Source: Squalus acanthias (lineage: Eukaryota). Taken from it: a DNA stretch of 64,000 nucleotides. The stretch is from assembly GCA_030390025.1 (NCBI GenBank), contig CM059427.1, positions 196,726,001 to 196,790,000 on the forward strand, given 5' to 3'. Of the stretch, positions 1-64,000 are shown piece by piece. The notes below the pieces were generated by a model. That model saw only the letters and a list, made by a program, of their open reading frames with translations, was not told the origin of the DNA and searched no databases. The position numbers were made by a program, and so were the translations under genes. How positions within the stretch are numbered: the first letter of the stretch is position 1; the number at the start of each line of letters is the position of its first letter.

Positions 1-960
1 TCAAAACGTACTAGATGGCCTAAAATCATCATGTTCACCCTTCAAACTCTTTCTCATTCAGGTATAACCCTATTGACCATACTTCAGTACTCTCCATAGT
101 TTGTTTAATGTCAGTATAAATTGTCATGACTTGAAAACCAGTACTTCCAGGCTCATCTACATTCTCAATTTGCCTTACTACTAACACTATTACATTCACT
201 AGATGCTTTCAGGGTATAATATATGATCACTCCCACAACTATTTTTACTTACTTTTACAGCCTAGGCCAGTGGAGAACTTTATTTGTTTATTTTATACAG
301 GCTTACTGATACCTGTTAATATATGTATTATCTTATTTTTAATCCACATTAACATGCATATTGTATACCTCAATACAACTTCTGTAATTGGTACATGCCA
401 CTCAGAGAATAATCATCTTTCTTCCACCTCATCACCTTCTCACATACCTCTGTGTCGCTAGAAAAAGTAATAACACTACAGCACCGTGTCCATATGATTT
501 ATAAACTTTGTGAACGGTGGGAATACAAAAGGCTCCTTGAAAAAGTAACGGCTGGAAATAGCAACCAATGCTTCTAGCACTGAGCCAATTATCATTCCAC
601 CTGGACCATGTGCGATCTGATCCATGTGACTTAAACTCCAGAACCAGTCTCACTTGTGGACTGTTGTCAAATGTCCATTGAAAATCTAAGTAAACTGCAT
701 CTAATGATTTAGCTTAACTTAGTTACCTCTCAAATAATTCCAATATATTGGTAATGTGTAACCTTTCATTTCTATAACCTTTTAAGGATACCTTTGCTCC
801 CCAGCAATCATTTGTAGCATCTTACAAATGGCTATCAAGTGCTTTCTCTCATTGGATGTTGGGTGAACTGTTGTGTTATTACCAGTACAGTGCTTTACCC
901 TTTTTTTAAATATTGAAACTGCACGTTGTCCTTAGGTCCCTAGGTGCTGTATTTATAGAA
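1..960 (-). mobile_element. Ancient CR1-like LINE relic
   Basis: Reverse strand near 850-885 resembles [10 protein letters not shown]; homologous to about 5560-7130. Confidence 0.55.
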
Positions 961-2058
961 CTCGGAAAGTATTAACAGGTCTCAATTAATGTTTCATTAC
1001 GACACGTTGTGGTGATTCAGCTAAACCTACAATCTCCTGTTGTAATTCCCCACTTTGATTTTAGTTGTGCCAACGTTCATCCGTAGATTCAGGATGTGCT
1101 GATTAAAATTCAAATCCAGGAGAGAGGGTTGGCATATTGCATTAGCACACTGCCCTTTTTGCTCTCGTGCATGAGCTTCAATTCCGACCAGACGAATTGG
1201 CTGAAATGATCATCTCTCCTATTACTGGTCCCAGTCACCTACCGTAGAGTGTGATGGGGTATGAGGGAATGGCTGGAGTTGGAAAGTGCAGTCTCTCCAG
1301 AAAGGGCGAGAATTTTGCACATTTTTACGCATATGCACAGACGTCCATTCACTGGTATCTAAATATCAGTTAAAAGTGATCCAATGTAGATACCGATTCT
1401 CTGTTGACATTAATATTATTCAAAATGAATAGTTTCAAATATTGAACTGACATGAACTCAGAAATTCTGCCAATTCTCTGAAGGCCACTGAAAGAAACAA
1501 CCTGATCAGTTAGGTTATTCTGGAACGCAGATACCTCCTGATATTAAATAATTACTTCTATCTATCTGAGACCAGAACAACTTAGAAGTAAGCAACCTGT
1601 TTGCAGTACCTGGCTGCACTAATATTCTGCTGCCAAGGAATGTGTCCTGTACTTGCATGGATTTACAATATGTTCAGCTCCTTTCCAGATAGTTAAAATG
1701 CAACCGTTTAGAGAGTGGGGGACAATGTCAACACTTGCTATACATCTAAATAAACTCCAGTGGGTTTAAAAGTGTCCACAGAATCCTGTGGGCCTGCAGG
1801 ACACTTGTTCAACCCAATTGAACAGTGCATTGAGTTACCTATATTCGCAAATGAACGTAAACACATCCTGGGAGATACGACTAAATAGCGGTGACGCTGG
1901 CAGTTTGACTGGAAGTGAAATAATGCAGAAAACTGCGAATGATGCATTTAAGATATCAATCCCTTCCCCTCATTTGAATGTGCTGGATTTCCCCCCAAAA
2001 ATCTGTACATCAGAATCAAGCCTTTGAGGATTTTCACCTCATTTTAGAAGCACCTCAC

Positions 2059-4522
2059 CTCATTGCTTACAGTGTTGCTGTAATTTATAGAATTCATCAT
2101 TCCTGGATTTTCTTTCCCGTTAGATTCATTCTGACATAACGCGTGTCTGTAGAAGTCCTGCAGATGTTGGGGTTGATGAAGTCTCTCTTCGTCGACTGCA
2201 ATGTTGAACATGATTCGTAGCGGAAACTCTGAGAAAGTGGATCACCCCCGAATACCTCAACGTAGTTCGGTGGTATCTGAAGGTTTCTACTGGCCTTTTG
2301 AATTCCATTCAGAGAATTTCTTGTTTCAAAGCAATAACAAACACCCAGGGAACAGTGCTGTCCTCCTGAACCATTTCTGCTTTTATGAACCTTAACAGCC
2401 AGGATAATTAAAATAACTAGAAAAATGATAGAAATTATCCCTAAGGCGATGACCAAGGAAAGACTCATATCGGGATTGAACCCAGGATCTTCAGGTAAAG
2501 CACTCACATTAGAAAACATTTCACTATCGCTACCCACCACAGATAATACTATAGTCACAGTGGCAGAAAGGGATGGTGTTCCATTGTCTCTTACCACAAT
2601 CACCAATCTTTGCTTAGAGGCATCTTTATTCGCAATACGACGGATAGTCCAAATTTCTCCAGTGTCTAGTGAAATAGTAAAAAGGTTATGATGGGTAGCC
2701 TGAAAAATTGATAAGAAAGACGAGCATTCTGACCGGCGTCAGCATCAGTGGCCGATACCTTGGCAACCAAGTAGCCTGGTTCTGCAAGCCTGGATATTGT
2801 CTCTGTTGCTGTCGACCCGTACTCAGGCAATGGGTGCACGATCACTGGAACATTGTCATTCTGATCAAGGATAACAACATCCACTGAAACGTTGTTGGTG
2901 AGTGTTGGGACTCCAGAGTCCTGAACCTGAACTTGGATCTGAAAGTTTTTCAGTTGCTCGTAGTCAAAAGATCTCTGAGCAAATATGACACCACTCTCTG
3001 AGTTTATAGCGACATAACTGGTTACTGAGGTGCCCTGAACTTGAGTGTCCAGGATAGAATAGTTCAGTCGAGCGTTCTGCACTACATCTGGATCGACGGC
3101 TGTCACTGAGAATATAGAAGTCCCAATAACATTGTTCTCCATCACGTTTGCCGTGTATAAATGCTGCGTAAACCTTGGTGCGTTGTCATTTATATCGGAA
3201 ACCTCTACCCGAATGGTTTTCTTGGATGTGAGAGGAGGGTTTCCTGCATCCCGGCATGTTATGGTAACGTCATACCTGGAGATTTGTTCGCGGTCCAGTA
3301 GATGCTGAATCAGCAGTCTATAATAGTTCTTCAAAGATGAATCTAATTTAAAGGGCAGTTTACTTGAGATTTGACATTGTACCTGCCCGTTTAGACCCGA
3401 ATCTTTGTCTGCTGCACTGAACAGAGCCACTACAGTCCCAAGCGGAGCATCTTCGGAAACTGTACTTGACAAAGACCTCAACATGACCTCAGGTGCGTTA
3501 TCATTCACATCAATAATGTCCACCAACACATCACAGTGCTCAGGAACTGCGTCAGAGCCCTTGTCCGTTGCTTGTATGTTAATCTCAAATGCACTGATTT
3601 CTTCATAGTCCAAATTCCCTTTCACTCTGATTTCACCAGTTTTAGAATCCACGTCAAATAGTTCACGGACTTTAGCGGAAGTATGGCTACTGAGCGAGTA
3701 TATTATCTCCCCATTAGGACCATCGTCCAAGTCAGTGGCGTTTAATGTGATTATCAGGGTTCCTGTGGGTGCACTTTCCAACAGGCTGACCCTATAAACC
3801 GACTGGGGGAAAACCGGCGCGTTGTCGTTCGTATCCTTTACTATGATTGTAACTTGAACAGTGCCCGATCTTACAGGGACCCCGCCGTCCATGGCTATTA
3901 GCTTTAGCCTGTGGGTGGATTCAGTTTCTCTATCCAAGGAACTCTGTAACACCAATACTGGAAACTTTCCTTTCCCACTGCGCATTTTTAGATCGAGAAT
4001 AAAATAATCGTTCGGGAGGAGCTGGTAGGTTTGTACTGAGTTGGTTCCAATGTCCGGATCGTGCGTGGACTCGAGGGGGAAGCGCGCTCCCGGCGCAGCA
4101 AGCTCGGAGATTTCAAGGCGGAGCTCGTCCTTTGCAAAACTGGGAGCATTGTCATTTACATCGAGAATCTCCACTTCAACCTGGTACAGACTGAGGGGAT
4201 TTTCAAGCACAGCATCCAAGGTTAACACACAAGTCAGGCTCGTCCCGCAAATCTGTTCTCTGTCAATTTTATCCTTGATAAACAAAATTCCATTGTCTAA
4301 ATTTACGTCCACATACTGTTCGCTGGGCCCGGCCACAATCCGCAAACTGCGAGCCGAGAGCTGCTTTACATCTAAACCCAAATCGGCGGCGATATTCCCA
4401 ACAAAGGCGCCCAGTTGCAGTTCTTCAGGAATCGAATAGCGAATCTGCCCAGAAACTAGGTTCCATGAGAATACCCAGAACAATAGTTGGCATTTCAGCA
4501 ACCAATATATTTTAAATCTCAT
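2059..4522 (-). CDS. Clustered protocadherin variable exon V1 (EC1-EC6, TM, variable cytoplasmic part); two 1-bp frameshifts near 2705 and 2130
   Basis: ORFs 2666..4528 and 2097..2606 give QIRYSIPEE, DRE, DxNDNxP, AxDxG motifs, a TM helix and NYVEVFGGDPLSQ. First in-frame ATG 4522 (ORF track start is TTG). Adding one A at CAA(A)TTTTT and at AGA(A)ATGAA restores a frame ending ..TVSNE at donor GAG|GTGAGG (GT 2058-2057). Either a young pseudogene or sequence error. Confidence 0.9.
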
Positions 4523-4559
4523 TTCCAACGTAAAACATTCCAGTTTGCTCAGTACGAGA

Positions 4560-4940
4560 CCGCACCATTCATTATTCTTGTAACAGTTATTTGAATTTTT
4601 TAACTTGAATAACTACGATGTACCAAATACCTGCACGTTTTGTGAATCGCTCGGCTTATTTCATTTAAATCTCCTCATTTTGACTAAAATTGCCACTGGA
4701 TTCTTGCACAAATCCTTCGGAGCTGCTCGCTATCCAATGTTACAGTGCGTCTGATCTTACGTGATGGTGTCTGGGTTGTGAAGGGGGCAGGCCGGATCAC
4801 CAGTCATATCTCAGCTTCTGATTGGTGAACAGAGGCATATTGAAATTCAACCAATCAGAATACTCTTCATTTCTTAAAGCTGGAAGGTCTCAAACCAGCG
4901 CAGAATATTTATATTTATTGTTGCACAATTAAAAATGGAA
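4560..4940 (-). promoter_or_regulatory. V1 promoter (CSE-like 4726-4740, bZIP-like TTACGTGA, G-rich box, inverted CCAAT pair 4821/4851)
   Basis: Motif blocks conserved in order and spacing upstream of every variable exon. Confidence 0.8.
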
Positions 4941-5807
4941 ATAAGCTTTATTTTACTATTGTGGACATTTCTGTCTATTGCGAAAACTTAGCTCGAGATC
5001 GTAACTACAAGGAATATCTAACAGAACAGCTATTGAGAATCTGCCATAGAAAAATAAAAGCATAAATCTTCGGGAGCATTAATTCAATTCCATTCATAAT
5101 CCATGTCTGATTATTGAACCATGCTTTTCCAACCTCTACCACCTGCTAATTCCTACTGAAGGAAGCCTTAATTATTTCCCCATCCTCCCATAAAACCTAT
5201 CAATAGGCACTATTAAGATTTACATCATCCGTTCTTCTCTCATCCAAACGGATAACCATCCAACCGCCTTATAATTGTGCTTTTTGACCTCAAATCAACT
5301 TTCTCTGCCCCACCCAACCACTAACTTGTGAAACAAATGTTGTTTTCTAATCTCTAAACTTGCTTGAATCTTGAGAATTTTATTCTTAATTCCTCTCGTC
5401 TTACACTCTGGTCTAAGTTAAGTAGCTGGTCATCTTCAAATTAGCTTATTACGTTCAATATTTTAAAGGCTTCTGTGCATTACCCCTCAATGCAGTTCCC
5501 TAAGCCTTTGGGTAAAACTTAATCCCCGAAATTCTAAAATCACCATGGTCACACTTTAAACTCTTTTTTAAATGCAGGCATGATCTTTTAGAGATAGAGT
5601 GATCATAACTGCAGACCATACTCCAGAACTAGTCATATGGTTAATTTGTACAATTTTAGCATAATTTGTTATGACTTCAAAACCACTTCCGCATGCTCCA
5701 TTTGTCTTACGCCTCACTCTTTTACTAGATGCTTTTACTACACTCTGACTAGATGCTTTCAGGTTAGGATCAATGATCACTCCTATATCTATGTTTTTCT
5801 TGTTTAG

Positions 5808-6278
5808 AGTGTCAGCTATGGTTCAGTGGGTAGCACGCTCAACTCTGAGTCAGAAAGTTGTGAGTTCAAGTCCCACTCAGGGACTTGAGCACAAAAATCA
5901 AGGCTGACACTCCAGTGCAGTGCTGAGGGAGTGCTGCACTGTCGGAGGTGCCGTCTTTTGGATGAGACGTTAAACCGAGGCCCCGTCTGCTCTCTCAGGT
6001 GGACTTAAAAGATCCCATGGCACTATTTCGAAGAAGAGCAGCAGAGTTATCCCGGTGTCCTGGCCAATATTTATCCCTCAATGAACATAACAAAAACAGA
6101 TTATCTGGTCATTATCACATTGCTCTTTGTGGGAGCTTGCTATGCACAAATTGGCTGCCGCGTTTCCTACATTACAACTGTGACTCCACCCCAGAAGTAC
6201 TTCATTGGTTGTAAAGCGCTTTGAGACGTTCGGTGGTCGTGAAAGGCGCTATATAAATGTAGTCTTTCTTTCTTTTTC
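5808..6278 (+). mobile_element. tRNA-derived Deu-domain SINE (SacSINE1-like), near full length
   Basis: A box tggttcagtggg, B box gagttcaagtccc, Deu core ggatgagacgttaaaccgaggccccgtctg, tail aaaggcgctatataaatg..tctttctttc. Confidence 0.85.
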
Positions 6279-6608
6279 TTGTACTTAGGCTTACTGATAC
6301 TGTTCATATATGTATTATTTAACTTTGTTCCTCATCTTTCATACTTTAAACCCATGTTTTAAATTCACATTAACAAGCACAATTCATACCTCAACGCAAC
6401 TTTTGCAATTGGTAGATGTCACTCTAAAAATAATCAAGTTTCTTTCAACTCACGACCTGCCCACACACCGTTGTGACACTGGGAACAATGATAACACTAC
6501 TAAACCTTGTCCACGTGATTTACAAACAGTGTACAGTGGAGATCGTAGAAAATATCCTTGTACAATACACCTGTAAACAGTTCGCACCGACCTCTGTCTT
6601 ATGGCACT

Positions 6609-6745
6609 AAGCCATAAATTGACCCTTAGTGTTAGGGGGATTAAATACGTGGGTTCCGGGGATAGGGTGGGATATGTGTCGGTGCAGTCTCGATGGGCCG
6701 AAATGGCCTCTATCTGCATTGTGGGGATTCTGTGAATTCTGTGAA
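6609..6745 (+). mobile_element. HE1-like SINE 3' fragment
   Basis: taaattgacccttagtg..gtcggtgcagtctcgatgggccgaaatggcctc..attctgtgaattctgtgaa; absent from the paralogous site near 585. Confidence 0.6.
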
Positions 6746-7114
6746 AGTCAGTTCTCATTCCATCTAGATAATGTGCAGCTTATTCCAGGAGCCTTAAACG
6801 CTCCTATCAATCTCACTTCCGGACTGTTGGCAAACTTTGCAGACTGTTGAAAATGTAAATAAAAGACATCTAATGATTTACCTTAGTTTAGTTGCCTCTC
6901 AAATAATTCCGTTACATTCGTAGGGTGCAGCCTATCATTTCTAAAACCTTCTTAGAATACCTGTGATCCCCAGCTGTCAGCTGTAGCATCCTGCAAAAGG
7001 TTCTCGAGTATTTTCCAACATTGGATGTTAGGCCAACTGGTGTGTTGTTACCAGTGCGACGCTTTACTTCCTTTTTGAATATTAAAACTGCATATCTTGT
7101 TCCTTCCTAGGTGC

Positions 7115-7186
7115 TCTAATTATAGGTGCTCTATCGAACTCTGAAAAATATCTAATTATAGGTGCTCTATCGAACTCTGAAAAATA
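7115..7186. repeat. Perfect 2 x 36-bp tandem duplication
   Basis: tctaattataggtgctctatcgaactctgaaaaata at 7115-7150 and 7151-7186. Confidence 0.95.
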
Positions 7187-9096
7187 TTAACAGGTCTCAA
7201 TGAGTAGTTCATTGTGACACGTTATGGTGGTTCAGCTAAACCTCCCACTCTCCTGGTGTAATTGCGCACTTCGATGCTATTTAGGTAAACGTTCGACCGT
7301 CGAGTCAACGTGTGCTGAATAAAATTCAAATCCCGGAGAGAAGGTTGGCACACTGCATTGGCACACTGTCCTTTAAGACCTTGGTCATGGGTTTGAATGG
7401 AGCCCCGACTAATTGGATGGAATTACCATTATTTTTGCTGTTAGGGGCCAGATATGACAGGTACCAATCTTCTATTGTATCGCTGGAGCGCTGGGAAGCT
7501 GATTGGAGTTGGACTGTGGTCTCCTGTGCACTCGCTGCAGAATCGGCGAGATTTTTACACCTATTTACGCACGTGGAGAGAACTCCATTCAATAGTTTCT
7601 AAGCTCCAGTCAGAAGAGATCAGACGAAGCCGCCGATTCTCTGTTGACATTAAAAAGTTTAAAAATGAATATTTTTTTTGAAATTGACTTGACACCGCAA
7701 CTCGGCTTAAATGAAATTTGTGTGAAGCTCAATGATACAAGATGACCTGATCAATTTAGCGCGCTCTGGAATCAGCTCACCCGCCGATACTCGGTGTTTT
7801 ATTGTTGGATTTCAGTTGACGCATATCCAAAACAGCTGTTGCTCACAACCAAAATAGTAGTTAAAATCGTTCATAGCGGTCTCTCAGCACCGTTTCTTGG
7901 TAGGCTATTGTGGCCCCACAGGTACAACTGACCTGTTTTGCTGCGAGGCTGAGCTAACGCACAGCAGGCGCAGATTGGAACTTTGTTTATCGCACGTTTT
8001 GGATTTTAAACGTTGAAATTGCATTGAATTGCATAAAAAATTACAAAACGGCAACAGGCTGTTCGGCCCAATCAATCCTTGCTGAATAAGGAGTGATCTC
8101 ACACCACTACAGCTTTAGAGGTGTGGCATAGCAACTGCTATAGGTGCCCACCCAATTTCATTACACATCTTATTTTTTTACTGTTAGCCGGAGGGTAGGC
8201 TGTTCCTTATGCTCTCTGCTAACATTATTGAATGAAAATGTTAGCCACAAGTCATTGAGCAGCGTACATGTGTGTAAACCCCCATACCGAGCTCAACTTT
8301 CCCTGAAAGGACAACAATATGGAACTGGCATTACATCAGCTGGCTACTCATCACTTTAAGTTGGCGACTGTTACAAATCAGTTCCTGCCGTCTAACTGCA
8401 CCCTTGCGCTTCATTTCGCGGGGCTACAGTAGAGCTGGCAATGCATGATTATGGTATTAGGTCCCTAAAATGTAGGGCACCCATTCCTCGCCTTGATGAC
8501 CACAAAAAAGTGAACTAAAATAACTTAAAACAGCTCCAGTTTTTAATTTCCCTCCTATCACCCCCATCACTCATTAGAAGTAACATAAACTGTTAATCGA
8601 GGTACTCTTACTCAAGCTGGCATTTCTGAATTCCCCCACATTAATTATGGACACTTCACCTTATCTTTAATGGAGTTCGACTTGAACCCAGTTCGAGCAG
8701 GATCAAATAAATAGGTGGCAGCTGGAAATCTATCCTGGCTTCTACATTCTCTGAGATATGATTTATGGATCGCTGTTACGCTTAACGACGTAATGATGTC
8801 ATTGCACGTAACAGTAGCACGCACTGTGTGCATTCAAATGAACTGGGTGGAGGAAGAAGGAGGGGGTTGGAGAGAGGGGCTGAATTACGAATCTAAAAAG
8901 CTGCAATTACTAGCTGTACAACACACTTAGCGCATTCTGAAACACTGCCTTGAGGCTGGATTGGGCATGTTAACTGTAAAAAAAAAAAAAATTCTTAGAA
9001 ATCCATAAGAGAGCACCCAATCTTGTGCTGCTATGTTTTGCTGGTTACCTGTGGACCCAAAGCAAACCCGTGCGTTGTTCATTACCAATACCTCAC

Positions 9097-11568
9097 CTCA
9101 CTATTTACAGTGCTCCTATTGTTTGCAGACTTTGTTTTCAGTGGGGTTTCTTCTTTTCCCGTTGTTTCGCTGTTGAAGTAATTCTTCCCCGAGGATGAAG
9201 GGCACAGTTCGGGAAACAGGACTTCCCTCTTGGTCGAATTTAAAGTCGAACACGTCTCGTAGCGGAAGCTTTGGGAAAGTGGATCTCCTCCAAATACCTC
9301 AACGTAGTTAGGAGGGATCTGAATGTTGCGGCTGGCTTTTTGAATCCCATTCAGCGAATTCCTTGCTTGAAAACAGCAGCACATCTCCACATAACAACTG
9401 CGATCGTCAAAACCATGTCTGCGCTTATGGACCTTGAAAGCCAGCATAATTAAAACCACTAGAAAAATCGACGAGATTATCCCTAAAGATACGACTAAGT
9501 AAAGACTTATGTCAGAAGTTAACCCAGAATTATCAGACAAAGTACTTGAATCCGATAACATTTCTGTATCGCCCTCCACGACTGACAAGACGATAGTCAC
9601 TGTGGCGGATAGGGATGGTGTTCCGTTATCCTTGACCAAGATCAGCAACCTTTGCTTTCTGCCATCCTTGTTCACCATACGACGGGTTGTCCAGATTTCG
9701 CCAGTGTCGGTTGAAATAGTAAAAAGGTCAGGATCTGTAGCCTGCCGAATCTGATAGGAAAGCTGCGCGTTTCGGCCAGTGTCCGCGTCGGTGGCCGAGA
9801 CCTTAGCAACCAGGTATCCAGGTTCAGCGAAGCGGGACACTGTCTCCATTACCGCTGAACCAAACTCGGGTAATGGATGAACGATCACTGGGGCATTGTC
9901 ATTCTGATCAAGGATAAAAAAATCCACCGAAACTTTGCTGGCGAGTGGTGGGACTCCAGAGTCCTGGACCTGAACTTGGATCTGAAATTGTTTCAAGCGC
10001 TCGTAGTCAAAAGATCGCTGAGAAAATATGACACCACTCTCTGAGTTAATATAGACATAAGAGGACGGTAGTGCGCCCTGAATCTGAGTCCCCAGGATAG
10101 AGTAGGAAAGTCGAGCATTCTGGTTTAAATCTGAATCAAAGGCTGTCACTTGGAAAATAGAAGTCCCAATAATATTGTTCTCCATCACGTAAGCGGTATA
10201 GGAAGGCTGCGTAAAGCGTGGCGAGTTGTCATTGATATCGGAAACCTCCACCAGAATTGTTTTGTTGGATGTTAGCGGAGGTTTCCCTGCGTCGCTGCAT
10301 GCGACAGTAACATCGTACTTTGAGATATTTTCACGGTCCAGCAGCCGCTGCGTAAGCAGTCTATAATAGCTCTTTAAAGATAAGTCTAGCTTGAAGGGGA
10401 GGCCATTTGCGATTTCACATTGCACTTGCCCATTTTCTCCAGAATCTTTGTCCGCTGCGCTGATCAGGGCAACTACGGTTCCAGGCGGAGCATCTTCACT
10501 AACTGGGCTAGACAAAGAAGTCAGGGTCACTTCAGGGGCGTTATCATTCACGTCAATAATATGCACCACAACATCACAATAGACGGGGATTGCGGTAGGA
10601 CCTTTGTCGACTGCTTGCACGCTAATGGCGAATACATTGCTTTCTTCATAGTCCAGAGGTCCTTCAACTACGATTTCACCAGTTTTCGAATCCACACTAA
10701 ACAGCTGAGGCACTCTAACCGCTGTTCGGCTGCTGAAGGCGTATTCTATTTCTCCGTTGGAACCAGCATCCAAATCCGTAGCATTTAACCTGATTACCAG
10801 AGTTCCTTTAGGTGCATTTTCTAACAGCGTGACCCTATAAACCGACTGGGGGAAAACAGGCGCGTTGTCGTTTGCGTCCTGAGCCACCACGGTGACCTGA
10901 GCAGTGCCTGACCTTTCCGGAGATCCGCCGTCCTTGGCAATTAGCACTAACCTGTGGGCCGATTGCTTTTCTCTATCCAGGGATCGTTCCAATACCAGAA
11001 TTGGAAACACCCCCACTCCACTGCGCGTCTGGACATCCAGAGTGAAATAATCGTTCGGGAGGAGCTGGTAGGTTTGTACGGAGTTGATTCCTACGTCCGG
11101 ATCGTGCGCGGACTCGAGGGGGAAGCGCGCTCCCGGCGCAGCAAGCTCCGAGATTTCAAGGCGGAACTGACTCTTTGGAAATCTGGGAGCATTGTCATTT
11201 ACATCGAGAATCTCCACTTCAACGTGGTACAGATTGAGGGGGGTTTGAATCACAGCCTCCAAGGATAGCACGCAAGTGAGGCTCGGCCCACAAAGCTCTT
11301 CCCTGTCTATTTTTTCCCTCACAAAGAGAATCCCATTGTCTAAGTTTACGTCCAAATACTGTTTGCTGGCACCGGCCACAATCCGCAAACTGCGAGCCGA
11401 GAGCTGCTTTAAATCTAAACCCAAATCGGCGGCGATATTCCCAACAAAGGCCCCCAGTTGCAGCTCTTCAGGAATCGAATAACGAATCTGCCCAGAAACT
11501 AGATCCCATGAAGACAATATGTAGAACAATAGTTTCCATTTTAGCAACCAAATTATTTTATATCTCAT
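9097..11568 (-). CDS. Clustered protocadherin variable exon V2, intact
   Basis: 830-aa ORF 9082..11574 with signal peptide, six cadherin repeats, TM; ATG 11568; donor GAG|GTGAGG with GT at 9096-9095. Confidence 0.96.
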
Positions 11569-11599
11569 TTCCACACTGAATCATTCCAATGGTTTCAGC

Positions 11600-11985
11600 A
11601 CCAGACGGCTCCGTACATAATTCCTGTAACAGTTATTTAACTATCGTTTCTTAACTCGAAGGACGTATTGTGCAACAGTACCTGTGCTTGTTTTGAGAAT
11701 CGCCGAGATTATTTCACTTAAATCGTCTCATTTCGTCTAAAATTGCCGGCGATAGATTGCGCTGCAGCTCGCCATCCAGTCTTACACTGGTCTGCTGTTA
11801 CGTGATGGAGGATGGGAAAGGAACGGGGGCAGTCCGGATCACCAATCACAGTTAAGCTTCTGATTGGCCATCAGACGAACAGTGGTATTCAACCAATCAG
11901 AATACAGCTCATTTCTTAAAGCGACGATGTCTTCTTATTCCCTCGCAGCATATTTACATTTATTGTTGTACAATTAAAAATTAAA
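11600..11985 (-). promoter_or_regulatory. V2 promoter (CSE-like 11768-11782; CCAAT boxes 11842, 11863, 11893)
   Basis: Same motif array as V1. Confidence 0.8.
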
Positions 11986-12764
11986 AGAAGTATTTAATTT
12001 GGTAGTTTGGTCAATTTTTACCGTCTTTGCTAAAGCCTGATCTATACTACAGTTTCACAGCCGATCTTAAATGTCTGCTGACCAGAACTACCGATAAAAT
12101 TCACGTTGCAATGAATGTGTCATTGTGGGACTGTGCTGGGTTGCGGCCACGCCCCCAATTGCCTGCATAATCGTTCATTAAATTCAATAATTTCACTGTA
12201 ATATTGTTTCTGGTAACTTATTTTTTGACTCAACGCATGATTAATAAATTCTAATTCTAGGGCGACTGGGTGGTGCAACGGGTTAGCACACAGTTTTTCG
12301 GTTTCTGGCTAAGATATGACTCCAGCATATGCTGATTAGATGTAAGGCACCAGTCATACGATAGTTATCAGAATTATGCCATACTTTTAGAATACAATGG
12401 GAGGGGAAAACTTAGATCATAATTGCATTGCTGCCTCCCTTGTTGCTCTGGTCCAACATTAACCGAGTTCTGTGTATCTCTGAATGCACACATGGGTCGA
12501 ATCTCACTCATTGACCTCGGCATAGTTGTTGACTTGGACGTTAGGGTCCAGGAGGACTCGATTATTGTTAGTAAAATTATTCAAAATTACATTTGAAATT
12601 TGGCTTGATACTGGAAAGTAGTTTTTCAGCAGTCTAAATGAAGCTTAATGGTAAAGGTTACCTCTTTGTTTTAGTGTTGTTTGCAGTAATTCGTCCAGCT
12701 GACTTCAGAATTTTACTCGACGCTTACGCTACATGTACATCTGAAGCTGTGTCTCATTTAGACC

Positions 12765-13023
12765 CTGGCCGTGCCTTGTGCTGCCTAGGCCCTAGGCCTT
12801 GGAATTCCCTGCTTAAACCTGTCCGCCTTGCTACCTCTCTTTCCTCCTTTAAGACGCTCGTTATAACCTACCTCTTTAACGAAGCTTTTGGTCATCTGCC
12901 CTAATTTATCCTTCTGTGAATCGGTGTCAAATTTTTTGTCTTAAAATACTCCTGTGCAGCGCCTTGGGACGTTTTACTACGTTAAAGGCGCTATATAAAT
13001 ACAAGTTGTTGTTGTTGTTGTTG
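12765..13023 (+). mobile_element. L2-like LINE 3' end
   Basis: GRA..LGP..WNSL..R..TSLSSFKTL..TYLF C-terminal motif followed by aaaggcgctatataaatacaag(ttg)n. Confidence 0.75.
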
Positions 13024-13289
13024 ATAGGCCTACCTGAGATAAATGTGGGCACTTTCAGCCCAGTATTTGTGAACCCACTGACAATTCTGCACTGTCATCT
13101 TCCGAGATTACATACCTACATATGAAAAGGGCAGAAAAAGATCATCAGGCAGAACAGTGTTCAACAGGATACAAACTCGTGCACCATCCTCCCAAATCGT
13201 TAGCAATGCTGACTCAGGGGAATCAAAAACAGAGCCAGAATCTTGTGACTAACTTAAAACTAAAAAGCTTTAAAAAGAACATCCTGCAG

Positions 13290-13423
13290 TACTAATGAAC
13301 GGTCATCGACCTGAAACGTTAACTCTGTTTCTCTCTCCATAAACACTTCCTGACCTGCTGACTGTTCCCAGCATTTTCTATTTTTATTTCTGATTTCCAG
13401 CGTCCACAGTAATTTTGCTTTTA
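13290..13423 (+). repeat. Penelope-like terminal repeat fragment with degenerate minimal hammerhead core
   Basis: ctaatga-ac-ggtc-atc-gacc-t-gaaa-cgttaactctgtttctctctcc..tgacctgctga..ccagcatttt. Confidence 0.5.
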
Positions 13424-13969
13424 GAAAATTGACCCCGACTCCCTAAAGCTATCAGTGGGCAAGCCTGATACATCATAAACCGAACATAACTACCCCTTCC
13501 CATTTATGTCCCAATGTCCTTAGGAACATTGGAACACAAGACCAGGAACCAGTAAAACGCATCCTCATGCCTCTCACCCATCCCGGGTCACAGATTTCAT
13601 GCCCCATTTTACCTCACGTACTCTTCAATAGTCTGTCAAAAATGTATCCATCACCGTTTTGAAATTTGTAAGATCCTGTACTTCTGAGTCCTATTTTCTG
13701 CACAGCACGAAGAAGTTAAAGCTTAACTGCCATTCGCCTTTTCCAGTCTAAACTTGAATCAATGTCCTTTTATCCTGCAGCTTGCGACAATATTGAGTAT
13801 CTTTCTGTATCCAGTTTCTTTACTCGCTGTAAGATATTACAAACCTCAGTATGATTGTGGTAAGCTACCTCTACCCGATGTAAGCATCCTTAGAAGCCAT
13901 AGCCGAATCACATTTAGCAACTCAGATGGCCAGAATGGGTTCCTCCTCCCCACCGCAAGGGACCATTTC

Positions 13970-14345
13970 ACAACTCCAGTACAGTGCTGAGGGAGTGCTG
14001 CACTGTCGGAGGTGCTGTATTTTGGATGAGACGTTAAACCGAGGCCCCGTCTGCTCTCTCAGGTGGACATAAAATATCCCATGGCACTATTCCGAACAAG
14101 ATCAGGGGAGTTATCCCCGGTGTCCTGGCCAATATTTATCCCTCAAACATAACAAAAACTGATTATCTGATCGTTATCACATTGCTGTTTGTGGGACCTT
14201 GCTGTGCGCAAATTGACCGCTACGTTTCTCACATTACAACAGTGACTCCACTTCAAAAGTACTTCATTGGCTCTAAAGCACTTTGAGACGTCCGGTGGTC
14301 GTGAAAGGCGCTATATAAATGCAAGTCTTTCTTTTAAGTCTTTCT
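13970..14345 (+). mobile_element. SacSINE1-like SINE, 5'-truncated
   Basis: Near copy of 5908-6270. Confidence 0.85.
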
Positions 14346-15365
14346 AACTATATAGAATAATAAAGTGCGGTAGACCAGTGCTTTGTATAAGCTAATCAGC
14401 ACTTTCTCAGACGGTACGTCTTAAAATTCTGTTTATCTTTTTTTCCATCACCCTGGATTTTGTTCAAGGAGATGGTCTCACAGTGCTTCGGTATCAGAAG
14501 CCACTGTATTAAACTGCGCCAAGGCAACACAAAAATCTTACCAGGCAGCGTGGGAGATTTGTATGTATATTAGCAAACATGCACCGAGATTCTTTTTCGC
14601 TGAGGACAGAACAACGCTGAGCTGGGAGAAAAGCTTACACCTGCTGGCTCCACCTCCCTAGAAGCAGGTAGCAGTCTCGAACCGGTGCCTATGATATACC
14701 TGCATCTTTCTTTACTTTGCTGCTAACTGTGCAGAGGCTGGGTTGAGAATGCATGATTATAACTGTTACCTCAAATGAATAAGTGATCCAGCCCTTAGAG
14801 CTAACATAAATCGTCCTGATGACCACAGACACGGATAAAAAAATAAAATCATTATTAGCTGGTAACTTCACGAGAAATAAAGTATTATGAAACTGACATT
14901 TATGGATTATTGTAGGATAATTGTGAAGCTGGCGCTGCTCTGTATATGAAAGTTAGTTCGAGCAGAATCAGCAATTAGTAGGTGCTTGGAAGTACATCCT
15001 GCCTTACTCTTCCTATGACAGAGGGTTAACTTTTCATTTCACAGTTTAATCATAATACTACTTCTAATAATGGACGGTACATTAATCATCTTGTGCAACT
15101 TCTTATCATTGAGGATAAAACACTTGAAGAGTTGCTGTAATTTAATAGCACAAGCATGTCGAACACATTCTAAGATATATTACTACTTTGCATAGAGACT
15201 GGTCTGGGCAAAATGATCAGTAACCAAAGACGCAGGTAATTTGAGCTCAATTTGTGTTGAATTAACTCTTACAACTGCACATCGCCACAAAGAAACAGAC
15301 AATCTAATTTCGAATGTTCACCTGTGGATTCAAATCACAAAGTAATTTAAAAAAAATCACCTCAC

Positions 15366-17837
15366 CTCACTACTTTCAGTGTTAATATACTTTGAAGAAC
15401 TTGATGTCAGCGGATTCTCTTCTTTCCCAATAATTTCTCTCCGGACCTTAATCTTATCTGTAGATGAATTGCACGTGTTGGGAAACATCAAGTCTCTCTT
15501 GTTGGAATGCAAAGTTGAACAAGTCTCGTAGCGATAACTTTGGGAAAGTGGATCGCCCCCAAATACTTCAACATAGTTTGGAGCTATGTGAATGCTTCGG
15601 CTGGCTTTTTGAATTCCATTTAACGAATTCCTTGGTTGGATGCAGCAACATGTGTCCATGGCACAGGAATCGACATCAAATCCAGTTCTGTTTTTATGGA
15701 CCTTGAAGGCGAGGATAATTAAAACCAGTAGAAAAATCGATGAGATTATCCCTAAAGATATAACTAAGTAAAGGCTTATGTCAGAACTAAAGCCAGGATC
15801 TTCGGACAGGTTACTGGCACCAGGAAGCATCTCTGTATCGGCCTCCTCTACAGAGAACATTATCGTCATTGTAGCTGAGAGGGAAGGCGTCCCATTGTCT
15901 GCTACCACAATAAGCAACCTTTGCTTCTTGGAGTCTTTGTTCACAAGACGTCGGATTGTCCAGATTTCGCCAGTGTCGGATGAAATAGTAAAGAGGCCAG
16001 GGTCTGTACTTTGCCTAATCTGATAAGAAAGTTGTCCATTTTCACCAGCGTCAGCATCAGTGGCCGACACCTTCGCGACTAAGCACCCTGGTTCGGCGAA
16101 ACGAGACACTGTGTCCAATACTGTTGACCCAAACCCTGGTATTGGATGCAGGATCACTGGGGCATTGTCATTCTGGTCAAGGATAATTACATTTACTGAG
16201 GCGTTACCAGTAAGTGCGGGGACTCCAGAGTCCTGTGCTTGAACATGAATCTGAAAATGTTTTAGTTGTTCAAAGTCAAAAGTTCTCTGAGAAAATATGA
16301 TGCCACTGTCTACATTAATATCGACGTAATCAAACACTAGCTCCTCCTGAAGCCGAGTTTCCAAGATAGAATAGGATAGTCGAGAATTCTGCCTTAAATC
16401 CGGATCAAATGCAGTTAGTTGGAAGATAGAAGTCCCCATAATATTGTTTTCCATCACGTAAGCTGTATATAAAGGCTGTGTAAACTGCGGCGAGTTGTCA
16501 TTTATGTCTGAAACCTCCACCCGGATGGTTTTGTTGGATGTTAGAGGAGGGCTTCCCGCATCTCTGCATGTGATGGTAACATCGTACTTGGATATATTTT
16601 CGCGGTCTAGTGGATGGTGGGTAAGCAATCTATAATAGTTCTTTAAAGATAAATCTAGGACGAAAGAAAAGTTATCTGCGATTTGACATTCCACCTTTCC
16701 ATTTTCGCCTGAATCTTTGTCTGCTGCGCTGATCAGAGCAACTACGGTGCCCGGCAAAGCATCTTCACTTACTGGACTGGACAAGGAGGTCAAAGTCAAT
16801 TTAGGTACGTTATCATTCACATCAATAATGTCCACCAGCACATCGCAGTACACGGGCTTAGGGTAAGGACCCTTATCCATTGCTTGTACCTTGATCTCAA
16901 AAGCACTGTTTTCTTCATAATCTACACGCCCTTTCACTCTGATTTCACCAGTTTTGGAATCCACGGCAAATAGCTCGGGTACTCCTGCAGACGTATGACT
17001 GCTAAAAGAGTATACTATGTCTCCATTTGAACCATCATCCAAGTCAGTAGCATTTAATTTAATTACCAGGTTACCTTTAGGTGTATTTTCTAACAGACTG
17101 ACCCTATAAACTGACTGATCGAAAACAGGTTCGTTGTCGTTTGCATCTCCTATTATAATCAGTACTTGAGCAGTGCCTGACCGTTCAGGAACCCCTCCGT
17201 CCTTGGCAATTAGCACTAACCTGTGGACCGATTCCTTTTCTCTGTCCAAGAGTCTTTGCAGCACCAAGAATGGCAACTTTTCATCCCCGCTGCTCGTCTG
17301 TACTTCGAGAGCGAAATAATCGTTGGCATTTAGCTCGTAGGTTCGAAGGGCGTTTGTTCCAACGTCTGCATCATGCGCGCGTTCGAGCAGGAAGCGCGCT
17401 CCCGGTGTGGAAAGCTCTGAGATTTCCAGGCGGAACTGGCTCTTTGAGAATCTGGGTGCGTTATCATTTACATCTAAAATTTCCACTTCGGCGTGGTACA
17501 GGTTCAGGGGGTTTGCAAGCACGGCCTCCAGAGATACCGTACAACGGAGGCTGGCCCCACAGAGCTCCTCCCTGTCAATTTTTTCCCTTACAAACAGGAT
17601 TCCATTGTCTAAATTTACGTCGAAATACTGCTTCCTTGAGCCAGATACAATCCGAAAACTGCGAACTGCGAGCTGTTTCACATCTAAACCCAAATCGGCG
17701 GCGATATTCCCAACAAAGGCGCCCGGTTGCAGCTCTTCAGGAATCGAATAATGAAGCAGTCCAGAAACCATATCCCACGAGGTGAAAATACAGTACAACA
17801 GTTGCCATTTTATCAAACGATATATTTTATATCTCAT
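15366..17837 (-). CDS. Clustered protocadherin variable exon V3, intact
   Basis: 833-aa ORF 15357..17858 with full cadherin architecture; ATG 17837; donor GT at 15365-15364. Confidence 0.96.
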
Positions 17838-17869
17838 GACCAGCACAAAACATTCCAATTGTTTCAGCG

Positions 17870-18255
17870 CGTCGCGGTACTTTTCAATAATTCATTGGAA
17901 TAAAGTTGTTTAGAAATCATTTCTTAAGTAGATGTGCTAAATTGCACAAAATACCTTTACTTCTTAAAAATCGCCGAGATTATTCCTGAAAAATCTTCGT
18001 ATTTTTTAAAATCACCAATGAATGCATGTACAAAACGCAGCTCGCTATCCAGTTTTACGCTGTGTCTGATCGTACGCGATGGGGTGGATGGGAAGGGGGC
18101 AGTCAAGATCACCAGTCACACCTCAGCTTCTGATTGGCGAACAAAGGCACACTCATATTCAACCAATCTGAATACCGCTGATTTCTTAAAGCGAGAATGT
18201 CTTCTTAAAGCGTCGTGATTTTCTTGTTACATTTATTGGTGCGCAATTAAAAATA
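17870..18255 (-). promoter_or_regulatory. V3 promoter (CSE-like 18041-18055; CCAAT pair 18133/18163)
   Basis: Same motif array as V1. Confidence 0.8.
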
Positions 18256-18777
18256 GAAGGAAGCCTTTCTTTCTCTATTTTCGATATATTCTTCTTTCTG
18301 GAAATTTAGTTCTATAGAACGGGTTTATAATAGACATGTAAAGAGACAGTTATTCAGAACCTGCTGATAAAATGCAAGTCTGAATGCAGGCTTTATTTGT
18401 GGGACATTTTGACAATTTTGCCATTCCTCTATACTGAATTAATGCAATTCACTTTAATTATATTCTTCTGGGAATTTTCTTACAACGAACCGTATGACAA
18501 AGTTTACCATTACAAATTAAAATATTGTAGAAATTCTGTAGTGTAAAGAGATGACACATTGTCGTTTCCTCTCTGAGAGGAAAGACTCCTTTCACATTTG
18601 GCTGTATGAAGACAATTATGTAGCAGGCCGATACTTGTAGGGTGTCGTGAGGGGCAGCCGACTCGAGTTATACTGCCAACTGTTGTCTCGATCTCACCCA
18701 ATGATTGTCTATCTCTGTACCAGAAACTCCCCTCTATTGTTACAGAAATTGTAATATTGGGCGAAAGTTGACTGAGG

Positions 18778-18801
18778 TCTCTCTCTCTCTCTCTCTCTCT
18801 C
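18778..18801. repeat. (CT)n microsatellite
   Basis: Direct observation. Confidence 0.9.
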
Positions 18802-19285
18802 TTCCCCTCCCCTCTCTCCGCTATGGTTAAAAGATTCATAGTGAAGTTGCATAAATTACAGGGAACTTTTTTATCTTTTCTTATCATCGGTAAGATCATG
18901 ACCTCACACAATTTACATTAATGCCAAGTACTTTTAGTTTTGCATGAATGTAAAATATGTGGCACGACTCAGAGGTGAAGACGTAGGAAGTGAATTCAGG
19001 CAAGTGGTGTGAGACCACGACCCATTTAGATGTAGAAAAAGCTGCACTACAACCAATTGAAAGCAAGCTTCATAAATGTAATTTTACTTCTTTCTATTAA
19101 AATATAATCTTCATTTGAATGCCTGCATACAAAATAATTGCTTACTCAGAGAAGATATCTGTTACGATACAGTCGATAGTCTTCATAGCTGGTCACACTG
19201 TATTAAGCATCTATTACCGCAAGGACTAAGTTTGCTTATTGGAAACTTTGGCCACAACCGACCGATGCACATGCATGACGGATTT

Positions 19286-19465
19286 AAGAACATAATAACA
19301 TAAGAAATAAGAGCAGGAGTAGGCCATATAGCCCCTCGAGCCTGCTCCTCCATTCAATAAGATCATGGCTGATCATCGACCTCAACTCCACTTTCCCGCC
19401 CGATCTCCATATCCCTTGATTCCCCTAGAGCTCAAAAATCTATCTATCTCAGCCTTGAATATATC
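19286..19465 (-). mobile_element. Short CR1 3' end
   Basis: aagaacataa..gagcaggagtaggccat..cctcgagcctgctc..gatcatggctgatc, same as the other CR1 tails. Confidence 0.85.
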
Positions 19466-19468
19466 CAT

Positions 19469-22400
19469 TTCATCTGTGTCAGGTGAAAAAGCCAAGAGAA
19501 AGTGGTAAGAAAGCGAATATTTTAGCCAGAATCCTCATCATGTGCCATCACCTTGGCAACGTGGCACCTGGTTCTGTGAATGGGGACATTGGGCTGAATT
19601 TTGCCAGCGCTCAGAGTTTGGGTATGTAGGTGGGTCCACTGTCAAAATCGAAATGATTGACAGCGGGTTGGGAACCTGCTCCGAACCCGGCTCCATGTAA
19701 GTTTCGAAAATGTAGGCTCTACGAATTCAGAACAGACCCAACACCAAGCGGTGGGGGTGGCATTTAAGATAGTTAAATGCTTGTAAAATGCTTGTTAACT
19801 ACTATTTTGCCAGCCTATTTCTCTTTTAACAGTTTTTTAACGAGGTTCACGGCGTTCGGAGATCATGTCAGGTAAATGTGTCGGGTTCTCTATGTCTCCC
19901 TATTGCTGTGAATAGGTGACAGCTGCAAAAGTGGTATGAAAGCTACAATTTAACAGCTGTTCACTTTCCATTGTCAGAAGCTTTAGCCTTCAGGACCTGG
20001 AAGACACTTTTGAGCTGTATGCAGTTTGGAAGTGTTGGAGTAAACTCTCTATCCACTGTCACCTCCCCTCCTTGGAGCAAGCTCTCTCACTATTGACAGA
20101 TCGCTTCTGTCATCTCAACTTCAGCTGCCATCTATTCCAGCAACATCGGTGCCCTTGAAAAACTCTCACCTTGGTCCTCTGAATCCCTCCACGATCAGTC
20201 CCCAATACCAACATCACCAGGCACACCAACATCACCAGCAACAACAACAACCTTCTCCGCAATCACCTGATGCTGCACAAGACACAGGCCATCAGCACCC
20301 GACCACATTGCTGCCCAAGAGGCCAGCGATGGCATCTCCATGGCCAGATTTACTTCACTTGACGCTGCACACCCTGGCTGCACCAGGTTGACACCATCCC
20401 ACACCAGCACCATAAAGCATCCCTACAATGCCCAAGCCATTCATTTAACATTCTTCACATTTGTGGGGGGGGGGGGGGGGGGGGGAGAAAGTTAAGTCTC
20501 AACATTCACTGGAACTCACTAAGACACTTCCAAATGTGCGCACAGATCTGTCCAATAAGGCAAAGTGTTGAAAATAAAGATTTCAATGTTTGACAACACA
20601 ATAACAGAAAATTTACATGAACATTGCATAAGACACCCAACTGCCTACCCTTGTGTGTTGTTAGTTGGTATGACTGGACTAGGATGAGGGCGAGTGTGAT
20701 GGGTGGCTAGTGAGATGGGGATGTGATAATGTAGATAGAGAGGGATGAGTGGAGGTGCAAGGTAAGTTGGTGTGAGTAAGGATGTGCAGGAGTAGGGTAG
20801 GGAAGGCAGAGTTATGGGGATGTGATGAGTGGCACAGCAGGATGAGGTTGAGTGTGGCTTTGCAGTAAGGTTTCGTGATCTACTGAGATCAATGAAAGGT
20901 TTGAGCCACTGCAGGTACTCCTGACGGCATCTCTGCTTTCGCCCTCCTGTGCAATGTGCAACCAGGCTGTGTTGGTGTCCTGAGGAGGTCTCTTCCGCCC
21001 TTGGGAACGAAAGAGACCTTCTTTGCGTGCTGTGACTTCCTCCATCAGCATATTGAGGTAGTCATGCGAGAGCTTGGGTGCAGTCGTCCACCTTTGTGCA
21101 GTGCGTGTCTGTGTTTGCAGCACCTCAATGCTGCAGAACACTGACAGAACAACTGTCAAAATGAATATGGCCATCGTCCCTTTAAGGAAACCGATGATGA
21201 CGCGTCATCAAGTGACGTCATCAGACCCGTTTCCTTTTAATTGGCCGGGAACCTCGCTGGGTAGTCTTACCAAGCCCAATCCGGGGAAAATCCTTTTCAC
21301 AGAGCGGCTGGAGCCGGGAGCGGGACCGGGACCTGCCAACCATCTCTCCCGCCATGATCACGCCTCCGATGGCGAAATTGCGGCCATTGTTGCTATTATT
21401 GTTGACCCAAAATCAGGTAACGGATGCACGATCACTGGAACATTATCGTTCTGCTCCAGGATAATTATAATCCACCGAAACGTTGCTTGAGAGAGGTGGT
21501 ATCCCAGAATCTGGTGCTTGAACATGGATCCCAAAGTTTTTGAGTTGCTCGTAGTCAAAAAATCGCTGAGAAAATATGATTCAGTTATCTGAATTAATAT
21601 CGACGTATGTGGATACTAACCTCCCCTGGTCCGGAATCTCCAAGACCGAGTAGGATAGTCGAGCATTCTGGTTTAAATCTGAATCAGAAGCTGTCACTGA
21701 GAAGGCAGAAGTCCTAATAGAGTTATTCTTCATCATGTAAGGTGCTCATAAAGGCTGTGTAAAACGTAGTGGGTTGTCATTTATGTCGAATTCAAAACCA
21801 GGATTGTTTACATTGATGTAAGAGAAGGGGTTTCCAAATCATCACAACTGAATACTTAATGAAATTGTTGCGATCTAACATGCGCTGGGCAAGCAATCCA
21901 TTATAGGTCTTTAAAGAAGAATCTAATTTAAAGGAAGATTGTTTGTGATTTTATATTTCACTTGTCCATTTTCTCCCGAATCCTTTTCTGCTGCATTGAC
22001 CCGAGACACCACGGTCCCGGGGTGGACGTCTTCACGAATTGAACTGGGTAAAGAAGTCAGAGTCACGTCAGATGCGTTACCATTCACCTCGTCAATGTTC
22101 ATGAGCACTTCACATTGCCTGGACGTTGATCTCAGGAAACATTATTTTCTTCATCGTCCAAATCATCTTCAATTCCGATTTCGCCTGTTTTGCACTGTAC
22201 AGATTTGGCTCACGCACTCTAGCACATGTATGGCTGCTGAAATATTACACTATCTCTCCACTGGAACAAGCGCCCAAGTCAGTAGCGTTTAGTTTGATTA
22301 CCAGAGAACCTTAGGTTGAGTCTTCCAACGTGATGACCTTATAAACTGACTGGGGAAAGATAGGCGCCTTGTCATCCTGTAGAACGATTAATATCTAAAC

Positions 22401-23045
22401 AGTTCTCGATCTTTTAGGGACTCTACCATCTTTGTCAGAACGGGCTAACTTGTGGGTTGATTGTTTTTCTCTTTCCAATTAGTTTTCTAGCATCAATACA
22501 GGCAACTTTCCATCGGCACTCCGGGTTTCACTGTAGAATTAAATAATCGTTCAGAAGACAGCAGCAGATTTGGAGGGAGTTGCTTCCAACTTCCGGAACT
22601 TGGGAGCTTGCAAGCGCGAAGCGTGGCCCTGATGGAACATTCTCTGAGATGGAACAGGTCAGTGTTTGGAAAACTCAGAGAATTGTCATTTACATCTAGA
22701 ACCTGCATATTAATTTGGTCGAGGCTGAGTGGTTGTTTATTCACACCCTTTCAGCAAAATATCCAAGTGATACTCTGTTCACAAAGCCAAATATTTCCCA
22801 TCATAAGCAAAATCCCATTGATGAAATTTACATTCAAATTCTGTTTTCTCCGACCAGACACAATCCGAAACCACGAGCTGTCTTACATCTAAACCCAAAT
22901 TGACCGCAGCATTCCTAACAAAGCCACCCAGTTGTTTTCAGTAATCTAGTAGTGAATGTGTCCACAAATTAGGTACCAGCAAAGGAGCATAAACCAAAGC
23001 AGTTACCTATTTAGCACTGCATTTATTTTAAAATATTTGCACTTC
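19469..23045 (-). pseudogene. Decayed Pcdh variable exon psi-A (signal to start of EC6), split by a Harbinger-like insertion and lacking TM/cytoplasmic part
   Basis: Fragments VLDVNDNS (22493 ORF), EVNGNASDVTLTSL (21923 ORF), LEQNDNVPVIVHPLPDFGST (21358 ORF); EC6 start resumes at 19590-19469; many stops and indels; start codon lost. Confidence 0.9.
19591..21385. mobile_element. PIF/Harbinger-like DNA transposon deletion derivative with Myb/SANT-like gene relic (minus strand, about 20870-21110)
   Basis: Imperfect TIRs gggctgaattttgccagcg / cgatggcgaaattgcggcc (14/19); ATT duplicated at 19588-19590 and 21386-21388; APKLSHDYLNMLMEEVTARKEGLF..GRKRP..AWLHIAQE resembles Harbinger Myb/SANT proteins. 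Confidence 0.8.
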
Positions 23046-23139
23046 CATCAATAACCTCGCAAATGATTCAATGTGGGAAACACCATTCAGCATTTTCGTT
23101 GAATATCATGTCAGAATTCTATCCAGCAGAGTTACGTTG

Positions 23140-23425
23140 CTTAAAATACCTTTTGAATGCCCAAACAATTTTTCTGGCATTTTCCGCAAAGCGAAATTCG
23201 ATTCATGCAAAAAACCATGTAACGTTATGCAGCTCGCCATTTAGTTTTCCAATGTATTTGGTGCGTAATGACAAAAGCGGGCTGTCAGAATCTCCAGTCA
23301 CATTTCAGCTTCTCATTGGTGAAAAGAAGAACTCTCAGATTCAACCAATGACAATGCTCAATATCTCTTAAAGCTAGAGCGTCTTTGCAACACTTTGTCC
23401 AAATTTATTGTGGTGCAATTAAATT
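23140..23425 (-). promoter_or_regulatory. psi-A promoter, motifs largely retained (CSE-like near 23233; CCAAT pair 23315/23345)
   Basis: gcagctcgccatttagtttt, tctccagtcaca, attgg-30bp-ccaat, cttaaagct. Confidence 0.7.
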
Positions 23426-23734
23426 TTCAAGTAACCTTTTCTTTTATTATGTCGGGGCGTTCCTTTCCTGTGCTAAGCTGTCCTTCAAGAATAGTCTTAC
23501 AGTAAATTTTCTTAACTTCACGATGAAACAATCCACTGCAGACCTCTTAGAAATACACGTCTTAGTGAGTTCTACATTTATCAGTCATTTTGATGATTCA
23601 GCTATTCCAACCCAATTCTTTTAGTCAGTGTTCTGCTGAATACATCTAAAATCACTTGACTATCATACTTGGTTTCATTGTTGTTCTGCGATAGTGAACG
23701 TTTGGGTCTCTGCCTGTTGCTGCTGATACCAATA

Positions 23735-24050
23735 TTAAGGAATTGATGGGGCCTTAGATTAGCAAATTGCCTTTTAGAACAAAGATGCTAATCCAACATA
23801 AATTGTTGGGATGAATGTATTTTCTCTCCGGATGTAAGAGTTACATGTGAAATGAGTTTGGGCAGAATAAGCACAGTTACCAGTGGGCATTGTAATCCCA
23901 CTGCACAATGCTGCCTCTAATGTGGCACTCATTTGACACACTCACTCAAAGGGACCAAGGCTGTTCCAACCTTCCAACGTGTTAATGTGAAATGTCACAC
24001 GTGCTATGGACCAGTGCTTTGAAGATGATGTTGAGGCATATATGCAAAAA
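23735..24050 (+). mobile_element. LF-SINE-like relic
   Basis: atgtgaaatgagtttgggcag..cagttaccagtgggc..ctaatgtggcac..ccaaggct..ttgaggca, colinear with the LF-SINE consensus as recalled. Confidence 0.55.
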
Positions 24051-25148
24051 AAAAGACGGGCATCACTGGGCATTTAAACTGTGCTATATTTGACCTGGGA
24101 GTGCTTTACAATGGAAATAGCTTGAAATGGAAAACAGATCCATTCTCCAATGCTAACATCACTCTGCTCCCAGCACAAAAAAAAATCAGTAATAAAGTTC
24201 AAATGAAACAGTAATATTTGTATTTCTTCCAGAATTCAGTACAAATCATTAGGAGAAATATGTGTTGCAGCATCAAATATGAATCCAGTACTGCACTATA
24301 CACCGAGTAGAATCAGCAATAGACTAACACTTGCAAATCCATCCTTACATATGCTTTTGCAGCAGTTGTGCATTCACCTACAAAAAAATTCTGTCTTACA
24401 AGTGCCGAACGTTTTACACGTAGTAATGTAACGAAAGGTAGCTAGTTCGTGTGAGGGCACGTTCTTATGGTGCAGATAAGCCACTTAATGATTTAGAAAT
24501 AATTAATTGTAAATTAGTATGAACACATTCTTAGGGAAAACACTATATTCAACCCAAAAAGCCTGTGGTATGAGAGGTGATCGCTCTCTTCCTACCGGCC
24601 TCAAATCGAGCTTACTCTTTCTATGTTCATCACAACTTATCTACCAACCTTACCCACACTAGTATGCTTATTTTAACGTGCTGAACTTTTTTGTCCTTCT
24701 CCTAAACTTCAAGTATATATCTACCTGCTCGTTCTTCTCCCCGAATTTAGGCCAAGTGCCCGTCTCCTATTCCACCTCATTCTCACGCAGGACTTCAAAA
24801 GTGTGGAATGTCTTGATTCTTTCAGTCTCTTTCGTATTGCAATCTGCTAAACCCTAATTTTGGCGTCTTCTAGCCACTATTTGACTTAACTCATATTTTA
24901 ACCTATTCTTCCCTATAACCCTTGACACTATAACTGAACTTCTCAAGGTGAAACTCAAATGCTGTCATTTTTAGGGATAAATATTAGGGACAGATATAGC
25001 AAAATAAGTATAGTTGTGCAACCTTTAATCATATCTGCCATTTCTCTGCCATCAACTAGAAAAAGATGGAACCTAGGGCTACAATAATTCAGCGGTTGTC
25101 TGTACATTCAAGTCAAAATCAAAAGTGTTTTTTTTAGAAGCACCTCAC

Positions 25149-27604
25149 CTCACTGTTTACAGTGTTCTTGTAGTTTAAATTCCGGAGAACTTCTTCATTC
25201 CCACTCGTGGAGTTATTCTTGCGTGTAGATGACCTGTACATGTTAGGAAACATGGCGTCTCTCTTTGCCGTACCTGAAGTCGAACACGTGTCATAGCGGA
25301 AGCTTTGAGAAAGTGGATCGCCCCCAAACACTTCGACATAGTTCGGAACTATTTCAAGATTTCTGCTGGCTTTTTGAATTCCATTCAACGAATTTCGTGC
25401 TTCGAAGCAACAACACGTGTCCAGGTAACCATTATGGGCACCAAACCGGTTTCTGTTTTTATGAACCTTAAGGGCGAGGATAATTAAAACCACGAGAAAA
25501 ATAGACGAGGTTATTCCTAACGATATGACTAAGAAAAGGCTGATGTCACCAAAGGACCCTGGATCCTCAGACTGAATGCTCACGTCGGAAAGCATTTCCG
25601 TATCACCGTCTGTCAGTGATAAGATGATTGTCATTGAAGCTGAAAGCGGGGGTGAACCATTGTCTTTTGCACCGATGACCAATCTTTGCTTTGTGCCGTC
25701 TTTGCTCATAATGCCACGGATTGTCCAGATTTCGCCTGTATCCGGCGAAATGGTAAAAAGTCCAGGGTCAGTCGTCTGGAGAATCTGGTAAGAGAGGCGA
25801 GCATTCTGGCCAGAGTCGGCATCAGTGGCCGACACCTTGGCAACTAGATAGCCAGGTTCTGCGAATCGAGATACTGTCTCTGTTACTGTAGATCCATACT
25901 CGGGTAATGGATGCTCGATCACCGGAGCATTGTCATTCTGATCAAGGATAATTACCTCCACCGAGACGTTGCTGGAGAGTGGTGGGACTCCAGAGTCCGT
26001 AACCTGAACTTGGATCTGAAAATTTTTGAGGTTCTCGTAGTCAAAAGATCTTTGAGAAAATATGACGCCCTTTTCTGATTGGATGTAGACGTAATTGAAC
26101 ACTGACTCACCCTGAACCTGAGTCGATCTGATGGAATAGTTTAGCCGAGAGTTCTGGTTTAAATCTGGATCAAAAGCTGTCACTGAAAAGATAGACGCTC
26201 CAATAACATTGTTCTCCATCACGTAAGCTGTATATAAAGGCTGTGCAAAGCGGGGCGCATTATCATTTATATCCGAAACCTCCACCAGGATGACTTTCTT
26301 GGATGTGAGGGGAGGAGACCCTGAATCACTGCAGAGGACAGTGACTTCGTACCTCGAGATATTTTCACGATCAAGTACCTGTTGTGTGCGCAATGTTAAG
26401 TATTTCTTGGAGGATGAATCCAGTTGAAAAGGAAAGTTATCTGTGACTAAACATTCAACCCGCCCACTTTCTCCTGAATCTTTGTCTGTTGCACTGATTA
26501 GAGCTACAACTGTCCCGGGCACCGAGTCTTCAGGAACTGGACTGAACAGGGTAGAGACAGTCACCTCAGGGGAGTTATCATTTATATCCACAAGCTGAAC
26601 CAGCACATGACAATAAGCAGGAATTGCGTGAGGTCCCTGTCCATTGCTTGCGCAATGATCTCAAAAACACTGTTCTCTTCATAGTTTAAATTTCGCTTGA
26701 CTCTGATTTCACCAGTTTTGGAATCCAGTCCAAACAGCTCACGGACTCTAACTGAGGTATGGCGACTGAAAGAGTAAACAATCTCTCCATTGGAACCATC
26801 ATCCAAATCAGTGGCATTTACTTTGATCACCAATGTTCCTTTGGGTGTATTTTCCAACAGACTAACCCTGTAAATAGACTGGGAGAACACAGGCGTGTTG
26901 TCGTTCACATCTTGTACACTGATTAATATTTGTGCAGTTCCAGACCGCTCAGGGACTCCGCCGTCTTTGGCAATCAGCACTAACCTGTGACTAGATGTCT
27001 TTTCTCTATCCAGTGGCCTTTCCAAAACTAACACTGGCTCATCTTCATTCCCATTTCGTCTCTCAAGATATAAAGCGAAGTATTCGTTGGCAACTAGCTC
27101 GTACGATTGCAGGGAGTTGGTTCCGACGTCTGGGTCGTGCGCGCATTCAAGGAGATATCGCGTTCCTGGTGCGGCCAGCTCGGAGATTTCAAGGCGGAAC
27201 TGGCTTTTTGGAAAAGTAGGAGCATTGTCATTTACATCCAGAATATTCACTTCAACATCGGACAGACTGAAAGGATTTTCGATCACTGTTTCTAAAGGTA
27301 GCACACACTTCTCGCTCGGCCCACAGAGCTGTTCTCTGTCAATCTTCTCTTTTACAAATAAATTACCATTGTTCAAATTTACGTCGAAATACTGCTTCGT
27401 GGACCCAGGCACAATCCGAAAGCTGCGAGCTTTGAGCTCCTTCAGGACTAAACCCAAATCGTCTGCGATATTCCCAACAAAGGCGCCCAGTTGCAGTTCT
27501 TCAGGAATTGAATAGCGAATCTGTCCAGAAATTAGATCCCAGAAGGAGCATACACAGTACAACAGTGACCATTTTAACAGCCAGTGTCGTTTATAATATC
27601 TCAT
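25149..27604 (-). CDS. Clustered protocadherin variable exon V4; one 1-bp frameshift near 26638
   Basis: ORFs 26582..27625 and 25134..26606 join if GAC AG GGA is read GAC AAG GGA as in paralogs; ATG 27604; donor GT at 25148-25147. Confidence 0.9.
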
Positions 27605-27639
27605 CTCCAGCACAAAGCATCCCAATTGTTTCAGCCCGA

Positions 27640-28035
27640 CAGCGTGCTTCGGTAATTCCTTCGAATTAATTTACTTATTTTTCCCCGAGTGAAAGTAGCG
27701 GATTAGTAAAAATACCTGTGGGTTTACAAATCTGGAGATTGCTTCTGTGCCGATCTTCTTATTTCTGCGAAAAATCACCATTGGGTTCGAATGTAACGCC
27801 GCTCACAATGCTCACGGCCCGACGTTCAACACTAAACTGTGGCTGAACGTGCGCAATGGTGGATGGGAAGGGAAGGAGACAGTCAGGATCTCCAGTCACA
27901 TTGCAGCTTCTGATTGGTGGATGGAACATAATCACAAACACCCAATCAGGCTTCCGAGCATTTCTTAAAGCTGGAATGTCTCGGAAAATCTCTGCATCCG
28001 TTTCACATTTATGGTTGCTCAATCAAAAATGCAAC
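27640..28035 (-). promoter_or_regulatory. V4 promoter (variant CSE near 27818; CCAAT pair 27913/27942)
   Basis: Same motif array; nearly identical to the V5 and V6 promoters. Confidence 0.8.
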
Positions 28036-28106
28036 CAAACCGTATTTGCAAAAAGTTTTGTGGATTACATTTCGCTGCTAATATATCGTTTAACATTAGT
28101 ATATAG

Positions 28107-31100
28107 ATACATAGATACATAGAAGATAGGAGCAGGAGTAGGCCATCCGGCCCTTCGAGCCTGCTCCGCCATTTAATGAGATCATGGCTGATCCTTCAAT
28201 TCAGTATCCCGTCCCCGCCTTCTCTCCGTAACCCTTAACCCCTTTTGCCTGTAGAAATATATCTAATTCCCTCTTAAATATATTTAATGAGCTGGCGTAC
28301 ACTGCCCTCTGTGGCAATGAGTTCCACAGGTTCACCACTCTCTGAGTGAAGAAATTCCCCCTCATTTCTGTCCTAAATGGTTTAGCCCTTATCCTTAAAT
28401 TATGTCCTCTAGTTCTGTTCTCACCCGCCAAGGGAAACATTCCTTCTGCATCTAATCTGTCTAGACCTGTCAGAATTTTATACACTTCTATGAGGTCCCC
28501 TCTCAATCTTCTAAACTCCAGTGTGTACATCCCTAAACTACATAGTCTCTCCTCATAGGTCAATCCCGCCATTCCTGATATCAGCCTGGTGAATCGCCGC
28601 TGCACCCCCTCCATGGCAAGAACATCTTTCCTCAGATGAGGCGACCAAAACTGTACACAGTACTCGAGGTGTGGTCTCACCAGTGCCCTGTACAGCTGCA
28701 GCAAGGTATCCCTGTTCCTGTATTCCAACCCTTTTGCTATGAAGGCCAGCATACCGTTTGCCTTCTTGACCGCCTGTTGCACCTGCATGCTCGCCTTCAG
28801 TGACTGGTGTACAAGAACACCCAGGTCTCTCTGTACTTCCCCCTCTCCCAATTTATTGCCATTTAAATAATAATTTGCCCTCCCGTTCCTGCACCCAAGG
28901 TGGATAACTTCGCACTTGTCCACATTATAGTGCATCTGCCATTTATCCGCCCAATCACCCAGTCTGTCCAAATCGCTCTGGAGCTTCCTGGTCTCCTCCT
29001 CTGAGCCCACCCCCCCTCCTAGTTTAGTGTCGTCTGCAAATTTGGAAATGCTGCATTCGACTCCCTGATCCAGGTCATTAATATAAATTGTGAACAGCTG
29101 GGGACCCAGGACAGATCCCTGTGGTACCCCACTTGTTACTGCCTGCCATTCAGAAAATGAGCCGTTTATTCCAACTCTCTGTTTTCTATCTGACAGCCAG
29201 TTCTCTATCCACGTCAATATTTTCCCCTTTATTCCATGAGCTTCAATTTTCCATGCTAATCTTTTATGTGGGACCTTATCGAAGGCCTTTTGGAAGTCCA
29301 GGTACACCACATCTACTGGCTCTCCCCCATCTATTTTACCAGTTACTCCCTCAAAAAATTCCAATAGATTAGTCAAGCACGATTTACCCTTTGTAAATCC
29401 ATGTTGACTCTGTCCTATCCTGTCCCCATTTGCTAAGTGCTCGGCTATTTCATCCTTAATGATGGACTCCAGCATTTTGCCCACAACTGATGTAAGGCTT
29501 ACAGGTCTGTAATTACCTGCTTTTTCCCTACCCCCCTTTTTGAATAGTGGGGTAACGTTAGCTACCCTCCAATCCATGGGCACTGTTCCCGAGTCTAATG
29601 AATTCTGAAAAATCATGCTTAGTGCATCCGCTATCTCTAGGGCCACCTCCTTCAGTACCCTAGGATGCATGTTATCAGGCCCTGGGGATTTGTCCGCCTT
29701 CAATCCCTTTAGCTTCCTTAACACCATATCCTTAGAGATATTGATTTGCGTCAGTTCCTCCTTTGCCAATGTCCCTATTTTCCCCGATATCCCAGGGAGG
29801 TTTTTTGTGTCTTCCTTCGTAAAGACTGACCCAAAGTATGCATTTAGTTGGTCTGCCATTTCCTTATTTCCCATTATATATTCCCCCGTATCTGACTGCA
29901 ATGGACCAACTTTGGTTTTCACCAGTCTTTTCCTCTTGATATACTTATAAAAGCTTTTGGAGTTAGTTTTTATTTTTTCCGCCAGCTTGCTTTCATAAGC
30001 TATTTTGCCCTTCTTGATTAAGCCCTTTGCCCTCCTTTGCTCTATCTTAAACTGTTCCCAATCTTCCGCTCTGGCGCGTTTTTTGGCTATTTTATACGCC
30101 CTATCTTTGGATTTTATGCTGTCTCTAATTTCCCCTGTTATCCACGGTTGAGTCACCTTTTTAGATTTCCTTTTATGCCAGATTGGTATAAACAATTTTT
30201 GCAATTTTGTCATTCTATCTTTAAATGCTTGCCATTGTTTATCTACCTCCAGTCCTCCCAGGAACGTTGTCCAATCAGACCTACTCAGTTCCCGTCTAAT
30301 GGCATCATAATTCCCCTTGTTTAAATTCAGGACCTGAGTCTCTGAGTCAATTTCTTCGCTCTCCATTTCGAGTGAGAAATCGATCATGTTATGATCGCTC
30401 TGACCCAAGGGTCCCCGTACAACAAGATTACTAATTAGTCCCTTCTCATTGCACAGTACCCAGTCCAATATAGCCTGTTCCCGAGTTGGTTCCTCGACAT
30501 ATTGATCCAGATAACCATCCCTTAAACACTCAAGGAATTCCTCCTCCTCATTATTTTTACTGATTAGGCTAGTCCAATCTATATGTAAGTTAAAGTCACC
30601 TATGATGACAGCTGTGCTCTTATTGCACGCTTCTCTAATTTCCCTCGTGATGCCCTCCCCAACCTCTATTTTACTATTTGGAGGCCTATATACCACTCCT
30701 ATTAATGTTTTTCGCCCCTCGCTATTTCTTAGCTCCACCCATATAGATTCTGTATTAACTGAGTTAATATCCTTCCTTTCAATTGCATTTATCCCCTCTT
30801 TTACCAGCAATGCTACCCCTCCTCCCTTTCTTTTTTGTCGATCCTTCCTAAATACTGAATACCCCTGTATGTTAAGCTCCCAGCCCTGCTCACCCTGCAA
30901 CCATGTTTCCGTAATCCCAATTAGATCATAATTATTAACCTCCATTTCCACAGCTAATTCATCTACCTTGTTCCTGATGCTTCTCGCATTAAGGTATAAA
31001 ACCCTCAGGCTTTTTTTATGCTCACATTTTTTATGAATTAGTTTGGCCCTTTGTTTTTTGTTCCTCTCCTTTTTACCATTTATTTCTGTCTGCCTTTCAC

Positions 31101-31175
31101 TTTCCTCTATTTCACTACATGGGTTTCTAGCCCCCTGCCATACTAGTTTAAATGCTCCTGAACTGCTTTATCAAA
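28107..31175 (-). mobile_element. CR1-clade LINE, 5'-truncated at the end of ORF1, with intact ORF2
   Basis: ORF2 with endonuclease and RT; (CTATGTAT)n-type 3' tail near 28107; probable TSD atatag at 28101-28106 and 31176-31181. Confidence 0.95.
28201..31152 (-). CDS. CR1 ORF2: APE endonuclease plus reverse transcriptase; frame open well upstream of the first ATG
   Basis: [66 protein letters not shown]; no stop in frame from 31152 to 28201. Confidence 0.93.
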   Translation of the reverse strand, partial: FKLVWQGARNPCSEIEESERQTEINGKKERNKKQRAKLIHKKCEHKKSLRVLYLNARSIRNKVDELAVEMEVNNYDLIGITETWLQGEQGWELNIQGYSVFRKDRQKRKGGGVALLVKEGINAIERKDINSVNTESIWVELRNSEGRKTLIGVVYRPPNSKIEVGEGITREIREACNKSTAVIIGDFNLHIDWTSLISKNNEEEEFLECLRDGYLDQYVEEPTREQAILDWVLCNEKGLISNLVVRGPLGQSDHNMIDFSLEMESEEIDSETQVLNLNKGNYDAIRRELSRSDWTTFLGGLEVDKQWQAFKDRMTKLQKLFIPIWHKRKSKKVTQPWITGEIRDSIKSKDRAYKIAKKRARAEDWEQFKIEQRRAKGLIKKGKIAYESKLAEKIKTNSKSFYKYIKRKRLVKTKVGPLQSDTGEYIMGNKEMADQLNAYFGSVFTKEDTKNLPGISGKIGTLAKEELTQINISKDMVLRKLKGLKADKSPGPDNMHPRVLKEVALEIADALSMIFQNSLDSGTVPMDWRVANVTPLFKKGGREKAGNYRPVSLTSVVGKMLESIIKDEIAEHLANGDRIGQSQHGFTKGKSCLTNLLEFFEGVTGKIDGGEPVDVVYLDFQKAFDKVPHKRLAWKIEAHGIKGKILTWIENWLSDRKQRVGINGSFSEWQAVTSGVPQGSVLGPQLFTIYINDLDQGVECSISKFADDTKLGGGVGSEEETRKLQSDLDRLGDWADKWQMHYNVDKCEVIHLGCRNGRANYYLNGNKLGEGEVQRDLGVLVHQSLKASMQVQQAVKKANGMLAFIAKGLEYRNRDTLLQLYRALVRPHLEYCVQFWSPHLRKDVLAMEGVQRRFTRLISGMAGLTYEERLCSLGMYTLEFRRLRGDLIEVYKILTGLDRLDAEGMFPLAGENRTRGHNLRIRAKPFRTEMRGNFFTQRVVNLWNSLPQRAVYASSLNIFKRELDIFLQAKGVKGYGEKAGTGY

Positions 31176-31267
31176 ATATAGTCGTTATAATTTGGTTAAG
31201 TTAGCTAGAAAATCCTTAAATATACTTCTTTTGGCGTATCATAGCTGAGGAGTTGTTAAAACCTTAA

Positions 31268-33437
31268 ATGTGGCTAAGTAAAGAAATTAAGGATAGTATT
31301 CGATTAAAAACAAGGACTTATAAGGTAGCCAAATCTAGTGGGAGGATAGAGGATTGGGAAAACTTTAAAAGACAGCAAAAAATAACAAAAAGATTGATTA
31401 AGATAGGGAAGATAGATTATGAAAGTAAATTAGCAAAAAATATAAAAACAGATAGTAAGAGTTTTTATAGGTGTATAAAAAGAAAAAGGGTGGCTAAAGT
31501 AAATGTTGGTCCCTTAGAGGATGAGACCGGGAAATTAATGGTGGGAAATATGGAGATGGGAAATACACTGAATGAATATTTTGTATCAGTCTTTACAGTA
31601 GAGGACACTAAGAATATCCCAACACTGGACAAACAGGGGGCTATGGGGGGGGGGGGGGGGGGGGGAGGAGCTAAACACGATCAAAATCACTAAGAAAGTG
31701 GTACACGGTAAAATAATGGGACTCAAGGCGGAAAAATCACCTGGACCTGATGGCTTACATCCTAGGGTCTTGAGGGAAGTGGCGGTAGGGATTTTGGATG
31801 CATTGGTAATAATTTTCCAAAACTCCCTGGACTCAGACTGGAAAACTGCTAATGTAACACCCTTATTTAAAAAGGGCAGTAGACAGAAGGCTGGAAACTA
31901 TAGACCGGTTAGCCTAACATCTGTGGTAGGTAAAATTTTGGAGTCCATTATTAAGGAGACAGTAACGGGACATTTGGATAATCATAATTTAATAGGACAA
32001 AGTCAGCATGGTTTTATGAAGGGGAAGTCATGTTTGACAAATTTGCTGGAGTTCTTTGAGGAAGTAACACACAGGGTGGATAAAGGGGAACCAGTGGATG
32101 TGGTGTATTTAGACTTCCAAAAGGCATTTGACAAGGTGCCACACAAAAGATTATTGCTTAAGATAAAAAATCACAGGATTGGGGGTAATATTCTGGCATG
32201 GATAGAGGATTGGCTATCTAACAGAAGGCAGAGAGTTAGGATAAATGGTTCATTCTCAGACTGGCAATCAGTAACTAGTGGTGTTCCGCAGGGGTCAGTG
32301 CTGGGTCCCCAACTCTTTACAATCTATATTAACGATTTGGAGGAGGGGACCGAGTGTAACATATCAAAGTTTGCAGATGATACTAAGATGGGAGGGAAAG
32401 TAGTGAGTGAGGACGACATAAAAAATCTGCAAGGGGACATAGACAGGCTAAGTAAGTGGGCAGAGATTTGGCAGATGGAATACAATACTGGAAAGTGTGA
32501 GGTTATGCACTTTGGCAGGAAAAATAGTAGAGCAAGTTATTATCTAAATGGCAAGAAACTGGAAAGTACTGAAGTACAAAGAGATCTGGGGGTCCTGGTG
32601 CACGAAACTCAAAAGGTTAGTATGCAGGTGCAGCAAGTGATGAAGAAGGCCAATGGAATGTTGGCTTTCATTGCTAAGGGGATAGAATATAAAAATAGGC
32701 AGGTATTGCTTCAGTTGTACAAGGTATTGGTGAGACCGCACCTGGAATACTGCATACAGTTTTGGTGTCCTTACTTAAGAAAAGACATACTTGCTCTCGA
32801 GTCAGTACAAAGAAGGTTCACTCGGTTAATCCCGGGGATGAGGGGTTGGACATATCAGGAGAGGTTGGGTAGATTGGGACTCTACTCATTGGAGTTCAGA
32901 AGAATGAGAGGCGATCTTATTGAAACATATAAGATTGTGAAGGGGTTGGATCGGGTGGATGCGGGGAGGATGTTCCCGATGATGGGTGAAACTAGAACTA
33001 GGGGTCATAGTCTTAAAATAAGGGGCTGCTCTTTCAAAACTGAGATGAGAAGGAACTACTTCACTCAGAGGGTGGTAGGTCCATGGAATATGCTGCCCCA
33101 AAAAGCTGTAGAAGCTACATCATTACATAAATTTAAAACAGAAATAGACAGTTTCCTAGAAGTAAAGGGAATTAAGGGTTACGGGGAGCGGGCAGGAATT
33201 TGGACATAAGTCTAGTTTCGGATCGGTCATGGCCCTATGGGTAGCGTAGCGGGCCCAGGGGCCATGTAGCCTGATCCTGCTCCTATTTCGTGTGTCCAAT
33301 TCTGTTAGGTTCAGGAGATGGTTCTGTGATAGTAGATTGGCGGTTAGGATCAGATCAGCCATGATCTTATTGAATGGCGGAGCAGGCTCGAGGGGCCAAT
33401 TGGCCTACTCCTACTCCTAATTCTTATGTTCTTATGT
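31268..33437 (+). mobile_element. CR1-clade LINE, 5'-truncated (RT portion), frameshifted at a poly-G run
   Basis: ORFs 31268..31693 and 31698..33209 with RT motifs; ttcttatg repeats at the 3' end. Confidence 0.95.
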
Positions 33438-33439
33438 AA

Positions 33440-33775
33440 CAAGCTTTACTTCCTACCCTTTCCAGCGTTTAAAATACCTGCACGTTTTAATGCTGAACTG
33501 AGTATTTCTGTCATTTTCTCCAAGACATTAGATTCATACACAAAAAGAACTCTATGCCGTATTGCACATCTTGCCATTTAGTTTTGCAATATTTCTAATA
33601 GTGCGTAATGACAAAAGCGGGGTGTCATGATCTCCAGTCACCTTGCAGCTTCGCTTTAGTGAAAAAAAGAACTCATAGATTTAACGAATTACTATACTCA
33701 GCAAATCCTAAAGCTGGAGCATCTGTGTAATCCTTTGCACAATTCTATTGCTGTGCATTCAAAAATTCAAGCATT
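33440..33775 (-). pseudogene. Orphan decayed Pcdh promoter psi-B with no exon left
   Basis: Aligns with 41775-42105 and 23140-23425; both CCAAT boxes destroyed; a CR1 occupies the place of the exon. Confidence 0.75.
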
Positions 33776-34047
33776 CTTTTACTATATTACTTTGGAGTTT
33801 TCCATTCTTGTACTAAGCTCTTCTTCAAGAATAGTCTTACAGTAAATTTTCCAAAAGTCACCATAAAAGAACCCACTGCAAATATACATTTAAAAAATAC
33901 ACATCTTAATTCATTCTACACTTATCCGTCAAACCAATTCTTTTCGTTAGCACTGATTACATCGAACATAATTTAAATATTATGTTTGGTATGATCGTGG
34001 TTCTGTGACAGTGAACAGTTGGACCACTGCCTGCTGAGACCAATTTT

Positions 34048-34340
34048 AGGGAATAGATGGCACAGTGAATTAGCATATTGCCTTTTAGGACATAAATGCT
34101 AATTCAACTATTATTATTGGGATGATTTTTCTGTTTCTTCCGGATTTAAGAGTTTGATGTGAAATGAGTTTGGGCAGACTAAGCACAGTTACCAGTGGGC
34201 GAAATGCCGCTGCACAATGCTGCCTCTAATTTGGCACGCATTTGAAAACCTCACTCAGTGGTACCAAGACTAGAGGGTTAATGTGAAATGTCACACTGGA
34301 CCAGTGCTTTGAAGATGAGTTTGAGGCACCTATGCAAACA
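34048..34340 (+). mobile_element. LF-SINE-like relic
   Basis: gggaatagatggcacagtgaattag head plus the same body blocks. Confidence 0.6.
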
Positions 34341-35449
34341 AACAAGATGAGCATCACTGTGTATGTAAACTGTGCTATATTTGCCCTGGGAGTGCTTCAA
34401 AATGGAATTTGCTTGAAATAGAAAACAGATCCATTCTCCAATGCTAACTTCACTATGTTCCGAAAAAGCAGAATCACGAATAAATTTCAAATTAAATAGT
34501 GTTAGTTGTATTTCTTTCAGAATTAAATACAAAATTTCAGGAAAAATACTTGCTACTCTTTCTGAAAGCATCTAGCATGTACATAGCACTGCACCATGCA
34601 CCGAGCAGAATCAGCAATGTACTGATAATTGCTAATCTAACCTTACATATTATTTTGCAGCAGTTGTGCTTTCAGTTACACTTTTTCTCTCTGACAAGTT
34701 CCTAACGTTTTACACGTCGTAATTAAACAAATTGTAGCTAGCTCGTTTGAGGACACGTTCTTACGGTGCTGATAAGCCACTTAAAGATTTAGAAGTAATT
34801 AATTTTGTATGATTACAAACTCATTTTAGGGATAACACTATGCTTAACACAAAACGCTATTGTTGGAGAGGTGATCCTTCTTTCACTACTATGCTAAAAC
34901 CATTCTTGAGACTACAACTGAACTTCTCACTGTAAAACTTAAATGATGCCTTGTTTAGGGATAAATATCAGGCACAGAAAGAAGTTCAGATGTGCAACTT
35001 TAATCATATCTGCCATTTCTCTGTCATAAACTAGATAAAAATGAAACATTGTGCTCCAATACTTCAGAGGATGTCTGTACATCCAAAGTAATTTCAAAAG
35101 TGTTTTTTTTAGAATATCCTCGTCGCGCAGAATCAGCAATGAAGTACTGCTTGCAAATCCATCACTACATATGCGTTTGTTGCAGTTACGCATTTACTCA
35201 CTATTTTACTCTTACATCCTGAATTTTTACAAACAGTAGTTTAACAAAATACAGCTAGCTTCTGTGAGGGCATGTTCTTATGATGCAGATAAGCCACTTA
35301 AAGATTTTGAAAACATATTTGTGAATTAATACAAATGTATTCTTAGGAACAAAACAATAGTCATCCCAAAAAGCCTGTGTTTGATTGGTGATCCTTCTCT
35401 CACTACTGGCTCCAAACCTATCTTCTTCTCTGTTTTATATCTCTATATA

Positions 35450-36395
35450 GACAACAAAGTTAGGTGGCACAGTAAATCGTTTAGATGGGGGCAGAAAGTT
35501 GCAAAGGGACATTGATAGATTGCATGAGTGGACCAAATTGAGGGAGATGCAGATCAATATGGGCAAGTTTGAGGTTATCCACTTTGGACTGAAGGAAGAA
35601 AGAACAAAGTCTTTTCTAAATGGCGAGAGCTGGCAACTGTGGATCAGAAGAGAAATTTAGGGGTCCAAGTACAGAAATCACTAAAAGCTAGTAGACAGGT
35701 ACAAAAACTAATTTTAAAGGCTAATTAACAGTTGGTCTTTATCTCACGAGGGTTTGAATACAAAGGGATGGAATTTATGTTCCACCTGTAGAGAGCACTG
35801 GTTAGAGCACCCCCGCCCCCGCCCCTCATCTGGAGTGCTGAATTCAGTTCTGGGCACCATACCTCAGGAAGGATATATTAGCCTTGGAGAGGGAGCAGCA
35901 CAGATTTACCAGAATGATACCGAGGCTAAAACGGTTAAATTATGAGAATAGGTTGGATAGACTAGGCTTGTATTCACTTGAATATAAAATATTAAGGGAT
36001 GATCTAATTGAAGTGCTTAAGATGATTAAAGGAACTGATAAGGTAGATAGAGAGAATCTGTTATCTTTGATGGGAGAACAAGGGGGCATAAGCTGAAAAT
36101 TAGAACTAGATCCGTTAAGAGTGATGTCAGAAAGCACTACTTCACCCAAATAGGATTGGAAATCTGGAACTCTGCTCCCCCAAAACCTGTTGAGGCCGAG
36201 GGGCGAATTGAAAATTTCAAAACTGAGATTGATATGTTTTTCATATGCAAGGGTTAGAGAACTAGGTGGGTAGATGGAGTGTCAAGTGTTGTAGTTTATA
36301 GGTGAAAAGATGAGATGAATCAAATATGATGGAGTTAAGATACAGATCCGCCATGTTCTAATTGAATGCTGAATGGCCTCCTCCTGTTCCCATGA
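35450..36395 (+). mobile_element. Old CR1 3' fragment carried in the duplicated spacer
   Basis: Decayed DTKLGG..RFTRMIP..LGLYSLE remnants; same position as copies at 45650, 55540, 60525. Confidence 0.85.
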
Positions 36396-36910
36396 CCCTC
36401 ACAACTTTTCTATCAATTTTGTCCATATTATTGTGCTAATCATACTGCTCTATTTTCGTGCTTCTCGTAAACGTCAAGTATATAGCCACCACTCGTTCTT
36501 CTTCCTGAATTCAGATCAGTTGCATTGTCTCCTATTCTAACTCATTCTCATGCAGAACTTCAAAAGTGTGAAATATCTTGATGCTTTCAGTCTCTTTGCT
36601 ACTGTAATCTACGATAACCCAATCCTGGTGGCTTTTCGGCAATATTTGATTCATCTCATCTTTTCACCTATAAACTACGACACTTGACACTTAACCTAGA
36701 TCTCAATTTAAAATTCAAAGATGACTTGTTTAGGCGTAATTATTTTGAATATAATTAGCAAATTAAGTTCAGAGGTGGGACGATTATTCATATCTGCCAT
36801 TACTGGGCCAGCAACCAGAAAAAGACGGAATGTTTTGCTACAATACTTCAGCGGATGTCTGTAAACCCAAATGAAACGTCAAAGTGTTTTGGTTTTCAGA
36901 AGTACCTCAC

Positions 36911-39365
36911 CTCACTATTTACAGAATTCTTGCAGTTTAAATTCCGGAGAACTTCTTCTTTTCCACACGTGAGGTTATTCTTGCGTGTAGATGACCTGTA
37001 CATGTTAGGAAACATGGTGTCTCTCCTGGCCGTACCTGAAGTCGAACACGTGTCATAGCGGAAGCTTTGAGAAAGTGGATCGCCCCCAAACACCTCGACA
37101 TAATTCGGAACTATTTCAAGATTTCTGCTGGCTTTTTGACTTCCATTCAGCGAATTTCGTGCTTCGAAGCAACAACACGACTCCAGGTAACCATTATGGG
37201 CACCAAACCGGTTCCTGTTTTTATGAACCTTAATAGCGAGAATAATTAAAACCACGAGAAAAATAGATGAGGTTATTCCTAACGATATGACTAAGAAAAG
37301 GCTGATGTCACCAAAGGACCCAGGATCCTCAGACTGACTGCTCACGTCAGAAAGCATTTCCGTATCACCGTCTGTCAGTGATAAGATGATTGTCATTGAA
37401 GCTGAAAGCGGGGGTGAACCACTGTCTTTTGCACTGATGACCAACCTTTGCTTTGTGCCATCTTTGCTCATAATGCCACGGATTGTCCAGATTTCGCCTG
37501 TATCCGGCGAAATGGTAAAAAGTCCAGGGTCAGTCGTCTGGAGAATCTGGTAAGAGAGACGAGCATTCTGGCCAGAGTCGGCATCAGTGGCCGACACCTT
37601 GGCAACTAGATAGCCAGGTTCTGCGAATCGAGATACTGTCTCTGTTACTGTAGATCCATACTCGGGTAATGGATGCACGATCACCGGAGCATTGTCATTC
37701 TGATCAAGGATAATTACCTCACCGAGACGTTGCTGGAGAGTGGTGGGACTCCAGAGTCCGTAACCTGAACTTGGATCTGAAAATTTTTGAGACTCTCGTA
37801 GTCAAAAGATCTTTGAGAAAATATGACACCCTTTCCTGTTTGGATGTAGACGTAATTGAACACAGACTCACCCTGAACCAGAGTCGCCCTGATGGAATAG
37901 TTTAGCCGAGAGTTCTGGTTTAAATCTGGATCAAAAGCTGTCAGTGAAAAGATAGACGCTCCAATAACATTGTTCTCCATCACGTAAGCTGTATATAAAG
38001 GCTGTGCAAAGCGGGGCGCGTTATCGTTTATATCCGAAACTTCCACCAGGATGACTTTCTTGGATGTGAGGGGAGGAGACCCTGAATCACTGCAGAGGAC
38101 AGTGACTTCGTACCTCGAGGTATTTTCACGATCAAGTACCTGTTGTGTGCGCAATGTTAAGTATTTCTTGGATGATGAGTCCAGTTGAAAAGGAAGGTTA
38201 TCTGTGACTATACATTCAACCCGCCCACTTTCTCCTGAATCTTTGTCTGTTGCACTGATTAAAGCTACAACTGTCCCGGGCACCGAGTCTTCAGGAACTG
38301 GACTGAACAGGGTAGAGACAGTCACCTCAGGGGAGTTATCATTTATATCCACAATCTGAACCACTACATGACAATAAGCAGGAATTGCGTGAGGTCCCTT
38401 GTCCGATGCTTGCACATTGATTTCAACAACACTGTCCTCTTCATAGTTTAAATTCCCTTGACTCTGATTTCACCAGTTTTGGAATCCAGTCCAAACATCT
38501 CACGGATTCTAATAGAGGAATGGCGACTGAAAGAGTAAACAATCTCTCCATTGGAACCATCATCTAAATCAGTGGCATTTACTTTGATCACCAATGTTCC
38601 TTTGGGTGTATTTTCCAACAGACTGACCCTGTAAACTGACTGGGAGAACACAGGCATGTTGTCGTTCACATCTTGTACACTGATTAATATTTGTGCAGTT
38701 CCAGATCGCTCAGGGACTCCGCCGTCTTTGGCAATCAGCACTAACCTGTGACTAGATGTCTTTTCTCTATCCAGTGGTCTTTTCAAAACTAACACTGGCT
38801 CATCTTCATTCCCATTTCGTCTTTCAACATTTAAAGAGAAGTATTCGTTGGCAACCAGCTCGTACGATTGCAGGGAGTTGGTTCCTACGTCTGGGTCGTG
38901 AGCGCATTCAAGGGGATATCGCGTTCCCGGTGCGGCCAGCTCGGAGATTTCAAGGCGGAACTGGCTTTTTGGAAAAGTAGGAGCATTGTCATTTACATCC
39001 AGAATATTCACTTCAACATCGGACAGACTGAAAGGATTTTCGATCACTGTTTCTAAAGGTAGCACACACTTCTCGCTCGGTCCACAGAGCTGTTCTCTGT
39101 CAATCTTTTCCTTTACAAATAAATTACCATTGTCCAAACTTACGTCGAAATACTGCTTCGTGGACCCAGGCACAATCCGAAAGCTGCGAGCTTTGAGCTC
39201 CTTCAGGACTAAACCCAAATCGTCTGCGATATTCCCAACAATGGCGCCCAGTTGCAGTTCTTCAGGAATTGAATAGCGAATCTGTCCAGAAATTAGATCC
39301 CAGAAGGAGCATACACAGCACAACAGTGACCATTTTAACAGCCAGTGTCGTTTATAATATCTCAT
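36911..39365 (-). CDS. Clustered protocadherin variable exon V5; two 1-bp frameshifts near 38451 and 37720
   Basis: ORFs 38448..39374, 37714..38415 and 36896..37684 tile one Pcdh; breaks are aaa vs aaaa and c vs cc relative to paralogs V6/V4; ATG 39365; donor GT at 36910-36909. Confidence 0.9.
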
Positions 39366-39399
39366 TTCCAGCACAAAGCATCACAATTGTTTCAGTCCG

Positions 39400-39795
39400 A
39401 CAGCGTGCTTCGGTAATTCCTTCGAATTAATTTACTTATTTTTCCCCCAGTGAAAGTAGCGGATTACTAAAAATACGTGTGAGTTTACAAATCTGGAGAT
39501 TGCTTCTGTGCCGATCTTCTTATTTCTGCGAAAAATCACCAGAGGTTCGAATGCAAAGCTGCTCACAATGCTCACCGCCCGACGTTCAACACTAAACTGT
39601 GGCTGAACGTGCGCAATGGTGGATGGGAAGGGAAGGAGGCAGTCAGGATCTCCAGTCACATTGCAGCTTCTGATTGGTAGATGGAACATAATCACAAACA
39701 CCCAATCAGGCTTCCGAGCATTTCTTAAAGCTAGAATGTCTCGGAAAATCACTGCGCTATTTGACATTTATGGTTGCTCAATCAAAAATGCAACT
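39400..39795 (-). promoter_or_regulatory. V5 promoter (CCAAT pair 39673/39702)
   Basis: Near copy of the V4 promoter. Confidence 0.8.
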
Positions 39796-40184
39796 GAATA
39801 ATGTTTTCAAAACGTTTTGTGGATTACATTTCTCCGCTAATATAGCCTTTAATATCAGCATACAGAGTATATCATTTGCTATCCAGAAAATCCTTTAATA
39901 CACTTATTTTAGTGTATCCTAGCAGAGGATTGATAAAATCTTAAATAGGCTGCTGAAATCTAAATTCAAATATATGAAATCATACTTAATCTTGTTGTTG
40001 GCAATTGCACTCCACTTCGCAGTAATCGTAGTTTTAACGCCGACTTATTGGAACCGATATTAATATTTAACTAACTAAACTTTAAAGACATTTTTATCTT
40101 CATGAAGATTTCCTTTTACCAAAGAATAATAATGACGTGGAACAGCACTGGTATTAATTGGTACAACTAATGCTTACGTGTAGA

Positions 40185-40450
40185 GAATCGTAAAATTAGA
40201 GCTGGGCCTTTTCGGAGAAAATCAAGAAGCACTTCTTCGCTAAAAAGGTTAGCATAAATCTGGAATTCTCTCCACCAAAAGGCTGTGGCTACTGTGACAA
40301 TTGGAGCTTTTAAGAATGATATCGGTAGATTTTTATTTGGTAAGCGATGTGGAGCTAAGGCGGTTAAATGGAGTTGAGATAGAGATTACCCATGATCGAA
40401 TTGAATGGAGCAGGCTCGAGGGGCCGAATGGCCTCCTCCTGCTCTATGCT
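40185..40450 (+). mobile_element. Short CR1 3' end
   Basis: aagcacttcttc..tctggaattctctcc..gcaggctcgaggggccgaatggcc; paralogous to 51815-52088. Confidence 0.75.
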
Positions 40451-40454
40451 CCCA

Positions 40455-40760
40455 GCTCACACATTCTAGCAGAAGGATGGTTCTTGAAAAGGTACGCTAT
40501 CTATCCATTGGAACCATAGCCGAAGTGAATAGCATTTAGTGTGATTATCAGAGTTCCGTTAGCCGAGTCTTCCAACGGGCTGACCGTGTAAACTGGCTGG
40601 GAAAAATATTCCTAACAAAGCCACCCAGTAGTTTTCAGTAATCCAGTAACACATTTGTCCATAATCTAAGTAGCAGCAAGGGAGCATAAACCCTATTTTC
40701 ACTTAAGTAATGCACTACAGTAACAGCGTTCCAAGTGTTTCCGTACGGTAGCCCCCATTC
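40455..40760 (-). pseudogene. Pcdh relic psi-C (signal/EC1 start fused to an EC3 fragment)
   Basis: atattcctaacaaagccacccagt matches the psi-A EC1 start; ctgaccgtgtaaactggctgggaaaa matches the FSQSVYRV region. Confidence 0.75.
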
Positions 40761-40764
40761 AGTC

Positions 40765-41772
40765 TTTCTTTCGTATTTCAGCTTGCAAAGCAACATTAAA
40801 TTTGGACGTCCAAGTTGTTATTCACTCAATGGCCTCAGATGATACGAATCCCATCCTCCGAGGATGGATCAGAATGAGCCATGGTTCACAAGATGCTCCC
40901 ATGTTTTGAATAGTCTCCCCACAGTGGTGCACCAGGCTATCGTTCATCTTCCGTGTCAGTCACTGGCTCAGTTGGTAGCACCCTCGCCTCTGAATCAGAA
41001 GATTGTGGGTTGAAGTCCCACTCCAGAGTCTTCAGCACAAGTAAATCTAGGCTGACACTCCAATGCGAGTACTGAGCGAGTGCTACACTCTCAGAAGTGA
41101 CGTCTATCGGATGAGATGTTAAACCGAGGCCCCATCTGCTCTCTCAGGTGGACGCAAAAGATGCCTGGCCAATATTTATCCCTCAATCAACATAACAAAA
41201 ACAGATTATCTGTTCGTTATCACATTGCTGTTTGCGGGAGCTTGCTGAGCGCAAATTAGCTGCCGCGTTTACAACAGTGCTACGCTTCAAAAAGTACTTC
41301 ATTGGCTGTCAAGTGCTTTGGGACGTCAGGTGATCGTGGAAGGCGCTGTATAAATTCAAGTCTTTCTTTCTAATAATGTAGCAGATGGTATGAAATTCTG
41401 ATGCAGGTCGGAATGATCTATATATTACGTGGCATTGTGAAGCCAGGTGGGTGATCCACATGCTTCACGATCAGCTCCGAAGTCGTGTCCCCGCTGGTTC
41501 CCCACATCATCCCCCTCTTGTATTTAGTTGAGAGTTCTGAAGTTTTCAGAGTTTCGGTCGCTGACCAGGTGTGATTCTAGGACTGAAGGCGGCATCTTGA
41601 GCGCTTCTGGCGATCATTAATTGGTCGATCTGAGTTTGTTCGAGCGGGGTTTTATTCTCTGATTATTGCTGCTTCACTTCTGAGATTTGGTGGCAAGAAA
41701 TGCCCGACGATATGGAGCCAAACCGTCGGTGCTGGTTTAATAAATCTCATAGCGCTGCTCAGTTGCACAACA
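40765..41772 (-). mobile_element. Non-LTR retrotransposon 3' relic (RTE-X/I-like) in the pseudogene leader, with nested SINE
   Basis: Paralogous to 52998-53600 and 57532-58125. Confidence 0.6.
40953..41371 (+). mobile_element. SacSINE1-like SINE with internal deletion, nested in a non-LTR relic
   Basis: tggctcagttggtagc, Deu core, tctttctttc tail; flanks catcttc / ctaataatgtagc rejoin as at 53180. Confidence 0.85.
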
Positions 41773-41774
41773 AC

Positions 41775-42105
41775 AAGCTTTACTTCCTGCCCATTACAGC
41801 GTTTCAAATACCTGTACGTTTTAATGCTGAACTGATATTTTTGCCATTTTCTCCAAGACATTAGATTCATACACGAGAAAAACTCTATGCTGTATTGCGC
41901 ACCTCGCCATTTAGTTTTGCAATGTATCTAATAGTGCGTAATGACAAAAGCGCGTTGTCATGATCTCTAGTCACACTTCAGCTTCGCTTTAGTGAAAAAA
42001 AAGAACTCGTAGATTTAACGAATTACTATACTCAGCAAATCTTAAAGCTGGAGCATCTGTGCAATCCTTTGCACAAATCTATTGTTGTGCATTCAAAAAT
42101 TCTAG
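41775..42105 (-). pseudogene. Decayed promoter of psi-C
   Basis: cctcgccatttagttttgcaatg retained; CCAAT boxes mutated. Confidence 0.7.
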
Positions 42106-42241
42106 CATTCTTTTGCTATATTACTTTGGAGTTTTCCATTCTTGTACTAAGCTCTTCTTCAAGAATAGACTTACAGTAAATTTTCCAAAATTCACCACAA
42201 AAAAACCCACAGCAAATATACATTTTAAAAATACACATATT

Positions 42242-42984
42242 GGCCCAGAAATTGATCTCGCTCTGTTCCCGCGGGGGTAAGCCTTCCCCGCGATGTCTCA
42301 CCTCGCTTATGCTTTTTCTGATCCAGCTCGCACGAACTTGATGTTCCAGACATCAGCTGGGCAGTGCTTGCGTATCCCAGCGGCGCAGTTAATTCGTGCG
42401 AGCTGTGGGATCACGTGACTCAGTTAGAGCCAATGGCAGCACACCATCTTCCATTCATAAGTCTCACAGCATGGCTGTGAGACTTATGAATCTTACACCC
42501 CCCCAAAATAACAGCTAAACCTCAATTAAATTAAAAAAAAACCCATCACATTAATAAAATAAGTATAGTTAATTAAATTAACCATTTTAAATAAAAAATT
42601 AAATTTTTGAAAAAATTTAAAATCTTTTAAAAAGTTATAAAAATAAACTTACCTGTCTTTAAAGTCTATAAAAAAGATATACCTGTAAAAAAAAATTCAA
42701 AAAAATACTTAATTCACTACTTACCTTCTTAAAAGCGGGTCTTACTCCTCCTTTTTACATTTCCAAAAGCTTCCCTACTTACCTGCGCGTCCAAAGCATG
42801 AAGTGCACAGCGTGCGCGCAGCCTGTAGCGCGCACGCGATGCACTCAGGCCCCGCCCCCTTTTCGGAAGAGCAATTGCCGGTTTTCAGCGCATGCGCAGG
42901 GCATGCAGAAAACCGGCAATTGGAGTGGGAATACGCGAGAGTATGCAGTGCGTACTCTCGCGTCCCGGGATCAATTTTCGGCCC
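42242..42984. mobile_element. Non-autonomous Harbinger-like MITE copy 1
   Basis: TIRs ggcccagaaattgatc / gatcaattttcggccc; ATT on both sides; empty site near 33905. Confidence 0.88.
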
Positions 42985-43165
42985 ATTATTTCATTCTACA
43001 CTTATACGTCAAGCCAATTCTTTTCGTTAGCACTGATTACATCCACAATCATTTAAATATTATGCTTGGTATGATCGTGGTTCTGTGACAGTGAACAGTT
43101 GGGCCACTGCCTCCTGCTGCTGATACCAATTTTCGGGAATAGATGGCACAGTGAATTAGCATAAT

Positions 43166-43906
43166 GGCCCAAAAATTCGTGAGGAAGCCTCCGTGCGAGG
43201 GTAAGGCTTCCCCGCGAACTCTCACTGCGCGTTGGCTTTTTCAGTTCCAGCTCGCACGAACTTGATGTTCTGGACAGCTGCTGTGCAGTGCTTTCGTATC
43301 CCACAGGCGTAGTTAATTCGTGCGAGCTGTGGGATCACGTGACTCAGTTAGAGCCAATGGCAGCACACCATCTTCCATTCATAACTTTCACATAAGTGCT
43401 GTGAAAGCTATGAATACTATAGCCCCCCAAAATAACAGCTAAACCTCAATTAAATTTAAAAAAAACCCCATCACATTAATAAAATAAGTATAGTTAAATA
43501 AATTAACCATTTTAAATAAAAAATTAAATTTTTGAAAAAATTTAAAATCTTTTAAAAAGTTATAAAAATAAACTTACCTGTCTTTAAAGTCTCTAAAAAA
43601 GATATACCTGTTAAAAAAAATTCAAAATAATACTTAATTCACTACTTACCTTGTTAAAAGTGGGTCTTACTCCTTTTTTTATGTGTAAAATCTTCCATAC
43701 TTACCTGCGCGTTGAAACCACTAAGTGCAATGCATGCGCGCAGCCTGTAGCGCGCACGCGGTTCACCTAGGACCCGCCCCCTTTTCCATTCACCAAGTGC
43801 CGGTTTTCAGCGCATGCGCAGTGCATGCAGAAAACCGGCAATTGGAGACAGAATACGCGAGAGTACACAGTGCGAACTCTCGCGTATCAACAGAAATTTT
43901 TTGGCC
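43166..43906. mobile_element. Non-autonomous Harbinger-like MITE copy 2
   Basis: TIRs ggcccaaaaatt / aattttttggcc; flanks aat/att; empty site tagcatattgcctttt near 34071; similar to copy 1 along its length. Confidence 0.88.
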
Positions 43907-43945
43907 ATTGCCTTTTAGGACATAGATGCTCATTCCACCGTTATT

Positions 43946-44135
43946 GTTGGGAAGATTTTTTGTTTCTTCCTGATTTAAGAGTTTGATGTGAAATGAGTGA
44001 GGTTTTCAAATGAGTGCCAAATTAGAGGCAGCATTGTGCAGCGGCATTACGCCCACTGGTAACTGTGCTTTGTCTGCCCAAACTCATTTCACATCAAACT
44101 CTTAAATCCGGAAGAAACAAAAAAATCTTCCCAAC
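43946..44135. repeat. Inverted duplication with arms of about 53 bp (43946-43998 / 44082-44135)
   Basis: gttgggaagatttttt..gtgaaatgagt and its reverse complement; the loop is the inverted version of the paralog at 34170-34255. Confidence 0.9.
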
Positions 44136-45649
44136 CAAGGCTAGTGTGTTAATGTGAAATGTCACACTGGTGCTGTGGACCAGTGCTTTGAAGATGAGTT
44201 TGAGGCACCTATACAAACAAACAAGATGTGCACCACTCTGCATGTAAACTGTGCTATATTTGACCTGGGCGTGCTTCAGAATGGAAATTGCTTGAAATGG
44301 AAAAGAGATCAATTCTCTAATGCTAACTTCACTATGTTCCGAAAAAGCTGAAACACCAATAAATTTCAAATTAAATAGTGTTAGTTGTATTTCTTTCAGA
44401 ATTCAATAGAAAACGTCAGGATAAGTATTTGCTACAATTTCTGCCAACATCAAATATGTAACTAGCACTGCACCATGCACCGAGCGGAATCAACAATGAA
44501 CTAATAATTGATAATCCATCCTTACATATTCCTTTGCAGCAGTTGTGCATTCAATTACACTTTTTCTCTCTTACAAGTTCCTAACGTTTTACACGTAGTC
44601 ATTTAACAAATTGCAGCGAGCTCGTTTGAGGACATCTTCTTTTGGTGCTGATAAGCCACTTAAAGATTTAGAAATAATTAACTGTGAAAGATTACAACCT
44701 CATTATTAGGGATAACACTATGTTTAACCCACAACGCTATTGTCGGAGAGTTGATCCGTCTTTCACTATTATCCGCAGACCGTTCTTCCTCTCTTATGTT
44801 CATCACAACGTCCCTCTGCCAAACGTATCCATTGCACTGTGCTTATGTTAGCGCTCTGATCTTTTTCTTTCTCTTCCTAAACTTCAAGTATATATCTACC
44901 CACTGATTCTTCTCCCCAAATTTAGGCTAAGCGCACCGTCAGCTATTGTCCCTCAGTCTCACGCAGGACTTCAAAAGTGTGGAATGTCTTGACTCGTTCA
45001 CTTGCCTTTTTATTGCAATCTGCTAAACCCTAACTTTAGCGTCTTCTAGCCAATATTTGACTTACCTCATATTTTCACCTAATCTTCCCTATAGCGCTTG
45101 AGACTACAACTGAACTTCTCAATGTAAAACTCAAATGATGCCTTGTTTAGGGATAAATATTAGGGACAGAAATTAAAAGAAGTTCAGATGTGCAACTTTG
45201 ATCATATCTACCATTTCTCTGCCATAAACCAGATAAAAATGGAACATTGTGCTCCAATACTTCAGAGGATGTCTGTACATCCAAATCAAACTCAAAAGTG
45301 TTTTTTTTAGAATATCCTCATCGAGCAGAATCAGCAAGGATGTACTACTTGCAAATCTATCATTTATATGCTTTCGTTGCAGTTACACATTTAATCACTA
45401 TTTTCCTCTTACGTCCTGAATTTTTACAAACAGTAGTGTAACAAAATACAGCTAGCTTCTGTGAGGGCATGTTCTTATGATGCAGATAAGCCACTTAAAG
45501 AGTTTGAAAAAATATTTGTGAATTAATACAAACGCATCCTTAGGAACAAAACAATAGTCATATCCAAAACCTGTGTTTGATTGGTGATCCTTCTCTCACT
45601 ACTGGCTCCAAACTTATCTTCTTCTCTCTTTTATATCTCTACATAGAAA

Positions 45650-46552
45650 TTAAGTTAGGTGGCACAAGAAATCGTTTAGATGGGAGCAGAAAGTTAGAAA
45701 GGGACATTGATAGATTACATGAGTGGAGCAAACTGAGGAGATGCAGATCAATATGAGTAAGTTTGAGGTTATCCGCTTTGGACTGAAGGAAGAAAGAACA
45801 GAGTCCTTTCTAAATGGCACGAACTAGCAACTGTGGATCAGAAGAGAAATTTATGGGGTCCAAGTACAGAAATCACTAAAAGTTAGTAGACAGGTACAAA
45901 AAATAATTTTAAAGGCTAATTGACAGTTGGTCTTTATCTCACGAGGGCTTGAATACAAAGGGATGGAATTTATGTTCCACCTGTAGAGAGCACTGGTTAG
46001 ACCACCCCCGCCCCGCCCCTCATCTGGTGTGCTCAATTCAGTTCTGGGCACCACACCTCAGGAAGGATATATTGGCCTTGGAGAGGGTGCAGCTCAGATT
46101 TACCAGAATGATACGGGGTTAAAACGGTTAAATTATGAGAACAGGTTGGATAGACTAGGCTTGTATTCACTTGAATATAGAACATTAAGGGAAGATCTAA
46201 TTGAAGGGCTTAAGATGATTAAAGGAACTGATAAGGTAGGTAGAGAGAAACTGTTATCTTTGATGGGAGAACAAGGGGGCATAAGATTAGAACTAGATCG
46301 TTAAGGGGTGATGTCAGAAAGCACTACTTCACACAAATGGTAGTGGAAATCTGGAACTCTGCTCCCCCAAAACCTGTTGAGCTGAGGGGTCAATTGAAAA
46401 TGTCAAAACTGAGATTGATAGGTTTTTCTTATGCAAAGGTATTAAGGGTTAGAGAACTAGGTGGGTAGATGGAATTAAGATACAGATCCGCCATGTTCTA
46501 ATTGAATGGCGGAACAGGCTCGAGGTGATAAATGGACTCCTCCTGTTCCCAT
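45650..46552 (+). mobile_element. Old CR1 3' fragment (duplicate)
   Basis: Near copy of 35450-36395. Confidence 0.85.
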
Positions 46553-47095
46553 GACCCTTACAACTTTTCTATCAATTTTTTTCCATATAATTGTGCTAAT
46601 CATACTGCTCTATTTTCTTGCTTCTCCTAAACTTCAAGTATATAGCTACCACTCGTTCTTCTTCCTGAATTTAGATCAGTTGCATTGTCTCCTATTCTAA
46701 CACATTTTCATGCAGAACTTCAAAGTGTGAAATATCTTGATGCTCTCAGTCTCTTTTCAACTGCAATCTACGATAACCCAATCCTGGTGGCTTTTCGCCA
46801 ATATTTGATTCTTCTCATCTTTTCACCTATACTGTTCACTTTGTTGCTATTCTACACTATTACAATTTACACTTCACCTGGACTTCTCAACGTAAAACTC
46901 GAAGATGCCTTGTTTAGGCGTAACTATTTTGAATATAATTAGCAATATAAGTTCAGAGGTGGGACGATTACTCTTATCTGCCATTACTGGGCCATCAACT
47001 AGAAAAAGACGGAACGTTTTGCTACAATACTTCAGCGGATGTCTGTACACCCTGAATGAAACGTCAAAATGTTTTAGTTTTCAGAAGCTCCTCAC

Positions 47096-49552
47096 CTCAC
47101 GATTTACAGAGTTCTTGCAGTTTAAATTCCGAAGAACTTCTTCATTTCCACTCGTGAGGTTATTCTTGCGTGTAGATGACCTGTACATGTTAGGAAACAT
47201 GGCGTCTCTCTTGGCCGTACCTGAAGTCGAACACGTGTCATAGCGGAAGCTTTGAGAAAGTGGATCGCCCCCAAACACCTCGACATAGTTCGGACCTATT
47301 TCAAGATTTCTGCTGGCTTTTTGAATTCCATTTAGCGAATTTCGTGCTTCGAAGCAACAACATGAGTCCAGGTAACCATTATGGGCAGCAAACCGGTTCC
47401 TGTTTTTATGAACCTTAATGGCGAGAAAAATTAAAACCACGAGAAAAATAGACGAGGTTATCCCTAACGATATGACTAAGAAAAGGCTGATGTCACCAAA
47501 GGACGCAGGATCCTCAGACTGACTGCTCACGTCAGAAAGCATTTCCGTATCACCGCCTGTCAGTGATAAGATGATTGTCATTGAAGCTGAAAGCGGCGGT
47601 GATCCATTGTCTTTTGCACCGATGACCAATCTTTGCTTTGTGCCATCTTTGCTCATAATGCCACGGATTGTCCAGATTTCGCCTGTATCCGGCGAAATGG
47701 TAAAAAGTCCAGGGTCAGTCGTCTGGAGAATCTGGTAAGAGAGGCGAGCATTCTGGCCAGAGTCGGCGTCAGTGGCCGACAGCTTGGCAACTAGATAGCC
47801 AGGTTCTGCGAATCGAGATACTGTCTCTGTTACTGTAGATCCATACTCGGGTAATGGATGCACGATCACCGGAGCATTGTCATTCTGATCAAGGATAATT
47901 ACCTCCACCGAGGCGTTGCTGGAGAGTGGTGGGACTCCAGAGTCCGTAACCTGAACTTGGATCTGAAAATTTTTGAGTTTCTCGTAGTCAAAAGATCTTT
48001 GAGAAAATATGACTCCCTTTCCAGATTGGATGTAGACGTAATTGAACACAGACTCGCCCTGAACCTGAGTCGCCGCGATGGAATAGTTCAGCCTAGAGTT
48101 CTGGTTTAAATCTGGATCAAAAGCTGTCACTGAAAAGATAGACGCTCCAATAACATTGTTCTCCATCACGTAAGCTGTATATAAAGGCTGTGGAAAGTGT
48201 GGCACGTTATCGTTTATATCCGAAACCTCCACCAGGATGACTTTCTTGGATGTGAGGGGAGGAGACCCTGAATCACTGCAGAGGACAGTGACTTCGTACC
48301 TCGAGATATTTTCCCGATCAAGTACCTGTTGTGTGCGTAATGTTACGTATTTCTTGGATGATGAGTCCAGTTGAAAAGGAAGGTTATCTGTGACTTGACA
48401 TTCCACCCGCCCATTTTCTCCTGAATCTTTGTCTGTTGCACTGATTAGAGCTACAACTGTCCCGGGCACCGAGTCTTCAGGAACTGGACTGAACATTGTA
48501 GAGACAGTCACCTCAGGTGCGTTATCATTTATATCCACAATCTGAACCAGCACATCACAATAAGCAGGAACTGCGTGAGCTCCCTTGTCCATTGCTTGCA
48601 CATTGATCTCAAAAACACTGTTCTCTTCAAAGTTTAAAATTCCCTTGACTCTGATTTCACCAGTTTTGGATTCCAAACCAAACAGCTCACGGACTCTAGC
48701 TGAGGTATGGCGACTGAAAGAGTAAACAATCTCTCCATTGGAACCGTCATCTAAATCAGTGGCATTTACTTTGATCACCAATGTTCCTTTGGGTGTATCT
48801 TCCAACAGATTGACCCGATAAACTAACTGGGGGAACAAAGGCGTGTTGTCGTTCAGATCTTGTACACTGATTAATATTTGTGCAGTTCCGGAACGCTCAG
48901 GGACCCCGCCGTCTTTGGCAATCAGCACTAACCTGTGACGAGATGTCTTTTCTCTGTCCAGTGGCCTTTTCAAAACTAACACTGGCATGTCTGGATTCCC
49001 ATTTCGGCTCGCAACATTTAAAGCGAAGTACTCGTTGGCACCCAGCTGGTATGATTGCAGGGAGTTGGTTCCTACGTCTGGGTCGTGAGCGCTGTCAAGG
49101 GGATAGCGCGTTCCCGGTGCTGCCATCTCTGAGATTTCAAGGCGGAACTGGCTTTGTGGAAAAGTCGGAGCGTTATCATTTACATCGAGAACCTCCACTT
49201 CAACATCGTACAGACTGAAAGGATTTTCGATCACTGTTTGTAAAGATAACACACACGTCTCGCTCGGCCCACACAACTGTTCTCTGTCAATCTTTTCCTT
49301 TACAAATAAATTACCATTGTTCAAATTGATGTCGAAATACTGCTTTGTGGAACCAGGCACAATCCGAAAACTGCGAGCTTTGATCTCCTTCACGTCTAAA
49401 CCCAAATCGCCTGCGATATTCCCAACAAAGGCGCTCAGTTGCAGTTCTTCAGGAATTGAATAGCGAATCTGTCCAGAAATTAGGTCCCAGAAGCAGCATA
49501 CACAGCATAACAGTGACCATTTTAACAGCCAGTGTCGTTTATAATATCTCAT
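47096..49552 (-). CDS. Clustered protocadherin variable exon V6, intact
   Basis: 830-aa ORF 47081..49573; ATG 49552; donor GT at 47095-47094. Confidence 0.96.
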
Positions 49553-49584
49553 TTCCAGCACAAAGCATCCCAATTGTTTCAGCG

Positions 49585-49980
49585 CGACGGCTTGGTTCGA
49601 TAATTCCTTCGAATTAATTTACTAATTTTCCTTGTGCTAGTAGCAGTTTACCGAAAATACCTGTGGGTTTACGAATCTTGAGATTGCTTTCGTGCCGATC
49701 TCCTTATTTCTGCGAAAAATCACCAGAGGTTCGAATGCAAAGCTGCTCACAATGCTCACGGTCCGTTGTTCAACACTAAACTGTGGCTGAACGTGCGCAA
49801 TGGTGGATGGGAAGGGAAGGGGGCAGTCAGGATCTCCAGTCACATTGCAGCTTCTGATTGGTGGATGGAGCATAATCACAAACATCCAATCAGGCGTCCG
49901 AGCATTTCTTAAAGCTGATATGTCGGGAAAACCGCGGCGTCGATTTGACATTTATGGTTGTTCAACCATAAATGCAACTA
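49585..49980 (-). promoter_or_regulatory. V6 promoter (CCAAT pair 49857/49886)
   Basis: Near copy of the V4 promoter. Confidence 0.8.
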
Positions 49981-50282
49981 AACAGTGTTTGCTAAAAGTT
50001 TTATGGATTACATGTCTCTGCTAATATAGCCTTTAATGTCAGCATATAGCCTATATAATTAGGTTAATATATCTGGAAAATCTTTAAATACGCTTCTTTT
50101 CGTGCATCATAACTGAGGAGTTGTTATAACCTAAAATGGACTGCTAGAATCTAAATTCAAATATATCAAATCCAATTTAATCTTCTTGTTGGCAACTCCA
50201 GTGCACTTCATTTTAATGCCAACTTAATAGATCCGATATCAATATTTCTGACGTAACAACTTTTCTGAAATGTTATTATAGA

Positions 50283-51739
50283 CATAAACATAGAAACATA
50301 GAAGATAGGAGCAGCAGTAGGCCATTCGACCCCTCGAGCCTGCTCTGCCATTCGATGAGATCATGGCTGATCATCCAAACTCAGTACCCTGTACCTGCCT
50401 TCTCCCCATATCCCTTGATACCTTTAGCTTTAAGAAATATATCTAACTCATTCTTGAATATATTTAATGACTTGGCCTCAACCACCTTCTGTGGTAGAGA
50501 ATTCCACAGGTTCACCACTCTCTGGGTGAAGAAATTCTTCCTCATTTCTGTCCTAAATGGCTTACCCCTTATCCTTAGATTATGACACCTGGTTCTGGAC
50601 TCTCCGACCATCGGGAACATTCTTCCTGCATCTAGTTTGTCCAGACCTGTCAGAATTTTATATGTTTCGATGAGATCTCCTCTCATTCTTCTATACTCCA
50701 GCGAGTATAAGCCCAATCGACCCAATCTCTCCTCATATGTCATTCCTGCCATCCCAGGTATCAGCCTTGTGAATCTTCGCTGAACTCCTTCCATGGCAAG
50801 AACATCCTTCCTCAGATAAGGCGACCAAAACTGCACACAGTACTCAAGGTGTGGTCTCACCAAGGCCCTGTACAACTGCAGCAGGACATCCCTGTTCCTA
50901 TACTCAAACCCTTTCGCTATGAAGGCCAACATACCATTTGCCTTCTTCACCGACTGCTGCACCTGCATGCTTACCTTCAGTGACTGTTGCACACGGACAC
51001 CCAGGTCTCGTTGCACTTCCCCTTCTCCCAATCTATTGCCATTCAGATAATGGTCTGCCTTTCTGTTTTTGACACCAAAGTGGATAACCTCGCATTTATC
51101 CACGTTATATTGCATCTGCCACGCTCTGCCCACTCACCCAACCTGTCCAAATCATCCTGGAGTTTCTCGGTATCCTCCTCGCAGCACACACTCCCACCCA
51201 GCTTTGTGTCATCTGCAAACTTGGAGATATTACATTTAGTTCCCTTATCTAGATTATTAATGTATATTGTGAATAGCTGGGGTCCAAGGACCGATCCCTG
51301 CGGTACCCCACTAGTCACTGCTTGCCACTCAGAAAAAGACCCATTAATTCCTACTCTCTGCTTTCTGTCCGCCAACCAGTTCTCTATCCAAGTCAATACC
51401 TTGCCCCCAATCCCATGTGCCTTAACTTTACACGCTAATCTCTTATGCGGGACCTTATCGAAAGCCTTTTGAAAGTCCAAATACACCACATCTACTGGTT
51501 CTCCCTTATCTATTTTCCCAGTTGCATCCTCAAAAAATTCCAGTAGATTAGTCAAGCACGATTTACCTTTTGTAAATCCATGTTGACTTTGTCCAATCCT
51601 GTTACTGTTTTTCAAGTGCTCAGCTATTACATCCTTTATAATGGACTCTAGCATTTTCCCCACTACCGATGTCAGGCTTACCGGTCTGTAATTCCCCGCT
51701 TTCTCTCTACCACCCTTTTTGAATAGTGGGGTAACATTA
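50283..51739 (-). mobile_element. CR1-clade LINE, 5'-truncated, one frameshift near 51125
   Basis: ORFs 51043..51789 and 50381..51133 with RT motifs; (ctatgttt)n-type tail. Confidence 0.93.
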
Positions 51740-51814
51740 TCATGACGAACTCCCTTTACCACATAATAATAAGGTAGAACAGCTAGCACAACTAATGCTT
51801 ACACATACAAAACA

Positions 51815-52088
51815 TTAAAATTAGAGCTAGGCCATTTAGGAGGGAAAGCAAGAAGCACTTTACCACGCAAGTGGTAGTACACATCTGGAATTCTCTTCAC
51901 CAAAGGGCTATGGATGCTCCGACAATTGGAGCATTTAAGACTGATATCGATGGATTTTTGTTAGGTAAGGGTATCAAGGGATATGGAGCTCAGGTGTTTA
52001 AATGGAGTTGAGGTGCAGATTATCAATGGTCTAATTGAATGCCGGAGCTGGCTCGAGGGGCTGAATGGCCTACTCCCGTTCCTATGTT
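51815..52088 (+). mobile_element. Short CR1 3' end
   Basis: ggctcgaggggctgaatggcctactcccgttcctatgtt tail. Confidence 0.75.
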
Positions 52089-52091
52089 CCT

Positions 52092-52960
52092 AGCTCACTC
52101 ACTCTATCAGAAGGATGGCTGTTGAAAAAGTACACTATAATTCCATTGGCACAATCGTTCAGTCAGTAGCATTATAAACAGACTGGGTAAATATAGACAC
52201 CATGTTATTGGCACCCAGTCTTGCCTGAATTTCTAAGCAGACCCAAGTTTGTTAGGGATGCCAACATATTTGGCGATTCGGCCTAACATGTGTGTCTATT
52301 ATTTTTTCTTTGTCCAGGAGTTTTCTAGTAGAAACATAGACAACTTTCCTTCGCCAGTCCGAGCTTGTGTCCCTAGAATGAAATAATCATTCAGAACAAA
52401 TACGTAGGGAGTTGTTTCCAATGTCCAGAACTTCCACACACTCAAGGGCGAGGTGCGCCTCTGCTGTAACTGCATGTTAGATTTCCGGATTGAACTGACC
52501 CTTTGGAAATCTCGGATTATTGTTATTTACATCCAGAATATTCACATCAGTTCAGTAGTGACGTGTGTGTGTGTGTGTGTGTGTGGTGGGGGGGGGGGGG
52601 GGGGGTGGTGGTGGGGGGTGGTTGGGGTGGAGTTGTGGGCTTTAGTCTCACACCCGCAATATGCCATTGATGCTCTGCCCAAAAGCAATTAATCACAAAC
52701 AAAATTCCATTGTTTAAATTTATGTGCAAATAAAGTTTTTCCGAACCAGGCACAATCCGAAAAATGTGAGCCGAGAGTTGTTACGCATCTAAACCTAAAT
52801 CGACCGCAATATTTCAAACGAATGCATCCAGTTGTAGCTCTTCAGGAATCGAATAGCAATTCTGTTCATAAACTAAGTAGCAGCAAAGCAGCATGAACCA
52901 TAGCAGTTGTCATTTTAGTAAAGCATTTATTTTAAACTATTCAATTTCCAATAAAAAGCT
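52092..52960 (-). pseudogene. Pcdh relic psi-D (signal to EC3, internally deleted)
   Basis: cagttgtagctcttcaggaatcgaatag (YSIPEELQL), INLNNGILF and EC2/EC3 remnants; ATG mutated; microsatellite inside EC1. Confidence 0.85.
52563..52632. repeat. (GT)n plus G-rich low-complexity tract inside psi-D
   Basis: Direct observation; the paralogous site near 57150 has only a short G-rich stretch. Confidence 0.9.
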
Positions 52961-52997
52961 TTCCAAATGCTTCGGTACAGTAGCCACCATTCAGTCC

Positions 52998-53600
52998 TTC
53001 TTTCGTATTTCAGCTTGCAAAGCAACATTAAATGTCGGCGTTCAAGGTCTCCATGCACTCTGTGACCTCTGGTGCTACGAATACATTCCTCCGATGAAGG
53101 ATCTTAGTGAGCAATGGTTCACAAGACGCTCCCATGTTTTGGATAGTCTCTCCATCGTCACATATCAAACTATCCTTCATCTTCTAATTATGTAGCAGGT
53201 GGATAAAGCGTCCATATGAAGTATCATGCAGTTCGGAGTGATCCATATTTTACGTGGCATTGTGAAACCAGGATGTTGATCCACAGGGATAATGATCAGC
53301 TCCTGAGTTTTAACCCACTGGTTTCTCACATCATTCGCCACTTGTATTTCGGTGACAGTTCTGAGGTTTTGTGAGTTTCAGCCAATCCCCAGAAGGGGTT
53401 CTTGGACTTAAGGTGGCATCTCGAGACCTTCTGGAGGTCTTCATTAATGGGTAGATATTAGTTTTCCAGGGCCCGATTGTATTCTCTGATTATTGCTACT
53501 TCTCTTGTGAGGGGGGTGGTAAGATATGTCCGATGATAGGGAGCCAGATTGTCGGTGTTGGTCTGATAAATCTCATAGTGCTTCTCAGTTGCACACCAAA
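52998..53600 (-). mobile_element. Non-LTR retrotransposon 3' relic (RTE-X/I-like)
   Basis: Paralogous to 57532-58125. Confidence 0.6.
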
Positions 53601-53649
53601 AAGGGTTGTATGCACAGTTCCTGCCTGTTATAACGTTCTGATATTCCTT

Positions 53650-54375
53650 GCAATAAAGTTCATGTCCGAATTTTGCCTCGAGGAACTACATAGTTTTAAA
53701 TACCTATATTTTTAAATGCTGAAATTATTATTTCTGTCATTTTTTCATTACATAATATTCATTGTCAAAAAGACTAATGTAACATTGCACAACTCGCCAT
53801 GTAGTTTTAGAATGTATTGTGTAATGGCAAAAGGGCGTTGTCATGATCTCCAGTCACATTTCAGCTTGTGAGTCAGAAGGTTGTGGGTTCAAGCCCCACT
53901 CCAGAGACTTGAGCACAAAAATCCATGCTGACACTCCCAGTGCAGTACTGAGGGAATGCTGCACTGTCAGAGGTGCTGTCTTTCGGATGAGACGTTAAAC
54001 CGAGGCCCCGTCTGCCCTCTCAAGAAGAGCAGGGGTGTTCTCCCCAGTCCTGGCCAATATTTATCCCTCAATCAACATCACAATAAACAGATTATCTGTT
54101 CATTATCACATTGCTGTTTGTGGGAGCTTGCTGTGCGCAAATTGGCTGCCGCATTTCCTACATTACAACAGTGACTACACTTCAAAAGTACTTTTGAGAT
54201 GTCCTGAGGTCTTTAAAGGCGCTATGTTAATACAAGTCTTTTCTTTTTTTCTTTCTTGTCTTTAGTGTAAACAAATACTCTCAAATTAAATCAATTACTA
54301 TACTTAACATATCTTAAAGTTAGAGAGTCTTTGCAAAACTTTATCCAAATTTGTTCTCGTTTTTGAAAATTTCAA
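53650..54375 (-). pseudogene. Decayed promoter of psi-D, interrupted by a SINE
   Basis: actcgccatgtagtttt and gatctccagtcaca, then SINE, then ctttagtg..cttaaag. Confidence 0.7.
53870..54254 (+). mobile_element. SacSINE1-like SINE inserted in the psi-D promoter, TSD cttgt
   Basis: cttgt at 53865-53869 and 54255-54259; empty site cagcttgtctttagtg near 58385. Confidence 0.87.
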
Positions 54376-54659
54376 GCATTCTTTGATTTTATTATTTTAG
54401 AGCTTTCCGTTCCTGTACTAAGCTGTTTGTCAAAATAGTCTTACAGAAATTTTCCAAGAGTCACCTTTAAAGCACCCACTGCAAGCATACATTTTATATA
54501 TACATATCTTCATTCATTCTGCACTTATCAGTCAACCCAATTCCTTACATTAGTGCTCTGCTGGTTACATCTAAAATCATTTTAAAATTATGCTTGGCGT
54601 CATAGTTGTTCCATGACACTGAACAGTTGGAACACTGCTTGCTGCAGATGATACCAATA

Positions 54660-54960
54660 TTAGGCAAGTCTTGACACAGTGAATTAGCACATTGCCTATT
54701 TGGATATAGATGTTACTCCAAACGTTATTGTTGGGACGAATGTCTTTCGTCTCTTCAAGATACCAGAAATTGATGTGAAATGAGTTTGGGCAGACTAAGC
54801 ACAGTTACCAGTGGGCGTAAACCGACTGCACAATGCTGTCACTAATTTGGCACTCATTTGATAACCTCACTCAGAGGGACCAAGGCTAGTGTGTTAATGT
54901 GAAATAGCACACTGGTGCGATGGGCAAATGCTTTGAAGTTGAGATAAGTCACCTAATGAA
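54660..54960 (+). mobile_element. LF-SINE-like relic
   Basis: Same blocks as the 34048 copy. Confidence 0.55.
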
Positions 54961-55539
54961 ACAAACAAGAGGAGCTTTATTTAAACTGTGCTATGTCTGA
55001 TCTAGGACTGCTTCACAGTGGAAATTGCTTGAAATGGAAAATTATTCAATTCTCCAATGATAACATTACATTGCACCCTTCACACAAAATCATCTATAAC
55101 GTTCAAATTAAATACTATTATTTGTATTTCTTTCGGAATTCAATACCAAACTTTAGTAAATATATTTGTTACTACTTCTGCCAACATCAAACACGATACC
55201 AGTACTGCACTATAAACCTAGTATAATTAGCAATTTACGAATATTTGCAAATCCATCCTTACCTGTGCTCTATGGCAGTAATGCTCTTAATCACTACTTT
55301 TCCCTACTACTACCGGCTTTTTTATGTAGTAGTGTAACACAATAGAGCCAGCTCATGTGAGGGCAGGATCCTATGGTGCAGATAAGCCATTTAAAGAATT
55401 CGTAAAAGTAACTGTGAATGAATACAAACGCATCTTTGGGACAACAGAATATTCATCCCAAAAAAGCCTGCTGTCGGATAAGTGGCCCTTCTCTCACTAC
55501 TGGACTCAAACCTTCCTTCCTATCCCCGTAATTCTCTAG

Positions 55540-56418
55540 AGACACTAAATTATGTGGCACAGTAAATAGTGTAAATGGGTGCAGAAATTTGCAACGGATA
55601 TTGATAGATTAAGTGAGTGGGCAAAACTGTGGCAGATGGAGTTCAATGTGTTAAACTGTGAGGTCATCTACTATGGACATATGAAAGATAGATCAAAGTA
55701 TTTTCTAAACGGCTGGAACTTAGGAACGGTGGATGAGCAGAAAGATTTCGGGGTCCCAGTACAGATATCATTAAAAGCTAGTACAGCTACACAAATTAAT
55801 TTAAAGGCTAATGGAATGTTGGCCTTTATCTCAAGAGGGCTGGAATACAAAGGGGGCGAAGTTACATTGCAGCTGTACAGATCTCTGGTTAGACCCCATC
55901 TGGAGTGCTGCCTTCAGTTCTGGGCAAGGCTATATTGTCCTTGGAGTGGGTACAGCGCAGATTGACCAGAATATATTGGGTCTAAAAGGGTTAAGTTATG
56001 AGGGGAAATTGTATAGGCTAGTCTTGTATTCAATTGAATATAGAAGATTAAGATGTGATCTAATTGAAGTGTTTAAGACGGTTAAAGTGTTTGATAGAGT
56101 AGATAGCGAGACACTATTTACCTGGTGGGAGAGTCCAGAACAAGGGGCATAACTTGAAAAAATAGAGTTAGTCTATTCAAGGGTGATGGCAGAAAGCACT
56201 TCCGAACACAAAGGCTATAGGAAATCAGGAACTCTCTCCCCAAAAAGCTTTTGAGGATGATCAATTGAAAATTTCAAAACTGAGATTGATATCATTTAGT
56301 TATGCAAGGGAATTGAGAGTTATGGAACCAAGGCGGGTAAATGGAGCTAAGATGTCGAACAGACACATTCTAATTGAATGGCGGTACAGGCCGAGGTGCC
56401 TCCTCCTGCTCCTATGTC
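55540..56418 (+). mobile_element. Old CR1 3' fragment (duplicate)
   Basis: ORF 55579..55965 DIDRLSEWAKLWQMEFNV..VRPHLEC. Confidence 0.87.
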
Positions 56419-56924
56419 CATCACACCTTTTCTATCAACTTTATACATAGTACTGTGCTTATTATAGAGCTCTGATATTTTTCTTGCTTCTCTGAAACTT
56501 CAAGTATCTAACGGCCACTCGTTCTTCTTCCCGAATTCATGTCAGTTGCATCGTCTCCGATTCTAACTCATTCTCACGCATAACTTCAGAAATGTCTTGA
56601 TTCTTTCAATCTCTTTGCTATTGCAAACTACGATAACCCAACCTTGGCGCCGTTTAGCCAATATTTGACTGTCCTCATATTTTCGACTATACTTTTTACT
56701 TTGTTGCTGTTCTACACTATCGCCTTGAAGCTTCACCTCGAATTCTCAGTTTAAAATTCGAATAGTGCCTTGTTTAGGCGCAACTATTATGAACAGAAAT
56801 AGCAAAATAAGTTCGGATGTGTGACTATTACTCATATCTGCCATTTCTCTGCCATCAATTAAAACACAGAACATTGTGCTTCAATACTTCAGCGGATGTC
56901 TTTACATCCAAATCAAACTTTAGA

Positions 56925-57500
56925 GTAGAAACACAGACAACTTCCCATCGCCACTCCGGGCTTGTGTCTCTAGGATAAAATATTCGTTCAAAACGAGCAC
57001 GTAGGGAGTCGTTTCCAACGTCCAGAACTTGCACACACTCAAGCGTGAAGCATAACCCTGGTGCAAGTACCTGTGAGATTTCCAGATGGATCTGATTCTT
57101 TTGTGAATCTCGGAGAAATGTCATTTACATTCAAATGATCCACATCAGTTCGGTAGGGGCTGGGGGGCTTTACTCTCAGCCTTTTAATACACTATGCCAT
57201 TGATGCTTTGCCCACAAAGCAATTCCTCACAAACAAAATTCCATTGTTTGAATTTATGGGCAAATAATGTTTTTCCGGACGAGACACAATCCCAAAAATG
57301 CGAGCCGAGAGTTCTACCGCATCTGAACCTAAATCGAGCGCAATATTTCTGATGAATACACCCAGCTGTAGATCTTCAGGAATCGAATAACGATTCTGTT
57401 CATAAACTAAGTAGCAGCAAAGGTGCATAAACCATCACAGTTGTCATTTTAGCAATGCCCTTATTTTAGACTATTCAATTTCCAATAGAAAGCCTTCCAA
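56925..57500 (-). pseudogene. Pcdh relic psi-E (signal to mid EC2)
   Basis: ORF 57192..57428 NRYSIPEDLQLGVFIRNIALDLG and ORF 56855..57124 HLEISQVLAPG; ATG lost. Confidence 0.88.
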
Positions 57501-57531
57501 ATGCTTTGGTACGGTAGCCACCATTCTGTCC

Positions 57532-58125
57532 TCCACTCGTATTTCAGCTCGCAGAGCAGCTTTAAAAGTCAACGTTCAAGTTTGCCATGCAATCTATGGC
57601 CTCTGGTGGTACCAATACATTCCTCCGAGGAAGAATGTTTGTGAGCAATGGTTCACAAGACGCTCCCATGTTTTGGATATTCTCTCCACAGTCGCACATC
57701 AGACTATCCTTCATCTTCTAATTATGTAGCAAATGGTTACAGCGTCCATAGGAAGTATCATGCAGTTCGGAGTGATCCATATTTTACGTGGCATTGTGAA
57801 GCCCGGATATTGATCCACAGGGATAATGGTCAGCTCTCGATTCTTAATCCCACTGGTTTCCCACATCTTCCGCCTCTTGTACTTCGATGAGATTTCTAAG
57901 GTTTTGAGAGTTTCAGCCAGAAGGGGTTCTTGGACTTGAGGTGGCATTTCGAGACCTTCTGTAGCTCTTCATTAATGGGTAGATCTGCGGTTGCTAGGGC
58001 CCGGCTGTATTCTCTGATTATTGCCACTTATCATCTGAGAGGTGGTGGTAAGATATGCCCGAGGATCGGGAGCCAGACGGTCCCTGTGTGTGTGGTAAGT
58101 CTCATGGCGCTGTTCAGTTGCATGC
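57532..58125 (-). mobile_element. Non-LTR retrotransposon 3' relic (RTE-X/I-like)
   Basis: Reverse strand reads PGFTMPRKIWIT..YGRCNHLLH..MKDS.MCDCGE.IQNM..LVNHC across frameshifts, a C-terminal zinc-knuckle region. Confidence 0.65.
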
Positions 58126-58174
58126 TAACTATATTTTATGTGTACTTTCTGGCAATTACAGCATACCGACATTC

Positions 58175-58510
58175 CTTGGAATAAAGTTCATGGCAGAATT
58201 TCCCCCAGAAGAGCTACCAGGTTTAAAATACTTCGTTAATACTGATGTTCTGTCATTTTCTTCAAGATATTAGATTCATTCACAAAAAACGAATGTAGCT
58301 TTGCGCAACTCGCCATTTAGTTTTGCAATGTATCTAGTAGCGCTTAATGACAAAATATTGTTGTCATGATCTCCAGTCACAGTTCAGCTTGTCTTTAGTG
58401 AAAAGCAGGACTCTGAGATTTAACCAATTATGATACCCAGCATATCTTAAAGCTAGAGTGCCTTTCCAATCCTTTGTCTGAATTTATTGTCGTCTAATCA
58501 AAAATGCAAT
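58175..58510 (-). pseudogene. Decayed promoter of psi-E
   Basis: actcgccatttagttttgcaatg, gatctccagtcaca; one CCAAT left. Confidence 0.7.
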
Positions 58511-58797
58511 CACCCTTTTATTATATTAATTTGGAAGTTTCCATTCCTGTTCTAAACTGTTCTTCATGAAATACCTTACAGTAAATTTTCCAAAAGTAAC
58601 CATAAAAGAACCCACTGCAAATATACATTTTAAGAATATACATCTTAATTAATTCTACACGTATCAGTCAAGCCAATTATTTTCGTTAGTGCTCCTCTGA
58701 TTACATCCACAATAATTTTAACATGATGCTTGAGATGATAGTTATTCTGTGACAGTGAACAGTTGGAACACTGCCTTCTGCTGATGATACCAATATT

Positions 58798-59075
58798 AGG
58801 GAGTAGATGACAAAGTGAAATAACACATTGCCTTTTAGGACATAGACGCTAAGCCAACCTTGATTGTTGGGATGGATGTCTTTCATCTCTTCTAGATGTA
58901 AGAGTTTTATGTGAAATGTGTTTGGGCAGTTACCAGCAGGCGGACAATCCTGTCTCTAATTTAGCACTCCTTTACCAACCTCACTCAGAGGGACCAAATC
59001 TAGTGTGTTAATGTTAAATATCACACTGGTGCAATGGACCGGTGCTTTGAAGATGAGTTTGAGTACCTATACAAA
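58798..59075 (+). mobile_element. LF-SINE-like relic with internal deletions
   Basis: Same blocks as the 34048 copy. Confidence 0.5.
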
Positions 59076-59545
59076 GAAATAAGATGAGCATCACACGGCA
59101 TTTAAACTGTGCTATAGTTGAGCTGGGACTGCTTCACAATGGAATTTGCTTGAAATGGAAACAGATCCATTCTCCAATGCTAACTTCGCTATGCTCCGGG
59201 CATGCAGAATCACCAAATAAGTTCTAATTAAATTGTGTTAATTATATTTCTTTCAGAATTCAATACAAAAGACAGAATAAATATTTGCCACAGTTTCTGC
59301 CAACATCAAATTTCTAAAGCAGTATTGCACTAAATGCCGAGCAGAATCAGCAATGAACTAATAAATGCGAATCCATTCTTATATATGCTTTTGCGGCAGT
59401 TGTGCATTCTGTTTACACTTTTTCTTTCATAATTTCCTAACGTGTTAAATGCAGTAACGTAAAGAATTGTAGTGAGCTCGTGTGAGGTCATGTTCTTATG
59501 ATACAGATAAGCCACTTTAAGAATTTGAAAAAATACTTGTGAACT

Positions 59546-60402
59546 TAAGAACATAAGAAATAGGAGCAGGAGTAGGACATTTGGCTCTTCGAGCTTGCTC
59601 CGCCATTCAATAAGATCATGGCTCATATTCTAACTCATCTCCACTTTCCTGAACTATCCCCCTATCCCTTGATTCCTTTAATATTCAAAAATCTATCTAT
59701 CTCTGTCTTGAATATACTAAACAACTGAGCCTCCACATTCCTCTGGGGTAGAGAATACCAAAGATTCACCACCCTCTGAGTGAAGAAATTTCTCCTCATC
59801 TCAGTCCTAAATAGCTGACCCCTTATTCTGAGACTGTGACCCCTGGTTCTAGACTCCCCAGCCAGGGGAAACATCCTCCCTGCATCTACCCTGTCAAGCC
59901 CTGTGAGAATTTTGTATGTGTCAATGAGATCACCCCTCACTCTTCTAAACTCTAGAGAATATAGGCCTAATCTACTCAATCGGTCCTCATAGGACAATCC
60001 CCCCATCCCAGGTACCAGTCTGGTGAACCTACGTCGCACTCCCTCTATGGCAAGTATATCCTTCCTTAGGTAAGGAGACCAAAACTGTACACAATACTCC
60101 AGATGTGGTCTCACCAGGGCCCTATATAATTGCACTAAGACGTCTTGACTCTTATACTCAAATCCTCTTGTAATAAAGGCCAACATACCATCTGCTTTCA
60201 TAATTGCTTGCTGTACCTGCATGTTAACTTTCAGCGATTCGTGTACAAGGACACCCAGGTCCCTCTGAACAGCAACATTACACAATCTCTCACCATTTAA
60301 CCAAAATACTCTGCTTTTCTATTTTTCCTACCAAAGTGGATAACTTCACATTTCTCCACATTATATTCCATTTGCCATGTTCTTGCCCACTCACTTAGCA
60401 TG
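59546..60402 (-). mobile_element. CR1 3' fragment
   Basis: ORF 59662..60285 RDLGV..VRPHLEYCVQFW..FFTQRVV; CR1 tail. Confidence 0.9.
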
Positions 60403-60524
60403 TACAAACGCATTCTAAGGGACAACACAATAGTCATCCCCAAAAGCCTGTGTCTGATAGGTGATCTTCCTTTCACTATTGGCCTCAAACCAATCGTCGT
60501 CTCTCTATAGTTTGCCTATAGTCA

Positions 60525-61425
60525 TTAATTTAGGTGGCACAGTAAATAGTTTAGATGGGGGCAGAAAGTTGCAAAGGGCCATTGCTAGATAAGTGAGTGG
60601 ATCAAACTGATGCAGATGCAGAATGATATGGGCAAGTTTGAGGTTATCCACTTTGCACCGAAGAAAGAAAGAACAGAGTATTTTCTAACTGACGAGAATC
60701 TAGGAACTGTGGGTGAGCAGAGAGGTTTCGGGGTCCAAGTACAGAAATCAGTAAAAGCTAGGGGACAGGTACAAAAAATAATTTTAAATGTTAATGGAAT
60801 GTTGACCTTTATCTCAAGGCGGCTGGAATACAAAGTGATGGAAGTGAAGCTTCAGTTGTACAGTGCTCTGGTTCGACACCGATCTGGAATACTGCATTCA
60901 GTTCTGGGCACTGTACCTCAGGAAGGATATATTGCCCTTAGAGAGGGTGCAGCACAGCTTTACCAGAATGATACCGGTGCTAATATGTTTGAATTATGAG
61001 AGCAGGTTACTTAGACTTGGCTTGTATTCCCTTGTATATAGAATATTAGGGAGGATCTAACTGAAGTGTTTAAGATGATTAATTGAATTGATCGGGTAGC
61101 TAGAGAGAAACTATCCTCTGACGGGAGAGACCAGAACAAGGGGACTGAACTTTAAAATTAGAGGTAGGTCGTTGGGGGTGATGTCAGAAAGCACTTCTTC
61201 ACCCAAAGGGCACTGGAAATTGGGAACACTGTTCCCCAAAAAGCTGTTGAGGCTGAGGGGTCAGATGAAAATTTCAAACCTGGGATTGAAATATTTTTGT
61301 TCTGCAAGGGTATTAAGGGTTAAGAAACCAAGGCAGGTAGAGGGAGTTAAAATACAGATCCACCATGTTCTAATTCAATGGCGGTACAGGCTCGAGGCGC
61401 TGAATGGCCTCCTCCTGCTCCAATG
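60525..61425 (+). mobile_element. Old CR1 3' fragment (duplicate)
   Basis: ORFs 60610 and 60863 with CR1 RT C-terminal remnants. Confidence 0.85.
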
Positions 61426-61946
61426 GTCATCACACATTTTCTATCAACTTTATGCATAGTACTGTGCTTATTATAGTGCTCTGATATTTAGTTTGCTTCT
61501 CATAAACCTCAAGCATATAACTGCCAAATTCCAGAATTCGGATCAATTGCATTGTCTACTATTATAACCCATTCTGACGCAGAACTTCAAAAGTGTGAAA
61601 TGTCCTGATTCTTTAGACCCTTTGCTAATGCAATCTACGATAACCAAATTTTGGCGTCTTTTAGCTAATATTTGACTTATCTCATATTTTCGCCTGTACT
61701 TTTCACTTTGTTGCTATTCTACACTTTGATTCTTGAGACGCCACATTGACTTCTAAACTTAAAACCCGAAGGTACTTTGTGCAGGCTTAACTATTTTGAA
61801 CAGAAATAGAAAAATAAGTTCACATGTGGGACGATTACTCATATTTGCCATATCTGTGCCATCGACTAGACAAAGATGGAATCTTGTGCTACAATACTTC
61901 ACCCAAATGAAACTTGAAAGTATTTTAGTTTTCAGAAGTTCCTCAC

Positions 61947-64000
61947 CTCACTATTTACAGAGTTCTTGCAGTTTAAATTCCGGATAACTTCTTCATTTCC
62001 ACTCGTGGCGTTATTCTTCCGTGTGGATGACCTGCACATGTTAGGAAACATGGCGTCTCTCTTGGCCGTACCTGAAGATGAACACGTGTCATAGCGGAAG
62101 CTTTGAGAAAGTGGATCGCCCCCAAACACCTCGACATAGTTCGGAACTATTTCAAGATTTCTGCTGGCTTTTTGAATTCCATTCAACGAATTTCGTTCGT
62201 CGAAGCAACAACAGGTGTCCAGGTAACCATTATGCGCACCAAACCTGTTTCTGTTTTTATGAACCTTAATGGCGAGAATCATTAAAACCACGAGAAAAAT
62301 AGATGAGGTTATTCCTAACGATATGACTAAGAAAAGGCTGATGTCACCAAAGGACCCTGGATCCTCAGACAGACTGCTCAAGTCAGAAAGCATTTCCGTA
62401 TCACCGTCTGTCAGTGATAAGATGATTGTCATTGAAGCTGAAAGCGGTGGTGAACCATTGTCTTTTGCACCGATGACCAACCTTTGCTTTGTGCCATCTT
62501 TGCTCATAATGCCACGGATTGTCCAGATTTCGCCTGTATCCGGCGAAATGGTAAAAAGTCCAGGGTCAGTCGTCTGGAGAATCTGGTAAGAGAGGCGAGC
62601 ATTCTGGCCAGAGTCGGCATCAGTGGCCGACACCTTGGCAACTAGATAGCCAGGTTCTGCGAATCGAGATACTGTCTCTGTTACTGTAGATCCATACTCG
62701 GGTAATGGATGCACGATCACCGGAGCATTGTCATTCTGATCAAGAATAATTACCTCCACCGAGGCGTTGCTGGAGAGTGGTGGGACTCCAGAGTCTGTAA
62801 CCTGAACTTGGATATGAAATGCTTTGAGTTTCTCGTAGTCAAAAGATCTTTGAGAAAATATGACTCCCTTTTCTGGTTGGATGTAGACGAAATTGAACAC
62901 TGACTCACCCTGAACCTGAGTCGCCCTGATGGAATAGTTTAGCCGAGAGTTCTGGTTTAAATCTGGATCAAAAGCTGTCACTGAAAAGATAGACCCTCCA
63001 ATAACATTGTTCTCCATCACGTAAGCTGTATATAAAGGTTGTGGAAAGCGGGGCGCGTTATCGTTTATATCCGAAACCTCCACCAGGATGATTTTCTTTG
63101 ATGTGAGGGGAGGAGACCCTGAATCACTGCAGAGGACAGTGACTTCGTACCTCGAGGTATTTTCACGATCAAGTACCTGTTGTGTGCGCAATGTTAAGTA
63201 TCTCTTGGAGGATGAATCCAGTTGAAAAGGAAGTTTATCTGTGACTTGACATTCTATCCGCCCATTTTCGCCTGAATCTTTGTCTGTTGCACTGATTAGA
63301 GCTACAACTGTCCCGGGCACCGAGTCTTCAGGAACTGGACTGAACAGGGTAGAGACAGTTACCTCAGGGGAGTTATCATTTATATCCACAATCTGAACCA
63401 ACACATCACAATAAGCAGGAACTGCGTGAGCACCCTTGTCGATTGCTTGTACATTGATCTCAAAAACACTGTCCTCTTCATAGTTTAAATTTTCCTTGAC
63501 TCTGATTTCACCAGTTTTGGATTCTAGTCGAAACAGCTCACGGACTCTAACAGATGTATGTCTGGTGAAAGTGTAAACAATCTCTCCATTGGAAGCGTCG
63601 TCCAAATCAGTGGCATTCAGTTTGATCACCAATGTTCCTTTAGGTGTATTTTCCAACAGACTGACTCTAAAAACTGACTGGGAGAACACAGCCGTGTTGT
63701 CGTTGGCATCTTGTACACTGATTAATATTTGTGCAGTTCCAGAACGCTCAGGGACCCCGCCGTCTTTGGCAATCAGCACTAACCTGTGAGTAGATGCATT
63801 TTCTCTATCCAATTCCCTTTTCAAAATTAACACTGGCATGTCTACATTCCCATTTCGGCTCTCAACGTTTAAAGCGAAATATTCGTCTGCAACAAGCTGG
63901 TACGACTGTACAGAATTGAATCCTACGTCTGGGTCGTGAGCGCATTCAAGGGGATAGCGCCTTCCTGGTGCGGCCATCTCTGAGATTTCAAGGCGGAACT
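61947..64000 (-). CDS. Clustered protocadherin variable exon V7, 5' part outside window (EC2 onward)
   Basis: ORF 61932..63977 is open from the window edge (FRLEISEMAAPG) through EC6, TM and cytoplasmic part; donor GT at 61946-61945. Confidence 0.95.

Follow-up and report, generated by a model that had tools for sequence, protein, structure and literature searches.

An out-of-frame ATG conserved 16 nt upstream of the start codon of protocadherin nu variable exons in Squalus acanthias, a candidate overlapping uORF start

Clustered protocadherins are known to be controlled through promoter choice and repression, and control by an overlapping upstream AUG is itself a common mechanism. The window analyzed here, a stretch of 64,000 nucleotides of Squalus acanthias DNA, raises the question of what an ATG placed 16 nt 5' of the main ATG does in a row of protocadherin exons (V1 to V6). 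The first-pass annotation had reported such an upstream ATG (uATG) in six exons, always with G at its -3 position and opening the frames MFYVGNEI*, MIQCGNEI*, MFCAGHEI*, MLCAGDEIL* and, twice, MLCAGNEIL*. Positions (4538, 11584, 17853, 27620, 39381 and 49568, minus strand), peptides and G at -3 were confirmed in all six exons, and in each of them the ATG precedes the CDS start in another frame, which ends inside the CDS, as in an overlapping ORF (oORF). The six exons are not all complete as had been stated, since V1, V4 and V5 are frameshifted in the assembly and have frames of 618, 340 and 305 aa, caused by 1-nt deletions mostly in short base runs. These frameshifts may be assembly errors. 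The features of the six exons are as follows.

4512..4538, minus strand: V1 overlapping uORF, 8 codons and stop; main ATG 4522, CDS frameshifted after about codon 605
4523..4555, minus strand: V1 conserved pre-start block, -33 to -1
9082-11568, minus strand: V2 exon, open, 828 aa
11558..11584, minus strand: V2 overlapping uORF, 8 codons and stop; main ATG 11568
11569..11601, minus strand: V2 conserved pre-start block; main-frame TGA at -15
15357-17837, minus strand: V3 exon, open, 826 aa
17827..17853, minus strand: V3 overlapping uORF, 8 codons and stop; main ATG 17837
17838..17870, minus strand: V3 conserved pre-start block
27591..27620, minus strand: V4 overlapping uORF, 9 codons and stop; main ATG 27604, CDS frameshifted (340 aa)
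39352..39381, minus strand: V5 overlapping uORF, 9 codons and stop; main ATG 39365, CDS frameshifted twice (305 aa)
47081-49552, minus strand: V6 exon, open, 823 aa; cadherin domains (Pfam)
49539..49568, minus strand: V6 overlapping uORF, 9 codons and stop; main ATG 49552
49553..49585, minus strand: V6 conserved pre-start block; main frame LKQLGCFVLE

The exons are protocadherin nu variable exons: each is a single large exon, with cadherin domains found in V6, they group with Callorhinchus nu8, nu9, nu13, nu15 and nu17 (support 0.896), and two constant-exon matches lie downstream. To our knowledge, nu genes are confined to cartilaginous fishes; the nu subcluster has been described for the elephant shark (PMC2764143). 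When the whole cluster was surveyed, 23 of the 26 nu exons whose start could be recognised had the -16 ATG, as did 18 of the 21 with open frames; in one of the 23 a 1-nt deletion brings it in frame. None of the 58 non-nu cluster exons examined carries it, and it is absent from three open nu exons, two of which also lack most of the block, so that its description as cluster-wide had to be given up. The exact 24-letter block pattern has 10 matches in the genome, all of them nu exons, looser versions being outside the reach of the pattern. During collection of the cluster exons, 4 of 93 anchors were dropped as partial; the counts do not include five C3 matches that were weak or broken, nor any match on another contig. 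The 26-exon tree was built without four copies that have decayed and a single divergent, broken exon, and the start codon was placed by hand in three nu and five non-nu exons. A separate three-exon group in the cluster has an ATG at -25, in the same frame as the -16 ATG.

Two of the trees require at least 2 changes in the three columns of the -16 ATG, and the CDS tree requires 3. Fourfold sites showed 3.1-3.3 changes each (n=23) and promoter columns 3.5-3.7 (n=352), so that the uATG, with 2-3 changes, is better conserved than a neutral triplet, the sum for three fourfold sites being about 9-10 (only 23 such sites were available). It is the joint lowest of 31 leader triplets, tied with TGG at -5..-3, and its level of conservation is reached by 2 of these 31 and by 7-11% of aligned promoter triplets. 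The first-pass annotation had named as refuting a uATG no better conserved than the flanking leader bases, and this outcome is half seen: the uATG is conserved above the average leader base but no better than nine other block columns, which equal it. Exchange is frequent between the two purines at -17 (3-4 changes) and between the two pyrimidines at -13 (7 changes); positions -16 and -14, by contrast, have changed once or twice. From composition alone about 0.7 ATG per 33-nt block, or 9.5 in 14 lineages, would be expected; the above-chance part of the -16 ATG is its fixed place and its conservation rather than its presence. Synonymous sites differ at 56% among the 14 nu lineages. Of the 23 uATGs, 21 are preceded by a purine at -3, and the context lacks G at +4. 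The independence of the observations is limited, as had been cautioned, but the earlier count of about four was too low, there being about 11 separate lineages. Judged by these comparisons, the -16 ATG is of long standing and has been conserved in about 11 old lineages of paralogues.

In the 58 non-nu exons, the leaders contain fewer ATGs than expected (75 vs 112, 56 vs 94 and 16 vs 29), which suggests that an ATG at this position would normally tend to be lost. Proximal out-of-frame ATGs downstream of the start have been described as purged from genomes (PMC9743702). The nu leaders contain 0-6 further, unconserved uATGs within -241..-17, and the -16 ATG is therefore often not the first in its leader. 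A comparison of the V3 leader with DNA contigs of two related organisms gave no uATG difference among the 40 of 174 differences listed, and is not counted as evidence. Two candidate readings of the sequence around the ATG were rejected: a hairpin, and a TEAD-like reading of GGAATG, which was given up since GGGATG stands there in about half of the exons.

Decayed exon copies had also been brought forward, in which both the uATG and the main ATG were said to be gone. Three copies in the window were taken as those meant.

22900..23200, minus strand: decayed copy, taken as psi-A; start-equivalent about 23042, both ATGs lost
52690..52980, minus strand: decayed copy, taken as psi-D; start-equivalent about 52945, both ATGs lost
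57220..57510, minus strand: decayed copy, taken as psi-E; start-equivalent about 57479, both ATGs lost; 86% alike to psi-D

The loss is real, but it carries no weight as an argument for uATG function, because these copies are only 63-69% identical to the functional exons, psi-D and psi-E are so alike, and in one decayed copy outside the window the start is lost but the ATG 16 nt ahead of it survives.

The codons after the uATG showed pN/pS of 0.82-1.11, and the uORF peptide is accordingly without purifying selection, unlike that of a conserved-peptide uORF. The stop at +8/+11 is kept in three of three exons without the uATG and is absent in two open exons with it; its position is not coupled to the uATG, which leaves reinitiation after termination, or a selected short frame, as first proposed, without support. 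Codons ending in T prevail in the stop region (46 T vs 8 C). No protein starting in the uORF frame was found among the 134 proteins of other species searched. In the best reading set out below, the 8-9-residue peptide and the exact stop would be by-products.

Transcript cover and promoter signs in the window were found at the following positions.

11422..11809, unstranded: RNA-like contig (run X1, record 4), ungapped over V2 main ATG and uATG, to -241
17695..18031, unstranded: RNA-like contig (run X2, record 16), ungapped over V3 main ATG and uATG, to -194
11863..11897, minus strand: V2 paired inverted CCAAT boxes at about -329 and about -299, predicted promoter

The contigs come from one study, their RNA nature is a guess, and contigs cannot show a start site. 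All 14 nu lineages have paired CCAAT boxes, at about -290 to -350, which suggests that transcription starts about 200 nt upstream. A promoter some 200-300 nt upstream would place the uATG within the 5' leader.

We propose, with about equal confidence for and against, that the -16 uATG is the start of an overlapping uORF which damps translation by leaky or competitive scanning. The mechanism would start from the conserved 33-nt block that most nu exons carry just 5' of the start codon, with the out-of-frame -16 ATG inside it. The uATG would likely divert part of the scanning ribosomes and so yield less protein per mRNA; its moderate context (-3 purine, no G at +4) predicts partial initiation, the other ribosomes leaking to, or competing for, the main AUG. 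The 16-nt spacing would put the main AUG at the edge of the competition range of about 17 nt from yeast reporters, and after out-of-frame initiation part of the mRNA may in addition be degraded by nonsense-mediated decay (NMD). The sister subcluster and one nu exon have GTG or GTA at the place of the ATG in the homologous block, so an ATG-free version was within reach. Seven annotated proteins with an upstream extension, from five other species, have G, E or Q followed by C at the matching codons, which is compatible with A|TG, the third base of the G/E/Q codon not being given by proteins. A conserved start with an unconstrained peptide (pN/pS 0.8-1.1) is the usual pattern of regulatory uORFs as described in PMC7889888.

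The homologous block of the sister subcluster, being without the ATG, makes a motif with an incidental ATG a strong rival. The block would then be a site for a DNA- or RNA-binding factor, promoter-proximal or in the leader, that predates nu, the ATG being one constrained triplet whose uORF effect is tolerated; we regard this as possible, though on the improbable side. It agrees with the 12 of 30 block columns that changed at most once, with the loss of the block as a whole in two of the three ATG-less nu exons, with the compositional expectation of about 0.7 ATG per block, and with the sister subcluster, where the block has GTA or GTG and nine of 12 exons, from about three lineages, have their best PWM match at -19..-21. 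Seven of 14 lineages have, at -33, a G[CT]GCTG[AG]A word that resembles a reverse REST half-site as given in PMC2926608, and three of 14 have it at -9. However, a full canonical or spaced NRSE (2-11 nt spacer) was present in none of the 14 lineages within -450..+100, no shared RNA fold was found (alignment energy 0.0; z from -1.5 to +1.5), and no candidate binding factor was identified. Moreover, if binding tolerated G at -16 and A at -14, the bases of the sister subcluster, more than the single transition observed would be expected at these positions. It is much less probable, in fact very unlikely, that the ATG lies outside the mature mRNA, owing to a start near the main ATG or a leader intron, or is merely ancestral inheritance. 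Donor-like MAGGTA words at -94..-130 in 9 of 14 lineages and an acceptor-like AG near -55 in several fit an intron, and low contig cover between exons too means that pre-mRNA or DNA may contribute. Such an intron would nevertheless end upstream of the uATG and leave it in the mRNA; the contigs cross the region ungapped to -241 (V2) and -194 (V3), the CCAAT boxes of all 14 lineages suggest a start about 200 nt up, and with 56% synonymous divergence passive inheritance fails to explain the block.

Translation of the block in the main frame from a near-cognate CUG (-30) or UUG (-21) would add 7-10 residues before the signal peptide, and the ATG would then span the boundary between a GRA codon and a Cys codon; we consider this very unlikely. 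In its favor, third codon positions have more changes (4.7) than first (2.6) and second positions (2.7), with a permutation p of 0.013 when this frame is tested and 0.04 when any frame is allowed. The block has a pN/pS of 0.65, compared with 0.51 for the signal peptide (null p 0.05-0.07). An in-frame ATG stands at -21 in a single nu exon, and proteins from other sharks, from a ray and from a chimaera retain L-x-x-L-x-C-F-x-x-E. The last seven residues of the V6 block translation (LKQLGCFVLE) match an upstream stretch of the Callorhinchus protein P0012. Against this, stops interrupt the main frame in 6 of 26 exons, of which five are open genes, with no depletion vs shuffles (P 0.30-0.34); the third base of CUG (G) changes 4-5 times, the third codon base at -16, which should vary if coding, changes once, and the homologous block of the sister subcluster is offset by one base. 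The nu exons do not share an open main frame from a conserved near-cognate start, and an extension open in all homologues, which they lack, was a selection criterion in PMC3105428. The earlier argument that the uATG is no by-product of an in-frame extension stands, with the main-frame TGA confirmed in V2 and V5; an extension explains the uATG poorly. The borderline codon-like main-frame pattern of the block (p 0.01-0.07) is an observation that the uORF reading leaves unexplained.

If the conserved overlapping uAUG acts as proposed, it would be a translational setting for one protocadherin subfamily. Natural controls are present in the three open nu exons without the ATG and in the sister subcluster, which has the block and lacks the ATG. 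We consider it rather unlikely, though worth stating, that cartilaginous fishes tune the dose of whole protocadherin subfamilies at translation, nu (-16) and the three-exon group (-25) each having fixed, hundreds of millions of years ago, an overlapping out-of-frame start. In that case the amounts at the neuron surface would differ between isoform classes that have such a start and those that lack it, a translational layer atop promoter choice which was not described for clustered protocadherins in the literature searched.

Neither a uATG in the leader nor a pre-start block of clustered protocadherins was found in the literature searched, which excluded the original elephant-shark cluster paper. 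With the NRSE/RE1 of clustered protocadherin promoters, as presented in PMC2926608, the nu exons share only a half-site-like word (-33, -9, some exons); the complete element with its 2-11 nt spacer is missing in 14 of 14 nu lineages. Like the non-AUG N-terminal extensions of PMC3105428, the nu block shows borderline codon-like conservation 5' of the AUG and near-cognates at -30 and -21; unlike the extensions described there, it has stops in 6 of 26 paralogues, no fixed near-cognate and only 7-10 codons. A conserved start with an unconstrained peptide is typical of regulatory uORFs in the account of PMC7889888, and with the oORFs of eukaryotic 5' leaders in that account the nu uATG shares an out-of-frame AUG overlapping the CDS start, a conserved start, a neutral peptide and a context no better than that of the main AUG. 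It differs from them in being kept across the paralogues of a tandem subcluster, with a fixed 16-nt spacing and a wider conserved block, and in that its translation is a prediction. In the reporters described in PMC9743702, out-of-frame uATGs at -7 to -25 cut output by distance and context, with NMD in yeast. The nu arrangement, two out-of-frame AUGs 16 nt apart with partial inhibition and NMD predicted, resembles the Brownian-ratchet competition between AUGs proposed there; whereas those constructs were synthetic yeast and human reporters, the nu uATG would be a natural, retained upstream case.

The first-pass annotation had placed an out-of-frame ATG (uATG) 16 nt 5' of the main ATG in the six protocadherin variable exons V1-V6 of the window, on the minus strand, and re-reading of the sequence confirmed it in 6/6, together with the peptides of the short open frame that it begins (uORF) and the G at -3 (6/6). 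Of the exons described as complete, V2, V3 and V6 are so, but V1, V4 and V5 are broken by 1-nt deletions in this assembly, mostly at short base runs, and their frames stop early at 618, 340 and 305 aa, respectively. The indels seen in five such exons are all deletions (of 1-2 nt, apart from one of 3 nt that keeps the frame), a pattern suggestive of assembly error. Across the cluster, 28 of the 89 exons examined (G000:C3 196.65-198.68 Mb) have a mature frame of <760 aa, and many of these may reflect indels of the assembly and not true pseudogenes. Other features of the window are listed below; the reverse-transcriptase frames lie between exons and are LINE-like insertions.

17659: site within the V3 CDS of a 7-nt deletion in a matching contig from sequencing runs X6 and X7 (two related organisms), where V3 may be broken
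28201-30945, minus strand: reverse-transcriptase frame, also with an endonuclease domain
31716-33209, plus strand: reverse-transcriptase frame
51043-51654, minus strand: reverse-transcriptase frame
61932-63998: seventh exon (L040, anchor G000:C3:196790322), with an open 796-aa mature frame, a 2-nt deletion directly after the start codon and the uATG retained

In exon L041 (anchor G000:C3:196802956), a 1-nt deletion just 3' of the main ATG brings the -16 ATG into the cadherin frame (MLCAGNEIYKRH...), and a second deletion lies farther along; both may be assembly errors.

The window sits in a ~2 Mb protocadherin cluster on contig C3 (107 matches genome-wide; 93 exon anchors from the stretches examined). 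The 26 exons with a recognisable start at the 3' end of the cluster form one clade with Callorhinchus nu8, nu9, nu13, nu15 and nu17 (support 0.896), and constant-tail matches are found downstream of them. The nu subcluster is described as confined to cartilaginous fishes, and gene conversion in elephant shark is reported to be limited (PMC2764143). In our tree, the closest partner of several nu paralogues is a protein from a ray or another shark, and that of one is a chimaera protein; the nu lineages are therefore old. We take their age to be ~300-400 million years.

The -16 ATG is present in 23 of the 26 nu exons (18/21 open frames and 5/5 broken ones) and also, immediately upstream, in a divergent exon with a broken frame. 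The three nu exons that do not have it all keep open frames and read GTG, ATT and ATT at this place. Since it occurs in 0/58 other cluster exons with an assignable start, the feature is subcluster-specific and not, as had been proposed, cluster-wide. The earlier argument from its loss in pseudogenes falls away as well, the decayed copies being only 63-69% identical and too diverged to be informative; two of the three in the window are 86% alike, and another decayed copy has the -16 ATG with the main start lost. Exons L069, L065 and L062 (anchors G000:C3 197321450, 197347971 and 197369884), which belong to another subgroup and have a signal peptide of 18 residues, carry an out-of-frame ATG at -25 that has the frame of the nu uATG and opens 33-46 codons. 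The V1-type exons (G000:C3 196681164-196730447) include nine recent duplicates with an extra ATG at -46, which reads in the frame of the -16 uORF (18 codons) and is also seen, at -43, in one other lineage.

Over -33 to -1 the nu exons align without gaps. Positions -16, -15 and -14 require a minimum of 1, 0 and 1 changes on the tree, compared with means per site of 3.1-3.3 at fourfold sites (n = 23) and 3.5-3.7 in promoter columns (n = 352). The ATG is joint lowest among the 31 triplets of this block, but 7-11% of promoter triplets change as little. Because columns -30, -29, -27, -20, -12, -11, -5, -4 and -3 are equally fixed, the selected unit, judged from the alignment, is the block, roughly CT..A......T...ATG.TT.....TGG, with the ATG its best-kept part. 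Read in the main frame, the block also occurs in seven proteins of five other species, annotated from further upstream (Scyliorhinus torazame and S. canicula, counted as one genus, Heptranchias, Pristis, Rhincodon and Callorhinchus); LGCFVLEM is common to V6 and the chimaera protein P0012. At the protein level these matches date the block, the A of the ATG not being provable from them.

Such a block could be a factor-binding motif, which we regard as a real if doubtful possibility. A profile of -21 to -9 has its best match at -19 to -21 in 9/12 exons of the sister subcluster (L056, L061, L064, L068, L060, L058, L059, L071, L067, L055, L091 and L072; G000:C3 196916828-197084650), with GTA or GTG in place of ATG, so the block exists without an ATG. 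However, this ATG-free version is within reach and yet seldom adopted in nu, and ATG is depleted in non-nu leaders. No full NRSE by the consensus of PMC2926608 occurs at -450 to +100 in the 14 nu lineages, and no RNA fold common to them was found. Several sister-subcluster exons have an acceptor-like TTTGCAG in the block, at about -21 to -15. Translation of the block as a main-frame N-terminal extension from a near-cognate start is improbable: third positions in this frame do vary more (p 0.013-0.04) and its pN/pS is 0.65 (p 0.05-0.07), but 6/26 nu exons have in-frame stops, without depletion, and the near-cognate CTG is not fixed among them.

That the uATG is absent from the mRNA, or merely inherited, seems about as improbable. 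Two ungapped contigs from one study, guessed to be RNA, span the main ATG and the uATG (V2 to -241, V3 to -194), although a contig cannot mark the transcription start and low contig cover between exons indicates that pre-mRNA or DNA is possibly present. Leaders of that length have 0-6 additional ATGs per exon, which are unconserved. Paired inverted CCAAT boxes lie at about -290 to -350 in 14/14 nu lineages. Together with a conserved ATAAAT, GCTTTAAGAAA and a C/T-rich box at about -400 to -250 (V2: window 11820-11970), they are seen in nearly all nu exons. A donor-like MAGGTA lies at about -94 to -130 in 9/14 lineages (V2: near window 11684), with an acceptor-like AG 55-70 nt 3' of it, at about -53 to -56 (V2: near 11623); the contigs seen are unspliced, and the pair could reflect either a factor site or an intron of very small size in the leader.

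After its ATG, the uORF peptide has a pN/pS of 0.8-1.1 and thus, by this measure, evolves freely. Its stop at +8 or +11, formed where AA, AG or GA comes after a codon with T as third base, is found in 22/26 nu exons, and only 2/58 others have a stop within +20. This stop is retained in 3/3 nu exons without the uATG and absent from two open exons with it, and T-ending codons prevail in the stretch anyway (46 T vs 8 C). The stop is uncoupled from the uATG and gives no support to the termination-reinitiation suggested earlier.

Our preferred reading is that the uAUG diverts some scanning ribosomes and partially damps CDS output, a prediction to which we give an even chance. Some scanning complexes would initiate at the uAUG, which has a purine at -3 in 21/23 exons and G at +4 in 0/23, and be lost for the CDS, and the remainder would go on to the main AUG, which has G at -3 in 26/26 nu exons. 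Partial damping is predicted from the behaviour of yeast reporters, in which inhibition by an out-of-frame uATG weakens with nearness to the main AUG, competition occurs between AUGs up to ~17 nt apart, and initiation out of frame leads to NMD (PMC9743702). Full-text literature searches, which did not cover the elephant-shark cluster paper, found no uORF in clustered protocadherin leaders. Taken together, the sequence evidence presents the -16 ATG as a real, old, subcluster-specific feature and likely a new instance of a putative, otherwise known translational control. With a conserved start and a freely evolving peptide, the nu uORF resembles common uORFs, in which, as described in PMC7889888, the start codon is usually conserved and the peptide neutral.
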